In this document: in pieces, positions 1 through 64,000 of the stretch
Position numbering within the stretch: the first letter of the stretch is position 1
How the letters are laid out: every line of letters begins with the position of its first letter
Assembly (NCBI GenBank): GCA_020439995.1
Contig: JAGROY010000218.1
Span: 2,225 to 66,224, forward strand
Source: Verrucomicrobiia bacterium
GTDB taxonomy: Bacteria; Verrucomicrobiota; Verrucomicrobiia; Verrucomicrobiales; DEV007
Length of the DNA stretch: 64,000 bases
Direction: 5' to 3'
Program-made: the position numbers and the translations under genes
Notes under the pieces: model-generated
The model's input: the letters and a program-made list of their open reading frames with translations, nothing else
Databases searched by the model: none
Told to the model about the DNA's origin: nothing

Positions 1-546
1 GTAACGGGTCTCTCCGCTTTCGTTTGGTCGAAGACGGCTTTCGTCTGCCGTGATGACATGGGAACCTTGTCGGATCAGATCAATCTCCACCAGATTCACA
101 CCTGCGGACAGCAAGTCCTGCTGCTCTGCCCGGTATTGCTCGCGCCCTGCCTGGCTAATCTTATTGCTCGGACTGAGCACTTCGATCACCGTCACAAGCT
201 CCTCGTAGCGATCTCGGATTTCGATCCAACGCTGCGTCTCGGGACCGACTAAAATGATCTCCGGTTCGGCAGCCACCACTGGCGCCATCCCGGATTCCGC
301 ATTGGGCTGCCAAAGCGGAGGAAAGCCATCACTGGAGCTTTCCACAACAGCCACGTCCGCACGATAGTTTTTTTGAAGTGCTCCCTTAACCGACAAGTTT
401 TCTTCGGCGAGGCTGCGCAAGTCTTCCGGCAGCATTTGTGAAAGCGCATCACTGATGTAAACGATCAACGAGATACGAATATCGGCCCACTGCAGTTCCA
501 GAAACGGGTTGATTCCCGGGAACGGGTTGGATTGATACTTCTCCAT
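1..546 (-). CDS. DUF4058-family protein (PD-(D/E)xK / Uma2-like fold). N-terminal part only; the CDS runs off the left edge.
   Basis: My own minus-strand translation from the ATG at 546..544 gives MEKYQSNPFPGINPFLELQWADIRISLIVYISDALSQMLPEDL...RYEELVTVIEVLSPSNKISQAGREQYRAEQQDLLSAGVNLVEIDLIRQG. It stays open to nt 1 (182 codons). The N-terminal NPFPG-x-NPFLE and the IEVLSPSNK motif are what I associate with DUF4058. It is absent from the supplied ORF track because no stop lies in the window. Track ORFs 58..252(+) and 249..452(-) are out-of-frame shadows of it. Confidence 0.6.
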   Translation of the reverse strand, partial: MEKYQSNPFPGINPFLELQWADIRISLIVYISDALSQMLPEDLRSLAEENLSVKGALQKNYRADVAVVESSSDGFPPLWQPNAESGMAPVVAAEPEIILVGPETQRWIEIRDRYEELVTVIEVLSPSNKISQAGREQYRAEQQDLLSAGVNLVEIDLIRQGSHVITADESRLRPNESGETRY

Positions 547-601
547 CTCCACAAGTGTAGCGTCCGGCCTCAGGGGGTGCAAGCCCGTGGTCAACGTCAG
601 G

Positions 602-1861
602 TCACTGAGCGCTGTTCTCGAAATCGTCTTCGCGAAGGATTGCGATCGATTCGCCGGCGAGGAACAAGGAGCCGACGACCAGCGTCCGTGAATGGTTCGA
701 CCTGGCGGCGGCGATAATCGTATCGCGAAGGGAGGCTGCGATGGTGAGCGGAATGTCAGGATCCGGATGGCAATCTTTTGCAAGCTGCTCTGGAGCGATC
801 GCGCGGGCAGAGGCGAATGGCACGTAGTGGATGGTGGCTGCGATCGGGGCGAGCACTTTCAGGATCGCGTGCTGGTCTTTGTCCGCAACGCTGCCGAAAA
901 CGATGTCCGCCTTTTCTTTGCCGTAGGTCAATTGCCAGGTCGCTACAGTGGCTTCAGCAGCCTGCACATTGTGCGCACCATCGATGATGATCCGGCCATC
1001 GAAGAATCTCTCAAAGCGCGCGGGCCAGCGAACAGCTCTCAGTCCGTGATGCATCGCTTCGGATTCGGGAGCACAGCCAATGGCGCGCACTGCAGCTAGA
1101 GCCAGCGCGGCGTTGCTGCGTTGATGTGCACCTGCCAGGCCGAGTGGAACATCTGCCATTTCGCTCAATTGCGGGTCACTGAGGAAAGTGAGGGGCGCTC
1201 CGATGCGATCAGCCGTCGCCTGCAAAACCTCCGCCACCTCGGCCGGTTGCGGCGAAGAGAATGCTGGCACTCCAGGCTTTAGAATGCCGGCTTTTTCGGC
1301 AGCGATACTCGCCAGATCAATGCCCAGCCATTTCTGGTGGTCGATCGCGATGGGGGTGATGACTGATGTGGTGGAGGGGACGGCATTGGTCGCATCCAGA
1401 CGCCCGCCCATTCCTGTTTCCAAGACGATGACCTCAACGCCATCATCGCGAAACCAGTCGAGCGCCAGCGCCAGAGTGAGCTCAAAGAACGTGGGATGCT
1501 GCTCCCATTCAGCTACAAGCTCATGCAGCCGACTCAATCGCGTCGCGATTTCCGGTTCGGGTATCTCCAGTCCGTTGATGCGCATACGCTCGCCGTAGTG
1601 GACAAGATGAGGGGAGGTAAAGAGCCCTGAACGATAGCCGGAAGCCTGGAGCATTGAATCCGAGAACGCGCAGACAGAGCCTTTCCCATTCGTGCCTGCC
1701 ACGTGGATGACGCGAGCATTTGCATCGGGGAGATGCATCGCCGAAAGTAGCCGCGCCATATTCTCCAGGCCCAGCTTGATGCCAAACTGCTGAGTGCCGT
1801 AGAGCCAGCTGATGGCTTCCCGATACGACGAAAACGATCCGACGCTCCCGCTGTCAGTCAT
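602..1861 (-). CDS. folC: Bifunctional folylpolyglutamate synthase / dihydrofolate synthase (Mur-ligase family)
   Basis: 419 aa. P-loop HVAGTNGKGSV, then TSPHLVHYGERMRING, VLETGMGGRLDATN and IDGAHN motifs typical of FolC. The ATG at 1861 lies 9 nt downstream of the accD stop, matching the classic accD-folC arrangement. Confidence 0.9.
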   Translation of the reverse strand: MTDSGSVGSFSSYREAISWLYGTQQFGIKLGLENMARLLSAMHLPDANARVIHVAGTNGKGSVCAFSDSMLQASGYRSGLFTSPHLVHYGERMRINGLEIPEPEIATRLSRLHELVAEWEQHPTFFELTLALALDWFRDDGVEVIVLETGMGGRLDATNAVPSTTSVITPIAIDHQKWLGIDLASIAAEKAGILKPGVPAFSSPQPAEVAEVLQATADRIGAPLTFLSDPQLSEMADVPLGLAGAHQRSNAALALAAVRAIGCAPESEAMHHGLRAVRWPARFERFFDGRIIIDGAHNVQAAEATVATWQLTYGKEKADIVFGSVADKDQHAILKVLAPIAATIHYVPFASARAIAPEQLAKDCHPDPDIPLTIAASLRDTIIAAARSNHSRTLVVGSLFLAGESIAILREDDFENSAQ

Positions 1862-1869
1862 AATTGAAA

Positions 1870-2886
1870 TCAGGCTTTAGCGGCGGCCGTGTCGTGTTCT
1901 TCGACGGCGGGAGCAGGGTCAGGCATCATGTAGTGGAGGAGATCCACGAGTTCGCAGCGCATGTCCTTGCGCTCGACGATTCGATCCACAAGCCCGTGCT
2001 GCAACATGAACTCTGCCGTTTGAAACCCCTCGGGCAAATCCTGGTGCGTTGTTTCTTTGACCACGCGCGGGCCGGCAAAGCCAATCATGCAGCGTGGCTC
2101 GGCAATGATGACGTCGCCCAGAGTCGCGAAGCTCGCAGTAACACCGCCTGTCGTCGGGTGAGTGAGAACAGAGATGTAAGGTAGCCCCGCCTCGCCGTGC
2201 CTCGCAAGGGCACCGCTGGTCTTGGCCATTTGCATCAGGCTGAGGATTCCTTCATGCATCCGGGCTCCACCGGATGCGGAGAAAATGATCGCGCCACGCC
2301 GTTCTGCCGTGGCCACTTCGATCGCTCGCGTGATCTTTTCTCCGACGACTGAGCCCATGCTGGCACCCAGGAATCTGAAATCCATCACGCTCAACGTTAC
2401 CGGATGCCGAGCGATGGTCGCGCGACCAGTTACGACGGCTTCGTGAAGGCCGGTGCGCTTTTGATACTTCTCTACCTTGTCGACATAAGATTTGAAGTTC
2501 AGGGCATCGACTGTCTTCAGATGTTCGTCCATCGGGGCGAACGAGCCCTCGTCCGCGATGAGTTCGATGCGCTGCTCGGAACTCATCGTATAGTGATATC
2601 CGCAACGGTTGCAGACGCGCAGATTCTCCGTCAGGTCAAACTCATGGATGACACCGGAACACGACGGGCACTTGTGCCAGAGCCCCTCAGGCATGTCCTT
2701 CTTCTTCTCACCAAATCCCGTAAGATCTCGGCGACGAAAAAATCCATCTTCATCGGTAATCAACGGATCATCGAAGACCGCCGGATTCATGCGCCGGAAG
2801 ATTTCAGCTGCCTCTTTAGGGAGTGCTGAAGGATCGTTCTCGTCCGGATCGTCGTCGCCCGGAGCGGCTATGGTAGTTGCGGCCAT
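1870..2886 (-). CDS. accD: Acetyl-CoA carboxylase carboxyltransferase beta subunit
   Basis: N-terminal Cys4 zinc ribbon (CPSCSGV...CNRCGYHY) followed by the carboxyltransferase domain (GGARMHEGILSLMQMAKTS, PTTGGVTASFA). The track ORF extends to 2982. I place the start at the ATG at 2886 (MAATTIAAPG...) because the upstream 32 codons look non-native. The start is uncertain. Confidence 0.88.
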   Translation of the reverse strand: MAATTIAAPGDDDPDENDPSALPKEAAEIFRRMNPAVFDDPLITDEDGFFRRRDLTGFGEKKKDMPEGLWHKCPSCSGVIHEFDLTENLRVCNRCGYHYTMSSEQRIELIADEGSFAPMDEHLKTVDALNFKSYVDKVEKYQKRTGLHEAVVTGRATIARHPVTLSVMDFRFLGASMGSVVGEKITRAIEVATAERRGAIIFSASGGARMHEGILSLMQMAKTSGALARHGEAGLPYISVLTHPTTGGVTASFATLGDVIIAEPRCMIGFAGPRVVKETTHQDLPEGFQTAEFMLQHGLVDRIVERKDMRCELVDLLHYMMPDPAPAVEEHDTAAAKA

Positions 2887-2997
2887 TTTCAAGTTGCTGG
2901 AGCCGGAGTATAGACACCGGATGCGCCGTGTTGCAACCGTTTCCACAGCGCTACCGAAATCCCATCCCAATCGAAATTCCAAGAGATTGCCGTAGTA

Positions 2998-3034
2998 ATC
3001 ACATCAATTGATATTTGTGATAACAAATATCAAT
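2998..3034. promoter_or_regulatory. Nested dyad symmetry: perfect 12-bp inverted repeat ATTGATATTTGT-gata-ACAAATATCAAT (3007..3034), overlapped by ATCACA-N12-TGTGAT (2998..3021)
   Basis: Read directly from the sequence. It is AT-rich and lies in the 72-168 nt gap between the stop of CDS 3055..3492 and the accD start. It could be an operator for the accD-folC promoter or a T-tail-less terminator hairpin for the upstream gene. Confidence 0.35.
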
Positions 3035-3054
3035 AGTGCCCATGCGAACATCGC

Positions 3055-3492
3055 CTAGCCCTCCAACCGTTCCGGAGCATCGACGACGTCCGCCTCCCCT
3101 GAGTTCTTGTGGATGTGTTTGTTGATCAAGTTGTCCGTAATCGAGGATAGATAATTCGTAAGAATGTCGTCGAGCTTTTCAAACTCCGGCCAGAGTGTTT
3201 CGTCGACGAATCGCTTGGAAACCCACACCATCACTGTGGTGTAGCGTTGGTTCTTGTATCGGAAGGGTCGCAGCCCATGCCGACGCACAAGAGCTGAAAA
3301 CAAACGCCGGGACCACTCATTGGTCATGGTAAACCGAAATTCAACGACTGGCTCCTCGGGCTCCAGCGTCTCAAGGCGGGATTGAATCCGCTGCCTCGCC
3401 TCCGAAGCAGCATTGCGCTCACCGGGAGTCGTTGCTCCCGCGAACAGGCGTTCGATTTTTTCCAGTTTTGCGATCAGTTCTTCTTCAGTCAT
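3055..3492 (-). CDS. Hypothetical protein. The N-terminal helix resembles DUF2786-type proteins.
   Basis: 145-aa ORF with an ATG start and coding-like composition. The N-terminus EELIAKLEKIERLFAGATTPGERNAASEARQRIQSRL resembles the DUF2786 helix. No other recognisable motif. Confidence 0.55.
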   Translation of the reverse strand: MTEEELIAKLEKIERLFAGATTPGERNAASEARQRIQSRLETLEPEEPVVEFRFTMTNEWSRRLFSALVRRHGLRPFRYKNQRYTTVMVWVSKRFVDETLWPEFEKLDDILTNYLSSITDNLINKHIHKNSGEADVVDAPERLEG

Positions 3493-3560
3493 GGTGGAAG
3501 AATTAGAGTATCTACGCCTGATGCAACCATGAACTCTATTGAATCATCCGCATTGAATAT

Positions 3561-4712
3561 ATGAAGACGCTCAAATTTGATACCATCGTCGCAGGCGTCG
3601 GCTCGGTTGGGGCGGCCGCCTGCTACCATCTCGCCAGGCGTGGGGCCAGGGTGCTCGGCGTTGAACAGTTCAACATCCCTCACGTTCGCGGCTCTCACCA
3701 CGGCCACTCGCGGATGATCCGGCAGGCCTACTATGAACATCCTGACTATGTGCCCCTGCTCCGGCGCTCGTATGAACTTTGGGAGGAACTGCAATCGGGC
3801 AGCGCGCTGTCTCCATTCTTCCACTTGACCGGCGGCCTCTACATTGGCTCTGACGATGGCACCATTGTCGCCGGCTCCCGTCTCGCTGCCGAACAGCATG
3901 GGCTCGAATACGAAATGCTCGATGCTGGTGAAGTCAAAAATCGTTTTCCCGCATTTGCTCCAGATTGTAATCACACAGGCTTTTACGAAACGAAGGCGGG
4001 ATTCCTCGTTCCTGAGCGCGCGATCTCGGCGCATGCTGAAGCGGCAACGAATCTTGGTGCGACGCTGGTCACGGGTGAAACGGTGGAAGGTTGGACTGCA
4101 CATCAAGATCATGTCGAGGTGCGCACGAGCCTTGCCACTTACCAGGCTGATCAACTGGTGATCGCTTCCGGGGCGTGGACAGGAGAAGTGGCCGCAGAGC
4201 TGGGAATCGAGCTAAAGGTAACACGCCAGGTGCTGGCCTGGTTCGAGCCTCTGGGCGACCGTGCACGATTCGCTCCAGAGAATCTCCCCTGCTGGTTCAT
4301 TGAAACCGAGCCGCCGTACGGGCACTACGGGTTTCCAGTCATGCCCGGAGATTTCGGGCTAAAGGTCGCACTGCACAGGCCGGGTAGCCCCATTGAACTC
4401 GCGCATCTTTCTGCAGAGGATCACCAGCCGCGACAAGACGAGATCGACGGTCTTCGCACAGTGTTAGAGCGATACTTGCCTGGGTGCGCGGGCGATCTCA
4501 TCCACACCTGCACGTGCAGATACACTAATAGTCCTGACGGCCACTTCATCATCGGCAAGCACCCGCGGCACGACCGCATCAGCATTGCCTGTGGACTTAG
4601 TGGTCACGGCTTCAAGTTCTCCTCAGTGATCGGAGAGATTCTCGCGGATCTCGCTCTCTTCGGTCGATCCGCGCTTGCCGTTGAGTTCCTTAGCCCCGCC
4701 CGCTTCCAATGA
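3561..4712 (+). CDS. solA: FAD-dependent monomeric sarcosine oxidase / N-methyl-L-tryptophan oxidase family (MSOX/MTOX)
   Basis: 383 aa. N-terminal dinucleotide fold DTIVAGVGSVGAAACYHLARRG. The C-terminal covalent-flavin region TCTCRYTNSPDGHFIIG and SGHGFKFSSVIGEILADL are typical of the MSOX/MTOX family. Substrate is not assignable. Confidence 0.8.
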   Translation: MKTLKFDTIVAGVGSVGAAACYHLARRGARVLGVEQFNIPHVRGSHHGHSRMIRQAYYEHPDYVPLLRRSYELWEELQSGSALSPFFHLTGGLYIGSDDGTIVAGSRLAAEQHGLEYEMLDAGEVKNRFPAFAPDCNHTGFYETKAGFLVPERAISAHAEAATNLGATLVTGETVEGWTAHQDHVEVRTSLATYQADQLVIASGAWTGEVAAELGIELKVTRQVLAWFEPLGDRARFAPENLPCWFIETEPPYGHYGFPVMPGDFGLKVALHRPGSPIELAHLSAEDHQPRQDEIDGLRTVLERYLPGCAGDLIHTCTCRYTNSPDGHFIIGKHPRHDRISIACGLSGHGFKFSSVIGEILADLALFGRSALAVEFLSPARFQ

Positions 4713-4744
4713 AGGAAGTCTCTCAATCGCCGATACACTAGGCT

Positions 4745-5338
4745 CTACTCTGGACGCCTGCGGAACCATCCAGTCATACTGTGGCGATGCCGAGTGGACA
4801 CGCGAACCTCGTGCCAGAAAACCGGGGAGAGAAAAACGACCAGCTTGCCGGGTTCCGGAAAGATGTCGATCGAGGCCCCGTTGATCCCGGTTTCGCGATC
4901 GATGTAGAGCCGGAGCTGGCCTCCGTCTGCCGTAGCCCAGCCTTCATCCAGATAGATGATGGTGGACAGGATCCGAGCATTGGAATTCTGGTGGCAGTCG
5001 AGGTGTGCCTTGTAGAAGCCGCCGGGCGGAAAGCAGGCCAGATGTGCTTCCAGCTCGAACAACCCTAGAAACAAAGTCCGGTTCAACGTCACCCGGAGGA
5101 CTTCCATTTGATCCCAATAGCGGGACTGCGGGCCGCTCAGGTTTTGCGGTTCGAGCCATCGAATTTCGTCGGTTCTTATTTGCGCCACCACTTGCTTCTG
5201 ATCGCCCATTCCGATCGCTGCAGGAACAAAATCCCCCTCCGCTCGGCTATCGCGGCTCTCTGCGACGAGTTCACGAACCAGCGGAAGCTCAATAAAACCG
5301 GGGATGATCGCATAACCGAAATCGGCCAGGTTTTTCAC
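4745..5338 (-). CDS. 2OG-Fe(II) oxygenase (prolyl-4-hydroxylase-like) family protein
   Basis: 197 aa. Has a HLD...H facial-triad-like pattern (YKAHLDCHQ..., LVVFLSPVFWHEV) and ILSTIIYLDEGWATADGGQLRLY, typical of the PF13640-type family. GTG start at 5338. Confidence 0.75.
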   Translation of the reverse strand: MKNLADFGYAIIPGFIELPLVRELVAESRDSRAEGDFVPAAIGMGDQKQVVAQIRTDEIRWLEPQNLSGPQSRYWDQMEVLRVTLNRTLFLGLFELEAHLACFPPGGFYKAHLDCHQNSNARILSTIIYLDEGWATADGGQLRLYIDRETGINGASIDIFPEPGKLVVFLSPVFWHEVRVSTRHRHSMTGWFRRRPE

Positions 5339-5601
5339 CAGATTTTCGAACGGAGGGCTTCCGTCACAGGGGGGTGGGGGCGATGTTAGGTTGTGAATGG
5401 ATATGCTAGTCGTGCTGCTTTAACTTTTTGCAACTACTATCGCTTGCAGCTGCTCCGCCCAGATCTGGCCAAGCCACTGCGGTGCACATCCCCACAACTC
5501 AGTTTATCTGGAGCTACACATAAACCGAGTTCTGATCCCGCGAAAACTGGAGCCAGTGTTGAAAAATCGAACTCCGTCCAGTTTTCAATCTCTGGAGTTT
5601 G

Positions 5602-6246
5602 TCACTTGAAGCCATCCAATGATGGCATCGATGGGTCTCTGAAATCCCCCGTTGATGGCGGGGCAAGCGGAGTATCGTCTGGGATGCCGGTTGCATCCCA
5701 TAGGCTATCGCCGGATTCGTCAGCGGTCGGAATGGGGGCGGAGAACACGGAGTCGTTGCTCCACTCAAGGGAGCCAGACGGAATGTCGATCGGTTCCTCC
5801 GGAATGCCTTCCCCAAGATTGGGAGTAACCGCTGCGCCACCGACAGCATCGTCACTGAGCTGGTAGACACTCTGGCTTGCCCTCGGTTTGGTATTTGCCC
5901 GGCGCTTCCCAATTGCCCAAAATGTCCCGGCGATGGCGAAGATGCCAAACCCGATGATCATAAAATTCTTGATCCACGCGTCATTGCGCCGTCGGGCGTG
6001 CTCGGAGTAGGTGAACTGGTAACCGGTAGGCATCTTTTGCGGTTTCGCCTTACCACGGCTCCGTCCGCCTGGTTGAGGGCTACGGCTGGCATCTGGATTG
6101 GCAATCCTGGACTCGCACCGGGGGCAAACGGCAAACGGAGCCACCCAGTTCTCGGGAGCGGCCGCTTGCCAGTGGCACTTGGGGCACACAAGCATTACAG
6201 CTGCCGGAGAACCTTCTGCGCTTTGGTAGGGAGATCGAGCCATCAT
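5602..6246 (-). CDS. Hypothetical zinc-ribbon membrane protein
   Basis: CPKCHW...CPRCESRI forms a CxxC-N18-CxxC ribbon, followed by one TM helix (FMIIGFGIFAIAGTFWAIG) and an acidic, Pro-rich tail. The track ORF reaches 6321. The ATG-ATG at 6246 was chosen as the start. Confidence 0.5.
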   Translation of the reverse strand: MMARSPYQSAEGSPAAVMLVCPKCHWQAAAPENWVAPFAVCPRCESRIANPDASRSPQPGGRSRGKAKPQKMPTGYQFTYSEHARRRNDAWIKNFMIIGFGIFAIAGTFWAIGKRRANTKPRASQSVYQLSDDAVGGAAVTPNLGEGIPEEPIDIPSGSLEWSNDSVFSAPIPTADESGDSLWDATGIPDDTPLAPPSTGDFRDPSMPSLDGFK

Positions 6247-6465
6247 ATATAATGAGTGCGGATTCCCTCCCGAATTCAAGCACCAAAATGAGGCGACTTG
6301 CCCCGCGCCCCCGCGCCGCATTTCCTCGGTCGGGTTCGAATCCCAGCGTTACAAAGCCGTCCGTCAGAATTCTTCGAAACACTCGATCATCACCTGAATT
6401 GACCATGTGTGAGCCTGTGACAAACTGATTACCAGCTTCATCCGGATGGTGATGAAATCGCCTCC

Positions 6466-9195
6466 CTACTCCACCGGCCCCAATAACTGATCCAATGTCT
6501 CTGGTGTAAGGCTAAGTTTTTCAGTGGCACCGGAAAGAAGATCGTCGGCGAGGTGGCTTTTCTTGCCCTGCATCTGCTGGATACGTTGCTCGACGGTTCC
6601 TTTGCAAATGAGCTTGTGAACGAACACGGGCTTGTCCTGGCCGATGCGGTATGCGCGGTCGGTTGCCTGGTTTTCGGCGGCTGGGTTCCACCAGGGGTCG
6701 TAGTGGATGACGGTGTCGGCACCGGTCAATGTAAGCCCGGTGCCGCCTGCTTTGAGCGAGATGAGAAAGACGTCACCTTCGCCAGCCTGAAAGCGCTCGA
6801 CCAGCAGCTGCCGGTCTTTGGTTTCACCAGTCAGTTTCAAGTATGGGCACTCTATGGCGTTCAAATGGGCTTCAATAATAGCGAGCATCGAGGTGAACTG
6901 TGAGAACACCAGCACGCGATGATTTTCCTGCCGGAAGGTGTCGAGCAATTCAACGAGATACTCGAACTTGGTGGAGTCTGGATGGTGTTCCTGATTTTTG
7001 AGCAGGCGTGGATGGCAGCAGATCTGGCGCAGCTTGAGCAGGGCATCGAGAAATACGATTTGCGACTCGGTGCCGGTAAGAGCGAGCGCTTCGCGCACTT
7101 GTTTGTCCATCGTCGAGCGCACCGTCTCGTAGAGGTCTTTCTGCGCTTCGTTGAGCTCAATCGTGTGGACGATCTCGGTTTTAGGCGGCAGTTCCTTGGC
7201 GACGTCGTTCTTGGTTCGGCGCAGGATCAAAGGGCCTACGCGGCGTGTCAGTTGCGCGCTTTTTTCCGCGTTGCCATCTTTCTCGATTGGGGTTCGAAAC
7301 TGCTCGTTAAACGTCTCGCGCTTGCCCAGCAGGCCAGGCATGAGGAAATGCATGAGGCTCCAGAGCTCGCCGAGATTGTTCTCGATGGGAGTGCCGGAGA
7401 GGCAGAGTCGATGGGCACCGCGCAATTGGCAGGCGGCCCTGTTGACCTGGGTAGAGGCGTTCTTGATATGCTGTGCTTCGTCCAGCGCTATCAGGTGAAA
7501 TGTTTGACCGACAAACACCTCAAGATCCCGGGGCAGAAGCGCAAACGATGTGAGCACAAGGTCGGCGCGGACAATCTCGGAGAAGCGAGTCTTTCGGTCG
7601 GCACCCTGGAGCACGAGCACCCGCAGATCCGGCGCAAACTTCGCCGCCTCCCGCTGCCAGTTCTCGACCACACTGGTCGGCGCGACTACCAGGGACGGCA
7701 GGCCATTGTTGCCGCCGCTCTCCTTTTCCGCAAGCAAGTGAGCGAGGGTCTGCAGCGTCTTTCCGAGCCCCATGTCATCTGCCAAGATGCCATTCAAATC
7801 GTAATGTGCCAGAAACTGCATCCAGTAAAACCCATCGAGCTGGTAGTCCCGCAAGTTGGCTTTGAGCCCCTCGGGGACGGGCACGCGATCGATGGTTTGA
7901 AAGCTGGTCAGGCGCTCGGCCAGCCCTTCGATTTCATCCGGGCCATCGATCTCCAGTTGGAACGCCTCACTGCCTCCCCCGTCTTCGCCATTGTTACTTT
8001 GTAAGAGCAGGGCTGCGTCAAGTTTGCTCAGCTTGATCGGTCCATCAGTAAAACGGAACTCCATCAGCTGCCCAAGCGTGGTCAGGATATTGCGAAACCT
8101 TCCCACCGGCAACGCCAGACCGCGACCATCCGGCAGGAAAATCATGAACTCCTGACCTTTTGGAAGCCCTGCGGTGACCTCTAGAAAACGGTTCTCCACC
8201 AGCGAAGCGAGGATCGGCTGCAGTTCGAATTTTTCTCCTTCAATCTCGAACCCTGCCGACAAACTGAACCAGCCACGCCCCTCTTCCACGATCTCTGCTC
8301 GCCAGGTTTCGGTACGGAATATCAGTGGCTTGAGGCCCACATAGGGCGAGAACTGCACCTCCCAGCCACGCCGTTCCAGAGCCGGCGTGCCCTCGTGGCG
8401 AAAGCGCTGCCAGTAGAATTCCGGGTGCGGCCATTCCTTGCGATCGACAGCCCACAGCGTGCCGCCATCGCCGTGGGGTGCCGGGGCAAGTTTTTTCAAC
8501 GACTGCGGTGGCCGCTCAGCACCTGGTCGCAGGTCGAGCGCATACAACGTCTGCACCGCTTCCATTTCGGCAACACGATCGCGCGGGATCTTACGTTCCG
8601 GCGTGACGATCGGCGGCAGGCTGCCACTTGGTTCCAGTGGCACTTGATAGTCACCATAGGTGGCATAGGCATGCCCGTAGAGAGCCGGCAGCCAGTCGAT
8701 GCGGTCGATGTCAGGGCGGCGCTCGATTCGCAGCAGGAACGTGGGCTTGCCTGTCCCGTCGCTGGCGGACGCAGGAGGTGTATTCGTTTGTGTCTTCTCA
8801 TCCAGAGCCAGGTGCTTGCCCTGCGTCACTTTCTCCGCCTGGGGTGTTCCGCCAAATGCCATCTCCAGGCGCACTCCGGGTGCTTTTGCCAGATACTCTA
8901 ACAATGCCACACAATGGACGCAGTTCACCCCCACTCCGCAGGAACAGCCTGCATCAAATGCCAGCTCTCCATCCGCATCCGGATCTTCCCAGAGAGCGAT
9001 GATTGCCTCGCTCTGGCAGCCATCGCTCTCCATGATGCGGCCAACGATTTCCACATCGCCCGTGTCCAGCACCTCCGCCGAAACACTGGTGACCTGCTTC
9101 GCCCGTGCCAGCTTCTGCCCCCGGGCAAGCGCTCCCCCATCGAACACTCGACGCCAGCCTCCATCCTCCAAGAACGGTGGAATGCGGTCTTTCAC
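6466..9195 (-). CDS. SNF2-family helicase with an N-terminal SWIM zinc finger
   Basis: SWIM CxC-x-CxH (CSCGVGVNCVHCVALLEYL). SNF2_N motifs: DYQLDGFYWM, LADDMGLGKTLQ, and a DEAQ box (LIALDEAQHIKN). Helicase-C motifs: VLVFSQFTSML, GGTGLTLTGADTVIHYDPWWNPA, QATDRAYRIGQ. The track ORF starts at GTG 9270 and would overlap yjbQ by 79 nt. An in-frame GTG at 9195..9193 overlaps the yjbQ stop as GTGA, so I prefer that start. Confidence 0.9.
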   Translation of the reverse strand: MKDRIPPFLEDGGWRRVFDGGALARGQKLARAKQVTSVSAEVLDTGDVEIVGRIMESDGCQSEAIIALWEDPDADGELAFDAGCSCGVGVNCVHCVALLEYLAKAPGVRLEMAFGGTPQAEKVTQGKHLALDEKTQTNTPPASASDGTGKPTFLLRIERRPDIDRIDWLPALYGHAYATYGDYQVPLEPSGSLPPIVTPERKIPRDRVAEMEAVQTLYALDLRPGAERPPQSLKKLAPAPHGDGGTLWAVDRKEWPHPEFYWQRFRHEGTPALERRGWEVQFSPYVGLKPLIFRTETWRAEIVEEGRGWFSLSAGFEIEGEKFELQPILASLVENRFLEVTAGLPKGQEFMIFLPDGRGLALPVGRFRNILTTLGQLMEFRFTDGPIKLSKLDAALLLQSNNGEDGGGSEAFQLEIDGPDEIEGLAERLTSFQTIDRVPVPEGLKANLRDYQLDGFYWMQFLAHYDLNGILADDMGLGKTLQTLAHLLAEKESGGNNGLPSLVVAPTSVVENWQREAAKFAPDLRVLVLQGADRKTRFSEIVRADLVLTSFALLPRDLEVFVGQTFHLIALDEAQHIKNASTQVNRAACQLRGAHRLCLSGTPIENNLGELWSLMHFLMPGLLGKRETFNEQFRTPIEKDGNAEKSAQLTRRVGPLILRRTKNDVAKELPPKTEIVHTIELNEAQKDLYETVRSTMDKQVREALALTGTESQIVFLDALLKLRQICCHPRLLKNQEHHPDSTKFEYLVELLDTFRQENHRVLVFSQFTSMLAIIEAHLNAIECPYLKLTGETKDRQLLVERFQAGEGDVFLISLKAGGTGLTLTGADTVIHYDPWWNPAAENQATDRAYRIGQDKPVFVHKLICKGTVEQRIQQMQGKKSHLADDLLSGATEKLSLTPETLDQLLGPVE

Positions 9196-9611
9196 TCGCC
9201 AATGATGCTCACTGCAATCCTCCGAGTGTGCGGCGCCCGCCGGTGCTCGAACAGAAACAGGCCTTGCCACGTTCCCAGAGCGAGGCGCCCACCGATGACC
9301 GGCACATTTTTATCCACATCAGTCAGGCACATGCGAATGTGAGACGGCATGTCATCCGGACCTTCGCAAGTGTGGACAAAGTAGGGCTCGTCCTCCGGCA
9401 CCAGCCGGTCGAAATAAGCGTGAAGGTCTGTCCGGGCGCTGGGATCCGCGTTCTCCATGATAATGATGCTACAGCTGGTATGCTGCACAAAAATTGTCGC
9501 CGTTCCTGACTGGATACCGCTGGCCCGAACCATTTTGCTCACTTCGGGAGTGACCTCGTAGGTTCCCTTGCCGCGAGTCGATACTGAAAACTGGTCGCTG
9601 AATGCTTTCAT
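9192..9611 (-). CDS. yjbQ: YjbQ/UPF0047 family protein (secondary thiamine-phosphate synthase-like)
   Basis: 139 aa. TYEVTPEV, ATIFVQHTSCSIIIMENADP, DDMPSHIRMCL and GRLALGTWQGLFLFEHR match the YjbQ family pattern. Confidence 0.85.
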   Translation of the reverse strand: MKAFSDQFSVSTRGKGTYEVTPEVSKMVRASGIQSGTATIFVQHTSCSIIIMENADPSARTDLHAYFDRLVPEDEPYFVHTCEGPDDMPSHIRMCLTDVDKNVPVIGGRLALGTWQGLFLFEHRRAPHTRRIAVSIIGE

Positions 9612-10256
9612 ACAATTCGTCTCAAAAGAGATACGCCAGCCCCGCGACCGTCAATGGATCGTTACAGGAAAGAATGTTTCAGCCGATTGACAGAATTCTC
9701 CAAATTCCAATCCCGAGAAGGCCATTCCAACAATCGATCATTCAATAATTAAAATACTCACCATCAATTACTTACAACTTATATAAAGTAATTGGCACGG
9801 TTCCAGCGTTCTTTTGCATCAGAGGTGGGTAACCACCTTGGTCGTGCATCCTGAAACCAGGTGCCACGTCTCCCTTAGACCCATGAGCGGTTTCCTCCAA
9901 AAAGACCGCTCATCCCCAAAATTGAGATGAACTTGAACCTTCCGACAAGCAAGATGTCTGCTGCACGCTCCTCAGGAGCGCTGGCATACTTCTGCTCTCG
10001 AGTTCCCTTGAGATCAGCGGTCCCAGTCGTCCTTTCTCGGACGTCCCTCCCCTTCCCAATCTGGGCGGGGCGAAAGGCTCGGTTCTTCGAACTTTGTCCC
10101 GTTGATGCTTGTTGTGGCATCCGCCGCAAGTCGATATTGGTGCTTCAATCGTCAACTTCGCAGATTTCGCAAAAACAGGCATCAACGGGCAATTTTTTCG
10201 TCACTATATCAAATTTTACTGGCGCAATTCCAAAACTTGCGTTATCAGTATTGCGA

Positions 10257-10286
10257 TTCCTACCACATGCAATGCCAGGGGGCGGG
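10257..10286 (+). repeat. Copy A of a conserved 30-nt motif TTCCTACCACATGCAATGCCAGGGGGCGGG
   Basis: 27/30 identical to copy B at 10398..10427. The 3' end of the motif forms the 5' arm of terminator hairpin A. Confidence 0.7.
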
Positions 10287-10319
10287 AGTATGCCGCTCGC
10301 ATCTCCCGTCCCCACTTTT
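10279..10319 (+). terminator. Intrinsic-terminator-like hairpin A
   Basis: GGGGCGGGAG-t-ATGC-cgctc-GCAT-CTCCCGTCCCC is a long stem with one small internal loop, followed by ACTTTTC. The T tail is on the + strand only. Confidence 0.45.
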
Positions 10320-10397
10320 CCCAGCGGCATCTGCGCTTCAAAGATTGAACACTGTGCTCTAGTCGAGCGTCCAGCATCTTGAGAACCTAAAATTTTT

Positions 10398-10427
10398 TTC
10401 CCACCACATGCAATGCCTAGGGGCGGG
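10398..10427 (+). repeat. Copy B of the conserved 30-nt motif TTCCCACCACATGCAATGCCTAGGGGCGGG
   Basis: See copy A. It is preceded by an A/T run (AAAATTTTTTT). Confidence 0.7.
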
Positions 10428-10456
10428 TTCCGTTTACGGAGCCCGCCTCTCTTTTT
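10422..10456 (+). terminator. Rho-independent terminator B (+ strand)
   Basis: 11-bp stem GGCGGGTTCCG/CGGAGCCCGCC (one G-U pair), loop TTTA, then TCTCTTTTT. It is oriented for a + strand transcript even though both flanking genes are on the - strand. It sits 30 nt from the rnr stop, so it may also act on rnr as a weak bidirectional element. Confidence 0.6.
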
Positions 10457-10485
10457 GCAGTGAGGGGCAGATTCTTTGCCTGCGC

Positions 10486-12768
10486 TCAGGATCGCACCAC
10501 GCGGAAGTCGACGAACTTCTTCTCAAGGTCCACGGCTGCGATCGCCACTTTCAACCGATCGCCAGTCTCATAAATTTTTCCATGCTGCTCACCGCGAAAG
10601 CGACGGCGCCCCCTGTCCCAAGTGTAGTCGTCAAATGGCTCCAGCCCGTCGCACTTGATCAGCCCCTTAATGAAATAGTCAGTCAGCTCGACGAACAAAC
10701 CGATCCGGCGCGCCTCCAAAACCAGCGCATTGAATACGACACGTTCACCAGAGGAAACGAGGCCAGCGAGATATTCCAGCTCCTTGAGTCGCCGCGATTC
10801 GATTTCCGCATCAGCAGCTACACGCTCGGTGTTTGAGATGTGTTCGGCAATGTCCTGCATCCCCGCAGCTTTTGGCGTGCGCAGGTGAAGCTCCGGTCTT
10901 GAAGCGTTCGTTAAATTCCAGAGGACGCGGTGTACCATGAGATCCGCATAGCGGCGGATGGGACTGGTAAAGTGCGTGTAGTTCGCCTTGGCCAGGCCGA
11001 AGTGGCCTTTCGGCTCAGCTTCGTACACAGCCCGCTTCATGCTTTTCAGCAACCCGATTTTGATCGCGTATTCCGCTGCATGCCCCTTCACGGCCCTCAT
11101 CAATTTGCGCACCTCCGCAGGAACGGTAAGATCACCCACTGCGATACCGAGGCTGTGCACCAGAGCCTGAAATTCGTACAACTTCTCCGGATCCGGGGCG
11201 TCGTGATTGCGGTAAATCGATGGCACGGAAGCGCGGCGGGTGGTTTCCGCTACCGCTTCGTTCGCGGCCAGCATGAATTCTTCGATCATCTGGTGCGACT
11301 CGTCGTACTCGATTCTCGCCAGCCGAAGTGGCTTACCGTTTTCGTCGAGCACTGGCCGAACCTCTGGAAAATCCAAGTCCAGCGCCCCTTCGGTGAATCG
11401 TTTCTCACGAAGGACTGAAGCCAGTCGCCACGCTTCCTGCAGCGCCAGCGTCACCTTTCCATCGGAGTCATCAGCAGGGCTTGTTTCTCTCATGCGCACA
11501 ATGGCTTCCTCATAGGTGAGACGGCAGGCGCTGCGAATGACCGCACTGCAAAAACGCGTCCGTGTCCTGTTACCATGGGCATCGAACTCCATGATCGCAG
11601 CACGAGTCAGGCGATCCACCCCGGGTTTTAGGCTGCAGATCCCATTGCTCAACTGCTCCGGCAGCATGGGGATCACACGGTCGACGAGATACACACTGTT
11701 GCCACGATCATTTGCCTCGCGATCGATCGCGCTGCCAGGCCTGACATAGTGCGAAACATCGGCAATGTGTACCGCCAGCTCCCAGCCGCCATTCTCACTG
11801 CTCAATCGCCGCACGGCAATGGCATCGTCAAAATCCTTCGCATCAAAGGGATCGATAGTGACGACCAGTTTATCGCGCCAGTCTTCCCGCCCGGCGAGTT
11901 CATCCAAAGGGATCGCTTCATCAATCGCCGCCGCCTCCTGCAGAACCTTCGGAGGAAATTCCATCGGCAGCTGGTGCCTGTGGATAATCGAAAGAATGTC
12001 CACCCCCGGAGCATCCGCCGGCCCTAACGAGCGTACCATTCTTCCGCGTGGATGCCGGTTGCGCGAGTGCCATTCCTCCACCGTGACAATCACCTTGTCA
12101 CCGGGTTGCACCCTCGTTTCCGATGTCACCTGCACGTCGATCGTGTCCGGCAGGAGCGGATCATCCGGCTGCACGTAGTCGAATTTTCCTTCCCGGCGGA
12201 AGGTGCCCACGATGCGGTTATTGCGCCGCTCGAGAATTTTGATCACACGGGCCTCGACTCGCGTTTCCGCATTTTCATCGACCTCTCGCAACAGGTCGCG
12301 CTTGCGCTTCACGTGCTTCCACCACTTGGGGATGCCGACCTCGAAGACCTTCACCACCACCTGATCACCATGCAGCGAAGTGTGCGCGAACTTGTCTGGG
12401 ACGTGCAGGCTTGCCTCTGGCTGTAGATCCAGGGCTTTGAGCGCAGTCTTGTTCTCCGCGCTATTGCCGTCAGGAAGGAAAAACACATTGCCCTTGCGGT
12501 CGCGGCGAATGGTTCCAATCAGCGTGTTGCCAGCATTTTCACACAACTCATAGCGTCCTTTCTTGATCTTGACGACCAGACCTTCCGCCTCCAGTGCACG
12601 CAACTCAGCCCGCAACTCGGCGCGGTCACGCGAATCGACCTCCATCGCCCGCGACAGCTCCGACTTGTTCTGCGGCTCATAGTTCGGGTCGCGCAGGTGA
12701 CTTAGCAAACGCTGTCGCAATTCACCGTCCTGCCCGGCGGCTTCCTGTTCATCATCAAAGTTCGACAC
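10486..12768 (-). CDS. rnr: Ribonuclease R (RNB-family 3'-5' exoribonuclease)
   Basis: 760 aa. N-terminal winged-helix/cold-shock-like region. RNB motif I (TIDPFDAKDFDDAIAV). RNB core (VYLVDRVIPMLPEQLSNGICSL, HFGLAKANYTHFTSPIRRYADLMVHR). C-terminal S1 domain. GTG start. Confidence 0.92.
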   Translation of the reverse strand: MSNFDDEQEAAGQDGELRQRLLSHLRDPNYEPQNKSELSRAMEVDSRDRAELRAELRALEAEGLVVKIKKGRYELCENAGNTLIGTIRRDRKGNVFFLPDGNSAENKTALKALDLQPEASLHVPDKFAHTSLHGDQVVVKVFEVGIPKWWKHVKRKRDLLREVDENAETRVEARVIKILERRNNRIVGTFRREGKFDYVQPDDPLLPDTIDVQVTSETRVQPGDKVIVTVEEWHSRNRHPRGRMVRSLGPADAPGVDILSIIHRHQLPMEFPPKVLQEAAAIDEAIPLDELAGREDWRDKLVVTIDPFDAKDFDDAIAVRRLSSENGGWELAVHIADVSHYVRPGSAIDREANDRGNSVYLVDRVIPMLPEQLSNGICSLKPGVDRLTRAAIMEFDAHGNRTRTRFCSAVIRSACRLTYEEAIVRMRETSPADDSDGKVTLALQEAWRLASVLREKRFTEGALDLDFPEVRPVLDENGKPLRLARIEYDESHQMIEEFMLAANEAVAETTRRASVPSIYRNHDAPDPEKLYEFQALVHSLGIAVGDLTVPAEVRKLMRAVKGHAAEYAIKIGLLKSMKRAVYEAEPKGHFGLAKANYTHFTSPIRRYADLMVHRVLWNLTNASRPELHLRTPKAAGMQDIAEHISNTERVAADAEIESRRLKELEYLAGLVSSGERVVFNALVLEARRIGLFVELTDYFIKGLIKCDGLEPFDDYTWDRGRRRFRGEQHGKIYETGDRLKVAIAAVDLEKKFVDFRVVRS

Positions 12769-12830
12769 CCGGCAATTGTCGCCACAGACCGTCTATTTGC
12801 AATTTTCAATATGCACGGGTTCGGATAGCT

Positions 12831-14804
12831 CTAACGATTTTCCCACGCATCCGCCGCAGCTGCAGCGGAAGCCGCATCGATTTCTTTCCAGTCCCTGAGG
12901 ATGCGCTCCCGTGTCCCAGTATTACTTCGTGTCACAGGAAGCTCCTTGAGAATGTCAAAGGCCCGCGCCGGATCGCCCTCGGCGATCGTCCCTGCCAGCC
13001 GTGACAATGCCTCATTCTTCAGCTCGCTGGGAGGCAGCGCCAGCAGAGCAGCACTGGCAGAGTTGAAATCGTGATTGGTCGCCTCAGCTGCAGCGGTAAG
13101 CGCGGCGTTCCAGCGGAAATTTTCAGGTAGCGAACTTGTCCACTGCCAGACTTCTCCCAACGGCAGTTGACGAGCCAGAGCTTCACTGACCACGTTGACT
13201 TGGACTCCGTTTACATACTGAGCCTGCGCCGAATCCAACACCGTATGAAGAATATCCAGCGCAGCCTTGGGATCGTCATCGGCCAGAGCTTTGATGCCAC
13301 CATTGAGCGCCGCTTCGCCGATGGTTGCGTCTCCAGTCTGGAGAGCATCTTCGATCACTTGGATGGGGTCGGTCGCTGCAACTCTAGTCCAAATTTCCTC
13401 CCGAACTGGCTCCAGCTGCGGGTTGGTGGCCGCTTGCAGTGCGCCTGCTGCGTCTTCCTCGATCCAATATTGGATGAAATTGCCGATCTCTTTCGATACA
13501 TCAAGATCTTTCCCTGAGGCCAACGGAACGATCTGCGCAAGCACCTCTGCTTCTCTTCCCTTGGGAAACACCGAACGATTGTAAACCCATGATGGAGTCA
13601 TCGATCGGATGACAGCCAGCAGCAAAGCTTCCTGGGATTCTTTGGGCGCTCGCGCGATAGATTCCAGCACACCGGCAGGATCTCCATCGGATATCTGCTT
13701 CTGCAGCGCCCTGATCTGAATCTCATTTTCGACATCCTCCTTCAGGCCGTATTCCTTCGCAAACTGCACGGCAGCATCGGGATCGTCCTCACTGATCCGA
13801 AGAGCGTGCCAACGAACTGCGTCGCCACGCATTTCCTCATCGTCAATTGCACTCGCCACTCTGCGGGCAATCTCGGGGCTGATGACTACGGTGGAATAGA
13901 GGCAACTTATGAGCAGTTCATCCCGGCGCTTGCCTTCGGGCAATTTGAATACCTCGCCAATCGTCTGTTCAGGACGGAAGCGGAAGGGGGCGGTGACGAA
14001 CAGCCCATCAAGGTGCCAGTCAAGATCCGGGTGATCCAGGATCAGGGCAATCGCAGCTGACAAGTTTAATGGACCTACCTTTTCTAGCAACTTGTTCAAT
14101 GCCTCTGTGCGCTCACCGGGTTCCTGTAATTCGGCCAGGTGCGCGGAAGCGGTGCTGAGACTGGTCAGTGCGACAACTGTTTCTGAAGTACCTGGATCGA
14201 AGCGCTCCAGGAGTCTCCGGCGCAGCTTCTCATCCGCATCACCGAACAAGGCCAGCGCCTTTTCCATCCCTTCATTGCCAACTCCTTCCACAAGCCCGGT
14301 AAGCCAGGCGCGGCGGTTATCGCTCCGGGACGGAATGAGGGCGAGTGCGCGATCAATGTTAGTCGCGGCAATGGACTCGGCGGCAACGAACATGAGATTG
14401 TAACGCACCTGATCGTCATCGACGTAGGCATTGCAAAAGTCGACCGCCTCTTCGGGCGAAAGTTCCGCAAGCCGACGCAGCAGCGCGTGTGCGACCAGAC
14501 TGTGACCCGCGTTCACTGCAGATTGTGTCGAGCGAAACTCATCCAAAAGGGCCGCCACTGTGGCTTTGTCGAGATGCTGAATCCTCTGGTGCAGCGGATA
14601 GGAAAACGCATAGGAGTCTACCAGTCGATCAAGTTCATCGAGCGTTGGCGTAACATTAGATGAGGGGTACGTCATTCGATGTTCAGTGTCCCCTTTTATT
14701 GTCGAAGGCACTGCTGGTGATTTCTGCCAACCCCTCCCTGCGCTAAAACCGAATGCGCATCCCGCGATTCCCGCGACCAGCCAGCGAAAGTTTTGCCAGT
14801 TCAT
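12831..14804 (-). CDS. Membrane-anchored alpha-helical repeat protein (paralog family member 1)
   Basis: 657 aa. N-terminal TM (FRWLVAGIAGCAFGF), then Ala/Leu-rich helical repeats. The C-terminus ...ALSRLAGTIAEGDPARAFDILKELP...AAAAADAWENR is similar to the repeats in 14801..16306 and 21472..22758. Its ATG overlaps the upstream stop as ATGA (14801-14804). Confidence 0.7.
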   Translation of the reverse strand: MNWQNFRWLVAGIAGCAFGFSAGRGWQKSPAVPSTIKGDTEHRMTYPSSNVTPTLDELDRLVDSYAFSYPLHQRIQHLDKATVAALLDEFRSTQSAVNAGHSLVAHALLRRLAELSPEEAVDFCNAYVDDDQVRYNLMFVAAESIAATNIDRALALIPSRSDNRRAWLTGLVEGVGNEGMEKALALFGDADEKLRRRLLERFDPGTSETVVALTSLSTASAHLAELQEPGERTEALNKLLEKVGPLNLSAAIALILDHPDLDWHLDGLFVTAPFRFRPEQTIGEVFKLPEGKRRDELLISCLYSTVVISPEIARRVASAIDDEEMRGDAVRWHALRISEDDPDAAVQFAKEYGLKEDVENEIQIRALQKQISDGDPAGVLESIARAPKESQEALLLAVIRSMTPSWVYNRSVFPKGREAEVLAQIVPLASGKDLDVSKEIGNFIQYWIEEDAAGALQAATNPQLEPVREEIWTRVAATDPIQVIEDALQTGDATIGEAALNGGIKALADDDPKAALDILHTVLDSAQAQYVNGVQVNVVSEALARQLPLGEVWQWTSSLPENFRWNAALTAAAEATNHDFNSASAALLALPPSELKNEALSRLAGTIAEGDPARAFDILKELPVTRSNTGTRERILRDWKEIDAASAAAAADAWENR

Positions 14805-16306
14805 TGTTGCGCCCTCTCTATCTGCTGTGCCATCGCTGCCCGGAACTCTTCAGGTAGGCGGGCGCGCTGAAGGATAGAAATAGCGGAGTCCGCATCGATC
14901 CTCGCCAGCGTCGGGAGCGAACCCGCCATGGCCGTTTTTCTCAGTTCGACAGGCTCAAGTTGCAGTGACCAGGTCGCAGCAGCCATCGGCTCCTTCCTGG
15001 CCCAGGATTGAACCAGGAACTTTATTAACGTGTGCCGTGTCGCCGCTTGCGGCAAATTTTCCGCCCAATCAGCAGCAGCCTGTTCTTGACCCGGCTGCTC
15101 AGCCCACCTTGACGCGAATGCAGCTACGGCTTCCTTGCCTTCACGATCTGGCGGCAGATGCTCGAACAGGTGACGCACCGCAGAAAAATCAATCGAGCCA
15201 GATCGCGCCTCAAATTCGCTCCACTGCCTCACCGTGTAGCCGCTGATCCTCTGCTGACTTTTCAGCCAATTCAAATCTTTCGGAATGTCCCTCTCCGACT
15301 CCATCCAAATGCTTTTGATCTCGGTCAAGGTGAAATGTTGTTCCGCCAACTGCCGGGCAGTTTCTTCATCCCCAGCCTTGATGCTCCTGAGAACTTCTGA
15401 TCGGAGAATTTCAAGGACAACTGGATCATCCGATGATTGACCGTGAGCCCATTCCAACGCCTCATCTGGCAACCAGCGCCGGATATCCCGAGTTTCAAGC
15501 TGGCCGGAATTCCACAGCTCACGAGCCAATGGCGTCGGATCATCGATCTTGTCGATCGTCGCAATCAGTGCTGCTGAGCGGTATTTCGGATCTTCTATGG
15601 CTCGGGCCTTTTCCAGAGCTGCGGCGGAATCTTTGCTCGCCCACTGGCTGAATCCATTGCCGTAGGCTTCGAGAAGAAAGCCGAGCGATTCAGGATTCTT
15701 GCCTGCTTCGGATTGCGCGGTAGCCTCAACCACAGCGAGAAGAGCTTCTCCTTTGAAGCCGAGGTGGATTCCACACCGGATCAGCAAGGGGTTTATCAGA
15801 TGGCGATAGACATCGAGAACCCTCGCAGGCTCGTCGCGATACAGCTTCACCAGTGTCCGACTTATCATCGACTCGAGATCAAGATCATCATCTGAGTTTC
15901 CCATGTTGGCACGTTCCCATTCGGCATTTTCGACAAGATCCTGCACCGCCAGCCATGGCGCCCTTCTGATCAATGCGTCGTGCACCTGTTGATAGCCCTC
16001 CTGCAAGTATTCCGTGTAGCCGATTTCCCGGTGTTCCCGGGCCAACTGCCTGAGGCTGCTGATTGGCATCGTTTCGAGCACCTCTCCCAGCTTCAATTGG
16101 AATTCGTGCCGCGACAATTCCTCGCTCCAGAACAGCGTATCCCGCACGGTCACGCGCCCTTCTGGCACATGCCAGATTACTCTGGACGCAGTGCCACCGC
16201 CATCGGCTGCCAGAGGTTGAATGCTCGCGGCGGGAACGAGCATTCGTCCACACAGAAATCCGAGCAGCACAAGTGCGGCGACGGATGCAACTCTAACCGT
16301 TATCAT
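14801..16306 (-). CDS. Membrane-anchored alpha-helical repeat protein (paralog family member 2)
   Basis: The track ORF extends to 16468. I start at ATG 16306 (MITVRVASVAALVLLGFLCG = TM anchor). C-terminal repeats: EQAAADWAENLPQAATRHTLIKFLVQSWARKEPMAAATWSLQLEPVELRKTA. Confidence 0.7.
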   Translation of the reverse strand: MITVRVASVAALVLLGFLCGRMLVPAASIQPLAADGGGTASRVIWHVPEGRVTVRDTLFWSEELSRHEFQLKLGEVLETMPISSLRQLAREHREIGYTEYLQEGYQQVHDALIRRAPWLAVQDLVENAEWERANMGNSDDDLDLESMISRTLVKLYRDEPARVLDVYRHLINPLLIRCGIHLGFKGEALLAVVEATAQSEAGKNPESLGFLLEAYGNGFSQWASKDSAAALEKARAIEDPKYRSAALIATIDKIDDPTPLARELWNSGQLETRDIRRWLPDEALEWAHGQSSDDPVVLEILRSEVLRSIKAGDEETARQLAEQHFTLTEIKSIWMESERDIPKDLNWLKSQQRISGYTVRQWSEFEARSGSIDFSAVRHLFEHLPPDREGKEAVAAFASRWAEQPGQEQAAADWAENLPQAATRHTLIKFLVQSWARKEPMAAATWSLQLEPVELRKTAMAGSLPTLARIDADSAISILQRARLPEEFRAAMAQQIERAQQ

Positions 16307-16572
16307 TATGAAAATGCTACAGCGGCGGCAGTCGTAGAACAAGTTCCCGTTCTCAAATTCCAGAATCACGCTTTTGCGGTTGCTGGACACGATTCGAGAA
16401 ATCACAGCAGACTCAAGCCCATTACTGTGCATGGATCGGGCCCTTTTTATGGAGGTACACCTTCCCATTTCCCCGTTTTGCGTTTACGCTTCCCTTCGAT
16501 TTGGCAGGCATAATTGCCGAATCCCTAAAACACGATGCTCTGAGTTCACGCCAGGCACAAAAGGAATCCACC

Positions 16573-17061
16573 ATGCGAGCAATTCAAATAGCAGCCTGCC
16601 TTTTGTCATTACTGTCCCGTGCCGATGCCCAGGATCGCACCAGTGATCCGGTCTGGGGGAAACCGCCACCGGAGGTTGACGGGGCATCCCACTACTATCG
16701 CCTGGTGATTTATCCCCCGATCTTTCGCATTGACGGAGAGAAGATCCAGATTGAAAAAGGGCCGTTTCTCGTCAATGAGATTGTCCGTGGCGGCTCTGAC
16801 TTTCTGCTTGAGCGTGCAAAGTGCAGCGTAGAGGGACGCTTTGTGGTAAACGCCGAAGGTGGACGGGAACTCCTGCTCAAGCTTTACCTCGGCCTTCGGG
16901 GTGCCAATCCAGTCAATTGGGATCCGGTCGTTTTGGCGATCGGTGATCAGCAAAACCCCACACCAATATCAATCTCGGGAATGGTGGGTAGCGGCTTTCT
17001 AATGTTTCAGGCGCAACTCGAACGGATCGAGTTGAATGAAGATGGAGGCAGGGAAACGTAG
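16573..17061 (+). CDS. Hypothetical secreted protein
   Basis: The ATG at 16573 is preceded by AAGGAA. Signal peptide MRAIQIAACLLSLLSRADAQ. No recognisable domain. The track ORF begins at 16501. Confidence 0.55.
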   Translation: MRAIQIAACLLSLLSRADAQDRTSDPVWGKPPPEVDGASHYYRLVIYPPIFRIDGEKIQIEKGPFLVNEIVRGGSDFLLERAKCSVEGRFVVNAEGGRELLLKLYLGLRGANPVNWDPVVLAIGDQQNPTPISISGMVGSGFLMFQAQLERIELNEDGGRET

Positions 17062-17087
17062 TGAGTCCGCAGCTTCGTTCTGGCTCA

Positions 17088-17807
17088 CTACCGGGACTTT
17101 CGCGATCTTTTCCACCACCAGGATATCGATCGCCACAGCCCCACCAGAATGAAAGGCACCACAAAGCTTGCGCCCAATAGAACGAGCGGATTGTAGCGGA
17201 TCTCAAAGGGAAGAGCCGACTTCCTAGGGCGAAATCTGACGTGCCTCTGATCAGATGACACGGGCCTTTCCAGATGCTTTGCTTTCTCCAATGCGATCTC
17301 CAATTCTTTAAGAAGGAGTGCCTCGTTGTAATCCTCCGAATCCGCAACTTGGAGATTCTCAGGGGTCATCAGAGCAAGGTGAAGCGGGCCAGGATTATCG
17401 TGTTGAATGTAGCAATAGACTTCTCCTTCAACAATCACTTTAACCCCTCCCGGAACGGGACTGTACGGCCCCGGCAAAGGACTAACCGCAGTCTCTTTTC
17501 TCTCAAGGAACAACAACGCTCGTCTACCAGCTGCAACGGCATTGTTTCTTCGACTAGGGTAGTCTCCCTCATAATTCATTGAGATCTCGACGTTGATTTT
17601 CTCTGCCGGTTGCAGCTCTCCCTTCATCGTTCGAGCTACCGTAAAGCTGGTCACTCCCCGCTTCTCGATCGATTCTCCGGCATCACACAGAACGATATCC
17701 GATGACTGGAAGGCAAGGGAGTCCATGCGATAGTAAAGCGCCTCCCGTCCATGGGCATCGAATACTGCCACGCCTAACAGCAGATATACGCAAAGCCAAA
17801 TTCTCAC
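17088..17807 (-). CDS. Hypothetical protein with N-terminal signal peptide and C-terminal TM anchor
   Basis: 239 aa. GTG start, MRIWLCVYLLLGVAVFDAHG. C-terminal TM LVLLGASFVVPFILVGLW followed by a basic tail. Confidence 0.55.
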   Translation of the reverse strand: MRIWLCVYLLLGVAVFDAHGREALYYRMDSLAFQSSDIVLCDAGESIEKRGVTSFTVARTMKGELQPAEKINVEISMNYEGDYPSRRNNAVAAGRRALLFLERKETAVSPLPGPYSPVPGGVKVIVEGEVYCYIQHDNPGPLHLALMTPENLQVADSEDYNEALLLKELEIALEKAKHLERPVSSDQRHVRFRPRKSALPFEIRYNPLVLLGASFVVPFILVGLWRSISWWWKRSRKSR

Positions 17808-17872
17808 CAGCGAACCATAAAACGGGACTTCGCGTCGCGCAAGATATATGGAGCCCGGGCCAAGGGCCGCCG

Positions 17873-18508
17873 CTATAGCCCAGGCAAACTATCGAGTGAG
17901 ATGTCATCAAGACTGCTCGATCCTGACGATTCAGGAGCAACGGGAAGTCCACCGGAGGAGGAGCCTGGAGCCTCAAGGTCAAGCCCATCGAGACTGATCG
18001 TATCGCCACTGCCGGTGGCTCCAGAGGGAGACGCAGTGGGAGGTTCTGGAAGGTCCACAGCGGTATCGATCCCGCTGCCACCCCGTGTTGGAAATCCAGC
18101 GGGGCGCACACTTGCTGCGACAATATCGAGCTCGGACAGCAGCACGTAACCAACCTGGGCATCGACCAGCTTCACCTTCGACCAGCCGGAGCCGGCCTTT
18201 GGAACTAACAATTGCACTACGGTTCCCCGACGGAGAATCTTGTCAGGCAAACGGTCGGTGCGATCGGAATCTGGACGCGCCACAAAGAAGGAGGTGCTGG
18301 CAGCGCCAGTTTCATAGTAAGCGTTGGCCTCGGCTACCGGGGCGGCGGGCGGCTGCGGTTTTGATTTCGGTTTCGACGGAGCTTTCTCCTGCGGCGTCTC
18401 CTGAACGGGCTGCACTTGAGGCTGGCGATTAAATGGCAAAGTGAAGCAAGACGTGAGGGCTCCTGCAGTAAGCACGAGAGCGGCTGCGGTGGACAGTTTT
18501 CGATTCAT
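17873..18508 (-). CDS. Putative lipoprotein with an SH3b-like domain
   Basis: ATG at 18508. MNRKLSTAAALVLTAGALTSC has a lipobox-like LTSC. Next come a Pro-rich linker and then an SH3b-like GTVVQLLVPKAGSGWSKVKLVDAQVGYVLLSELD. The track ORF reaches 18577. Confidence 0.6.
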   Translation of the reverse strand: MNRKLSTAAALVLTAGALTSCFTLPFNRQPQVQPVQETPQEKAPSKPKSKPQPPAAPVAEANAYYETGAASTSFFVARPDSDRTDRLPDKILRRGTVVQLLVPKAGSGWSKVKLVDAQVGYVLLSELDIVAASVRPAGFPTRGGSGIDTAVDLPEPPTASPSGATGSGDTISLDGLDLEAPGSSSGGLPVAPESSGSSSLDDISLDSLPGL

Positions 18509-18644
18509 ATTCCTGGGTTTGCTAACTGAAGGTTTACCGAATTCGATAATCCTATGGGCGCTGGGGCGAAAAATCAAGGTGAGTTGATTGCCCCGAACGA
18601 TGGTTATTCGATTGGATACAGACTGACAGGACGAAGGGTTGCCT

Positions 18645-20933
18645 TCATTTCTGCGGATATCCCGTCACCAGAAACAGCGATGGCAGTGTAGTCAACGCAG
18701 CGAACTGACTCATCAGCATCGCAATGCCAGTAAAGACACCGAACCACACCGACGGAAAGAAATCGGAAAGAACGAGCACACAGAACCCGGCGACAATTAC
18801 CGACGTCGAAATCCAGATTGCCCGGCCGATGGTGCGATGGGACCGCCGCAGAGCCTCTTCGCGGTCACCGTCAGCAGCTGCGAGTTCAATACGGTAACGC
18901 ATGGTATACTGGATCGCAGCATCGACGCCTACCCCCATTGCGATGGAGGCAACCATCACGGTGACAAGATCGAGCGGAATTCCGGCCCAGCCCATGATGC
19001 CAAGAATCGCGACCGCCGGAAGGACTTGCGGCAGCATCACGATGAATGGCAACACTGGCGATCGAAACAATACAAACAACATCACCAGGATCGTCCCTAA
19101 CACGAGCAAAAAGGAATCCCGCTGACTGTCCACCAGTGTGCGCAGCACTTGAGCATAGAGAACAAAGGCACCCGTCACTTCGACCTTCAGCCCGTCGAGT
19201 TCAGTCTTGCCAGCAAGGTGAGCATCCAGCTGCTCCAGCAACTCGAGGCGTTTCAACGTCGGGTCAGTTTCTTTCATCCTTGCGGTGATGCGCACGGTCT
19301 TGCCATCCTTGGTCAAGTACTGCTGTAAGAACTCAGGGGAAGCGGTGCGAATGAGAGCAATGATCTGCTTCACCGGCATTTCAGGAAATGCTTTGCGGGC
19401 TTCGTCGCACACAGAGCGCAGGGAGGATAAATTTCCCGTCCCCGACAGCGGACGGAAGAATTCCTCGACAGCTTCCAGTGCAGCTTGCCCTTTGTCTTCC
19501 GTCCAGAAGCTGGCGTCGTCCGCTGTCATGACCACTTCCAGTGGCATCAGTCCTCCCAGGCGCTGATCAATGTATTCCAGCCCCTGATACGCTTCGCTGC
19601 TCTTCCAGAAGTAATGGGTAAACTTCTGCTCCACGGTGATGCGCAGCGCTCCTAACAAACACACCACAAAGACCACTCCACTCAAAACCAGCACTCCGAC
19701 ACGATGCCTGATGCAGACATTCTCGAACAACCGCACGAGCCCACGCATCCAGGCGGCGTCGCTCGATTTCGCAGGAGTCGCGATGCGATCACCAAACAGG
19801 CGCAGAAAGGACGGCAGAAAAAGCAAAACGATCAGCAGTCCGGCTGCCATTCCAATCGCCATCATCATTCCGAAAGTTTCCACTGGCGGGATGGGACTCT
19901 GCCCCAGCGCGAAGAATCCTGCGATAGTAGTCAGGCAGGAAAACAGACACGGAACAAAAACAGAGCGCACGGAAGATGCGAGACTGTCAGGCACCGTTTC
20001 TCCATTCAATTCAGCGGTGCGGCGTTCGCGGAAGCGCTCGATCACGTAGATGGAGTACGGCAGCATCAGCACGAACAATAGCAGCGGCAGGTTCGAGGTA
20101 ATGATCGTCAGCGTCATTCCTTTGACAATCATGACTCCCACCACGCAGATCACCGGCACCGCACACGAAACCAGCGCGGCCAGCACGTAGGCAAAACTGC
20201 GGTAAACAAGCAGCAGAGCCAGGAAGAACAGCACCGCCGAAGCGATCGTGAACACCCGTAGGTCATGGCGGACGTGTTCGATCAGGTTGGTGAGAATGAC
20301 AGGGAAACCGGAAATGCGTGGGGGCACAGAAAGTTTCGATGCCCACTCCGCCCTTACGGTTCGTAAGTCAGCGACCATCTGCTCGCGGCGCTGGGTCAAC
20401 TCAGCGTCTCCCACCACCGCCGTCTTGTCGGCATTCTTGTCATTGAGGAAGACGAGGAAGCTGAGGTTACGACCATCGCTCGATATGAAGTTGTCCTTTG
20501 CCATCTCATGGTCGAGCACCTCAGCCTTCGCCCTCTCGATGTCGATACCTTCAGAAAACGGCGTCTGCAGCCCCCCCATCAGGCCAATAACACTGGGTTT
20601 GTCTTTCTGCCGCAGCAGCGGGATCTCACCCATCGATGCCACCAGCCGACAGTGGCGGACTTTGTTGGTGAGATCACTTTCGATCTCCTGGGCCAGTTTC
20701 AGTCCCTCAGCGGTGAACCATTCATCCGCAGTGGCACAGAAGATCGCGTATTCATCCGCACCCCAGACTTCCTGATTCTGCATGAACTTCTCCAGGCTAG
20801 GGTCGACGTTGTCGAAAAGCACTTCTACATCGGCGTCCACCTTCAAGTCCCCCGTGCGCGTCAGGAAGAATCCCGATGCAACGGCAAACACGGCCAGGAT
20901 GATCCACCAGTATTTAGAGAGAAGAACACGCAT
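18645..20933 (-). CDS. RND-superfamily exporter, MMPL/HpnN-like (two 6-TM bundles)
   Basis: About 760 aa. Two hydrophobic blocks each follow a large soluble loop. SSD-like segments: LVSCAVPVICVVGVMIVKGMTLTIITSNLPLLLFVLMLPYSIYVIERF, and ...GIPLDLVTVMVASIAMGVGVDAAIQY. Start at ATG 20933; the track ORF reaches 20999. Confidence 0.8.
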   Translation of the reverse strand: MRVLLSKYWWIILAVFAVASGFFLTRTGDLKVDADVEVLFDNVDPSLEKFMQNQEVWGADEYAIFCATADEWFTAEGLKLAQEIESDLTNKVRHCRLVASMGEIPLLRQKDKPSVIGLMGGLQTPFSEGIDIERAKAEVLDHEMAKDNFISSDGRNLSFLVFLNDKNADKTAVVGDAELTQRREQMVADLRTVRAEWASKLSVPPRISGFPVILTNLIEHVRHDLRVFTIASAVLFFLALLLVYRSFAYVLAALVSCAVPVICVVGVMIVKGMTLTIITSNLPLLLFVLMLPYSIYVIERFRERRTAELNGETVPDSLASSVRSVFVPCLFSCLTTIAGFFALGQSPIPPVETFGMMMAIGMAAGLLIVLLFLPSFLRLFGDRIATPAKSSDAAWMRGLVRLFENVCIRHRVGVLVLSGVVFVVCLLGALRITVEQKFTHYFWKSSEAYQGLEYIDQRLGGLMPLEVVMTADDASFWTEDKGQAALEAVEEFFRPLSGTGNLSSLRSVCDEARKAFPEMPVKQIIALIRTASPEFLQQYLTKDGKTVRITARMKETDPTLKRLELLEQLDAHLAGKTELDGLKVEVTGAFVLYAQVLRTLVDSQRDSFLLVLGTILVMLFVLFRSPVLPFIVMLPQVLPAVAILGIMGWAGIPLDLVTVMVASIAMGVGVDAAIQYTMRYRIELAAADGDREEALRRSHRTIGRAIWISTSVIVAGFCVLVLSDFFPSVWFGVFTGIAMLMSQFAALTTLPSLFLVTGYPQK

Positions 20934-21057
20934 TGATTGGGAAAGATGGCGCAGAGTGAGCGAGAATGTCGATAGAATTGTGGAGATGCCAAATATCAAT
21001 GAAAACCCTCGTATCTTTGAGCTGGATTCAAGTGATTATGGTGATAAGATTCCCATC

Positions 21058-21438
21058 ATGAAGAGATCCCTATTTGCGCTGGTGGGCTGCCTGGCCCTCT
21101 CTCCCACTCTGCACGCTCAAGACCCGGTAGCACCAGACACCATTGCTCCAGAAGTGACGCTGTCGACCCCAGAGACCGGAGCAACCGTGACGAGCCGCAA
21201 GGTGACCGTTTCTGGTACAGTGACGGATGAGGTTGGCGTGAAAGAAGTCCTCTACCGAATCGAAGGCTCAAGCCGGTGGCGGAAAGCGATCCTAACGGAA
21301 GCTGACGCGACCAGTACCGATTTCGTTGTTCTCGCGAAGTTCAGAAAGCGCAACCGTGGCCGCATTTACATCCGTGCAATCGACGCCGCAGGCAATGAAT
21401 CCGACACCATCGGTCGGAAATACATCATCAGCCAATAG
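21058..21438 (+). CDS. Secreted bacterial Ig-like domain protein
   Basis: ATG at 21058. Signal peptide MKRSLFALVGCLALSPTLHAQ. One Ig-like module (DTIAPEVTLSTPETGATVTSRKVTVSGTVTDEVGVKEVLYRIEG...IRAIDAAGNES). The track ORF starts at 20782 inside the divergent promoter region. Confidence 0.65.
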   Translation: MKRSLFALVGCLALSPTLHAQDPVAPDTIAPEVTLSTPETGATVTSRKVTVSGTVTDEVGVKEVLYRIEGSSRWRKAILTEADATSTDFVVLAKFRKRNRGRIYIRAIDAAGNESDTIGRKYIISQ

Positions 21439-21471
21439 CGGCAGCGGAATGATGACAGCACCGCTCGGAGC

Positions 21472-22758
21472 ATGAAACCGTTCCGGATCGGAATTACTAT
21501 CGTTGGTGTCCTCGGGCTGATCGCCCTTGGGTATTTTGTCCTGAGGCGGGATACCACGCAGGTAAACGTACCAGTGCTGGCGTCCGGGAGCCCTACCGGT
21601 ATCGATACCACGTCTGAGGTTCCTGTCGGCAACGCCAATAAAAATGGCAACGATAACCGCATCCCGCGTGCGGCACTCACTGCGGATGCTTTTGAACAAC
21701 TCCTCGCCACACGGCCGGAACTCGCCGCCGCAGAGGTAGCGAATCTCCCGGAGGCCACCGAGCTGCGCGACGACCGGCTCGCTCAATTGATGGAAGTCTG
21801 GGTCGAGCAAAATCCGAACGACGCAGCTGACTGGGCATCGACACTACCGAACGGGATCTTTCGCGACGAGGCCCTGCAGGAACTCGGCGCGGCCTGGGCC
21901 ATCAGCGATGCAGCTGCTGCTGCGCAATGGGCAAAGCAATCGCTCGCAGCTGGTCAGTTGCTTCCAGCCTCCGCGCTGTTGTCCGCCTGGGGTCGTAATG
22001 ACCCTGACAATGCAGCAAAATGGCTGAGTGACTTGAGCGACAGCGAGGAAACCGAGATTGATGCCGACACGCTTTCACGACTGACGGGTGCACTCACCTA
22101 CGCCTGGGCCAGCACCGAACCCGAGGCTGCGGCAAAGTGGGTGGCCGCTCAGGAAGACCCGGGCGTTCGCAGCCGAGCGATCGTCAACCTTGCGGCCGGA
22201 TGGGCAGAACACGATCCCGGCGCACTCGCCACCTGGCTGCAAACAAATGTTCCACCCGATGCCAGCGAAGCCCAGGCAGCCTACGTCGCCCTCGCCAGTC
22301 AATGGGCGGATTCGCAACCAGAAGTCGCCGGACAATGGGCCGCCGCACTGCCGAGCGGAGAACTCAGGGACACCACGCTGGCAACGTTCACTTCCAGCCT
22401 CGCGACCAGCTCACCAGCCGCAGCATTGCAATGGTCGCAGCAGATCGAAGACACCGCGCGCCGCCAGGAAGCCGCTCTCGACATCTACGAAACCTGGCTC
22501 GACGACGATCTCCCGACAGCACGCGATGCCCTCATCGCCACCATCCCCACGCTCGAAGAACGCGCCTACCAGCATGACCTCTACAACCTCCTCCACGAGA
22601 AAGATCCGATCTTCCGCGACGAACTCTACAATCTTATCCTGCCGGAAGCTGCCACAGCCCCCGAGCAAAATACCCCCGCCACCCCACCCGAACCGGAAGT
22701 AAGGCGAGCCCTGCCCGCAACAGAAGAGCCGGTGGATGTCAAAGCGATGGCTGAGTAG
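21472..22758 (+). CDS. Membrane-anchored alpha-helical repeat protein (paralog family member 3)
   Basis: 428 aa. TM anchor IGITIVGVLGLIALGYFVL. At least 7 tandem ~35-aa repeats of the form W(A/S)xxDPxxAAxWxxxLPxxxxRxxAL, e.g. NDAADWASTLPNGIFRDEALQELGAAWAISDAAAAAQWAKQ, EPEAAAKWVAAQEDPGVRSRAIVNLAAGWAEHDPGALATWLQ, QPEVAGQWAAALPSGELRDTTLATF. Confidence 0.75.
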   Translation: MKPFRIGITIVGVLGLIALGYFVLRRDTTQVNVPVLASGSPTGIDTTSEVPVGNANKNGNDNRIPRAALTADAFEQLLATRPELAAAEVANLPEATELRDDRLAQLMEVWVEQNPNDAADWASTLPNGIFRDEALQELGAAWAISDAAAAAQWAKQSLAAGQLLPASALLSAWGRNDPDNAAKWLSDLSDSEETEIDADTLSRLTGALTYAWASTEPEAAAKWVAAQEDPGVRSRAIVNLAAGWAEHDPGALATWLQTNVPPDASEAQAAYVALASQWADSQPEVAGQWAAALPSGELRDTTLATFTSSLATSSPAAALQWSQQIEDTARRQEAALDIYETWLDDDLPTARDALIATIPTLEERAYQHDLYNLLHEKDPIFRDELYNLILPEAATAPEQNTPATPPEPEVRRALPATEEPVDVKAMAE

Positions 22759-22772
22759 AATCCACAGGTCGA

Positions 22773-23132
22773 ATGTCAGCCAACACGTTCTCTACCATCT
22801 TAGGTTGGCTGGTGCTCCTCACGCCATTGATCCTGATTCCGGTAGCTCTTGTATCGCCAAAGAAAAGTGGAATCGTGGTGATGAACTTGTTTGGAGGAGT
22901 CATCGCCAGTTCTGTTCTCTGTTACACGTTTATGATTTGGGAGGACTCGCTTTATAGCTCCGATACCCACGATGCCTACCGGTTCGTCCTGGTGTTTGGT
23001 GGATGGATCTTCGTTTTGATCTGGAACATAGCGCTGGGCCTGCCGATTGGCATAATAACATTTCATTTGCGAACCAGCCCCGATCGCCGAGCGCTCGATA
23101 AACAGGCCCTTGATTGCGACCGCCAATCGTAA
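22773..23132 (+). CDS. Small integral membrane protein (3-4 TM), hypothetical
   Basis: 119 aa, very hydrophobic (LGWLVLLTPLILIPVALV, VMNLFGGVIASSVLCYTFMIW, FVLVFGGWIFVLIWNIALGLPIGIITF). Starts 12 nt after the previous stop. Confidence 0.6.
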   Translation: MSANTFSTILGWLVLLTPLILIPVALVSPKKSGIVVMNLFGGVIASSVLCYTFMIWEDSLYSSDTHDAYRFVLVFGGWIFVLIWNIALGLPIGIITFHLRTSPDRRALDKQALDCDRQS

Positions 23133-23316
23133 CGGAAGGCATTCCTTGTCGCGAGGCAACTCGGACTGGGTTACCCCGAGCAGCTAGAACTCCGCTGACG
23201 GAATACCAGTCCGTCCAACGTTCTCTTGCTCTCCGCACCAAGCGAAGGGCAGGCGGCCCTTCAACTGACGCCTCGTGCCCTATCGCTGCGGCAAAAGTTC
23301 GATGCATAAACTGGAT

Positions 23317-23353
23317 CAGAAAATAACAAGGCCGGGAGCTCTCACTCCCAGCC
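23317..23353 (-). terminator. Intrinsic terminator downstream of the 1466-aa exoprotein gene
   Basis: Hairpin GGCTGGGAG-tgagag-CTCCCGGCC (8/9 bp) on the minus strand, followed by TTGTTATTTTCTG. It lies ~80 nt after the stop at 23436. Confidence 0.5.
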
Positions 23354-23435
23354 TTGTGTGACAGGTTATCAATTCATAACGCAGCCTTTCTGATCGCGAC
23401 ACGAAACCCCACGTGCCGGTCTGACGGCGAGTTTG

Positions 23436-26400
23436 CTACTCCTTCCGAACGCGGTAGTAGCGATCGAAGATGTCTGGTGTCAACGTCTCATCTTCGAAGG
23501 TAGAGATGTCGCCATCAGCCTCGAAGCCATCTGTGCCCTCCGTCCAGTCAATCAAGTCTGAACTGTAATCAATCGAATAGGAGGCTCCGGATTTTGACTG
23601 CCATTTCACAGTGGCAGTGTTTGCGGTCACCCTCTCCACCTCAGTGATCTGGAACGGAACACCGCCTCCTGCGTCCAAGCCATTTTCCTTGACGTCGTTG
23701 ATTTGCTCTTCGGTCAGAGCGATGGAATAGACGCCGAAGTCGTCCAACTTTGCCTGCACGATGCTGGCATTGTTCTGCGCGCTGCCGATCCAGAGTGCAG
23801 TGAAGTCATCCGGCAGTGGACTGGTATTCACGGTCTCGTATGCGAGTGCTCCATCAATGTAGACCCTCTTGTTTTCCCCATCCTTGACGAAGGCGAAGTG
23901 GTGCCATTCGCCATCGAGAAAGTCAATGCTTGCAGCGAAAGTGCCACGCTGAGTTCCCCCGTCACAGCAACCAGCTGTGTCGAAGTAGATATTGCCGGCA
24001 GCATCCCATGGAACGTGTGCCTGCGCACCGCGTTCGCCATTATTTGATGACGGCGAAAGCGCCCAGAACGTGCTGGAGCTAACGGTGTCCGCGTTAAATT
24101 GCCAGAACACGAACGTCATCTGATTGGTAGCACCGGCCAGATTCAGGAATGAGGCGTCATCGACATGGAGAGTTCCAGTAGCGCCCTCAAAATCGATCAC
24201 CGAACCGCGCACTGGGTCATTCACATACGCCGCACCATCGTTGACTGCTTCGATGCCACTGACAATATCCACTGCCACGGAATCGTCTGCGGAATCCTCG
24301 AAATCCCAGGCAGCGAGCAATCCGCCCTCTGGCTTGGAGTTGGGATCGGTTGGGTCTGAGCCTGCGGCGACTTCCTGGCCATCATTGATAGCGTCACTGT
24401 CCGTATCTTTCTTGTTCGGATCAGTGCCGGTGTCCGTGGCGCTGACGAAAGTGCCAGTGCCTGATTCCACACCATCACTCAGGCCGTCTCCATCGGTATC
24501 TGCAGAGCGAGGGTCGGTCCCGGTGTCCGTGGCGCTCACGTAAGTTCCGGTGTCCGTTTCGACTCCGTCTTCCAGACCGTCTCCGTCAGTATCCTTATTG
24601 TTTGCCGCAGTTCCTCGATCGTATTCCTGCTTATTGCTTAGCCCGTCTCCGTCCAGGTCCAGCGCCGCATCATCGACGGTCGGATCCAGACCGTTCGTCT
24701 CTTCATAGGCGTTGGTCATGCCGTCTCCATCGGTATCCGAAGGATCTACGAACGCTCCCACAAGCTGCCATTCTTCTTCAACCAATGTCGTGGGTGCAGT
24801 CCCAAGCCCTTTGTAAACATAGACACTGACACCCCCGCCGCCAGCACGCTCGAAGAAGATAAATTCCAAATCGTGGAATCCGGCAGTGAGTTCAACCTCC
24901 ATGAAAGTATTCGCGCGCCCCCTGACACCTACAGATCCTATCGAATTACCGTCGATGAAGAGTTCGAATCCGTCGTCACTGTTGCAAACGAATGTCACGA
25001 GGCCACTTTGCTTTACCAGTATCGGCCCCTTTGCGCGGATCGCAAAATCGTCGTGATCGGCACGTCCCTCGCCACCATTGGCTTCGTCGAAAATCGGGAA
25101 CGGCTTGGAGAGTGCTTGATAGATCGGCGCTGCAGCATTATCGTCGAAGTGGATGAATTCGCTCACAATGGTAAGCGATTCCACACCGGCAGGATCGTCG
25201 AGTAGTGCCACGGCTTCAGCGACGGAATTAATCTGTGGTGCCCCCGCCGACCACACTTGTTCAACGTCGAACCCGCCCTTAGTTTGCAGTACCGATCGTG
25301 TGCTGTCTGGATCCGTCGGATCCGCCCCTCCCGCTACTTCGAATCCGTCCGCATCGCCATCGCCATCGGTGTCAAACTTGTTCGGATCGGTGCCAGGGTC
25401 GGCTGCACTTACAAAGATTCCCGTGTTCGTCTCGACATTGTCGGCGAGCCCATCACCGTCTGTGTCAGCAAGTATTGGACTGGTTCCTGTATCTGCCGCG
25501 CTGACGTAAACGCCAGTGCCTGTCTCAACGTTGTCCTGGAGGCTGTCACCATCGGTATCTTTCTTTTGAGGATCACTGCCGGCAACGAACTCGTCAACAT
25601 TCGAGACGGTGTCGCCATCTAGATCGCCCGTGGAGTCGTTGACGACCTTGTCGAGACCGTTCGCGTCTTCGTAGCTATCGGGCATACCGTCGCCATCCTG
25701 GTCGTCGAGCGCTTTTACCGAGACGCTGTCAATTTCCCAGTTAGGAATCCCAGGTCCGCGCGAGCCCTCATCAAACGCTCCGAGAAACCGGATCCGGATG
25801 GTGCCGCCCGCAGCGACGCCTCCAACCTCGGCAATACTGGTAACAAACTCCTCGTCATTGTAGCCCTCAGAGTCGCCGTTAAAACCGTCACCACCCTTCA
25901 GGGCATGGTTTCCAATGAGTCCAGAACCCGTGTAGCCGTTCTGCGTGAACGAGGTATTGGGCACGGTCGAAAATGTACCGCCATTAACGGAAACTTGAAG
26001 TGCCGCACCATCCCACAGATCTCCTTCGATGCTGTAGCGGTGAACAAACGTCACCTCAATCCCGGCAGTTGCTGCAACGGGAATTGCCGGACTTGTCAGC
26101 GTGTAAGTCGAAGGCCCACTGTCATCCCCTTCCAGCGTCCACGATCCTCTGCCGTCATCGTATTCAAACGGAATCGGTGAGTTTCCTGAGGATTCTTCCA
26201 CGAATCCTCCATCGCCCTCGTCGAAGGATTCAGAATATGGCAAGCCTGAAGGCGGAGTAATTGCCGCCTGCCAGAGGCTTTGCGCCTCGGCGTCTGTAAG
26301 CACCCGATTGAGCCAGATTGCCACTTCGTCCTGGCCTCCAGAGTGTGTGGTCGAATCTGCAGGGTCGTCCCGGCGGCCGCCAATTTTTGCCATCCCTGTA

Positions 26401-27836
26401 TCAGTGCCCCAACCGGTAACTTCCGCTACCAGGTTTTCGGTGCGATCCACACCATTCACCCAGATCTTCAAGTTTGAGGCCCGCTCTTCCCCGTCAGCAC
26501 CCTCTGTCGATGCGATCACATGGAACCAACCCGAATCCTCCTGAAGGAAGCTAAGGTCCTGGCCGCTGTTATCTTGCAGATAAAGCGTTCTCTCAGCAAA
26601 CTCACCCGTTTCGCTTGGGTCTACAGCGAGCACGAGCCCACCGTTGCCGATCACTATCTGAAAGCTCTTGGTAGGGTCTTCGAGATTGTTAGTGAACACC
26701 CGGTCACCCCCCTGTGCGCCTTGCCCGGCCTTGATGAACAATGCGACCGTCATCGCGTTCGCCCCATAATTAGTTCCATCTCCCAGAGTAATGTGCCCGG
26801 CGTTGTTGCTCAGGTGTGCGCGATTCGAATCGCCACCTACTCCTGGAACGGCAATGCCTCCAAAAACTTCAAGCGGCCCCGGAATCCCTACCATTGGGCC
26901 GTTTTCATAGTCGCCATTGTATTCGCCCGGCGCCGCAGCATTCCCTGTGCTATCTGCAGCCCCGCTTGCGGTAGTCGTCTCATTCAATTCGTAGTAGAAA
27001 GAGGGGTTCAGCTTTCTCACTGCATCCTGATAGTTCAATGGCGCAGCAGCCTGAGCAACACCACCGAGGGTGACCAAGCCGGTCTCCGATGGGGTCTTGC
27101 CTCCGACGACGGCATGTGCCCCCCAACCGCCCCAGCCACTCTGGCCAGGAGAATCAAGATCACCGTCATTGATTGCGAAGCCGATCCCGAGTGTCACGCC
27201 CTCTTCCAATGCATCTAGACTGACAACTTCGAGCGGCAAGCGGATCTCATAGGTGGTCGTCTTCGCTACTGTGTCACGAACGATAAACACCTCAGTGCCT
27301 TCTGGAGCGGCCTCGTTGTGGACAGTGAAGAAGTCCTCCCCAGCTGGCTCATCTTCTTCGATGCCAAGCAGAGCCACATTGACCAGCGCTACTTGAGAAG
27401 CGCGATCGCCATCGGCGACCATCAGCTGAATCGCGTCGCCGTTCCAGGCGCTGCCACCGCCTCCGGCGGAGTGCTCATGGTAATCATCCGTGACAACGAC
27501 ACCGAGGTAGAAGTTTTCATCGTCATAGAGCATTCGGGTTACAGAAGATTGATCGTCCGGGCCATCCCAGGTGCCACTACCATATTCATCATGGGTAACG
27601 ATTTCCTCCGGCGTCGCATTTTCAAAACCAATCCCTTTCGGAAACATGGCGAAACGCGGGTTATCAATCACATTGGCACCGCCCCATTCGGACAGGTCGC
27701 CGTCCAGCACAATCGGACTTGAAGCCTTTAGGGCCGTGTAGTTCTCCGTAGCTGGGTCCATATCGTTGGCATGAGCAACCACTCCAACCACCCCCCACGC
27801 TAGTAAAGCTGCTATAATTTTCTGTTTAGTTATCAT
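23436..27836 (-). CDS. Giant secreted multidomain protein: CBM9/DOMON-like + LamG + beta-sandwich module + TSP3 Ca-binding repeats + PA14 + TSP3 + LamG + C-terminal YYRV module
   Basis: 1466 aa.
- Signal peptide MITKQKIIAALLAWGVVGVVAHA.
- CBM9-like N-terminal domain (IVLDGDLSEWGGANVIDNPRF...YDDENFYLGVVVTDD).
- Two LamG-like blocks (...LKIWVNGVDRT...DEVAIWLNRVLTDAEAQSLW; ...WHHFAFVKDGENKRVYIDGAL...LDDFGVYSIALTEEQI).
- Two arrays of thrombospondin-type-3 Asp-rich repeats (DTDGDGLADNVETNTG..., ~25300-25700 and ~24340-24760).
- PA14-like block (FVCNSDDGFELFIDGNSIGS...FFERAGGGGVSVYVYKG). Confidence 0.85.
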   Translation of the reverse strand: MITKQKIIAALLAWGVVGVVAHANDMDPATENYTALKASSPIVLDGDLSEWGGANVIDNPRFAMFPKGIGFENATPEEIVTHDEYGSGTWDGPDDQSSVTRMLYDDENFYLGVVVTDDYHEHSAGGGGSAWNGDAIQLMVADGDRASQVALVNVALLGIEEDEPAGEDFFTVHNEAAPEGTEVFIVRDTVAKTTTYEIRLPLEVVSLDALEEGVTLGIGFAINDGDLDSPGQSGWGGWGAHAVVGGKTPSETGLVTLGGVAQAAAPLNYQDAVRKLNPSFYYELNETTTASGAADSTGNAAAPGEYNGDYENGPMVGIPGPLEVFGGIAVPGVGGDSNRAHLSNNAGHITLGDGTNYGANAMTVALFIKAGQGAQGGDRVFTNNLEDPTKSFQIVIGNGGLVLAVDPSETGEFAERTLYLQDNSGQDLSFLQEDSGWFHVIASTEGADGEERASNLKIWVNGVDRTENLVAEVTGWGTDTGMAKIGGRRDDPADSTTHSGGQDEVAIWLNRVLTDAEAQSLWQAAITPPSGLPYSESFDEGDGGFVEESSGNSPIPFEYDDGRGSWTLEGDDSGPSTYTLTSPAIPVAATAGIEVTFVHRYSIEGDLWDGAALQVSVNGGTFSTVPNTSFTQNGYTGSGLIGNHALKGGDGFNGDSEGYNDEEFVTSIAEVGGVAAGGTIRIRFLGAFDEGSRGPGIPNWEIDSVSVKALDDQDGDGMPDSYEDANGLDKVVNDSTGDLDGDTVSNVDEFVAGSDPQKKDTDGDSLQDNVETGTGVYVSAADTGTSPILADTDGDGLADNVETNTGIFVSAADPGTDPNKFDTDGDGDADGFEVAGGADPTDPDSTRSVLQTKGGFDVEQVWSAGAPQINSVAEAVALLDDPAGVESLTIVSEFIHFDDNAAAPIYQALSKPFPIFDEANGGEGRADHDDFAIRAKGPILVKQSGLVTFVCNSDDGFELFIDGNSIGSVGVRGRANTFMEVELTAGFHDLEFIFFERAGGGGVSVYVYKGLGTAPTTLVEEEWQLVGAFVDPSDTDGDGMTNAYEETNGLDPTVDDAALDLDGDGLSNKQEYDRGTAANNKDTDGDGLEDGVETDTGTYVSATDTGTDPRSADTDGDGLSDGVESGTGTFVSATDTGTDPNKKDTDSDAINDGQEVAAGSDPTDPNSKPEGGLLAAWDFEDSADDSVAVDIVSGIEAVNDGAAYVNDPVRGSVIDFEGATGTLHVDDASFLNLAGATNQMTFVFWQFNADTVSSSTFWALSPSSNNGERGAQAHVPWDAAGNIYFDTAGCCDGGTQRGTFAASIDFLDGEWHHFAFVKDGENKRVYIDGALAYETVNTSPLPDDFTALWIGSAQNNASIVQAKLDDFGVYSIALTEEQINDVKENGLDAGGGVPFQITEVERVTANTATVKWQSKSGASYSIDYSSDLIDWTEGTDGFEADGDISTFEDETLTPDIFDRYYRVRKE

Positions 27837-27851
27837 TGTTTTAAAAAAGGT

Positions 27852-28268
27852 TTAAGCGATGAGGATTGCAACACGGGCGAGATCTGACTGATGCCAACAA
27901 CTAGAAGAGAACGAGATCATGATTCGGACGCTACCGGATGGAGCAGCGTCGAGCTGTTGTCCACAAACGGGATCAGATAGGCTCCGGGCCCAAGTCCATC
28001 CAATAGTGCCCGCCAGATCGGGCGCCTGCTTGATCACGCAGGTTTCGTTTTCACTCGAAGTGAAACTTCCTGCTCCCCCGCAGGCAGCAATCCCCAACTC
28101 GTTGAGCGCCACGCAGCACCCCACGGCATTTTCACCTGCAAATCCGCTATCAGTAAGATCTTCACCCCCGATCGGCGTACGGCAGGCCATCAGACCCGAA
28201 CGGCCCATGCTTGCCGTGAACGACATCAATAATACGAAAGCAAATGAATAGAACATCTTCTCACACAT
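27852..28268 (-). CDS. Small Cys-rich secreted protein, hypothetical
   Basis: ATG at 28268 gives MCEKMFYSFAFVLLMSFTASMG (signal-like). There are seven further Cys in ~115 mature residues. The stop is 15 nt upstream of the 1466-aa gene start. Alternative starts exist at 28280 (TTG) and 28256 (ATG). No homology is recognisable, so coding status is moderately uncertain. Confidence 0.45.
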   Translation of the reverse strand: MCEKMFYSFAFVLLMSFTASMGRSGLMACRTPIGGEDLTDSGFAGENAVGCCVALNELGIAACGGAGSFTSSENETCVIKQAPDLAGTIGWTWARSLSDPVCGQQLDAAPSGSVRIMISFSSSCWHQSDLARVAILIA

Positions 28269-28395
28269 AGGCACAATCAAGCGTAGAAGGGGGTTCTATC
28301 TTGGCTGTTCGATAGATGACCTCACCGAAACATTCAACCCTAAAGATGCAATAAAGTTGCCAAGTTTAACTGGAACCTCGAGCTAGATCGCCATT

Positions 28396-28448
28396 CCCCC
28401 CCGTTTCAGAGCGCTCAATCGCATAGCGCTGCCCCCATTTCAGAGGGC
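28396..28448. repeat. Two direct copies of CCCCC(G/A)TTTCAGAG(C/G)GC, about 36 nt apart, flanking AGCGCT-N9-AGCGCT
   Basis: Read from sequence: 28396..28414 cccccccgtttcagagcgc, and 28432..28448 cccccatttcagagggc. They lie in the spacer between the 2.3-kaa gene stop and the Cys-rich ORF. Confidence 0.4.
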
Positions 28449-28503
28449 GACAGGCGACAATTTGAATTCCAGTTTGAGGCGATCAACCAGCTGAAGCAAT
28501 GAA

Positions 28504-31500
28504 CTACGCACGACGCACCCGCGCGTCAAGAACGCAGCCAAACAGCAATGTCACTCCAACTAACATTCCCACTACATTCCAGAGATTCGGCTCCTCAGTG
28601 CGGGTGATGGAAAAGTTGAGCTCCAATGGATCACCACCAGCGACTTGCACACTGCGGGCGAATGTGTAGATGCGGCCGTGTTCCGGCAATTGCGACTGGA
28701 TAGCTTGTGAGGCGGGCTCTGCGGCGTCCTGCTGGCTGACGATGCGATCGGCCATGCGCTTGAGGGCGCTGGTGACCTGGGCGGAGTTGCCGGCGAGCAA
28801 TTGATCCACCTGAGAGGGATCGTAGTTCAGTGTTCCGCGCATGAGCGGGTTCTGCGATGCCGATTGCTCAAACTGCTCGTTGCGCTGGAATCCGAAGTCT
28901 TCGACGCTGAAGCCGTTGTTCAGATAGGAGCGCTGCCGGATGGTATTCAATCCGACCACGGCCTGCGAATTCTGCAGCTCCCGCAGTTGCACCCGCGCAT
29001 CCTCGTTGGATGCATCATCGAGCGCGCTCGACTCCGATGCCATCTGCAGGACCGAGCGTGCTTTCTCCTGCTCGCCCTTCTTCAGGTAGGTGTTGGCACG
29101 ATTCAGCAGGTCAATCGCTTCCTTCTCCTGAACGACTTTGCGACTGCGGCGGCCTTCTTCGTACTGGGAAAGGGTGAATACCTGAATACCGGCCTGTCCT
29201 TCGACTTCCTGCAGCGATCCGTTCTTGAAATCAAACTCGAAACCTTTGGGAACGACAACGCGCCAGGAAATATTCTCCACTGGCACACCAAGTTCCGGCC
29301 CGACGAGCTTCCACTGATCGGCTGCACCACCGAGAGCCATCGACCATGTCATCCGGATATTTGCAGTCGGCGAGTCCTCACGCGCTTTCACATGAAAGCG
29401 ATAGGCGTCACCTTCGACGACGGTGTTGACGCTCTGGTCATTGACAAAAACGCTGAACAATCGCGCACCGATCGGCAACTTCATCTCCAGGGTGCTTTGC
29501 TCAACGACTTCTACGTCGAACTTCGCTTCCGTGACCGCGCTGCCGCTGGTTCCCAGCACCGTCGTGATTCGCCCCTGCTGCACACGCAGCTTCAGCGAGT
29601 CGGCAACCGCGTGGCGGCGGACACTGAGTCCTAGCGGAGCAGCAGGCTCCGAAACGCGCGTAACCAATGCAGGCACGCTCGTATCGGAAGGAGTGTGCAG
29701 CTCTTCTGGCACTGCGATCCAATCGACCGCCTGCCAGCCACCAGGAAATGCCGGGGCCAGCAAATCCAGTCGACCGGAAACGCGCACCGCCACATAGGCA
29801 GTCGATTGCCGCACTCCGTCGAGCACCGGCACCGCGATGCTTTCCGTACCATTGCCAGCGTGCTGGGATGCCGTCTGGTATTCGATCTGCACATCGGTCT
29901 CACCCAGAACACTGCGGCGGAACTGCACGTCCCACGCATTGGCAACACCTGAGACTTTGACGATTTCACTAACATCCTTCCCACTGGCACGCACGCTATT
30001 CTGTTCCTCTGCGGTCAGACCGGGCAATGTGAGCCGCACGGTTTTGACCCCAGCATTCTCGATGACGTATCGGATCGCCAGTCGCGTCTGCGTCACACCT
30101 TCGCGCAATGTCACTTCTTGCAACGAACGTGCCGTGACCCAGGAGTCGAGCTTTTCCACATCCAGCACGACTTGCCAGTCTGCCTGCAGCAATCGAAACG
30201 CCAGCGTTCCCGGCTGGTTGGCGGAAAGCTCACGACTGTCCAGCTGCGAGGCGTTCTGGCGACTCTCTGGACGGATGCGAATTCCACGCTCTGGTGTCAC
30301 TGTTAGTTGGCCAGCCTGACGCGTGGCCTCGCGCACTTGAACGCGAGGAACCGGCCAGTTGTCCTGCGCTCCCGGCGATGGCGCTGACAGCGAAATGGCG
30401 AACGTCTGGCGGCCGAGTGTGCGTCCGTTGAGATGCAGAGTGGCGACCCTTTGTCCGCCATCTTCAGTGGCCTCGGTCCAGTGACTCAATGCGCTGCCGC
30501 TCACACCTTCGATGTCGAATCCATCTGGCAACGGCAGCGTCAAGCGGAACAATCCGGCACGCGTAATGTCCACATCCAGATCAATCGCGAGCACCAGCCG
30601 TTCCTCCCCCAGCGACAAAACCTGACGCCCTTCCACCCGCACTTCCGAGTTCACCGGTGCCACGGTCAGCGCCACCGCACCGCCCTCTTCACCGTGGCGG
30701 TAGACGTTGCGCAGCGCCACCTGATCACCTGCGCCACGCTTGTCGTTGCCGAGGCTCAATGAAAAGTCGGTGATGTTCACCGGGGACAATGTCCCCGGCA
30801 CCACTGCTTCCGGTTGCGCGTCAGTGGTGAACGCCAGCCCTAGTTTCCCCACCTGACTGGCCGCGCCATTGACCGTCAGCGCCTGAAGATTCACATTGAC
30901 GGGCAAGGTTCCAGTGGTCATCTGGCTTTCAATGAGCAGCTGAAATGCGGAACTCTGCGCGGGCTCGATATCGACCGTCAACGCCCGGCTGTCCGGATCG
31001 AACCGCCACTGCCCTACGGGGCCATTCACGGAACTTACGGTAAAGCCAGTGGGCACACTCAGACTCATTCGCGAAACCTTGCCCTGCGACGGACGCACAA
31101 CAACGTGGTGGCGCGCATCGACAACGCCAGGCCCGCAGATAAAGGCATTCTGCGTCTCGGCAAAGTACCGCGTTTCCTCGGCATCGATATCACGACCTGC
31201 CAGTTGAAAAGCGATGCCCGCAGAGCGCCCTGGGCGCAGCACCAGCCGTGCAGCACTTGCCCCCTCCCCAGCTTCGATCGGTTCGATGCGAACGGCCTCA
31301 GTGGAGCTGAACCGCCAGCCTGCCTGTGCCACTTTCACTTCCACCGACTGCACCGCTGCCGCGCCAGTCGGCAGAGTCAGGCCTTGCGCGAGATCCACCG
31401 GCAGCTCGTAGGTTGCGATTCCCGTGAATGTTCCCGCACTCTCTGGCACTAACAGATACACCGCGACACCACTCACTTCGCGCTTGCGCAACTGCAGCCC

Positions 31501-34500
31501 CTGGCCTTCGAAGCTGGTCAAGGTGGCAGGCGAGCGCAGGATCTCGAACGTGTCCCCTTCCCGCGCGGTCAGCGTGATAGTGGCAGTCGCGGTCAGACGG
31601 CCATCGTTGATCTCCCACTGCTGGACGATCGAATCGGCACCGCGACTGTCCGCAGCGTGGGCCTGCTCGGTAGTCGTACCAAAACCAAGAGCTAACAGGC
31701 CCGCGATGACAATTGCGGCAGTGGCAGTGGTTCCGCTGGGCGCATCGGGAGCCTCCGGAGGCGTTGGATCCTTGGGCAGCCTCGGCCAGGTGCGCACCTG
31801 CTGGATGACTACAAGAAGCAACACGAGCCCCATCCACGCCAGAAACCAGGCTGCGCCACCGGGTTGCGTGAGCAATCCAGCGCTTACCGCAAGTAGCCCG
31901 GCCAGAGCCCAACCATTGCAGCAGGCACTAGCGCGGCGACCGGACTTTAGTCCAATCATCAACAGCACAAGACCGGCGATCACTTCCACCACACCTGTCC
32001 ATGACACCAGCGCCTTCCACAGTGGAACATTGTGCAGCGGCACGGTCAGCACTTGATCCGCACCCGTCGCCGTAAACGACACGTTAAACTCAGAAGCAAC
32101 AACGACTGGACGATCCAACTGATCGAACGCCAACAACCCTGCTCCACCCATCGCCAGCACGAGCACTAGAAAACCGAGAATGTGCCGCACACCATTTGGC
32201 CGGGCATTCCGCTGCAGCAGAAACGCAACCAGCACGCCAAAGGAAATGAGCACGATCGTGGGCAGCAATCGGCGACCTGTCAGCGCGGTGTAACCCGACT
32301 TGGGTAAAGGTGAACGACCAATGCTGAGACCTGCGGATTCATCCGGCAGCAATCGCCGACCCTCGTCCGCTTTGACATGCCACTCGGCGATCAACCCCGG
32401 CGCATCCACTGCCGGCGACAGCAACACTGGCATCTCGTTGTCCGATGACTTGTGCCCGATGCGGATTGCAACCTCGACCGCTGAGCCAGGATCGGCAGCA
32501 GTGCCCGCACTTGAGGAAATCGGAATCAAAAGGTAGCTGCCACTGGCTCCATTGGCAGTGTTCGCCTCGGTCTCAATGCGCACACTCACCGTCTGGCCGT
32601 TCACTTTTGCATCCCACAGCCGGACACCATCGGGCAGGCGTACGCGCAGCGTCTGTCCCTGGCGGGTCTTCACAAAGTAGCGCGCGGTAGTGATGATTTC
32701 GCCATCTCGGGCGATCTGGCTGTCGAGCCGGGCAAATTCAACAATTTGCCCCACTGTTTCTCCGCGCTCGAACCATGCCACATTCATCGATAACGTAAAC
32801 GGACGCGCCGAATATTGATATGCAGCAAGGGTAGGCGCACTGCTCAACAGCCGGGTTTCCGCTGGCAGCTCGATCGCATCGAGTTTGAGCAATCCGGGGG
32901 ACGCAGTCGTCACTTCATATTTCACATGCGATGGACTGACGACCTGAATGTAGCCGCGTTCGCCCTGCACACCGGTTGGTTGCACACCACCAAGCGGTAG
33001 CACGCCACCGTCGGCATTCATCGGAAGTTCGAAGGTGACGAGCACAGTCGACTGCCCGAGCACCGGTTGGTGCAGATCGACGATCACTTCGTCAGCTTCC
33101 CTGCGCCAGCCCTGCACATCACTGCCGTCGACCGCCAGGTTGCCGATGTCTGTTGGCACGTTGAGTCGATACTGCGAAACGGGCGATCCAACGATGAAGT
33201 AGTCGACGACGATGCTGCCATAGACGATTCCTTCCTTGAGCAGATAGAGATGAAAAACGTCCGTCTGCACGTTCTGCCCCAGCGCTTCCATGGTGACGCT
33301 GGCGGTCCAGTCAGCCTCGCGCACGCGGTATGCCAGTTGCAGGCCATTGACGCGGTTCTGGAAGCTTGTTAGAGGAAGCTCCGAGAGATTCGTTATGGCT
33401 GCCGGATCTGGAACCGCGCGAAATCCTGGCGCAGGAGCCACACCGATCTGCCCACGTACCGATTTTGCACCAGGGAATGCCAGTGGCGGCAACACTTGCA
33501 AGCCCGCAGCGGCTGGCGTGTTCTGCTCAAGCCGAAGCTGGATCAGCTGTCGACCAGACACTTCATTGCGGAACAGGACTTTCAGGTTTCGAGCACCCGC
33601 CTCCACCAGCGAATCCAGCGCATAGTCGGCCACTTCCGCGCCCGTCACTTCCACCACCGAGTAGCCATCTGGAATCCGCAGTGTCCAGTCGCGCAATGGT
33701 GCTTCGCGGATATCGAGTTCGATTTGTGAGCTGAGGATACGATCCGTTTCGGTAACCTGATAGACAGTTACCTGCGACACGCCGACCTCGGGCAGAATCT
33801 GATCGGCGAGGACTTCGAATGCATAGGCAGCACCGGGGAATCGGTAGGCGAGCACCTGCCGCGCGGCCTGCAAGGCTTCACCCGGAAACTGCTCTGGCGC
33901 AGTCTGACTCATGCCCTGCACTCCTGCGAGATCGATGCGAACGGCACCACCATTCGACAGACGCACGTATCCTGAGTGGCGCACCGATCCCTCGGGCGTC
34001 AGGCGCAGTGCTGCCACGCGTGCGGGGAATTCTCCAAGCGGCGTCTGGCTGCGAACAATGAGTCGGCCTGCCTTTTCGAGAGGCCGACTCAGGCGAATCG
34101 AAATCGTACGCGCGCCATCGGCAGCGTCGGCAATTTCCCAGCCAGTGACATTCGTTCCCTCGACGCTCACAATTTCGCCCGGCCCCTCGGCGGTAAGCGT
34201 CACCTCCGGCAACTCGCCCTGCAGGACGGTCAATGTTATGTCGGCCACCTGCCGCAGCAGTCCGGCCTCGACCCGTGCATCGATCCTGCCCTCAGTGCTG
34301 AAGAACAATTTTCCGGCGTCCGATTCTCCCAGTGGCTTCCACGCCAGGCGGCAGCTGCCATTCGCGGGAAGGAATCCCTGCCACTTGCCATCACGCAAGG
34401 TGGGGACGACAGCGCTCTTTTTGTCGAATTCTACCTGCTCACCCAAACCAGCAACGGCAACCGGCACGATCGTTCCGGCCCCTACCTGAAAATCAACGCC

Positions 34501-35493
34501 CCGCCATTCGTTCGATGTCAGCACTGCTGCAGCGAGTGGAATTTCAAAGGTGAACTCGCCAGCGGAGGCAAACGCCAACTCGTAGGCGTCACCGTTCAGC
34601 GCGATGTGGAATCCTTCGAAGTTCAGGACTTCTGTGAGAGCCGCGCGACCGCTGAGCACTCGCACGCGACCACCTGACTCAGGAGTCACAATCGCTTTGC
34701 CCTTCAAGGTGAACAACGATGATTTCAATGCTGTATCGACAGTGCCTTCGAGTGATACATCGACCAGTTCCACTGGCGCGCGCATCGTTCCACTGCGCAG
34801 CACCGACAGGATAAGGGTGGCATCGCCAGTGGATTGAAACTGCAACTTGCCGTCGCCTGCATCGGCATTGGCAACATGAGCAACCGGGAAAAGCCCATCG
34901 GCGCGGACGGCTTTCACTTCAACCGCGAGATCGCTCTGCACATTGATCGCCGACGAATAGGCGACAGCCTCGCCAGCACCCAGCATGAGAACGTTCGTCT
35001 CTGCGGCAGGCACTTCGATCTTGTTCTCTGTGGCAACATTGAATGCGACATCGCCAGTGGTGCCGGGCTTCAATCGCACTTCCAGGAATCGAGCGTCGCC
35101 TTCCCGACGCTCGGCCCATGCCGTAATCGCTTCACCAGTGACATTGCTCACGACTCCGGAACCGGTGAGCGTGAACAGAAGCACCTCGGGCTTTCCCTGG
35201 AGAATGGAACACGTCACCGCAATGCCCTGCTGCACAGAGCTGGCATCCACACGCACAGTTGTTTCCGCATGGGCTTTGTAGAGGGCCTTCGTCTTCGGTT
35301 GTACACCCGTGGCCTCGATGATGAGCTTCCCGCCGCTCTCGCCACCCACAGTGGCGGTAACACTGGCTTCGTCCGCCTCGGAAGTGGAACCATCATCGTT
35401 CTGGGCATAGATCAGACTCCCTGACATTGCCACCACCCACAGCGATAGCAGTATCGCGATCATCATTCTCGTCGTTGTTCGTTTTGTATTCAT
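28504..35493 (-). CDS. Giant polytopic membrane protein (~2329 aa): signal/anchor + ~1050-aa extracytoplasmic arm + 6-TM hub + ~1030-aa extracytoplasmic arm + terminal TM
   Basis: The track ORF reaches 35598. I start at ATG 35493 (MNTKRTTTRMMIAILLSLWVVAMSGSLIYAQ).
- The hub is encoded at ~31680..32280 and has six TM helices: LLPTIVLISFGVLVAFLL, ILGFLVLVLAMGGAGLLAF, WTGVVEVIAGLVLLMIGL, WALAGLLAVSAGLLT, AAWFLAWMGLVLLLVVIQ, TATAAIVIAGLLALGF. The loops obey the positive-inside rule.
- A last TM (LWNVVGMLVGVTLLFGCVL) sits at ~28534..28590.
- Both arms contain recurring strand-rich modules ending in a pattern like (L/V)x(L/I)P-x-G-(F/Y)-x-(V/I)-x-x-V-x-G-x-x-x-x-x-W, e.g. DWTLRIPDGYSVVEVTGAEVADYAL and FRLTLPLPDGFDIEGVSGSALSHWTE.
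- I do not recognise the family. Confidence 0.8.
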   Translation of the reverse strand: MNTKRTTTRMMIAILLSLWVVAMSGSLIYAQNDDGSTSEADEASVTATVGGESGGKLIIEATGVQPKTKALYKAHAETTVRVDASSVQQGIAVTCSILQGKPEVLLFTLTGSGVVSNVTGEAITAWAERREGDARFLEVRLKPGTTGDVAFNVATENKIEVPAAETNVLMLGAGEAVAYSSAINVQSDLAVEVKAVRADGLFPVAHVANADAGDGKLQFQSTGDATLILSVLRSGTMRAPVELVDVSLEGTVDTALKSSLFTLKGKAIVTPESGGRVRVLSGRAALTEVLNFEGFHIALNGDAYELAFASAGEFTFEIPLAAAVLTSNEWRGVDFQVGAGTIVPVAVAGLGEQVEFDKKSAVVPTLRDGKWQGFLPANGSCRLAWKPLGESDAGKLFFSTEGRIDARVEAGLLRQVADITLTVLQGELPEVTLTAEGPGEIVSVEGTNVTGWEIADAADGARTISIRLSRPLEKAGRLIVRSQTPLGEFPARVAALRLTPEGSVRHSGYVRLSNGGAVRIDLAGVQGMSQTAPEQFPGEALQAARQVLAYRFPGAAYAFEVLADQILPEVGVSQVTVYQVTETDRILSSQIELDIREAPLRDWTLRIPDGYSVVEVTGAEVADYALDSLVEAGARNLKVLFRNEVSGRQLIQLRLEQNTPAAAGLQVLPPLAFPGAKSVRGQIGVAPAPGFRAVPDPAAITNLSELPLTSFQNRVNGLQLAYRVREADWTASVTMEALGQNVQTDVFHLYLLKEGIVYGSIVVDYFIVGSPVSQYRLNVPTDIGNLAVDGSDVQGWRREADEVIVDLHQPVLGQSTVLVTFELPMNADGGVLPLGGVQPTGVQGERGYIQVVSPSHVKYEVTTASPGLLKLDAIELPAETRLLSSAPTLAAYQYSARPFTLSMNVAWFERGETVGQIVEFARLDSQIARDGEIITTARYFVKTRQGQTLRVRLPDGVRLWDAKVNGQTVSVRIETEANTANGASGSYLLIPISSSAGTAADPGSAVEVAIRIGHKSSDNEMPVLLSPAVDAPGLIAEWHVKADEGRRLLPDESAGLSIGRSPLPKSGYTALTGRRLLPTIVLISFGVLVAFLLQRNARPNGVRHILGFLVLVLAMGGAGLLAFDQLDRPVVVASEFNVSFTATGADQVLTVPLHNVPLWKALVSWTGVVEVIAGLVLLMIGLKSGRRASACCNGWALAGLLAVSAGLLTQPGGAAWFLAWMGLVLLLVVIQQVRTWPRLPKDPTPPEAPDAPSGTTATAAIVIAGLLALGFGTTTEQAHAADSRGADSIVQQWEINDGRLTATATITLTAREGDTFEILRSPATLTSFEGQGLQLRKREVSGVAVYLLVPESAGTFTGIATYELPVDLAQGLTLPTGAAAVQSVEVKVAQAGWRFSSTEAVRIEPIEAGEGASAARLVLRPGRSAGIAFQLAGRDIDAEETRYFAETQNAFICGPGVVDARHHVVVRPSQGKVSRMSLSVPTGFTVSSVNGPVGQWRFDPDSRALTVDIEPAQSSAFQLLIESQMTTGTLPVNVNLQALTVNGAASQVGKLGLAFTTDAQPEAVVPGTLSPVNITDFSLSLGNDKRGAGDQVALRNVYRHGEEGGAVALTVAPVNSEVRVEGRQVLSLGEERLVLAIDLDVDITRAGLFRLTLPLPDGFDIEGVSGSALSHWTEATEDGGQRVATLHLNGRTLGRQTFAISLSAPSPGAQDNWPVPRVQVREATRQAGQLTVTPERGIRIRPESRQNASQLDSRELSANQPGTLAFRLLQADWQVVLDVEKLDSWVTARSLQEVTLREGVTQTRLAIRYVIENAGVKTVRLTLPGLTAEEQNSVRASGKDVSEIVKVSGVANAWDVQFRRSVLGETDVQIEYQTASQHAGNGTESIAVPVLDGVRQSTAYVAVRVSGRLDLLAPAFPGGWQAVDWIAVPEELHTPSDTSVPALVTRVSEPAAPLGLSVRRHAVADSLKLRVQQGRITTVLGTSGSAVTEAKFDVEVVEQSTLEMKLPIGARLFSVFVNDQSVNTVVEGDAYRFHVKAREDSPTANIRMTWSMALGGAADQWKLVGPELGVPVENISWRVVVPKGFEFDFKNGSLQEVEGQAGIQVFTLSQYEEGRRSRKVVQEKEAIDLLNRANTYLKKGEQEKARSVLQMASESSALDDASNEDARVQLRELQNSQAVVGLNTIRQRSYLNNGFSVEDFGFQRNEQFEQSASQNPLMRGTLNYDPSQVDQLLAGNSAQVTSALKRMADRIVSQQDAAEPASQAIQSQLPEHGRIYTFARSVQVAGGDPLELNFSITRTEEPNLWNVVGMLVGVTLLFGCVLDARVRRA

Positions 35494-35625
35494 AACATTC
35501 GTATAAAGTTCTTTAAAATCTGGAGTGCGCTGGCTCGACAGCGCTCTTTCGTGACTGCACGCGTTTCGGTTAGAAAAAGCTCCGTCAAGCCGGAGCACTC
35601 CAGAGCCTGGGCACTCCTTCAGTCA

Positions 35626-38600
35626 TCACTTTGCCATTTGCGCGTCACGGATCATTCCGATCAGCTGGTTCACTCTCACATTGTCACCATAGGCACTGCG
35701 CAGCCCCGGTGCCAGACTACTCAACGCATCCAGATCCACATTCGATGCCTCGGGCCCACCGCGCAGGTATTCTCCAAGCATCGCCGCGACTCCGGCGAGC
35801 TGGATCGATGGCTTTGCGACTTCGATCGTTGGCGCATTCTCTTCGTAGGGGATGATCCAACTGTGCTCCACCATCCGCCCGGAAGCGACATCCTGGAAGC
35901 GCACGCGCACTTCGCCTACATCGCCGGAGCCATCGGCCATCGGCTCGATCTGGTAGACGGCGACTCCCGTTTCCTCGGCTGCCATTTCTGCAGCGTCTAC
36001 TGCGTCATTGCGGAAATCTTCTTTTTTCAGTCGATGTTTCTCATAGCCGATCAGGCGATAAGCGCCGACCCGCTGGGGGTTGAAGACGACCTGGACTTTC
36101 ACGTTCTTCGCCGCTGGCCGCAGTGCGCCTGCCAGCTGCGAAGCAAACCCGGAGTCCGCCTGCTCCGGGGCATCGAGAAAGTAGTATCGTCCGTCACCCT
36201 TACGGGTCAGCGCTTCCAGCACCTCATCATTCAACCCATTCGCGCCGACACCACAGGCATCAAACGCGATTCCCTTCTGCCGCAACTCCACCACCCGCGT
36301 CGCAAGTTCTTCCGGATCTGCATTGCCCAGATTTGCTGCCCCATCGGTCATCAGCACGATGCGATTGACCGCGCCGTCGTCGAACTGACGCTGAGCCACT
36401 TCTGCTGCCAGGCGCATTGCCTCTTCCAGATTCGTGCCGCCTTCGGACGGCGCATCATCCACTGCGGCGAGCAATTTGGCACCGTCACTGCCACTCACAC
36501 GATCGGCCAGCAAGCGTGGTGTGCGCGCAAATCCTAACAACGACACCTGATCGTTCGGCTGCAACTGCGCTGCCAGCACCTCCATTGCCCGGCGCACCGA
36601 CGCCTCACGGTCTTCGCGCTGCATCGATCCCGAATTGTCCAGCAGGATGGTTAACCGCAATGGCTGACCACCCCCGCGCCCAACCGCTGCCGTGCGCATC
36701 GCAATCCGCAATAGATTGCGCTGCTGCATGAAAGGATGCGCGCACTGCTCGGTGCGACACATCACCTTCTCCCCCGTCGCTGGCGCAGGATCGCCATAGT
36801 CCAGAGCATTCACAAATTCCTCCACCCGCACCTTCTCCGGCTCCGGCCACTCCCCTTTCATCAGCGCCGACTGCGCAAGCTTGAAAGCGACATCACTTAC
36901 GTTCAAGGAGAAGGTGGAGAAGGCGTTAGTGGACGCGAGTTCTTCGGTGGTGGTGACCGGGGCAAACTCTGGACTTATTTCGCCAACATCGTCAAGATTA
37001 TCGCGTTCCTTGAGAGCCTTCAATCTCCCGTTGGCAGCGCGTAATTGTATTCTCGTTTGCTTCAGATAGTCCGCAGCATATTCGTTGAGCCTCTCTCTAG
37101 TTGCGGCCATTCCTTCGGTCACTTGTTGGGTCGCCTGAGGTTGCGGCACCCGTTCTTGATACAATCTGATGTCGTTCTGTAAGAACGGATTTGATTGAGG
37201 CGCAACCTCCAGTACCTTTTCGATTAAGGCATCGCCACGAAGAGCCTCCAGTGTTTCCAATTGAGCAGCTAGGTTTTCTACATCAGCTCGCAGTCGATCT
37301 TCGGTGGCATCGGCAGGTAGATTGGTTGGATCCAATGCAGCCATCACCATTTCTTCCCCCAAAGCTCGTAGATTGCGATCACTCTTCTCAACCTCCGCTC
37401 TCCACATTTTTTCCGTTGTATTCCTGTATTCTGGAATCAACGACTCTCTAAGCGCACGCACCGCAGGATCTGCCGAACTATCGGGAAGTAACCGTAACAC
37501 GGTTGCGTATTTTTCAAGCGCAGATTGCCAGTCTTGATTCAGGATGGCTTCTTTTGCTGCCAATTCAAGCGTCCTTGCCTCTCTCAGCCTCTGTTCGCTA
37601 GTGCGAGATTCTGGCTGAGACTTGGCATGGTCACTATTCTCGCGAAATACCTCATAGTTCGAAACTACTGTACCCGGAATACTTCCATTTGTTTGAGCAC
37701 TATCCCGCTCTTGACGTGCAAGATGAAGTCGTACCATCTCTCGGTCGAGCTTTGTATTTGATTTGAAATTTGCCTCCAGCGCCTCTTTGAATCTATCCAA
37801 CTTTATCTTTATGTCTGCCTTTCCATCGACCACTGTCTCAAGCTCCCTCTCCAAATTAGACACTTCCTGCTCGGCCTGCAGTCGGCTCATTACGGTACCT
37901 GCAGCAAACTGCCTTGATCCCGTTTCCGTCGTATCGGAATCGACCACATTGGAACTAAGATCGACGATGTCGAATTCCTGTTGCAGCGCCTCCTTCTCCT
38001 TTCCGGTGACATCTACGCGCTCTTCCAGCTCTTCCAGTTCAGCTAGCATTTCCTGGGATGGGGCTTCAGGCCCGTCCACAGCAGCGGTAGCGACCGCACT
38101 TAACATGTCGTCGTGGAGGAGCTTAGCTGTCTCATGAGCACGCTTCGCTTCAACATATCGCGTGAATGCTTTTCGTTCTTCTTTTGGGTCACGCTCTTGC
38201 CATTTCTTCGCTTCGTCTCCTTCCGATGAATTTAATGGGAATGCTGCATTCGTTTCTGCGAGCTCAAGAGCATCCTTGCCGACTTCCCCCCTCGCCTCCT
38301 CAAGCACACTCTGTTGCTCGCCGAATCGTGGTTCGGTCTCTGGCTGAAGGATTGCTGCGCCGTCTGGAGCATTGCCAACGCCAGTATCGAAATCACCCGT
38401 GACGCTCCCCCCTCGACCAAAAGCGGATAGTTTGGCTTTCAGCTGCTCCAGGCTCCCAGACTCATCGGCAACGAGAGACTCTGCGATACGTCCTCCCGCA
38501 AGATCCACCGGCTCTCCAGCGACTTCCTCTCCAAGAGCGGCACCGTCGGGAGCTGCGCCCAGGCCAGCTGAATCAAAGTTCGTCGTGGCGTTGTCGATCA

Positions 38601-40983
38601 ATCCGTCAAGGTTATCGATCGCGCTGAAACCAGCGCCAAAACTCATTGTCCCGGCATTCTTTTCACGCAGAGTAATCCCATCACCCGCCCGGGCTGGCTC
38701 GGCCGAAGGCATCACTTCCGCCCCTTCGTTGCCAAATTGTTCAGGACTACGGTCGACGGTCGTGCCAAACAGATCCAGATCTGCGGCAGATCCACTATCG
38801 GCACGTGCCAAATCCTCAACGACTGCCCCGTCATCAAAGGCAACCGCAGGGCCGTTCTCGTTGATTACCTGGTCGGCAGCCTTCAGCTTCTTCCCAAGTT
38901 GAACAACTTCACCCAGCTTCGCCTCAGCTACGATGCCCGAGACAGGAGGCTCAGCTGCCGCAAAAAGCGAGCCTGAGGCTCTGCTCAACGAACGAGCTTC
39001 TTCGCCATCCGCCTCTGCACTGACAGAACTGGCTCGCGGCTGGCTCATCCGTTGAGATTCGGCACCACCACCAGCCATCCCGCCATTCAGCCCGTCCTTA
39101 CTGATTGCAGCAACTGCCGGCTCCGATTCATTCGGGAAAGTCACGCTGGATAGGGATGTGCTCGCGGAACGGAAGGGATAGCGTTGATACTCGCCTGACT
39201 GCGGCTGCGTGGTAGCTTCCGTCAACTCTTGGACGCCTTCGACTTCAGGCGTATACCATGCAAGGTCCGACTTCTCGCCCTCTACTTGCAGTTCAGCCCC
39301 CTTCAACATCTCGCGATCATTCACGAACCCTTCAAACTCGATCACCTCGGGCGCAGCTGCGAGATCAATTGAATAGCCGTCTTGCTTTTCAGCTGCCAGA
39401 CCGGGCCCGTTTCCCAATTCGGTGCCATTTGCTCTCGTCGAATTAGCGGGCGCCAGAACTTCGTAACCCAATTCGACTTTCCCAGCCGTAGAAAACGGTT
39501 CGCTGAATGCATCTCTGGGCACCACTGGCTTTCCGGCGAGCTCAAGGGAATCGACGACGTCGCCAGGCTCGTTAATCCCATACTCCCCTGGTTCAACAAA
39601 GTCGCGCGTGAGTTCCACGCTCGTCTCCTGGCCCGAACGGGTCAGCGTACTTTGCTCAACGAGTTCCCGCTCTGATCTCGCGAAAAAGAACTTGCCCGTA
39701 TTCGCTGGATCACTGCTTTGCTGTCCTGCCGACCGGTCTAAGTGATCGCCGTCCTTATCGTTCTGGGCGACTTGCAATTCGGGGATCCCGGGCTGATCGA
39801 ATTCCCTCTCTGACATTGATCCCAACTGTGCTCCCCCAAGACCTTGGGCCACATCGACGTCGCCTGATTCCTCCACTGGCTCCACCTCTGCGAGCTTGCT
39901 TTCTCCTCCAGCTGGCGACGCATTCTTCGCATCAATGTCCGATAATCCATCGGAGACGCTCTCGTACTCGACAGCGGCATTGGCCACCAATAGGTCATCC
40001 ACACTTTCACCCGTAGTCTGCTCCATTGGCGCTGGCAACACCGGTAATCCAAGCGACACGTCTGCTGCTGCAACTTGTTTGTCGTCCTGCTCGATCGCTG
40101 GCCCAGTCGTTACAGTCGGCTGATCGGCTATCGACTCGGGCATTGCTGGCTGCGATTGTGCGGGAACCAGCGCAAGCTCGCCGCGAACGACCTCATCCGA
40201 TGTCTTGACCGAACCATCAATGTTCATACGCCCCAGCTCGCTGGTCCGGCCACTAGCCTGAAGAGTTGGTCGCTCGGTTTGAGTGATGAGGCTTTCTGTA
40301 TCACCGAGGCTTGTTGCATCCGCGAGCTGCCTGAGTGTTTTGCGGTAGCGGCCCGAACCTTCGGTAGCGGCCGGTGCTGCTGGCGCTTCCGCCAGACCAG
40401 ACGAAGGTGCAGGTCGATACGCCCATTCATCCGTTGTAGCAAAGGTCGTTGTGTCCGGCTCCATCGGCATCACGGAATCGATCGCTGCGGCCTCCTTCGT
40501 CGCTATGAACCTGCTCTGCAAGATAGAACTTCGCGACTGCACAAGTGAAACGACTACGGCGCACACAGCCACCAGCGCAGCGGCAACACCTGGAACACAC
40601 GCTGCCCAGATTTTCCAACTTGCTCCCTTTCGCTCTGGCTCGATGACAGTCACTTCGGCTGCGGCCTCCTCGTCTCCACTGTCGGCAGATTTCAGCCCCA
40701 AGGTTGCCAGCAGTCGCCCCCGGCGCTCGGGGGCGAGACGCCATTGATCATCATCACTCACTGGCTTGCGGGCATAGCTTTCTCCCACGAGCCCGTGCAC
40801 CGCTTCGATTCGGCGCTTGAATACAGCCAGCTCGGGATTGGCTTCCAGCATGCGGTCCAGCTCCGCCCTTTCGAAGTCGGATGCCTCGCCGACGACGGAG
40901 GCAACGATGCGCGCCTCCAGATCGGGATCAATCCACGATTGGATGCCGTCGTCGCCTTGGCCTGGGTTATCGGATGAGTTCAT
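35626..40983 (-). CDS. Giant single-pass anti-sigma-factor-like protein with a C-terminal YfbK-type VWA module
   Basis: About 1785 aa from ATG 40983. The track start at 41037 would overlap the sigma gene by 17 nt.
- The N-terminal cytoplasmic segment has the anti-sigma pattern IVASVVGEASDFERAELDRMLEANPELAVFKRRIEAV.
- One TM (WKIWAACVPGVAAALVAVCAVVVSLV, ~40540..40617).
- A long acidic, low-complexity region, then coiled-coil/TPR-like helices.
- A vWA-N-like segment (STFSLNVSDVAFKLAQSALMKGEWPEPEKVRVEEFVNALDY).
- A VWA domain with an intact MIDAS motif (DNSGS at 36625..36639, plus LMTDGAAN).
- A DUF3520-like C-terminus (YRLIGYEKHRL...VAVYQIEP). Confidence 0.85.
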   Translation of the reverse strand: MNSSDNPGQGDDGIQSWIDPDLEARIVASVVGEASDFERAELDRMLEANPELAVFKRRIEAVHGLVGESYARKPVSDDDQWRLAPERRGRLLATLGLKSADSGDEEAAAEVTVIEPERKGASWKIWAACVPGVAAALVAVCAVVVSLVQSRSSILQSRFIATKEAAAIDSVMPMEPDTTTFATTDEWAYRPAPSSGLAEAPAAPAATEGSGRYRKTLRQLADATSLGDTESLITQTERPTLQASGRTSELGRMNIDGSVKTSDEVVRGELALVPAQSQPAMPESIADQPTVTTGPAIEQDDKQVAAADVSLGLPVLPAPMEQTTGESVDDLLVANAAVEYESVSDGLSDIDAKNASPAGGESKLAEVEPVEESGDVDVAQGLGGAQLGSMSEREFDQPGIPELQVAQNDKDGDHLDRSAGQQSSDPANTGKFFFARSERELVEQSTLTRSGQETSVELTRDFVEPGEYGINEPGDVVDSLELAGKPVVPRDAFSEPFSTAGKVELGYEVLAPANSTRANGTELGNGPGLAAEKQDGYSIDLAAAPEVIEFEGFVNDREMLKGAELQVEGEKSDLAWYTPEVEGVQELTEATTQPQSGEYQRYPFRSASTSLSSVTFPNESEPAVAAISKDGLNGGMAGGGAESQRMSQPRASSVSAEADGEEARSLSRASGSLFAAAEPPVSGIVAEAKLGEVVQLGKKLKAADQVINENGPAVAFDDGAVVEDLARADSGSAADLDLFGTTVDRSPEQFGNEGAEVMPSAEPARAGDGITLREKNAGTMSFGAGFSAIDNLDGLIDNATTNFDSAGLGAAPDGAALGEEVAGEPVDLAGGRIAESLVADESGSLEQLKAKLSAFGRGGSVTGDFDTGVGNAPDGAAILQPETEPRFGEQQSVLEEARGEVGKDALELAETNAAFPLNSSEGDEAKKWQERDPKEERKAFTRYVEAKRAHETAKLLHDDMLSAVATAAVDGPEAPSQEMLAELEELEERVDVTGKEKEALQQEFDIVDLSSNVVDSDTTETGSRQFAAGTVMSRLQAEQEVSNLERELETVVDGKADIKIKLDRFKEALEANFKSNTKLDREMVRLHLARQERDSAQTNGSIPGTVVSNYEVFRENSDHAKSQPESRTSEQRLREARTLELAAKEAILNQDWQSALEKYATVLRLLPDSSADPAVRALRESLIPEYRNTTEKMWRAEVEKSDRNLRALGEEMVMAALDPTNLPADATEDRLRADVENLAAQLETLEALRGDALIEKVLEVAPQSNPFLQNDIRLYQERVPQPQATQQVTEGMAATRERLNEYAADYLKQTRIQLRAANGRLKALKERDNLDDVGEISPEFAPVTTTEELASTNAFSTFSLNVSDVAFKLAQSALMKGEWPEPEKVRVEEFVNALDYGDPAPATGEKVMCRTEQCAHPFMQQRNLLRIAMRTAAVGRGGGQPLRLTILLDNSGSMQREDREASVRRAMEVLAAQLQPNDQVSLLGFARTPRLLADRVSGSDGAKLLAAVDDAPSEGGTNLEEAMRLAAEVAQRQFDDGAVNRIVLMTDGAANLGNADPEELATRVVELRQKGIAFDACGVGANGLNDEVLEALTRKGDGRYYFLDAPEQADSGFASQLAGALRPAAKNVKVQVVFNPQRVGAYRLIGYEKHRLKKEDFRNDAVDAAEMAAEETGVAVYQIEPMADGSGDVGEVRVRFQDVASGRMVEHSWIIPYEENAPTIEVAKPSIQLAGVAAMLGEYLRGGPEASNVDLDALSSLAPGLRSAYGDNVRVNQLIGMIRDAQMAK

Positions 40984-41020
40984 GGTCAGTTGGGGAAAAT
41001 AAAAAATTTGAAAAGGAGGA

Positions 41021-41572
41021 TCAGCAGTCAGCGCCATCGATTCCGGCGCGGCTCAGCGACAGCGCGAGCGACTTGAGCGCATGATGAAGGCGGTAGCCGA
41101 CGTTGCTCACCGTCATGCCGACCGCCTCCGAGATTTCTTTGTAGGATTGCCCTTCGAGGTATTTGCGGCGAACGAGTTCGCCGTCTGGATGCTCCAGCTC
41201 ATCGATGAGCAGGCGCACCATGCCGACCGCCTCCATCCGCCCGAGTTCCCGGTCTGGCGTGTCTTTCTCGTCTGCGCGATCGGCCACGCCGTCGTCGGTT
41301 TCGAACTCGCGTTTGTTGTCGCGCAGGTGGGACAGGGCTAAATTGCGCACCGCCCTGTAAATCCAAGGCCTCGGTTGCTCGACATCGTCCCAGTGCTTGT
41401 GCAACCGCAGGAACCCTTCCTGCACAAGCTCTTCCGCGACGTTACGGCGGCGAACGATCCCGCACGCAAAGCGCACGAGAGCGGCCTCCTCAGCCTCGAA
41501 CAACTCGATCAGGCTCAGTCGGGGTTCAGATGGCTTGGAATCACTCTCGTCGCCGTGCGAGCCTTTAAGCAT
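41021..41572 (-). CDS. ECF-subfamily RNA polymerase sigma-70 factor
   Basis: Start at ATG 41572 (MLKGSHGDES...); the track ORF reaches 41677. Region 2: AEELVQEGFLRLHKHWDDVEQPRPWIYRAVRNLALSHLR. Region 4 HTH: QSYKEISEAVGMTVSNVGYRLHHALKSL. It is immediately followed by the anti-sigma-like gene. Confidence 0.88.
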   Translation of the reverse strand: MLKGSHGDESDSKPSEPRLSLIELFEAEEAALVRFACGIVRRRNVAEELVQEGFLRLHKHWDDVEQPRPWIYRAVRNLALSHLRDNKREFETDDGVADRADEKDTPDRELGRMEAVGMVRLLIDELEHPDGELVRRKYLEGQSYKEISEAVGMTVSNVGYRLHHALKSLALSLSRAGIDGADC

Positions 41573-42003
41573 GGTTAAACTTCCGGTATTCCTCACAAGT
41601 CGGTTGGGTTTTGGCTCAAGGTACAACTTACATCGGAATACCCGCCAGGGATACTGACACCTGCGCGCACGGATCATTAGAAACTTTCCGAAAAATTCGC
41701 CAGATCGCCGACTGGGAGATGAAAATCGCAGAGACGCAGGTCGGAACTGGAATGTCGCCCACCGATCGATGTGAAGAGACTCGAGCGCTCAGCCGAGAAT
41801 TGATGGGGCGGGCGGCGGCATCTGTGTCACCAGTAGGCGAAAGGGAAATTTACGAAGATGGGTAGTCCCACCGCGCATCCGCGATCAACTTTTCCCGAGT
41901 CTCAAGCATTCGTCATCCAACGCCATCACGGACTGGCTCGTGCACCTCACCATGAAGCTGAACTACTTGGGCGACCCGCATCATTGCGCTACCATCCCCC
42001 CGC

Positions 42004-45000
42004 TTACTGTCGGGTCACACGGTAGTAGAATTCCGGAAGTTCCACAGTGTCGGTGAAGCGAGTGGTGGCTCCTTCAGATTCCACTTCGTCATCAATTTCC
42101 ACCCAATTGGGCAGAGTCGCCGTGCCTTCGATGAGATAGGTTGCTCCCGGCTCAGACGTCCATTCAATGGTGGGCGCACCGCCGCTATAGGTAATGTTGA
42201 TGATGGCGATCTCTCCGGATGGTGGTGTCGATCCTGTGAAGAGACGGTCTGAATAAAACAGCAATCCTCTTGCCTCGTCGATCGTGCCGGAGAAGAAATC
42301 AATTCCAAGTAAGTCCGAATTCTCGCCCGTGCCGGCGAAGCCCGAGCCCGCCACGCCAAATCCAGCACCGTTGGTACCACTCCAGTCGCCACCCAGAAAC
42401 GCAGAGTCACTCCCGACGCCCTGACCATTCACAAAGAGAGCGATGGTCTGGTCGCCTGTGCCATTGTCGACATCATAGGTCCACGTCAACTCCAGCGCGC
42501 CTGCGGCTATCTCCTGAGCAGTCAGCGAATACTCGACCGTGGCCAGTGCGAAGCCACCGTCACCCGCCGCACGCAGTACCAGTTTTGATCCTTCTTCGTA
42601 AACGAGGGAAAAACCAATGGTTCCTCCGCCAGTCTCAAAAATAACCTCAATGTCAGGATCTGTTTTAGCATCGAAATCGACAAAGGCACGGAAAGTGACA
42701 TCCAGCACATCTGCTCCTCCATCGAATCCGCTGAAGCTGGGCAAGGTTTCGACTATCTGAGTGATGACAGTTGGCTCGCCCAGTGGATCTGAGGGGACAT
42801 CGGTGGCCACGTTAGGATTCGACCCCTGAGCGACTTCGAACGAATCACTGAACCCGTCGCCGTCGGTATCTACTTTGTTCGGATCACTGGTGGGGTTCCC
42901 TTTAACTTCCTCGCCATCTGTGCGACCATCGCCGTCGCTGTCTGCGACAAGCGGGTCGGTCGCCGGAACCAGATTGACCTCTTCACCGTCGGTCAGGCCA
43001 TCGCTGTCGGTGTCTGCCTTCGTCGGATCTGTGCGTGCTGCCAGCTCGGCCGCGTTACTGAGTGAGTCAGCGTCATTGTCATCGTCAGCACCGGAATCGA
43101 GATTGTCAAAATAGGTGATCTCCCAGAAGTCTGGCAGCATGTCATCATCGCTATCGTCATCAACAACGCTGGTGGCAATCCGCGAAAATGCGTCCAGCGC
43201 CTCGTCCTCAGAGAGAGGGCGATCGTAGACTTTAATCAACGCAATCTGGCCAAAGAAACTGTCAACCTCGAGCGGTGGATCTCCTGCGGTGCCGCCCAAC
43301 GCGCCATCCACACCAGAAGAAAAGTTTGACCAGCGGAATGTGGACGATCGCCCGGCCGGGCTGCCGATTGCCCCATCCATGGTCGCTGAGTCGCTTCCAC
43401 CTGCTGCCCCGCGCACGAACAGTGATGCCCTGCTGTTTGCAGAATCCAGAGCAAGGACGGCATGGACAAAGTCGTCGGTTACATTGATTTGCGTCAGAGG
43501 TATTGTAATATCGATCGAGCGCGAACCCTCCGTGCTATGCCAGAAGTAGATGCCTTCCTCATCGACTGAGAGCGACGTACCGTTCTCACCGCCGCCAGTT
43601 TCAAAGATGATCTGGCGGACGCTGTCCAGATCTGCAGTGCGAAACCAGATCTCGAAGGAGACGTCAGTGAACGCAAATCCATCACCGTTGTCACCGCCAG
43701 TGTCATTGTCAGAGCTGAGAATCTGAAACGCTTTCTTCAAGCTGGTGTTCTCTGAATCCGTCACCTCCACCAGCTCCATGTTTTTCATGTCGTAGTTACT
43801 GAATCCGACGGTGTCCAGCCACGCGCCCTCGGATTGCCCCTCTTCTGCGGCATCGTATCTGCGCACCAGGGCTGCTTCGATTGCATCGACGGTCAGAGTG
43901 AATTCATCACTGATCGTTCCGGTGCCGTTGGTTGCGGTGATGGTGTAAGTGGTCGTCTCTGTCGGCATCACAGTCGTGCTGCCGATAACGGCGACGGTTC
44001 CGATTCCTGGCGTGATGCTCACCTCATCGGCACCAGATGTGTCCCAGGATAACGTCGACTCCTGTCCTGGTGCCGTCACTGCCGGAGTAGCCGTAAAGCT
44101 GTTGATGACCGGAAGCGCGTCCACCACCACGGTCAGATTCTGTGTTACGATCACATCGTCGAAATCCACGGTCAGCGTGTAGGTCGTCGTCTCGGCAGGA
44201 TTCACGACCACGGAGCCCTGCGCGCCCCTTGCCGTCACGTCACCAACGCCACTGATGTTCAGGGTGGTGATCTTGTCGACATCCCACGCCAGTGTCACGG
44301 GGCTGCCAGCTGAAACCGCCCCCGGTGTTGCGGTGAAACTTGCGATCTTCGGGCGCTCCTCATCTGAGATCAAAGTTAGAATCATACTGCTGTTCGTGCC
44401 GGTTCCATAGTCAACGGTGAAGGTATATCCCTGTTCATTGGTAAACTCGGTGCCCTGCGAAAACTCGCCAGAGAGCACGGAGTAAGACATCAGCGTCCAG
44501 GAATCTCCGACAGCGAACGTCCCGCCGAGCGTTATTTTGAGGGTTGCATCTGAATCAATATCCACTTGCAAGCCGTTGGTGCCGTCTGCCTTTTTCAATG
44601 CACCCACATTTGGGCCATCAATCACGTAGGACAATGTTCCATCCGCGCCGATAAAACTTGGATTGGCTTCGTTAAACTTGTTGTTCACCCCGGTAGGCAG
44701 CATCTCCAGTGTGCCATTGATCAGCTCGAAGAACTTGTAGTTTAGCAATTCTCCGCCAACGATCACGGTGCCGACTCCACCATCAAAATCGCCGATGCGA
44801 ACCACCATTCCGCCACCTTGTGACCGATAAGCGGCACCTTGTTCAATGATCAGCGTGCCAATACCGCCATCGCCCACCCCAATGAAAACACCATTATTCC
44901 CGCCATGCGCCCCACTCAGTGTGCCACCCACAACCCGCAAGGTGCCTTGTGTAAACTGGCCGATGAGCACGCCTCCAGGATTCAGACTGTTCTGTGGTGC

Positions 45001-45222
45001 CGTATCTTCTGTGATGGTGCAGTCACCGTTGATGGCAGCTAGCGAGTTGTCAAATGGCACGCCGGCGTCCCAGAGGCTGTCGTCGTTCCAGTTGCCTGTT
45101 CCTTCGAAAATGGTATCCTGAGCAGCTACGAAGGAGGGGAAGAAAGAGAATGCCAGAAGCCAACAGAGGAAAGATTTGGGGAAGACCATGAGATGTTTAC
45201 TGGGAATGTTTCGGGTGGACAC
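42004..45222 (-). CDS. Giant secreted protein: autotransporter-associated beta-strand repeats + 2 Ig-like domains + LamG + TSP3 repeats + LamG-like + C-terminal YYRV module
   Basis: 1072 aa. GTG at 45222, alternative ATG at 45189.
- Signal peptide ...MVFPKSFLCWLLAFSFFPSFVAAQ.
- Gly-rich beta-helix-type repeats (GTLRVVGGTLSGAHGGNNGVFIGVGDGGIGTLII).
- Two tandem Ig-like repeats (SFTATPGAVSAGSPVTLAWD...TTTYTLTV; SFTATPAVTAPGQESTLSWD...TTTYTITA).
- LamG-like block (FEIWFRT...LIKVYDRPLSEDEA).
- TSP3 repeats at ~42830..43130 (DTDSDGLTDGEE..DSDGDGRTDGEE..DTDGDGFSDSFE).
- C-terminus ...TIEWTSEPGATYLIEGTATLPNWVEI...EFYYRVTRQ. Confidence 0.85.
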   Translation of the reverse strand: MSTRNIPSKHLMVFPKSFLCWLLAFSFFPSFVAAQDTIFEGTGNWNDDSLWDAGVPFDNSLAAINGDCTITEDTAPQNSLNPGGVLIGQFTQGTLRVVGGTLSGAHGGNNGVFIGVGDGGIGTLIIEQGAAYRSQGGGMVVRIGDFDGGVGTVIVGGELLNYKFFELINGTLEMLPTGVNNKFNEANPSFIGADGTLSYVIDGPNVGALKKADGTNGLQVDIDSDATLKITLGGTFAVGDSWTLMSYSVLSGEFSQGTEFTNEQGYTFTVDYGTGTNSSMILTLISDEERPKIASFTATPGAVSAGSPVTLAWDVDKITTLNISGVGDVTARGAQGSVVVNPAETTTYTLTVDFDDVIVTQNLTVVVDALPVINSFTATPAVTAPGQESTLSWDTSGADEVSITPGIGTVAVIGSTTVMPTETTTYTITATNGTGTISDEFTLTVDAIEAALVRRYDAAEEGQSEGAWLDTVGFSNYDMKNMELVEVTDSENTSLKKAFQILSSDNDTGGDNGDGFAFTDVSFEIWFRTADLDSVRQIIFETGGGENGTSLSVDEEGIYFWHSTEGSRSIDITIPLTQINVTDDFVHAVLALDSANSRASLFVRGAAGGSDSATMDGAIGSPAGRSSTFRWSNFSSGVDGALGGTAGDPPLEVDSFFGQIALIKVYDRPLSEDEALDAFSRIATSVVDDDSDDDMLPDFWEITYFDNLDSGADDDNDADSLSNAAELAARTDPTKADTDSDGLTDGEEVNLVPATDPLVADSDGDGRTDGEEVKGNPTSDPNKVDTDGDGFSDSFEVAQGSNPNVATDVPSDPLGEPTVITQIVETLPSFSGFDGGADVLDVTFRAFVDFDAKTDPDIEVIFETGGGTIGFSLVYEEGSKLVLRAAGDGGFALATVEYSLTAQEIAAGALELTWTYDVDNGTGDQTIALFVNGQGVGSDSAFLGGDWSGTNGAGFGVAGSGFAGTGENSDLLGIDFFSGTIDEARGLLFYSDRLFTGSTPPSGEIAIINITYSGGAPTIEWTSEPGATYLIEGTATLPNWVEIDDEVESEGATTRFTDTVELPEFYYRVTRQ

Positions 45223-45551
45223 TATGTGAGTGGCGGTAACATCGGCAAGCCAAATCTATTTCTGCGCAAATTGGGCGGCTCGGATTCCGTATGAAATCAA
45301 GGGGGGCGAATGCATTTTGGCGGCCCCTCACGAAAATGGTTATGAGAATCAAAGGGGCAGTCACAATCAAGGCCCAATCGTTTTACCCGAAGGGAATTCA
45401 GCGCTATCCAGACAACGGACTGAAGACTTCGCCCCCCCTCGTCGCTCGACTACTGAAATTTGTTGTTCCAAATGCCTGCTGGATCGTATGGTGTCCTAAT
45501 CCTCAATTGCTGATGATTCTCCATCCTTCGGCCTCATAGTTCGTTTCAGCC

Positions 45552-48500
45552 ATGCGCGCGTTCCCCATATCGACTGCCCTGTGCGGCATATTACTCACCT
45601 TTCCGCCCCTGTTGCATGCAGCGCCGGAGATTTCTGAAATACTGGCAAGCAATCTATCCGGCCTGAAAGATGGCGACGGGAACTTTACGGATTGGATTGA
45701 GGTTCACAACCCTGACGGAACTGCGATCGACTTAAGCGGCTACCACCTTACTGACGATAATGAGGTTCTGGCGAAGTGGACATTTCCAGTGGGCACGATG
45801 CTCACTCCTGATCAAAGGATCATCGTCTTCGCTTCGGGCCAGGCCAGTGGCGACTATCAGGACAGCGCAGGCAATCTGCACACCAATTTTTCGCTCTCGG
45901 CCAATGGTGAGTTCCTGGCACTCGTCGCCACCGACGGTGAAACGATCGTGTCTGGTTTTGATCCAAGTTATCCCAAGCAGCGCCCCGATATTTCGTGGTC
46001 TCGCGATGGCTACTACACGAATCCCACACCGGGAGCTCCGGAAGACAGCGGCAGTCTGCTTCTGGGTTTCGTTGAAGATACCAAGTTCAGCGTCAAACGC
46101 GGGTTCTACACCGAACCCTTCACTGTCGAGCTTGCCACGGCAACAGAGGGAGCACAGATTCGATACACCACCGACGGCTCAGAGCCCACGGAGGAGAATG
46201 GCACTACCTACGCCACGGCGATCAACGTGAGCACGACAACGGTGCTGCGTGCGAAGGCGTTCAAAGAAGGGTTCGAACCCACTAACATTGATACCCAGAC
46301 TTACCTGTTTCTTGCGGACGTGCTCCGCCAGCCGCAGAATCCGGACGGATACCCCACCACCTGGGGCGGCGTTCGCGCAGACTACGAGATGGATGCCGAA
46401 GTCGTCGACGATCCAGCCTACAGGGATGATTTCCAGGCGGCATTAACCAGGATTCCGACGCTCTCGCTGGTGACAGACATCGACAATCTCTTCCACACCT
46501 CCCGGGGAATCTATCAGCGTCCCACCAGTGAGGGAACGGCTTGGGAACGTCCAGTCTCTGCAGAATTTTTCACCGCTGACGGTTCCGAGCCTGGGTTCAA
46601 TGCCAACTGCGGCATCCGGATCCAGGGCGGCTCCAGTCGGCAGACGGACATCCCGAAGCACTCGTTCAGCCTGCGCTTCAGGGAAGACTACGGAGTCAGC
46701 AGGCTGCAATATCCACTTTACAAGAATGCTCCATTCGGTGACACCGCTGTGGAGGAATTCGATGTGTTGCAACTGCGGGCAACATTCAACCACTCCTGGT
46801 TCCACCGGCACTACTACCAAAACGACGTCGCGCAGTACAATCGCGATCAGTGGGTCAACGATCTGTTCCAGGAAATGGGCCAGCCTGGAACCCGTGGGCG
46901 GTGGGCGCACCTTTACATCAATGGCATCTACTGGGGCATCTACCACATGCACGAACGCCCGGATGCCCGATACATGGCATCGTATTTCGGTGGCAGTCGC
47001 GATGACTATGACGTAATCAATTCGAACATCGCTGTGGATGGAAACACCACGGCCTGGCGTGCGGTGAATTCCATCGCAACGAGCAACCGGATTTCAACGC
47101 CTGAAGGCTACGCTGAGATTCGTCAGATATTGGATGTCGATAACCTGATCGACTACATGTTACTCAACTTCTATGTCGGCAACTGGGACTGGGACGGGCA
47201 CAACTGGCGTAGTGCACGCAGACGATCGGACGATGGAAAGTGGATATTCTTTCCCTGGGATTCAGAGTTCGCCATTGCCCCCAATGGCACCGGACGCATC
47301 ACCAATCCTTCCGGCATTGAGGGCGCATTAAATGTCGACCGCACCACGGTCTCCGGCGCGAATCGACCAAGTGGCCTGCATTCGCGCCTGGTGCGCAATG
47401 AAGAATACCGGCTGCGATTCGCTGACCGCATCCAGAAGCACATGTTCAATGGTGGAGCGCTCACGCCCGACTTTGCACGGGCGACCTGGAAACGCAGATC
47501 GGACTTGATGGACGACATTATCATCGCCGAGTCCGCCCGCTGGGGCGACTACAAGCGCGATCTTGTTCCAGGTGCCTGGCCGGCCAGCAATTACCAGCTC
47601 TACACGAAAAACGATCCCTACCTGCCGGTGCAGGATTACATCTTGAATACCTACATCACTCAGCGAACAGCGATCGTGCTGAATCAATTCAAACGCCGGA
47701 ATCTCTACCCAGACACCGTGGCACCGACGCTACTGATCAATGATGCGCCGCAGCATGGTGGCAACGTGAGCGCTGGAGCGACGCTGGCGTTTTCCGTGCC
47801 CGGAAATGCGGGAGCGGTGATCTACACTTTGAATGGAAGCGATCCCCGTGGCAGTGCCCCGGAGATCGTCATCGAAGAAGTGATCGCAGCGGATTCGCCG
47901 CTCACGGTGTGGATTCCGGACAGTGCTGCCTTAGAGGAAGCAGGGCCCAACTGGAGAGCGGTGGACTTTGATGATGCCTCATGGATGCAGGGTACCGGCG
48001 GCGTTGGCTTCGACCGCGGAGGAGATTTCCAGGAGCACTTCGGCGTCGACCTTATCGACTCAATGTGGACCAAGGGATCCAGCGCCTACGTGCGGATCCC
48101 GTTCAACCTTTCCAACCCGGAAAAGTACGCGTTGATCACCCTGCAGGCGAAGTATGAGGACGGCTTCATCGCCTACATCAATGGAACCGAAGTTGCGCGC
48201 GCCAATGCACCTGACACGCCCGCCTGGAATTCCGTGTCGACTTCGACTCATGCAGACGCAGACGCCGTCGTCGACGAGGATTTCGAATTAACCGTTCCCG
48301 CAAATCTGCTCATCGAAGGCAAGAACGTGCTCGCTATCCAGGGCCTCAACTCCAGCGCTACCGGCAGCGATTTCCTGCTGGCCGTGCGGATGGATGCGGG
48401 CTCGGTGCTTGCGGGAGATGGCGGCACTCGTTATGACGGAACGCCGATCGCTCTCCAACCGGGCGCTGTGAGAGTCAGTGCGCGCGTGCTGGATGGCGAC

Positions 48501-49379
48501 GAATGGAGCCCGCTCACCGAGGCCACGTTCATCGTCGGCGCGCAAAGCGCAGCACCAGGGAATCTGGTGATTTCCGAACTCCACTACAATCCCTCAGGCG
48601 GCACAGACTCCGAGTTCGTTGAGCTTCTTAACACCAGTAACACCACGATCAGACTGGAAGGAGTTCACTTCAGCAGCGGGATCGACTACACATTTGTCGG
48701 CAACCAACTGCTCACTCCGGGTGAGCGCATTGTGATCGTTTCGAACCTTGACGTTTTCCGCCAGGTCTACGGTGAGGCCGTGTCAACGATCACGATTGCC
48801 GGAGAATTTGCACGCAATCTTTCCAACGCCGGAGAAGAGGTGGTTTTGTCAGGATCTGACGACGCGGAGATCTTCAGATTTACCTATGACGACTCTGGAG
48901 CCTGGCCGGCGGAGGCGGATGGCGGCGCTCGCTCGCTCGTTTTCGCGGGTGGCGATCCTGCCGACCCGGCCAGTTGGTCAGCATCCAGCGCAGACGGCGG
49001 ATCGCCTGGCACCGCACCGGGATCTGGCAGCGGCTTCGACTCCTGGATGTTGGCCAATGGTTTTGCCGATCCGCTGGCAGATCCAGACGGCGACGGTCTT
49101 TCCCACATGGCCACCTACTTCACTGGCGCAGACCTTGTGGCCGACGTCCACGGGTTCCTCGACATTACATCGGCAGGGACGCTCACTCTGCGCCGGCGGT
49201 CAGCCCTCTCGGGCCTCACGGGAATTGTGGAATTCTCCATGGATCTCGAAAGTTGGACTGCTCTCGGCTCCGATGCGTTTGCCCCTGCTGTGGATGCGGG
49301 CGATGGCACGGAACAATTAAGCGCAACTCTCGATGCGCCGGGGAATGTCCTCTATTTAAGGATCAGAATTTCGCGATGA
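45552..49379 (+). CDS. Secreted CotH-kinase-family protein with two lamin-tail domains (LTD) and a chitobiase/Fn3-like module
   Basis: 1275 aa with a signal peptide.
- LTD 1: ISEILASN...DGNFTDWIEVHNPDGTAIDLSGYHLTDD.
- Fn3-like module: FTVELATATEGAQIRYTTDGSEPT.
- CotH core: IRIQGGSSRQTDIPKHSFSLRFREDYG...WAHLYINGIYWGIYHMHERPD...NWDWDGHNWR.
- LTD 2: LVISELHYNPSGGTDSEFVELLNTSNTTIRLEGVHFS.
- A DPDGDGLS motif, then a C-terminal beta-sandwich similar to the YYRV module. Confidence 0.85.
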   Translation: MRAFPISTALCGILLTFPPLLHAAPEISEILASNLSGLKDGDGNFTDWIEVHNPDGTAIDLSGYHLTDDNEVLAKWTFPVGTMLTPDQRIIVFASGQASGDYQDSAGNLHTNFSLSANGEFLALVATDGETIVSGFDPSYPKQRPDISWSRDGYYTNPTPGAPEDSGSLLLGFVEDTKFSVKRGFYTEPFTVELATATEGAQIRYTTDGSEPTEENGTTYATAINVSTTTVLRAKAFKEGFEPTNIDTQTYLFLADVLRQPQNPDGYPTTWGGVRADYEMDAEVVDDPAYRDDFQAALTRIPTLSLVTDIDNLFHTSRGIYQRPTSEGTAWERPVSAEFFTADGSEPGFNANCGIRIQGGSSRQTDIPKHSFSLRFREDYGVSRLQYPLYKNAPFGDTAVEEFDVLQLRATFNHSWFHRHYYQNDVAQYNRDQWVNDLFQEMGQPGTRGRWAHLYINGIYWGIYHMHERPDARYMASYFGGSRDDYDVINSNIAVDGNTTAWRAVNSIATSNRISTPEGYAEIRQILDVDNLIDYMLLNFYVGNWDWDGHNWRSARRRSDDGKWIFFPWDSEFAIAPNGTGRITNPSGIEGALNVDRTTVSGANRPSGLHSRLVRNEEYRLRFADRIQKHMFNGGALTPDFARATWKRRSDLMDDIIIAESARWGDYKRDLVPGAWPASNYQLYTKNDPYLPVQDYILNTYITQRTAIVLNQFKRRNLYPDTVAPTLLINDAPQHGGNVSAGATLAFSVPGNAGAVIYTLNGSDPRGSAPEIVIEEVIAADSPLTVWIPDSAALEEAGPNWRAVDFDDASWMQGTGGVGFDRGGDFQEHFGVDLIDSMWTKGSSAYVRIPFNLSNPEKYALITLQAKYEDGFIAYINGTEVARANAPDTPAWNSVSTSTHADADAVVDEDFELTVPANLLIEGKNVLAIQGLNSSATGSDFLLAVRMDAGSVLAGDGGTRYDGTPIALQPGAVRVSARVLDGDEWSPLTEATFIVGAQSAAPGNLVISELHYNPSGGTDSEFVELLNTSNTTIRLEGVHFSSGIDYTFVGNQLLTPGERIVIVSNLDVFRQVYGEAVSTITIAGEFARNLSNAGEEVVLSGSDDAEIFRFTYDDSGAWPAEADGGARSLVFAGGDPADPASWSASSADGGSPGTAPGSGSGFDSWMLANGFADPLADPDGDGLSHMATYFTGADLVADVHGFLDITSAGTLTLRRRSALSGLTGIVEFSMDLESWTALGSDAFAPAVDAGDGTEQLSATLDAPGNVLYLRIRISR

Positions 49380-49454
49380 ATCGCCACGCTTTGGAGCATG
49401 AACCGCCGCTCAATCATCCAAGACTGTAAAAACAACCAAAACAACCAAGAAGCA

Positions 49455-49483
49455 TTGACCCATAGTTCCTGATAGAATAAAAT
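49455..49483 (+). promoter_or_regulatory. Sigma-70-like promoter for the PEP-CTERM gene
   Basis: TTGACC (49455..49460), then a 17-nt spacer, then TAAAAT (49478..49483), 17 nt upstream of the ATG at 49500. This is the best consensus match I saw in the window. Confidence 0.5.
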
Positions 49484-49499
49484 CCGCGGCTAGTTAGTT

Positions 49500-50255
49500 A
49501 TGAAAGTCTTGAAATTCCTCCCCCTCGCATTCGCCATTTCCCTCCTTCCGGCTCAAGCGGCTGTCACGATGGTGAATGGCGGCGAGAATCATCCAAGTCT
49601 CCTGCAGAACCAGACCGACTGGACGGTTGACATGGGCGTTGCCCTTCCCGTTTTTCCTGCCAGCCCTGGCCTGGTGCTGATGGAAAGCGGCGGCGATGGC
49701 ACGGGCGTTGCGGCGGTGCTGCAGGGGAACGACCTGGTTCTCTATCAGGACAACGGTGACTTCAATGTCTCCACGCCAGACGTGGATGACTACGCAGTCT
49801 ACGACATTTCCAGCTTCTCAGGCCAAGTCGTTTCGATGCGCCTTACCGGCTCATTCGCCACGGCCACCGACACCATCGCCCTGTCCATTCTGGGTAGCGA
49901 CGGCACCACCTTCGCCGAGACGCTGACGATGTCCGCCGACATTGTGAATGCAGCTGGTGGCAACCGGTTTGGCTTGGGCGGTGTTGCAGGTGACCTCGCT
50001 GGCGTAGACGAGAGTGCGGAGGCGGGATACCCGAACACCGCTGCTTTCAACAACGCCGACTATGATGTCGACGCAGCGCCAGTTGGCGCAAACGTGCTCG
50101 GCCCGGATCGCATCAAGGGAATCGTCTACACAGGAACAGATGCGGCTCCGGCGTCGCTGCCAGCTCCGACCAGCTGGGGGGTCGTGCCCGAACCAGGCAC
50201 AGGGCTTCTGAGCCTGCTGGGCACTTGCCTACTGGTTTTCCGCCGTCGGCGTTAA
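49500..50255 (+). CDS. PEP-CTERM sorting-domain protein
   Basis: 251 aa. Signal peptide MKVLKFLPLAFAISLLPAQA. The C-terminus VPEPGTGLLSLLGTCLLVFRRRR matches PEP motif + TM + Arg cluster. Confidence 0.88.
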   Translation: MKVLKFLPLAFAISLLPAQAAVTMVNGGENHPSLLQNQTDWTVDMGVALPVFPASPGLVLMESGGDGTGVAAVLQGNDLVLYQDNGDFNVSTPDVDDYAVYDISSFSGQVVSMRLTGSFATATDTIALSILGSDGTTFAETLTMSADIVNAAGGNRFGLGGVAGDLAGVDESAEAGYPNTAAFNNADYDVDAAPVGANVLGPDRIKGIVYTGTDAAPASLPAPTSWGVVPEPGTGLLSLLGTCLLVFRRRR

Positions 50256-50463
50256 TCTTCCTATTACTAACCGTCGATGTGCTGGAGTTCTGTTGAGCTT
50301 TAGCCCCCCTCCCTCTTGATCCTCACCTTGGGTCTACGCGAGGCTCCCGAAGTTTAGCGACCGAAGGCCCGTTGCAACAGAAGATGACTTACCGGGTCTC
50401 GCACGGATCCGATAGGTTGATCGGTGGGTTTCACATCTTGAGCAAGAGGACTACGACGGAGCG

Positions 50464-50754
50464 ATGAGACTGATCGATCACGACCCAGCGTGGACGCCTG
50501 AACTGATTCGGAAGATTATCCAGTCGTATGGCGAGGAGAACTCGTCGCAACGAGCCACACTTGAAGCGGCAGCAACCGACATTCATCAGCGGAAGAATGT
50601 GGACAGATGGGACGATGCACCAAACAGATCTCTAGGCGAGGTCTGGTATGACCTTGGCATTGATGGGCAGGCCAGCGATCTCACCGCTACATTTACGATC
50701 CGCGAACGCGATGGAGGTCTCGTGCTGATTCTGAACGATGTGCACGTGATGTAG
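50464..50754 (+). CDS. Hypothetical protein (96 aa)
   Basis: ATG-initiated ORF with normal-looking composition and no recognisable motif. It abuts the truncated end of the IS remnant. Confidence 0.35.
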   Translation: MRLIDHDPAWTPELIRKIIQSYGEENSSQRATLEAAATDIHQRKNVDRWDDAPNRSLGEVWYDLGIDGQASDLTATFTIRERDGGLVLILNDVHVM

Positions 50755-50789
50755 CCTATCAACACAGAATGCAGAAGTCGTCGCAGATC

Positions 50790-51243
50790 AACGCACTGCC
50801 CGCCGCGGGTAGAAATCGCCATGAACATTCAAACTCAACCCCTGATTTTTCTGGCCGCAGCTTTGCGACGCCGGTGCTTTGCCCAGTCCATGCAATTTGC
50901 CACCAGTTGGATCGTGGTCGAATCGACCGCATAGATGGTGCGTTTGAAGCGTTGCGGCAGTCCCCGCTTGCGCTTGCAGGTGTGCGAGCACTTTCCAGAA
51001 CAACGTCTGCGCCATGTCGGCGTTGCCGGTGCGGTTGGCGTGGGAGAGGGTATTGGGTGATGGAGGAGTTGCGCCGCGAACACTGGACAACTCTCCTCTG
51101 TGCATCTGCATATTGTCGCAGACATCGTTGAAGGAGACCGCCCGGCTGATCTGCGCAAAAATCAGTGAGACGACATGACTCCAGACAGTGAACTTACGGG
51201 CCTTGGATTCAACGTTGTGCTCTCCGGCAATTTTCCTTACCAA
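50790..51243 (-). pseudogene. IS4-like (DUF4372 N-terminus + DDE) transposase remnant, frameshifted and 3'-truncated
   Basis: Frame 1 (50788..51243) reads KFTVWSHVVSLIFAQISRAVSFNDVCDNMQMHRGELSSVRGATPPSPNTLSHANRTGNADMAQTLFWKVLAHLQ, which matches the DUF4372-type transposase N-terminus. Similarity continues in a second frame (track ORF 50835..51158: FKRTIYAVDSTTIQLVANCMDWAKHRRRKAAA, the first DDE Asp region). It then returns to the first frame (LNVHGDF) and stops. Only ~150 of an expected ~400+ codons are present, and I saw no terminal inverted repeats. Confidence 0.7.
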
Positions 51244-51288
51244 CTGCGGTGGAATGAGATCCCAAATCTACTGACTGGAGAATAAGGT

Positions 51289-52884
51289 ATGAAGGAAATG
51301 ACGCAGACAACAACGGGGCGGCAAAGACCGCGTACGCTCCACGCCCTAATCGTATGCATGATGGGTAGTGGCACTGTTGTTGGCATTCACTTTCATGAGA
51401 AACACCAGTGGAATTCGTTCTTCGAGAAATGGGAGGCACAGGGTGAGCGCTTTTCCAAGCCCATCGGCGAACCCGTGCCTGACGATGAAAACGCAGTCAA
51501 AGTTCCGATGATGATGGAATTGACGTATCTCTGGCAACAGGATCCTGAAAACTTCGACTCTCTCCCGGCGTCCCAGCGCGGCCGTTCGCTGAGCACATTG
51601 GCAACTCTTGAGGTGAATCTTGCTGCGCGCGCTACAACCGAGATTCAGCGCACCCGGCCCGCCACACTCACCGGGGCTGTTTGGGCGATCGATCAGTCTC
51701 CCTTTGCTGGCCACAATGATATCGACGCCGCTCGTGAGATCCTCGCGCGTTTCGACACTCAAATCGATTTTTTTGAGGAAGTCGATGCGATGCTTGGTCG
51801 AAGGGAGTTGAGGCTCCCGGAAGACAGTGAAGATTCCAACCCGCCCCATGTCCATGCGCTCTTGTCAATCAACAGAGCGCTGCGGACGCGTGCTCTCGCC
51901 CACATCCGCTGCAAGAATGGTGATGCAGCTCTCGCGGATATCGCCAGGTGCCTGAAGCTTGCCGACTTGATCCGCAGTGAGCCAAGTCACCCTTGGCTTA
52001 GTACATCAGCGTATCACGCAGTGCTGGCCACGATCTGGGAAGGACTCAGGGATGAGGTCTGGGACTCAGACCAACTCACAAGTCTGCAATCGAAGGTGAA
52101 TGCGATCGCACCCGGCCCGACACTTCTCAGGGCCCTGCGGGAATTCCGTTCGATGGAAATCGAAGCTGCGAGCAATGAAGAAGTGAGGAAAGAGCATAAT
52201 CGATCCGTTAAGAAGTGGAACGAAAGGGGACGAAAATACCTGGGGAATCTTTGGAATGATCATAGCGGCTACCCTGTCTACGACCGCTTCCGCCCCCAGT
52301 GCCTGCGCTGGCGGGAGTCAAGAAAGCGTTTGGAGTCCTGGCAGAATGCCGTGTTCGCGAAAGAGAATGGTGAAATAAACAATGACGAGCTCTCGCTTCG
52401 GATTGCGGAGTTCTCGTCGCAATTGCGAGAACAAGACCGGAATCCTCAAAGCGTTCTGGACGACGCTATCAACTGGGCACGGAGAACATTTGATGTTCAA
52501 TGGAAGCTGAAGCACACGACCAGCAACCTGCCAGAGTTGAACTCGGGACTTTGTGGATTCATTGATCGGGCGTTCGAACTGAAAGTGCAGCTGCGCCTGG
52601 CGAGCACGGCTATTGCACTTGAACGCTACCAACGAACCATTGGCAACTATCCGCAGAAACTAGAAGCGCTGGTGCCGGAAATGCTCAGCGAGCGTCCAGG
52701 TGATCCGTGGCTCGAAGACTCAACGCTGGCTTACGCCCTGCGATCCGGCGGTCGGCCGGCAGTGTGGTCGGTGGGAGAAAATCAACGGGACGAAAGCGGT
52801 TACGTCAATCCCCGGCATGAATCGGACGACATCGTCTGGCAGTATGAAAGAGCGGATGCAGACAGTTTTGAATATTTTGAATAA
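51289..52884 (+). CDS. Hypothetical membrane-anchored protein (531 aa)
   Basis: ATG preceded by AAGG. N-terminal TM (LHALIVCMMGSGTVVGIHF), then a helical soluble domain with no motif I recognise. Confidence 0.6.
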   Translation: MKEMTQTTTGRQRPRTLHALIVCMMGSGTVVGIHFHEKHQWNSFFEKWEAQGERFSKPIGEPVPDDENAVKVPMMMELTYLWQQDPENFDSLPASQRGRSLSTLATLEVNLAARATTEIQRTRPATLTGAVWAIDQSPFAGHNDIDAAREILARFDTQIDFFEEVDAMLGRRELRLPEDSEDSNPPHVHALLSINRALRTRALAHIRCKNGDAALADIARCLKLADLIRSEPSHPWLSTSAYHAVLATIWEGLRDEVWDSDQLTSLQSKVNAIAPGPTLLRALREFRSMEIEAASNEEVRKEHNRSVKKWNERGRKYLGNLWNDHSGYPVYDRFRPQCLRWRESRKRLESWQNAVFAKENGEINNDELSLRIAEFSSQLREQDRNPQSVLDDAINWARRTFDVQWKLKHTTSNLPELNSGLCGFIDRAFELKVQLRLASTAIALERYQRTIGNYPQKLEALVPEMLSERPGDPWLEDSTLAYALRSGGRPAVWSVGENQRDESGYVNPRHESDDIVWQYERADADSFEYFE

Positions 52885-52923
52885 GTCTGTGGCGGCCTCC
52901 AAAGGACTCGGCGATGACGAAAG

Positions 52924-53286
52924 TCACTGCTCCTTTTTCAATGGCTGGATCAGGACAAATGGGGACACGACGAGGGCCATGAAGTGTGCATTGGATTCCT
53001 CCCAATAGGCAGCGTGCGGCTCGGACGGCTTTACGAGGTCGCCGGATTTGAGCCAAGCCTGCACCTTTTCCGATTCATCGTTGGCGAAGGCTTCACCGAC
53101 GGTGGTGAGGTCGAGACAGGGATCGACGTACAGCAGGGCTCCAGATTCGAAGTGGGGCTTGATGTAAGTCCAATCGACATCGCCGGTGTACTTGGCGAGT
53201 TTGTCAGCCGTCGTCAACGTGTCATCCCCGATCAAGCCGTATCGCATGGACTCGTTTGAATCACTGGGATCTGTGGGTTCAGTCAT
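52924..53286 (-). CDS. DUF2288-family protein
   Basis: 120 aa. VDWTYIKPHFESGALLYVDPCLDLTTVGEAFANDESEKVQAWLKSGDLVKPS...FMALVVSPFVLIQP matches my recollection of the DUF2288 pattern. Confidence 0.6.
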   Translation of the reverse strand: MTEPTDPSDSNESMRYGLIGDDTLTTADKLAKYTGDVDWTYIKPHFESGALLYVDPCLDLTTVGEAFANDESEKVQAWLKSGDLVKPSEPHAAYWEESNAHFMALVVSPFVLIQPLKKEQ

Positions 53287-53351
53287 GATTTGGTGTCAGG
53301 ATCTGGAGTGCTCCGCCACGCCCGAGCACTCCGATTCACTCATTGCTTCAA

Positions 53352-54803
53352 CTACAGATCGAGCATTTCGTCTTCGTAAGAACCGGCGGGCACGGACTTG
53401 CGTTCGCCGCTGTTGTTGTCGATGACTACATCGCCACGAAAGATCGTGTCCGGCTCAAAGGCGACCGGACCATTGACCTGGAGACTCTGACATTCGACCA
53501 ATGATGGCACCGCTCTGGTGAGCGCAGCTTCCAGGCCGTCGAGCATCTTGTAGTTGCCATCGAGATTGACCGTGGGGGGGACGCCGTTGCGACCGGGCGC
53601 GAGTTCTAAGCGGAAATCCGGCGTTTGCACACATGCATCGGAGCGCAGCACGAGCAAGTCTGACGTCGTCTTGACCGGCGCAAAGCGATGACGGCCCACC
53701 TCAATCGCGCCGGCACCGTCGAAGCACTGGATGGCAGCGCCCATCGCGGTTTCCAACTGGAACACTGCGGGTGAATCGGGATCGCGCGGATCGGCGGTCT
53801 TGTTGTTCTTGATCATCGGCAGCGGCAGAAATCCGCCATTGGCATCGAGCGCCTGCTGCAGGTGATCCAACCGGAACCAAATGTTGTTGGTGTTAAAATA
53901 GCGGTGTCGATCGATGTCTTGAAAGGCATCGGTGTCACTGTCAGGGCACTGCGCTGATTCGCGTAACAGGAGTTGCCGGCCATCGCGAAAGCGCGCCAAG
54001 TGACCGCCCTTGCGATCTGACGGAGTGCGGCGGGTCACTTCCATGAGGAACGGCTTGGCGCTTTTAGCAAAGTATTCCAAAAGGCTGAGGTCGAGGGTTG
54101 CTCCCAGATTGTCCGAGTTCGAAACAAAAGCGTAGAGCACGCCCGCATCGAGCAGGCGCTTCAACCAGCCGGAACCGGCAAGCGCGGCGTAGATGTCGCC
54201 ATGCCCGGGCGGGCACCATTCCAGATCGGGATTCCCTGGCACAGCTACTGGCTGCAATGTAGCGGCATCGATCTTCGGTACACGATTCTGGAGGAAATCC
54301 AACTCTTCACCCAGCTCAGGATAGCGGTCGTTGAGATACTCCAGAGTATCGGTCGATGTGCTGAAGCTGTCCATCAACAGGAACCGGAGGTTGCTGCCAG
54401 TGTTGCCCCGCATGAAGAGAATCTGCTGCGCAATGAAATCGAGGAACGAGTTGTCGCCCTTTACCTTGAGCAGCGACTTTGCCTTCTCCAGCCCCATGCC
54501 AGTGCCCAGCCCACCGTTCAATTTGATCACCACCGTTTTCGATAAGTGTGACTGCGCATTTGGCGATGCCTCGAGCGTGTCTGCCAGCGGCAGGTCGTCA
54601 GCCGGCTCGATCAGCGCTTCAGAGATCAGGCCGGTTTCGTTGCGGCGGAGGGCGGCGTAGTTCGCCCGGAATGAGGCGATGGCGGCATCACTGAGTCCGA
54701 CGTCGCGCATTTTCGCTTCGATGGCAGTGAAATGGGAACTGTCCGCATCTGGCTGCGGGTTGTCATTGGAGTCTTTAGTCACAGGAACCGACCATGCCTC
54801 CAA
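53352..54803 (-). CDS. UTP--glucose-1-phosphate uridylyltransferase, UDPGP (eukaryote-like) family
   Basis: 483 aa. VIKLNGGLGTGMGLEKAKSLL (nucleotide-binding loop), LMDSFSTS, WCPPGHGDIY and FVSNSDNLGA are typical of PF01704-type UGPases rather than GalU. The track start is TTG, so the exact start is uncertain. Confidence 0.82.
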   Translation of the reverse strand: MEAWSVPVTKDSNDNPQPDADSSHFTAIEAKMRDVGLSDAAIASFRANYAALRRNETGLISEALIEPADDLPLADTLEASPNAQSHLSKTVVIKLNGGLGTGMGLEKAKSLLKVKGDNSFLDFIAQQILFMRGNTGSNLRFLLMDSFSTSTDTLEYLNDRYPELGEELDFLQNRVPKIDAATLQPVAVPGNPDLEWCPPGHGDIYAALAGSGWLKRLLDAGVLYAFVSNSDNLGATLDLSLLEYFAKSAKPFLMEVTRRTPSDRKGGHLARFRDGRQLLLRESAQCPDSDTDAFQDIDRHRYFNTNNIWFRLDHLQQALDANGGFLPLPMIKNNKTADPRDPDSPAVFQLETAMGAAIQCFDGAGAIEVGRHRFAPVKTTSDLLVLRSDACVQTPDFRLELAPGRNGVPPTVNLDGNYKMLDGLEAALTRAVPSLVECQSLQVNGPVAFEPDTIFRGDVVIDNNSGERKSVPAGSYEDEMLDL

Positions 54804-54841
54804 CTGCTGGAATTACAAGAATGTTCGGATAAGAATCCCGC

Positions 54842-56374
54842 TCACTCCAGAACGACGTAGGGCAGCAATCCGTGCAATCCTCCCTCGCGGCCGAACCCGC
54901 TTTCCTTGTAGCCGCCGAAGGGGCTTGTCGGATCGAACTTATTGTAAGTGTTCGCCCAGATGACGCCTGCCTTCAATTGCGATGCCATTTTGAATATCTT
55001 GCTTCCCTTGTCCGTCCAGATCCCGGCACTCAGGCCGTAGCAGGTGTTATTTGCCCGCTCGATCGCTTCCGCCGGAGTGCGAAATGTCATCACGCTCAGC
55101 ACGGGGCCGAAGATTTCCTCGCGGGCAATGCGGTGCGATGCCGTCACTCCAGTGAAGAAGCTGGGACGGAACCAGTAGCCGCTGCCGGGAAGCGCGCACG
55201 GGCTCTGGAACAACTCCGCACCTTCCTCGACTCCTGAATCGACCAGTTCACAGATCCGGTTCAATTGCTCGCGCGAATTGATCGCTCCGATGTCGGTGTT
55301 CTTGTCGAGCGGATCTCCGACGCGCAACGTGCGCATGCGGTCACGCAGTCGACGCAACACCTGCGGGTAAACACTTTCCTCTACCAGCAGCCGTGAACCG
55401 GCACAGCAGACGTGCCCTTGATTGAAGAAGATGCCGTTGATGATTCCTTCGACGGCCTGGTTGATTGGGGCATCTTCCATCAGAATGTTCGCCGCCTTGC
55501 CGCCCAGCTCCAGCGTCAGTCTCTTGCCGCTGCCTGCCACTGCTGCAGCGATTTTCTTGCCCACGTCCGTCGATCCAGTGAAGGCGATTTTGTCAATGTC
55601 AGGGTGTTCGACGAGTGCCGCACCTGTCCTGCCAACTCCGGTGATAATGTTCACCACACCGTCAGGCAGACCAGCATCTTGAAAGATCTGCGCCAGGTGC
55701 ATCGCTGTGATCGACGTCGTCTCCGCCGGCTTGAGCACCACGGTATTTCCGCAGGCGAGTGCCGGTGCGATTTTCCACGCTGCCATCATCAGCGGGAAGT
55801 TCCACGGAATGATCTGGCCGGCCACGCCGATGGAGCGCGCCGATTTTCCCGGAAAGGCGTAGTTCAATTTATCCGCCCAGCCCGCGTAGTAGAAAAAGTG
55901 AGCGGCCACCAGCGGAAGATCGACATCACGGCTTTCCTTGATCGGCTTGCCGCCGTCCATGGTTTCGAGAATTGCCAGCTCCCGTGCCCGCTCCTGAATC
56001 ATGCGTGCGATCCGGAACAGATACTTGCCACGCTCGCGCCCGGACATCTTCCCCCACACGCCATCGTATGCCTTTCGCGCCGCTTTCACAGCACTGTCCA
56101 CATCAGCCGCATTCGCCTGTGCGATGCGTGCCAGTGGTTTTTCCGTTGCTGGATTGACCGACTGAAAATACCTGCCCGACTTCGGCCTCACAAACTTTCC
56201 GCCGATGAATAATTCGTAGCGATCCTGGACGGTGACTGACGTGCTTTCCGGAGCTGCGGAGTATTCCCAGGCCGAGCCAAAATCGAGCGCGGGAATGCCC
56301 GGTTGATCCAGGGCAACACTGACAGCAGCGGGCTTCTTCTGCGGGGCTTTGTGAATGGCGGCGCTCTTTTTCAT
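54842..56374 (-). CDS. NAD(P)-dependent aldehyde dehydrogenase family protein
   Basis: 510 aa. [11 protein letters not shown], catalytic Glu (LELGGKA), catalytic Cys ([13 protein letters not shown]), and [15 protein letters not shown]. Confidence 0.88.
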
Positions 56375-56655
56375 GGGAGGAATTCACGCTTATCGGATCT
56401 ACCCCAAAAATCCACCCTTTTAACGGATTGCAGAGACAGCCGAGTTCCAATTCAGGATGTGTACAACATCCGACGCCACCAACAACATGAGGCCCAATTC
56501 CCCACGATCTCTTTTAAAAAGCACTGTCGCGAGGCAAACTTTGTTGCAGTTCTGTAAGAATTGCCTGTTCGGCACGCTAATAATCTGGCAACACAGCTTC
56601 TAGTTAATTTGTGAATCCGCTCGCGGATCGCCAACCAAACCCGCAACCAATAAAT

Positions 56656-59600
56656 ATGAGACCTAGAAAAATGGCCATTGGCCAGATTCTGCTGGCGCCC
56701 GCCCTCCTGGCGTCACTTACCACCGTCTCGTCCTACGCTCAATCTCCCGGCTGGGATATTCGAGAATTGGACCTGACGTCTGCCGGAGGCTTCGAGGAGA
56801 TCAATGATCAGAACGAGGCCGATCGTATTCTGGACGACATCGCAGCAGCCAACATCAGAGTCGAAGGATATCGCACCGGCACGCGGTCAGTGATTGATTT
56901 CGCTGGCGGCGGCGGAACATTCGGAGTGAACAACACCTATCTGGATGGAACCACTGTCAAAGACGACGTTACCATTCGAGCGACAGCCAAAGTCACGATT
57001 CCCGCAGGAACTTGGTCCATTGCTTTCGGAACGGACGATGGCGGTCGCGTTACCGTCCCTGGTGTCGTTTTTTCAGCGCGCTTCAACGCGGATGCTCCCG
57101 CCGCAGGCGCGGAATCGACGGTGATCTTTAACGGCACACGGGGCCACACTTGGACCGGGGGAACATTCACTCTTAGTGAGCCACTCCAGACGACCGTCAG
57201 CGCAGGATTCTTCGAGCGTGGCGGTGGTGAATCCTTCGAACTCGCGGTTCGCGACTCCTCAGCGGGCACCAACGATGCGGTCGATCCGGCGAATGGCTGG
57301 GAGCTGCTAGGAGACGGTACCTTCGGGTGGAGCATCATCAGCAGCAATCTCGCTGCTGCCGAAAACGTCGGCGGCGATGGCCGGGTCGACGTTCAGGGAG
57401 TGAGTGGAGCTCTATCGAATCTCGTCTACAATGATACCATTACTGGAACAGGACTGGCTCAGGAATGGTGGCTGGCTGGAAATCCTGGCACCAAATCTGG
57501 GATGGACGCTGTCTTCAATTCACGCCCTGCGGATGCCACGTTCTTCGGTTCCGATAATGGCGGAACCGGAACCTGGTGGACAGGCGACGGCGGAGAAGTC
57601 ATTCCTGGCGTTCAGGACTATCCGCCCGCACAGCCCTTTGTGGCCGCAGGTGGTAATCTGGAGAACTATCTCGTTCGTCTGACGGGTGAGATCAACATTC
57701 CCGAATCGGGCACCTACAAATTCCGTGACGGAGTGGACGACTATACCTACCTGGCGATCGACCTCAACGGCAACGGCACGATTGACGCTGACGATGGCAA
57801 TGGCCAGAGTGAAGTGCTTATTGACGACAATGCTTGGACCGGACCGGCTACCAATGACAACGGCGGCAGTCCTATTGCCTCTCGCGACATCACAGTGGCA
57901 GAGGGCGGTGCATGGCTCGCCATCGAAGTGAATACTGGTGAAGGCGGCGGCGGAGACGCCGGCGTCCTTTACTGGGACTATGACACAACTGGTGGAGGCA
58001 TCGGTGCTGGCGCAGGCTTTCCGGTAGAACTGACTGACGCGATCGATCTAGCTGCTAATGCCGCAGCGTTGCTCATCCCCGATACCCACTTGCGTGGATC
58101 TTACAAAACCCTCAAGTCAGCGGACTACACCGGCAAACTTGCCCGCAGGGTGGTAGATGAATACGTAACCGACTTTACCCAGAACGGTTATGATGGCACG
58201 GGCGATGGAGGGGATGGAAGACTTGTTGTTGGCAATGGTGTTCTTAAAGGGCTGTTCGCGTTCAATGGAACATCGCCCGGATTTGCCGATGGTACCTTCG
58301 TCGAAAGTGTGGCGAACCTCGGCACGTTCCAGGCAGGCGAGCATGTCGAAGTAACATTCCTTGGTGCCTGGGATGATGGATTCGTCCTTACTCCAGCTCC
58401 CAACTGGGAGATCAACTCCGTTCAGATCTCCAACGGAGGCGACGTGGTGAACACGGACTTTACCGCAGACAACGGTGGCTTCTCGGTTGTGAACAACGGC
58501 AACGTCGCCGGCCCCTGGGTCTACAATTCCGACAAAGGCACCTGGAGCGCCGACGGTGGCGAGGGAGTCGTCAACTCCCGTCTCAGCAAAGAAATCGTCG
58601 TGCCCGCAGACGGTCCGCTGACGCTCACATTTACCCATCGCTACAACTTCGAGGACGATGGAGCAGGCGGAGTCCGCTGGGATGCGGGAGCTGTGTTCGT
58701 TTCGGTGAACGGCCTGCCCTACAACTTTGAGATCGACGGTAGCGCCAAAACTTCAGATGAGCTTGTGCTTACAGGCGACACGGATCCGCAGACAATTATA
58801 AGCGACGACTTTAGCGGCGGTGCTGTGAATTCGACGTTCACTACTGCGAGCGTCAGCGGAACGCCATCGGAAGTGCTTGGTGGTCGCCTTCGCGTGACAC
58901 ACTTAACCGGCAGCAACAACAACTCAGTCGCGTGGGATGCGGTTTCCGTAGGAAGCGTGCAGCAGGCGATACTGGAGTTCGACTGGAATTCAACTGACGA
59001 CGCGGCAAACGCAGCCGGCGGCGGCTGTTGTGATGAAGCTGCCGATGGTTTTGGCATCGGTCTGTTCTCAACTGAGACGAACGGCACAACAGGCGAGGCG
59101 AATCCAACCGTCGCTGGCGCTGACTGGGAGAGTGCTCCTGGAGGAGCTGGGATGCCTTCTGGTATCTCTGTGCACTTCGACTTGTTTGATGGCGGCCCTG
59201 CAAATCCAAATGGCAATAACGTCCGGGTCAACGTGCTCGGGACACTGGCTGCAGATTTTCCTGCACCATTCATGTTGAACAACAATGTCACCCACCGTGG
59301 CATCATAACCGTCACTGACAATGGTGACGGATCAGCGGCCCTGAATGTTTCGATCATCGAAGACGTAAACGGCGCAGGCACCGTGCACAATGTAGCTGAC
59401 ATCCCGCTTGCGGGTGTTGATTTATCCACAGGAGTCCTCGACGGATACCGGATCATCACTGGGGGGCGCACCGGTGGAGCCTTCGTCCAGACTGATCTGG
59501 ACAACATCCGCTATGCAGTGGTTTCCGAACCAGTGGTGACTCCATTCATTGATCTCAATGGTGCTGAGTTCAACGTGAAACTTACCGAAGGTAAGCTTGA

Positions 59601-62184
59601 AGTGGGCGATGTGTTCACTCTGGTAAGCGGCGGTGAGATCATCGGTAGCCTTGGCAAACTGACTCTGCCCGGTGGTCAATGGGACACTTCCGGCCTCACA
59701 GCCGGGGGCGATGGAAAAATCCGCTTCCTCGACGAAGCTCTCAACGGCTGGTCCGTGCGCGGCATCGACCTCACGGATGCCGGTGGCTTTGAGCAGGTGA
59801 ATACTTCCGTCGAGGCAGATGACTTCCTGGCAGACCTCGCTGGATCGAACGTTAACGTCCAGAGTGATGTTACCGTCAACATGGCCGAACTCGATATCGC
59901 TGGTGGCGGCGGGACGTTTGCAGTGAACAATCCCTATCCTAACGGCGTGAATGACGCGAGCATGGACGATGTGATCGTCGAAGCCAAAGCTGAAGTGGTG
60001 ATCCCTGCTGGAACGTGGTCCATCGCATTTGGCTCCGATGACGGTGGCCGGATTACTGTAGATGACATTACGTTTGATTCGAAGTTCAATGAAGATCTCG
60101 ACACAGGGTCCGACACGGTGCGCTTTGACGCGCCACGCGGCCATACATGGACCGGGGGTACCTTCACCCTCGCAGCACCGCTGACGACCACGATCACCGC
60201 AGTCATGTATGAGCGCGGTGGTGGTGACTCTTTTGAGGTTGCCATCCGCGATTCATCCAGTGGCGAAGACAACACTGTCGGCGCTTCTACTGGATGGGTG
60301 CTCGCTGAAAATGGCGCGCTCGGCTGGTCGATTCTATCTTCTCCTGATGGCATCGGTCGCCATGTAGCAGGTCTCGCTCGCATCGGTGATGAACTCGTGC
60401 CTGGAGAGATCCGCAATGAAATCAAGGCAGAGCCGATCACGAAGTCCGGCCTGGCTCAGGAGTGGTGGCTGGGGGCAAACCCTGGCTCGAAAGCCGGCAT
60501 CGACGCCCTCTTCGCGGCTGCTCCGGCTGGTGCCATTTTCTTCGGATCCGACGACGGCGGCACTGGAACATGGTGGACGGGAGACGGTGGTCCAGACGTC
60601 ATCCCTGGCGTTCAGGATTATCCTCTAGCCCAGCCTTTCATCGCTGCTGGTGGCAACCTTGAGAACTATGTGACTCGCCTGACAGGTGAAATCAACATCC
60701 CAGAGTCCGGCACCTACAAGTTTCGCGACGGTGTTGACGACTACACCTACCTGGCGATTGACCTCAACGGCAACGGCACGATTGATGCCGATGACGGCAA
60801 CGGTCAGAATGAAGTCCTCATTGATGACAATGCCTGGACCGGGCCTGCCACCAACGATAACGGAGGCAGCCCCATTGCCGGACGCGACATCACAGTTGCT
60901 GAAGGTGGTGCATGGCTTGCCATCGAGTTCGACACCGGTGAAGGTGGCGGCGGAGACGCGGGCGTCCTTTACTGGGACTATGATACCACTGGTGGTGGAA
61001 TCGGTGCGGGCGTTGGCTTCCCGGTCGAATTGACCGATGCTATTGATCTGGCAACCGACGCAGCTGCTCTGCTCATCCCAGACACCCACTTACGTGGCAC
61101 CCTTACTCCGCCAGCCGGTGGAGACTTCGTGGGTGTTCTCAATCCCGCGATCCCTTACGAGATTGAAGTGGATGTAGCGACGGGTAAAAGTGACCGCTTG
61201 ATCCCCGCGAATCCGAATGCTGAGACCTATTCCACGAACATCGATTTGAACGGTGCCCACCTCGTCATCCTCCCGACGGGAGGTGAAATCGGGGCAGGTA
61301 CCGTGCTCGACTTGTTCGGCGGCGCAACGATTATTGGCGAATACGGAAGCATCACTCTGCCACCCGGAGACTGGGACTTGAGTGGGCTTGAGCCAGGTGG
61401 CAATGGTCAGATTTCTCGTTCTGCAAACCAGGAATTCGAGATCACCCACTTCTCGGTAGCTGCTGACAAATCCGCAGCCACCCTGACTTGGAACTCGCAG
61501 GCAAACAAGACCTACACCCTCCAGAGCGGAAACGATCTTCAGGGCTGGTCGACCGTTGCTTCTGGCATCGAAAGCCAGGGGCTGAGCAGCTCGCTCACGA
61601 TCCCGTTGCAGCCGTTCAGCCTTGGCACTGGCACAGCAGCGCTCCTCGGCGGTGACCTGACCGACCCTGAGAATGACGGCGATCCGGAAGCCGATGTAAA
61701 CTACAACGCCACCTTCAATGCTTCGGAAGAGGCTGCATTTGGAGGCGGAGAATCAGCGTTCAACATCTTCGACAACGAAGTCGGTGGCGGCAATTCGAAG
61801 TGGTGCTGCGGGACGGATGCCTTCCCTCTCTGGGCAGAGGCAACATTCCCTGAGGCTCACGTCCTGACCCACTTCACCGTGGCTTCCGGAAATGACACTC
61901 CCGGTCGTGACCCTCGCGTCTGGGAAATCCAGGGGTCGAACGACGGAGTCACCTACACCACTATCTTCCGACAAGAGGATACGACGGCTGGATTGTGGGA
62001 AGATACTCGCGATGAAGTGCTTCTCTTCCAGGCAGGCATCCACTTCGATACACCTGCGGCCTACACTACGCTACGCTTCATCACATTCGAAACGGGTCTG
62101 ACCACCGGCGCGTTCTACCAGTTGAGCGAAGTCGAGTTCTTCTCCGGAGACAACGGTACCTGGTTCCGTATGGTGCAGGAATAA
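56656..62184 (+). CDS. Giant secreted protein (~1842 aa): two copies of a ~450-aa double-PA14-like unit + beta-sandwich modules + C-terminal F5/8 type C (discoidin) domain
   Basis: The track ORF starts at GTG 56611. I prefer ATG 56656 (MRPRKMAIGQILLAPALLASLTTVSSYAQS).
- PA14-like blocks: IPAGTWSIAFGTDDGGRVTV...FFERGGGESFELAVRD, and LTGEINIPESGTYKFRDGVDDYTYLAIDLNGNG.
- Discoidin-like C-terminus: NIFDNEVGGGNSKWCC...RVWEIQGSNDGVTYTTIF...YQLSEVEFF. Confidence 0.85.
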   Translation: MRPRKMAIGQILLAPALLASLTTVSSYAQSPGWDIRELDLTSAGGFEEINDQNEADRILDDIAAANIRVEGYRTGTRSVIDFAGGGGTFGVNNTYLDGTTVKDDVTIRATAKVTIPAGTWSIAFGTDDGGRVTVPGVVFSARFNADAPAAGAESTVIFNGTRGHTWTGGTFTLSEPLQTTVSAGFFERGGGESFELAVRDSSAGTNDAVDPANGWELLGDGTFGWSIISSNLAAAENVGGDGRVDVQGVSGALSNLVYNDTITGTGLAQEWWLAGNPGTKSGMDAVFNSRPADATFFGSDNGGTGTWWTGDGGEVIPGVQDYPPAQPFVAAGGNLENYLVRLTGEINIPESGTYKFRDGVDDYTYLAIDLNGNGTIDADDGNGQSEVLIDDNAWTGPATNDNGGSPIASRDITVAEGGAWLAIEVNTGEGGGGDAGVLYWDYDTTGGGIGAGAGFPVELTDAIDLAANAAALLIPDTHLRGSYKTLKSADYTGKLARRVVDEYVTDFTQNGYDGTGDGGDGRLVVGNGVLKGLFAFNGTSPGFADGTFVESVANLGTFQAGEHVEVTFLGAWDDGFVLTPAPNWEINSVQISNGGDVVNTDFTADNGGFSVVNNGNVAGPWVYNSDKGTWSADGGEGVVNSRLSKEIVVPADGPLTLTFTHRYNFEDDGAGGVRWDAGAVFVSVNGLPYNFEIDGSAKTSDELVLTGDTDPQTIISDDFSGGAVNSTFTTASVSGTPSEVLGGRLRVTHLTGSNNNSVAWDAVSVGSVQQAILEFDWNSTDDAANAAGGGCCDEAADGFGIGLFSTETNGTTGEANPTVAGADWESAPGGAGMPSGISVHFDLFDGGPANPNGNNVRVNVLGTLAADFPAPFMLNNNVTHRGIITVTDNGDGSAALNVSIIEDVNGAGTVHNVADIPLAGVDLSTGVLDGYRIITGGRTGGAFVQTDLDNIRYAVVSEPVVTPFIDLNGAEFNVKLTEGKLEVGDVFTLVSGGEIIGSLGKLTLPGGQWDTSGLTAGGDGKIRFLDEALNGWSVRGIDLTDAGGFEQVNTSVEADDFLADLAGSNVNVQSDVTVNMAELDIAGGGGTFAVNNPYPNGVNDASMDDVIVEAKAEVVIPAGTWSIAFGSDDGGRITVDDITFDSKFNEDLDTGSDTVRFDAPRGHTWTGGTFTLAAPLTTTITAVMYERGGGDSFEVAIRDSSSGEDNTVGASTGWVLAENGALGWSILSSPDGIGRHVAGLARIGDELVPGEIRNEIKAEPITKSGLAQEWWLGANPGSKAGIDALFAAAPAGAIFFGSDDGGTGTWWTGDGGPDVIPGVQDYPLAQPFIAAGGNLENYVTRLTGEINIPESGTYKFRDGVDDYTYLAIDLNGNGTIDADDGNGQNEVLIDDNAWTGPATNDNGGSPIAGRDITVAEGGAWLAIEFDTGEGGGGDAGVLYWDYDTTGGGIGAGVGFPVELTDAIDLATDAAALLIPDTHLRGTLTPPAGGDFVGVLNPAIPYEIEVDVATGKSDRLIPANPNAETYSTNIDLNGAHLVILPTGGEIGAGTVLDLFGGATIIGEYGSITLPPGDWDLSGLEPGGNGQISRSANQEFEITHFSVAADKSAATLTWNSQANKTYTLQSGNDLQGWSTVASGIESQGLSSSLTIPLQPFSLGTGTAALLGGDLTDPENDGDPEADVNYNATFNASEEAAFGGGESAFNIFDNEVGGGNSKWCCGTDAFPLWAEATFPEAHVLTHFTVASGNDTPGRDPRVWEIQGSNDGVTYTTIFRQEDTTAGLWEDTRDEVLLFQAGIHFDTPAAYTTLRFITFETGLTTGAFYQLSEVEFFSGDNGTWFRMVQE
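56749..58097 (+). repeat. Intragenic duplication, copy 1 (~1.35 kb)
   Basis: GWDIRELDLTSAGGFEEIN ... AAALLIPDTHLRG. Colinear with copy 2. Confidence 0.8.
59745..61097 (+). repeat. Intragenic duplication, copy 2 (~1.35 kb)
   Basis: GWSVRGIDLTDAGGFEQVN ... AAALLIPDTHLRG. The distal ~440 nt are exactly 3000 nt from their counterpart in copy 1 (e.g. the GGT of LTGEIN at 57685 vs 60685). Confidence 0.8.
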
Positions 62185-62216
62185 ACTCTGGGAGAAATCC
62201 CTAGTCTAATTCCGCC

Positions 62217-62255
62217 AACAGGGCGGGAGGCTTGTCCTCCCGCCCTGTTGTTTGA
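62217..62255 (+). terminator. Rho-independent terminator after the giant gene
   Basis: Perfect 14-bp stem AACAGGGCGGGAGG / CCTCCCGCCCTGTT with loop CTTGT, followed by GTTTG. Lies 33 nt after the stop. Confidence 0.7.
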
Positions 62256-62293
62256 AACGACGGCCAACAAACCGTGAAACCGTGGGCGAGGGA

Positions 62294-62321
62294 TTGACTA
62301 ACTCATCAATATCCACAAAAT
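62294..62321 (+). promoter_or_regulatory. Possible sigma-70-like promoter directly abutting the dehydrogenase ATG
   Basis: TTGACT (62294..62299), 16-nt spacer, CAAAAT (62316..62321). The ATG at 62328 would lie at about the expected transcription start, implying a leaderless mRNA. The -10 is weak. Confidence 0.25.
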
Positions 62322-62327
62322 CGCGAT

Positions 62328-63437
62328 ATGGAGACCTGCACAACCGCACAAATCGTCCAGCCTGGCGGTCCAGTGGAACTTCGCCAGATGCCGCTGCCGG
62401 ACATCGAGCCGGGCAGCATTTTATTGAAGACACTTTATAGCGAAGTGTGCGGCACCGATTGCCACCTGCTGCACGGGAAGCTCGAAGGGGTGCCGTATCC
62501 CCTGATTCCGGGCCACGTCAGTGTGGGCGAAATCGCGATTGCCAGAGGAGTCGTCCGCGATGTGGATGGCATTCCTTTTGAAGTGGGGGACAAAGTGGCA
62601 TTTCTCGACGTGCATGAGACCTGCGGGACGTGCTGGTATTGCGCTGTGGCGAAGGCGACCACGCGCTGTCCGGCCCGGCGTGTCTATGGAATCACTTACG
62701 GTGCCGACGACGGGCTACTGGGCGGCTGGAGCAAGTTCATCTACCTGAAGCCAGGCGTGCGCCTGCTACGGCTTCCTGAGAATGTGAGCCCGCTGACGTA
62801 TATCGCTGGCGGGTGCGGAATGCCGACCGCATTCCACGCGATTGAACGGGCCGGCATCCAACTCGGGGACACGGTAGCAATCCAGGGCAGCGGCCCGGTC
62901 GGGCTGAATTCGGTCATTTTTGCCCAACTGGCTGGCGCGGCACGGGTGATCGTCACTGGCTCGCCAAGCCTGCGCCTGGAACTCGCCAGCCGCTACGGAG
63001 CAGATGAGGTCATCGACTTCGCACACACCTGCGCTGAAGAACGCGTCTCCCGAGTGCGGCAACTTACTGGCGGGCGCGGTGCCGATGTCACCATCGAGGC
63101 CTGCGGCAATCCGGATGCCATCACTGAGGGAATGGAAATGACCAGAGATGCGGGGCGCTACGTCGTTGTAGGCCAGTACACCGACAATGGCCCGGCGCAG
63201 GTGAATCCGCACCTGCACATCAACCGCAAGCACCTCGATGTCCGCGGCTGCTGGGGATGCGATTTTTCCCACATCTATCGCGGGCTTTCCCTGATGTCGC
63301 GGTGGGGCCACCATTTCGACTGGCAGGCGATGATCACGAAGACGTACGGACTGGCGGATGCCGCACAGGCACTGGAAGACGTCGCTCAGCTCAAAGTGAT
63401 CAAAGCGGTGATCAATCCGAGTCTGGATGGTGGTTGA
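62328..63437 (+). CDS. Zinc-dependent medium-chain dehydrogenase/reductase (MDR, sorbitol/threonine-dehydrogenase-like)
   Basis: 369 aa. CGTDCH with catalytic Zn Cys. PGHVSVGEI. Structural Zn cluster CGTCWYCAVAKATTRC. Rossmann fold VAIQGSGPVGL. Confidence 0.85.
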   Translation: METCTTAQIVQPGGPVELRQMPLPDIEPGSILLKTLYSEVCGTDCHLLHGKLEGVPYPLIPGHVSVGEIAIARGVVRDVDGIPFEVGDKVAFLDVHETCGTCWYCAVAKATTRCPARRVYGITYGADDGLLGGWSKFIYLKPGVRLLRLPENVSPLTYIAGGCGMPTAFHAIERAGIQLGDTVAIQGSGPVGLNSVIFAQLAGAARVIVTGSPSLRLELASRYGADEVIDFAHTCAEERVSRVRQLTGGRGADVTIEACGNPDAITEGMEMTRDAGRYVVVGQYTDNGPAQVNPHLHINRKHLDVRGCWGCDFSHIYRGLSLMSRWGHHFDWQAMITKTYGLADAAQALEDVAQLKVIKAVINPSLDGG

Positions 63438-63494
63438 CGGCCCGGGAGTGATTTTTTGAGATCGAGCTGAAGCTAGGAATACTTTCCGTGGTTG

Positions 63495-64000
63495 CTAGCC
63501 GCTTTGGGCCAATGTTAGATTTGGATTGATGTCTTCGCTCAGATCCGAACGGTGGCCGCGGGCGAATTTCAGGGAGGCTACGTAGCCGATCATGGCCGCG
63601 TTATCGGTGGTGAGGGAGGCGGAGGGGAGGAGCAGGCGGTGACCGGCTTTATCACAGCGGGCTTGAAGCACCTGGCGCAGGCGGGAGTTGCAGGCGACTC
63701 CGCCGCTTACGGCGAGGCAATTCATTCCGGTGGCGGCGAGGGCTTTCAGGGCTTTGGCGACAAGTACATCGATGACGGCGTCCTGGAAGGAGGCGCAAAT
63801 ATCGGGCAGCCATTCCTGCTCGGGCATCTTTTCGCGCAGCTCGGGAAGCTGGTAAAGGACGGATGTTTTGAGTCCGCTGAAGCTGAAGGCGAAGTCGCCG
63901 CTGTGCAGCATGCTGCGCGGGAAATCGTAGACCTTCGGGTCGCCTGATGCGGCCAGCTTGTCGATCTCAGGGCCTCCGGGGTAGGGGAGTCCTAACATTT
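63495..64000 (-). CDS. tsaD: tRNA N6-adenosine threonylcarbamoyltransferase (Kae1/Gcp/TsaD family). C-terminal part only; the CDS continues beyond the right edge.
   Basis: LGLPYPGGPEIDKLA, FSFSGLKTSV, VSGGVACNSRLR and TDNAAMIG are TsaD signatures. The reading frame is open to the window end. Confidence 0.88.
   Translation of the reverse strand, partial: MLGLPYPGGPEIDKLAASGDPKVYDFPRSMLHSGDFAFSFSGLKTSVLYQLPELREKMPEQEWLPDICASFQDAVIDVLVAKALKALAATGMNCLAVSGGVACNSRLRQVLQARCDKAGHRLLLPSASLTTDNAAMIGYVASLKFARGHRSDLSEDINPNLTLAQSG

Follow-up and report, generated by a model that had tools for sequence, protein, structure and literature searches.

A conserved three-gene unit of an ECF sigma factor, a VWA anti-sigma-like protein and a giant membrane protein in Verrucomicrobiota and Planctomycetota is a candidate autoregulated envelope-signalling operon

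Introduction

When an ECF sigma factor heads a long run of genes for envelope proteins, how much of that run does it control, and what does its anti-sigma partner sense? The question is raised by a 64,000-nt stretch of a Verrucomicrobiae MAG (the window), in which five consecutive minus-strand genes encode an ECF sigma factor, an anti-sigma-like protein ending in a VWA module, a 2.3-kaa membrane protein (the giant), a small Cys-rich protein and a LamG/TSP3/PA14 exoprotein. The original prediction joined all five into an undescribed 18-kb surface-sensing or adhesion system, in which binding of the VWA module to the exoprotein, the giant or an external surface would release the sigma factor to drive adhesin-like genes, the downstream exoprotein gene among them. 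Comparison with related loci instead divides the run into a conserved unit of three genes and two unrelated neighbours.

Results

Gene layout of the locus

All five open reading frames, with the domains, junction lengths and strong terminator ascribed to them, were present where the original prediction had placed them (Table 1). Pfam and NCBIfam were run on all five proteins, as it had proposed. The junctions, computed from the ORF coordinates, are 37, 132, 235 and 15 nt. The start codons are those called by NCBI for this MAG (MCB1098234-38), and that of the anti-sigma gene also agrees with the homologue alignment. The alternative start giving a 218-aa sigma ORF (ATG 41677) lies inside the -35 element, and is therefore an artefact. 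The hairpin 3' of the last gene is the strongest terminator-like site found, although a weaker hairpin and T-run lie in the anti-sigma/giant spacer (35596..35579); a comparable spacer hairpin occurs in only five of 55 related loci. PADLOC matched none of the five proteins to known anti-phage defence. A sixth minus-strand gene lies upstream (42004..45222) and encodes another LamG/TSP3 protein.

Table 1. Features of the locus, with coordinates in the window and the evidence for each
Feature	Coordinates	Strand	Evidence or description
Three-gene operon (predicted)	41685 to 28504	-	Promoter, ECF sigma factor, single-pass anti-sigma, 2,329-aa inner-membrane protein
ECF-type bipartite promoter motif AGTTTCTAATGATCCGTGCGCGCAGGTGTCAGTATC (-35-like TTTCTAATGA, -10-like GGTGTCAG)	41650..41685	-	PWM
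ECF sigma factor, 183 aa	41021..41572	-	Sigma70_r2 E 2.5e-13; Sigma70_r4_2 E 3.3e-10; NCBI MCB1098238
VWA anti-sigma-like protein, 1785 aa	35626..40983	-	One hydrophobic segment; C-terminal vWF_A/VWA/YfbK_C
Anti-sigma N-terminal domain (aa 17-95), predicted cytoplasmic	40699..40935	-	Conserved helical block LEARVVAWVLGEASDFE..EL..L....PELA.FKRR.E
Single anti-sigma TM helix (aa 130-148)	40540..40596	-	Kyte-Doolittle 19-residue mean 2.63; no other hydrophobic segment
Hypervariable acidic linker, ~1,200 aa (aa 149-1345)	36949..40539	-	Unalignable between homologues
vWF_A (PF12450)-VWA-YfbK_C (PF12034) module and stop codon, predicted extracytoplasmic	35626..36948	-	Pfam E 6e-12, 2e-17, 6e-27
Giant twin-arm inner-membrane protein (predicted), 2329 aa	28504..35493	-	Eight hydrophobic segments; NCBI start 35466, 2320 aa
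Giant signal peptide or anchor (aa 10-28)		-	Precedes arm 1
Giant arm 1 (aa 29-1075), all-beta	32269..35409	-	AlphaFold2 mean pLDDT 82.6; ~70 strands
Giant central cluster, six hydrophobic segments (aa 1076-1272)	31678..32268	-	Hydropathy and flanking charges
Giant arm 2 (aa 1273-2303), beta-sandwich array	28585..31677	-	AlphaFold2 mean pLDDT 83.4
Giant C-terminal TM anchor (aa 2304-2322)	28528..28584	-	Hydropathy; then tail DARVRRA
Cys-rich ORF, 138 aa, hydrophobic N-terminus (neighbour outside module)	27852..28268	-	8 Cys; no family (Pfam, NCBIfam)
CBM9-like/LamG_3/TSP3_bac/PA14 exoprotein, 1466 aa (neighbour outside module)	23436..27836	-	Pfam
Strong intrinsic-terminator-like hairpin 3' of the LamG/PA14 gene	23316..23357	-	14-pair stem (23357..23326), 8 G-C, then T-run

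Conservation of a three-gene unit

The proposed check on synteny covered loci from Verrucomicrobiota and Planctomycetota: of the 51 related loci with enough flanking sequence, 50 have the sigma factor, VWA anti-sigma and giant genes in this order on the same strand, and in 66 of 67 the giant immediately follows the VWA gene. The trio was also seen in all five distant loci and in a relative at 80% identity. The flanks on both sides are unrelated between loci, and the neighbourhoods of the five distant loci contain no other conserved gene. Spacing within the unit varies, with a median anti-sigma-to-giant gap of ~125 nt, spacers of up to several hundred nt in some loci, a 4-nt overlap of the sigma and anti-sigma genes in L001 and L005, and an IS200-type transposase sitting between the genes in L001. 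Within the unit no terminator is conserved, and neither a conserved motif nor a sigma-70-like promoter was detected in the anti-sigma/giant spacer. A single locus, L053, has the giant without sigma factor, anti-sigma or promoter motif. Hundreds of Verrucomicrobiota and Planctomycetota carry these three genes as a conserved unit.

The two downstream genes are unrelated neighbours outside that unit. Neither the Cys-rich ORF nor the exoprotein has a homologue in 85 related loci, including those with giants 80-86% identical to that of the window, and the Cys-rich ORF (hypothetical protein KDN22_21870 in NCBI) was found at at least 90% identity in three other short metagenome contigs only.

The sigma factor and its promoter

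Sigma70_r2 and Sigma70_r4_2 are the only Pfam domains in the sigma factor, as in ECF (group IV) proteins, and its score against the NCBIfam model TIGR02937 (sigma70-ECF) is 79.3 bits, compared with a cut-off of 42.9. Its orthologues in related loci, of 182-197 aa, likewise come first in the operon. Motif discovery and a PWM scan placed the motif TTTCTAAGRA-N13-CGTGTCTT 75-118 nt upstream of the sigma gene in almost all of 54 loci, from both phyla. A PWM built from 28 such sites upstream of orthologous sigma genes found one site only in the window, upstream of the sigma gene (41685..41650), with a score of 21.3; over both strands of the window (128 kb in all), no other position exceeded 9.2. 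Most other loci have higher-scoring copies (median 35). The close relatives L087 and L088 retain both promoter elements, while the spacer between them has diverged.

PWM scans detected no motif upstream of the giant or elsewhere in the 85 loci, nor upstream of the Cys-rich ORF, the LamG/TSP3/PA14 gene or the upstream LamG gene, and a metagenome motif-pattern scan for a regulon beyond the operon gave chance matches only. A bipartite element of fixed spacing at the sigma factor's own gene, as a predicted promoter, points to autoregulation. The earlier expectation that the sigma factor and its partner control their neighbours would apply to the giant, which belongs to the unit with this conserved promoter, but is unsupported for the Cys-rich ORF and exoprotein.

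A VWA module on a variable tether

Hydropathy and flanking charges predict that the anti-sigma-like protein has a cytoplasmic N-terminus and an extracytoplasmic VWA module. In the homologue alignment, the N-terminal block is the sole conserved part upstream of that module. It has no zinc ligands; its profile matches the anti-sigma-K protein RskA (4nqw_B) best in the PDB, at a sub-threshold E of 0.15, and zf-HC2 matched one of seven members (E 0.35). Position, conservation and the sub-threshold RskA match weakly suggest that this block is a putative anti-sigma domain.

The linker is 18% acidic and 74% disorder-promoting in composition, with a C-terminal third rich in charged, helix-type sequence. 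Its length ranges from about 130 to 1,200 aa across loci, and the whole protein is ~703-1569 aa in relatives, compared with 1785 in the window. Residues 1-1366, which include the entire linker, have no significant Pfam family even at E<=10, with SAS-6_C_CC_2 (E 0.089) the one sub-threshold match.

At the C-terminus, PF12450, VWA and PF12034 follow one another in that order, all over their Pfam gathering cut-offs, as in YfbK-type VWA proteins; YfbK_C is the current name of DUF3520. The MIDAS residues D1449-x-S1451-x-S1453 (DNSGS), T1517 and D1547 do not vary among six homologues. The module has just two sequence matches in the PDB, 8s05_A and the ITIH4 VWA, which are its nearest solved relatives. 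No other part of the system is as well conserved as this module (mostly 53-65% identity, 44-95% overall, in 85 loci), compared with 41-47% for the giant. Such conservation points to a ligand that is itself conserved, rather than one that varies with the environment.

The giant membrane protein

The giant belongs to an unannotated protein family, and is the new part of the system. It matches no Pfam or NCBIfam family, none of its more than 120 full-length homologues (2117-2446 aa, 37-80% identity) has a Pfam family, and its relatives form 433 clusters (50% identity) at E<=1e-30. The protein is an internal duplication, in which each copy is a ~1,000-aa beta-sandwich arm; the two homologous arms share 22.8% identity over 574 aa (E 1e-23). 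Both arms are predicted, from hydropathy and flanking charges, to be periplasmic and anchored by seven or eight TM helices. The last segment of the central cluster is followed by a signal-peptide-like site (AHA|AD), and the beta-sandwich array of arm 2 by a conserved helical region with SNEDARVQLR..L..QAVVGLNT.RQR. Conservation is concentrated in the arms, with the central TM cluster the least conserved part (0.41-0.45 column identity).

In Foldseek searches with the modelled arms, the best matches of both were the ribophorin I/OST1 luminal domain, integrin alpha legs and alpha2-macroglobulin MG arrays, which are likewise strings of beta-sandwich domains held at the membrane. These matches had probability 1.0 and E down to 9e-12 (ribophorin I, the top match of arm 2), with TM-scores of 0.1-0.3 (ribophorin I <=0.31) and 7-12% identity, and they share a fold class with the arms rather than a family. 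Assignment to Ribophorin_I was rejected, with no Pfam match at E<=10 nor, in 20 family members, at E<=5; so was an alpha2-macroglobulin or thioester protein, there being no A2M Pfam match, no CxEQ and only 6 Cys. The description of the giant as adhesin-like was also abandoned, as, judging by its hydrophobic segments and the charges beside them, it is predicted to sit in the inner membrane and to expose both large domains to the periplasm.

Discussion

Is this system undescribed, as first thought? The sigma factor and VWA/DUF3520 anti-sigma are already catalogued, but unstudied, as ECF226 and ECF289, leaving the unannotated giant as the part to which the claim still applies. Both groups are described with a one-TM putative anti-sigma bearing DUF3520 and VWA at position +1, ECF226 in Acidobacteria, Planctomycetes and Verrucomicrobia and ECF289 in Proteobacteria, and neither group description mentions a studied member (Casas-Pastor et al. 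2021, NAR, PMC7826278; bioRxiv 10.1101/2019.12.11.873521). The present operon shares this +1 gene, as judged by the group descriptions rather than by group HMM scores; the window and the orthologous operons of Verrucomicrobiota and Planctomycetota fall inside the range given for ECF226, while the motif upstream of the window's sigma gene resembles the promoter predicted for ECF289, CCCAAGGA-Xn-CGTCTxA (Casas-Pastor et al. 2021, PMC7826278). It differs in its conserved promoter and conserved +2 gene, the giant, as for ECF226 no conserved gene beyond the anti-sigma is reported, and the ECF289 context summary gives two enzymes as the only conserved neighbours (Casas-Pastor et al. 2021, PMC7826278). 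Since that published context is listed by Pfam domain, and the giant has no Pfam family, it may have been missed there.

We are confident that the promoter, sigma factor, anti-sigma and giant constitute a three-gene autoregulated ECF signalling operon. In the mechanism we propose, the anti-sigma N-terminal domain would hold the sigma factor at the membrane. As the VWA module sits on a long flexible leash, no conformational signal would be passed along it, and its ligand state would instead be read via regulated proteolysis of the exposed tether, or tension on it, freeing the sigma factor. The freed sigma factor would transcribe its own operon, which would make the giant a dedicated local output, and the giant is probably the operon's main one. 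The giant's conserved periplasmic arms would be the likeliest docking partner of the VWA MIDAS face, such that the module would report on, and restore, the state of the giant scaffold, by analogy with FecA/SusC-like transducers and with RseB guarding RseA. Direct docking of the module on the giant is a step that we infer, and hold tentatively, at somewhat short of an even chance. Taken as a whole, this reading, in which an envelope-signalling operon regulates itself and the giant is both its dedicated output and a candidate docking partner of the VWA module, we consider evenly poised.

The same autoregulated operon could instead have the giant as a mere on-demand effector, outside the signalling itself, with the VWA module sensing something else in a metal-dependent manner, be it a polymer of the envelope, a protein that is secreted or sits in the outer membrane, or a ligand from outside the cell. 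This is a serious possibility, albeit one we would not bet on. There are established operons, such as sigV-rsiV-oatA, in which a sigma factor and an anti-sigma are joined by a gene that is purely an output; vWF_A-VWA-YfbK_C proteins also occur without any sigma factor, the Pfam family being named after E. coli YfbK; and a linker of such variable length implies no fixed geometry relative to the giant. The same anti-sigma architecture recurs in ECF289, with its two enzymes, and in ECF226, including Acidobacteria, with no reported conserved context, and were the giant truly absent from these contexts, rather than hidden from a listing by Pfam domains, the sensor would not generally need it. Against this, the VWA gene and the giant co-occur, adjoining, in all but one of 67 loci across two phyla, the unusual conservation of the module suggests that the ligand is itself conserved in these lineages, and the neighbourhoods of the five distant loci offer no other conserved gene.

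Two further explanations also bear on our preferred reading of a three-gene signalling operon. The five-gene model has in its favour that all genes share one strand with no strong terminator before 23357..23326, meaning read-through into the two downstream genes is possible in this organism, and that domains of the TSP3, PA14 and LamG kinds are commonly met in adhesins and in proteins that bind carbohydrates. However, it is highly unlikely: the downstream pair has no homologue at that position in the 85 related loci, relatives at 80-86% identity included, no ECF promoter motif precedes either this pair or the upstream LamG gene, similar exoprotein genes are scattered over both strands of the window, and prediction places the giant on the periplasmic side, rather than at the cell surface. 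As the exoprotein is missing from related loci, its proposed role as ligand or target of the VWA module is unsupported. That the giant serves a housekeeping function in the envelope, is expressed on its own and merely happens to adjoin an ECF pair would fit its solitary occurrence in L053, the longer spacers and the transposase in L001. Yet the order and strand kept in 50 of 51 loci of two phyla, amid unrelated flanks, would be hard to maintain without selection, and the spacer shows no conserved motif or sigma-70-like promoter, making this explanation most improbable.

Among better-known systems, the Bat/aerotolerance cluster and vWA-MoxR conflict systems similarly encode a membrane-anchored VWA protein beside a beta-sandwich-rich membrane protein. 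However, the absence of MoxR, DUF58 and a TonB-dependent receptor, as originally predicted, was borne out among the large window ORFs scanned, and the flanking genes listed at six related loci include neither MoxR nor DUF58. BatA scored no more than 19.5 bits (E 4e-4), where its cut-off is 380 bits, BatD gave no match even at lax thresholds, and to our knowledge the Bat cluster has no sigma factor. The intact MIDAS (DxSxS...T...D) is shared with integrin alpha I-domains and ITIH VWA domains, in which an acidic residue of the ligand completes metal coordination. In contrast to these, the bacterial module comes with N-terminal (PF12450) and C-terminal (PF12034) domains of its own, and is tethered to a putative anti-sigma.

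In FecI-FecR-FecA, and in the Bacteroides systems of ECF sigma factor, anti-sigma and SusC-like protein, the regulated envelope protein doubles as the periplasmic sensor partner of the anti-sigma. Those transducers are in the outer membrane, whereas the giant is predicted to be in the inner membrane, and Pfam found no FecR, Plug, TonB_dep_Rec, TonB-dependent transducer or beta-barrel in the module. The flanks of the five distant loci hold no conserved receptor; a lone Plug/TonB_dep_Rec gene, which lies several genes upstream of the sigma gene where L006 ends, recurs in no other locus. The autoregulated E. coli rpoE-rseA-rseB (sigma-E) operon likewise encodes a sigma factor, a single-pass anti-sigma and a periplasmic protein, in that order, and RseB binds the periplasmic part of RseA and gates its proteolysis. 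RseB is small and soluble, and the periplasmic domain of RseA is short and lacks a VWA, whereas the third gene here encodes a 2.3-kaa polytopic membrane protein. The comparison concerns operon layout, and in gene order and autoregulation rpoE-rseA-rseB serves as the model for the giant's proposed role as guard or partner of the anti-sigma.

Extent of the conserved unit

The original prediction joined five consecutive minus-strand ORFs into an 18-kb surface-sensing and adhesion system under ECF sigma control. All five were found at the coordinates it had described (see table), with start codons following the NCBI calls for the Verrucomicrobiae MAG (MCB1098234-MCB1098238, locus tags KDN22_21865-21875). 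Family searches recovered the domains of the sigma factor, the anti-sigma-like protein and the exoprotein, and assigned neither the giant nor the small ORF to a Pfam or NCBIfam family. The placement of the cluster outside the MoxR and FecA paradigms also held, as no MoxR, DUF58 or TonB-dependent receptor was present among the large window ORFs scanned. A defence-system reading was rejected, with no match from PADLOC and MoxR absent; Rfam, tRNA and tandem-repeat scans of the window returned no features.

Features of the cluster, and predicted topology of the giant protein
Feature	Position	Strand	Remarks
ECF sigma factor	41021..41572	-	Sigma70_r2 and Sigma70_r4_2 are the sole domains; passed the ECF superfamily model
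Anti-sigma-like protein, 1785 aa	35626..40983	-	vWF_A (PF12450), VWA and YfbK_C (PF12034) at the C-terminal end
Giant, 2329 aa	28504..35493	-	Eight hydrophobic segments; no Pfam/NCBIfam family
Small ORF	27852..28268	-	Eight Cys; no family
Exoprotein	23436..27836	-	CBM9-like, LamG_3, TSP3 and PA14 domains (Pfam)
Strongest terminator-like site	23357..23326	-	Hairpin scan
Signal peptide or anchor	giant aa 10-28	-	Predicted topology
Arm 1	giant aa 29-1075	-	Predicted topology
Six hydrophobic segments	giant aa 1076-1272	-	Last followed by AHA|AD, resembling a signal-peptide cleavage site
Arm 2	giant aa 1273-2303	-	Predicted topology
C-terminal TM helix, then basic tail	giant aa 2304-2322	-	Predicted topology

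It was the five-gene extent that did not survive comparison with relatives. When the window proteins were searched against 85 related loci with tblastn, the VWA module immediately preceded the giant in 66 of the 67 loci whose flank exceeded 2 kb, and the order sigma, anti-sigma N-terminus, VWA module, giant was found in 50 of the 51 whose flank exceeded 7.5 kb. The two downstream genes were lacking there: across all 85 loci the small ORF had zero matches, and the LamG/PA14 protein had no counterpart, only two short opposite-strand matches (55-81 aa, 43-47% identity, in loci L008 and L033). The sole exception among the 51, locus L053 (1..16894), has the giant alone, with its upstream genes all divergent and neither a sigma nor a VWA gene within 10 kb. 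The five distant loci inspected first (from a Planctomycetaceae MAG, Opitutaceae EW11, Haloferula sargassicola and two others) each have an ECF sigma gene (184-197 aa) and a vWF_A/VWA/YfbK_C gene (902-1211 aa) preceding the giant on the same strand, within flanks unlike one another. A relative with an 80%-identical giant also has the trio, flanked by a divergent TPR gene and convergent pseudopilin genes, with neither LamG genes nor the small ORF at its locus. As the trio is kept while the other flanking genes differ or are absent, the conserved unit comprises three genes, not five. Judged by gene order, this trio is a real and widespread unit.

A species-level scan, with one genome each, yielded at least 437 confirmed stretches, of which one gene may give up to two, since the search patterns sit in both halves. 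The best 80 loci of these stretches come from Verrucomicrobiota and Planctomycetota, plus two MAGs that are likely mis-binned, and include the cultured strains Allorhodopirellula solitaria, Oceaniferula spumae, Rhodopirellula maiorica and two Novipirellula species.

Promoter and transcription unit

Across 55 loci, k-mer enrichment within the 330 nt surrounding the sigma start identified two motifs, TTTCTAAGAA and CGTGTCTT. The gap between TAAGRA and GTGTC is 13 nt without exception in 28 related loci and the window, and a weight matrix trained on those 28 two-motif sites placed a site 75-118 nt upstream of the sigma gene in nearly all of 54 loci; planctomycete variants of the motif are CGGGTCTT and CGAGTCTT. 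Save for one marginal match, the matrix located no further site in the 85 loci, whether ahead of the giant or at other positions, and there was no promoter motif in the 1-kb spacer preceding the lone giant of L053. Across the 64 kb of the window there is a single site, at 41685..41650 (-), scoring 21.3 against 9.2 for the runner-up on either strand; ahead of the other genes the best scores all fell below zero (giant, -17; small ORF, -7.6; LamG/PA14 gene, -13; upstream LamG gene, -7.2). Both elements are retained in the two closest relatives, with the spacer between them scrambled, constituting a phylogenetic footprint.

The ATG at 41677 falls within the -35 element, and the sigma start is therefore 41572. 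A mechanically called sigma ORF of 218 aa begins at ATG 41677 (window 41573..41677), and the metagenome gene call P0129 (218 aa), in the same 90% cluster, adopts this over-long start. The 5' leader of approximately 75 nt, from the -10 element to ATG 41572, is better conserved than the promoter spacer in the three closest relatives.

The spacer between the anti-sigma and giant genes has a median length of approximately 125 nt, and contains a terminator-like hairpin in five of 55 loci. Taken together, the promoter, spacer and hairpin results indicate a single autoregulated transcription unit, with the sigma factor as the putative user of the site. In the window this spacer holds a hairpin at 35596..35579, of six G+C-rich pairs followed by TTTTTCT, weaker than that at 23357..23326; it could reduce output of the giant relative to the sigma and anti-sigma in this organism. 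A conserved attenuator at this position was rejected, with comparable hairpins in those five loci only. In L001, the Planctomycetaceae MAG locus, an IS200/IS605-type Y1 transposase gene (9120..9575) lies between the anti-sigma and giant genes; in L086, another related locus, the corresponding gap of approximately 1300 nt is similar in length to that of L001, with an identical hairpin, CCTGGGGCGATGCCCCAGG.

An exact-pattern promoter scan of metagenome contigs returned 22 matches (L089-L110), mostly on low-GC contigs and inside ORFs, and hence taken as chance matches; none was near a sigma, VWA or giant gene. No promoter copy from an orthologous operon was returned, although around ten of the 54 genome loci appear, by eye, to carry the exact pattern.

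Architecture of the anti-sigma and giant proteins

The anti-sigma has a single hydrophobic segment (aa 130-148), and its vWF_A, VWA and YfbK_C matches all exceed the Pfam cut-offs, with the MIDAS residues represented by DNSGS 1449-1453, T1517 and D1547. An alignment of six orthologues divides the protein into an N-terminal helical block, an unalignable acidic linker and a highly conserved C-terminal module. The N-terminal block (aa 17-95; LEARVVAWVLGEASDFE..EL..L....PELA.FKRR.E) has what we take to be the usual class I anti-sigma helix pattern, minus the zinc ligands; its matches are weak, to RskA in a profile search of the PDB (best hit, E 0.15) and to zf-HC2 in one of seven members (E 0.35). 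Acidic residues make up 18% of the linker and disorder-promoting residues 74%, and total protein length is roughly 703-1569 aa in relatives, compared with 1785 aa in the window. No part of the system is better conserved than the VWA module, mostly at 53-65% identity against 41-47% for the arms of the giant; the solved structures closest to the module are the uncharacterised protein 8s05 and the VWA domain of ITIH4. The topology predicts that this VWA head lies outside the cytoplasm.

The giant has over 120 full-length homologues (2117-2446 aa, 37-80% identity), none with a Pfam family and all named hypothetical, bar P0007, a "glycosyltransferase family 87 protein", a label for which Pfam offers no support. 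Among 1.84 billion cluster representatives, the family numbers 433 at E<=1e-30 and 1718 at E<=1e-3, the 433 being clusters at 50% identity. No Pfam or NCBIfam family matched the giant at default thresholds; at E<=10, neither arm nor the TM cluster had a significant or consistent Pfam match, nor was there a consistent one at E<=5 across 20 family members. The sole recurrent Pfam match in those 20, to the methyltransferase NodS (ten members, E>=0.002, best 0.0023), was treated as noise and was not given by the window giant. A PDB profile search found no sequence relative of the giant, and it contains no thioester motif.

Both arms are predicted to be periplasmic, which the distribution of positive charge fits, and they are related by internal duplication (22.8% identity over 574 aa, E 1e-23). 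Conservation is strong along the arms and weakest in the TM cluster, and therefore the periplasmic parts would be the functional ones. AlphaFold2 models of the arms, from 32-sequence alignments, are confident (mean pLDDT 82.6 and 83.4) and almost all beta; that of arm 2 includes a helical region of approximately 150 aa toward its membrane-proximal end, carrying SNEDARVQLR, which is among the most conserved motifs. With both arms, Foldseek matched the models to ribophorin I/OST1, integrin alpha legs, alpha2-macroglobulin/CD109/TEP and mastigoneme proteins, at E-values down to 9e-12 with TM-scores of 0.1-0.3, a likeness limited to fold class.

In L088, one of the closest relatives (6231..13276), gene calling divides the giant into two genes, encoding 1257 and 1091 aa and overlapping by 4 nt, and the division coincides exactly with the border preceding the second signal-peptide-like segment; arm 2 alone is matched by about ten additional representatives of 1090-1160 aa. 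The two-gene call represents either a true split form, which would fit an origin of the giant through fusion of two paralogues, or a frameshift, as the contig has low coverage (name tag "2x").

Exoproteins elsewhere in the window

The window encodes several further large LamG/TSP3/PA14/CotH/LTD/F5_F8 exoproteins, on both strands. The LamG/TSP3 proteins encoded at 42004..45222 (the upstream LamG gene) and 23436..27836 share a C-terminal region (..W.S..GA.Y.I......W.E......G..T.F.D......YYRV), a candidate sorting or anchoring domain common to the exoproteins of this organism. The area comprising 45552..49379, 49500..50255 and 56611..62184 is dense in other large secreted proteins, including a CotH kinase-like protein with lamin-tail and CHB_HEX_C domains, an 1857-aa PA14/F5_F8_type_C protein and a weak PEP-CTERM candidate just under the Pfam gathering cut-off; these secreted-protein genes all lack the ECF promoter motif. 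Four ORFs of 428-657 aa, within 12831..16468, 21472..22758 and 51289..52884, had no significant Pfam family, three being without any match and that at 12831..14804 having sub-threshold matches to MgtE_N and DUF7368 only; the latter overlaps 14801..16468 by 4 nt.

Discussion

The architecture of the trio suggests how it might operate. The sigma factor would be sequestered by the N-terminal domain of the anti-sigma. As hundreds of disordered, non-conserved residues separate the membrane from the VWA module, the one conserved region of the anti-sigma predicted outside the cytoplasm, a propagated conformational change is not expected, such that proteolysis of the tether, or tension upon it, would have to serve as the read-out. 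The released sigma would then transcribe its own operon, making the giant a dedicated output.

What the VWA head senses is the point on which readings diverge. It is possible, at somewhat below an even chance, that it docks on the giant: the co-occurrence of the two is near-absolute, the VWA module is the most conserved part of the system, and there is no other conserved neighbour. Against docking, the length of the linker is unconstrained, and the published ECF289 and ECF226 contexts report no giant-like neighbour, although genes without Pfam domains are invisible in such summaries. These same points count towards the alternative, that the giant is an output only, which we consider slightly less likely than docking. 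Docking could also be extended to an envelope-architecture surveillance circuit common to Verrucomicrobiota and Planctomycetota, which is unlikely in its entirety. Under such surveillance, the MIDAS would dock on the arms of the giant, and loss, stretching or occupation of this contact would leave the extended, disordered tether open to proteolysis or tension, freeing the sigma factor and causing the scaffold to be resynthesised.

ECF sigma factors are a major signalling route in bacteria, and Verrucomicrobiota and Planctomycetota are noted for their unusual envelopes. To our knowledge, both the input signal and the output are unknown for most of the 150-plus ECF groups. If true, the surveillance reading would give ECF sigma factors an input mechanism of a new type, and would assign a first function to a 2,300-aa family that occurs, unannotated, in hundreds of species. 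The trio itself is clearly delimited, occurs widely and can be tested in cultured strains; its function is what we infer. As cultured carriers exist, the input to the MIDAS anti-sigma, signalling along a tether of around a thousand residues and the role of the giant scaffold are all open to experiment. The correction to the feature's boundary also means that LamG/TSP3/PA14 exoprotein genes beside a Verrucomicrobia regulator are not evidence for a regulon.

We found no functional study of YfbK, DUF3520, ECF226, ECF289 or VWA anti-sigmas in the literature. In the group descriptions of ECF classification 2.0 (Casas-Pastor et al. 2021, PMC7826278), both ECF226 and ECF289 have a one-TM anti-sigma at +1 with DUF3520 and a VWA domain; ECF226 is 56% Acidobacteria, 33% Planctomycetes and 11% Verrucomicrobia, and ECF289 is from Proteobacteria, with the predicted promoter CCCAAGGA-Xn-CGTCTxA. 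These descriptions give no studied member of either group (PMC7826278; bioRxiv supplement), and their context summaries, which list neighbours by Pfam domain and would miss a Pfam-less gene, report no giant-like neighbour (PMC7826278). Hence the proposal that the system was undescribed stands only in part: the sigma/anti-sigma pair resembles ECF226/ECF289, an already catalogued type, whereas those group descriptions include neither the promoter conserved here nor the giant conserved at +2. The giant was probably omitted from this domain-based survey because neighbours were listed by Pfam domain, of which it has none. The catalogued, unstudied VWA/DUF3520 anti-sigma type now has a conserved promoter and a conserved operon partner, which belongs to a large unannotated family of 433 clusters at 50% identity across two phyla. 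The trio is an ECF sigma/anti-sigma module that combines an unstudied type of sensor with a previously unnoticed, unannotated giant partner.
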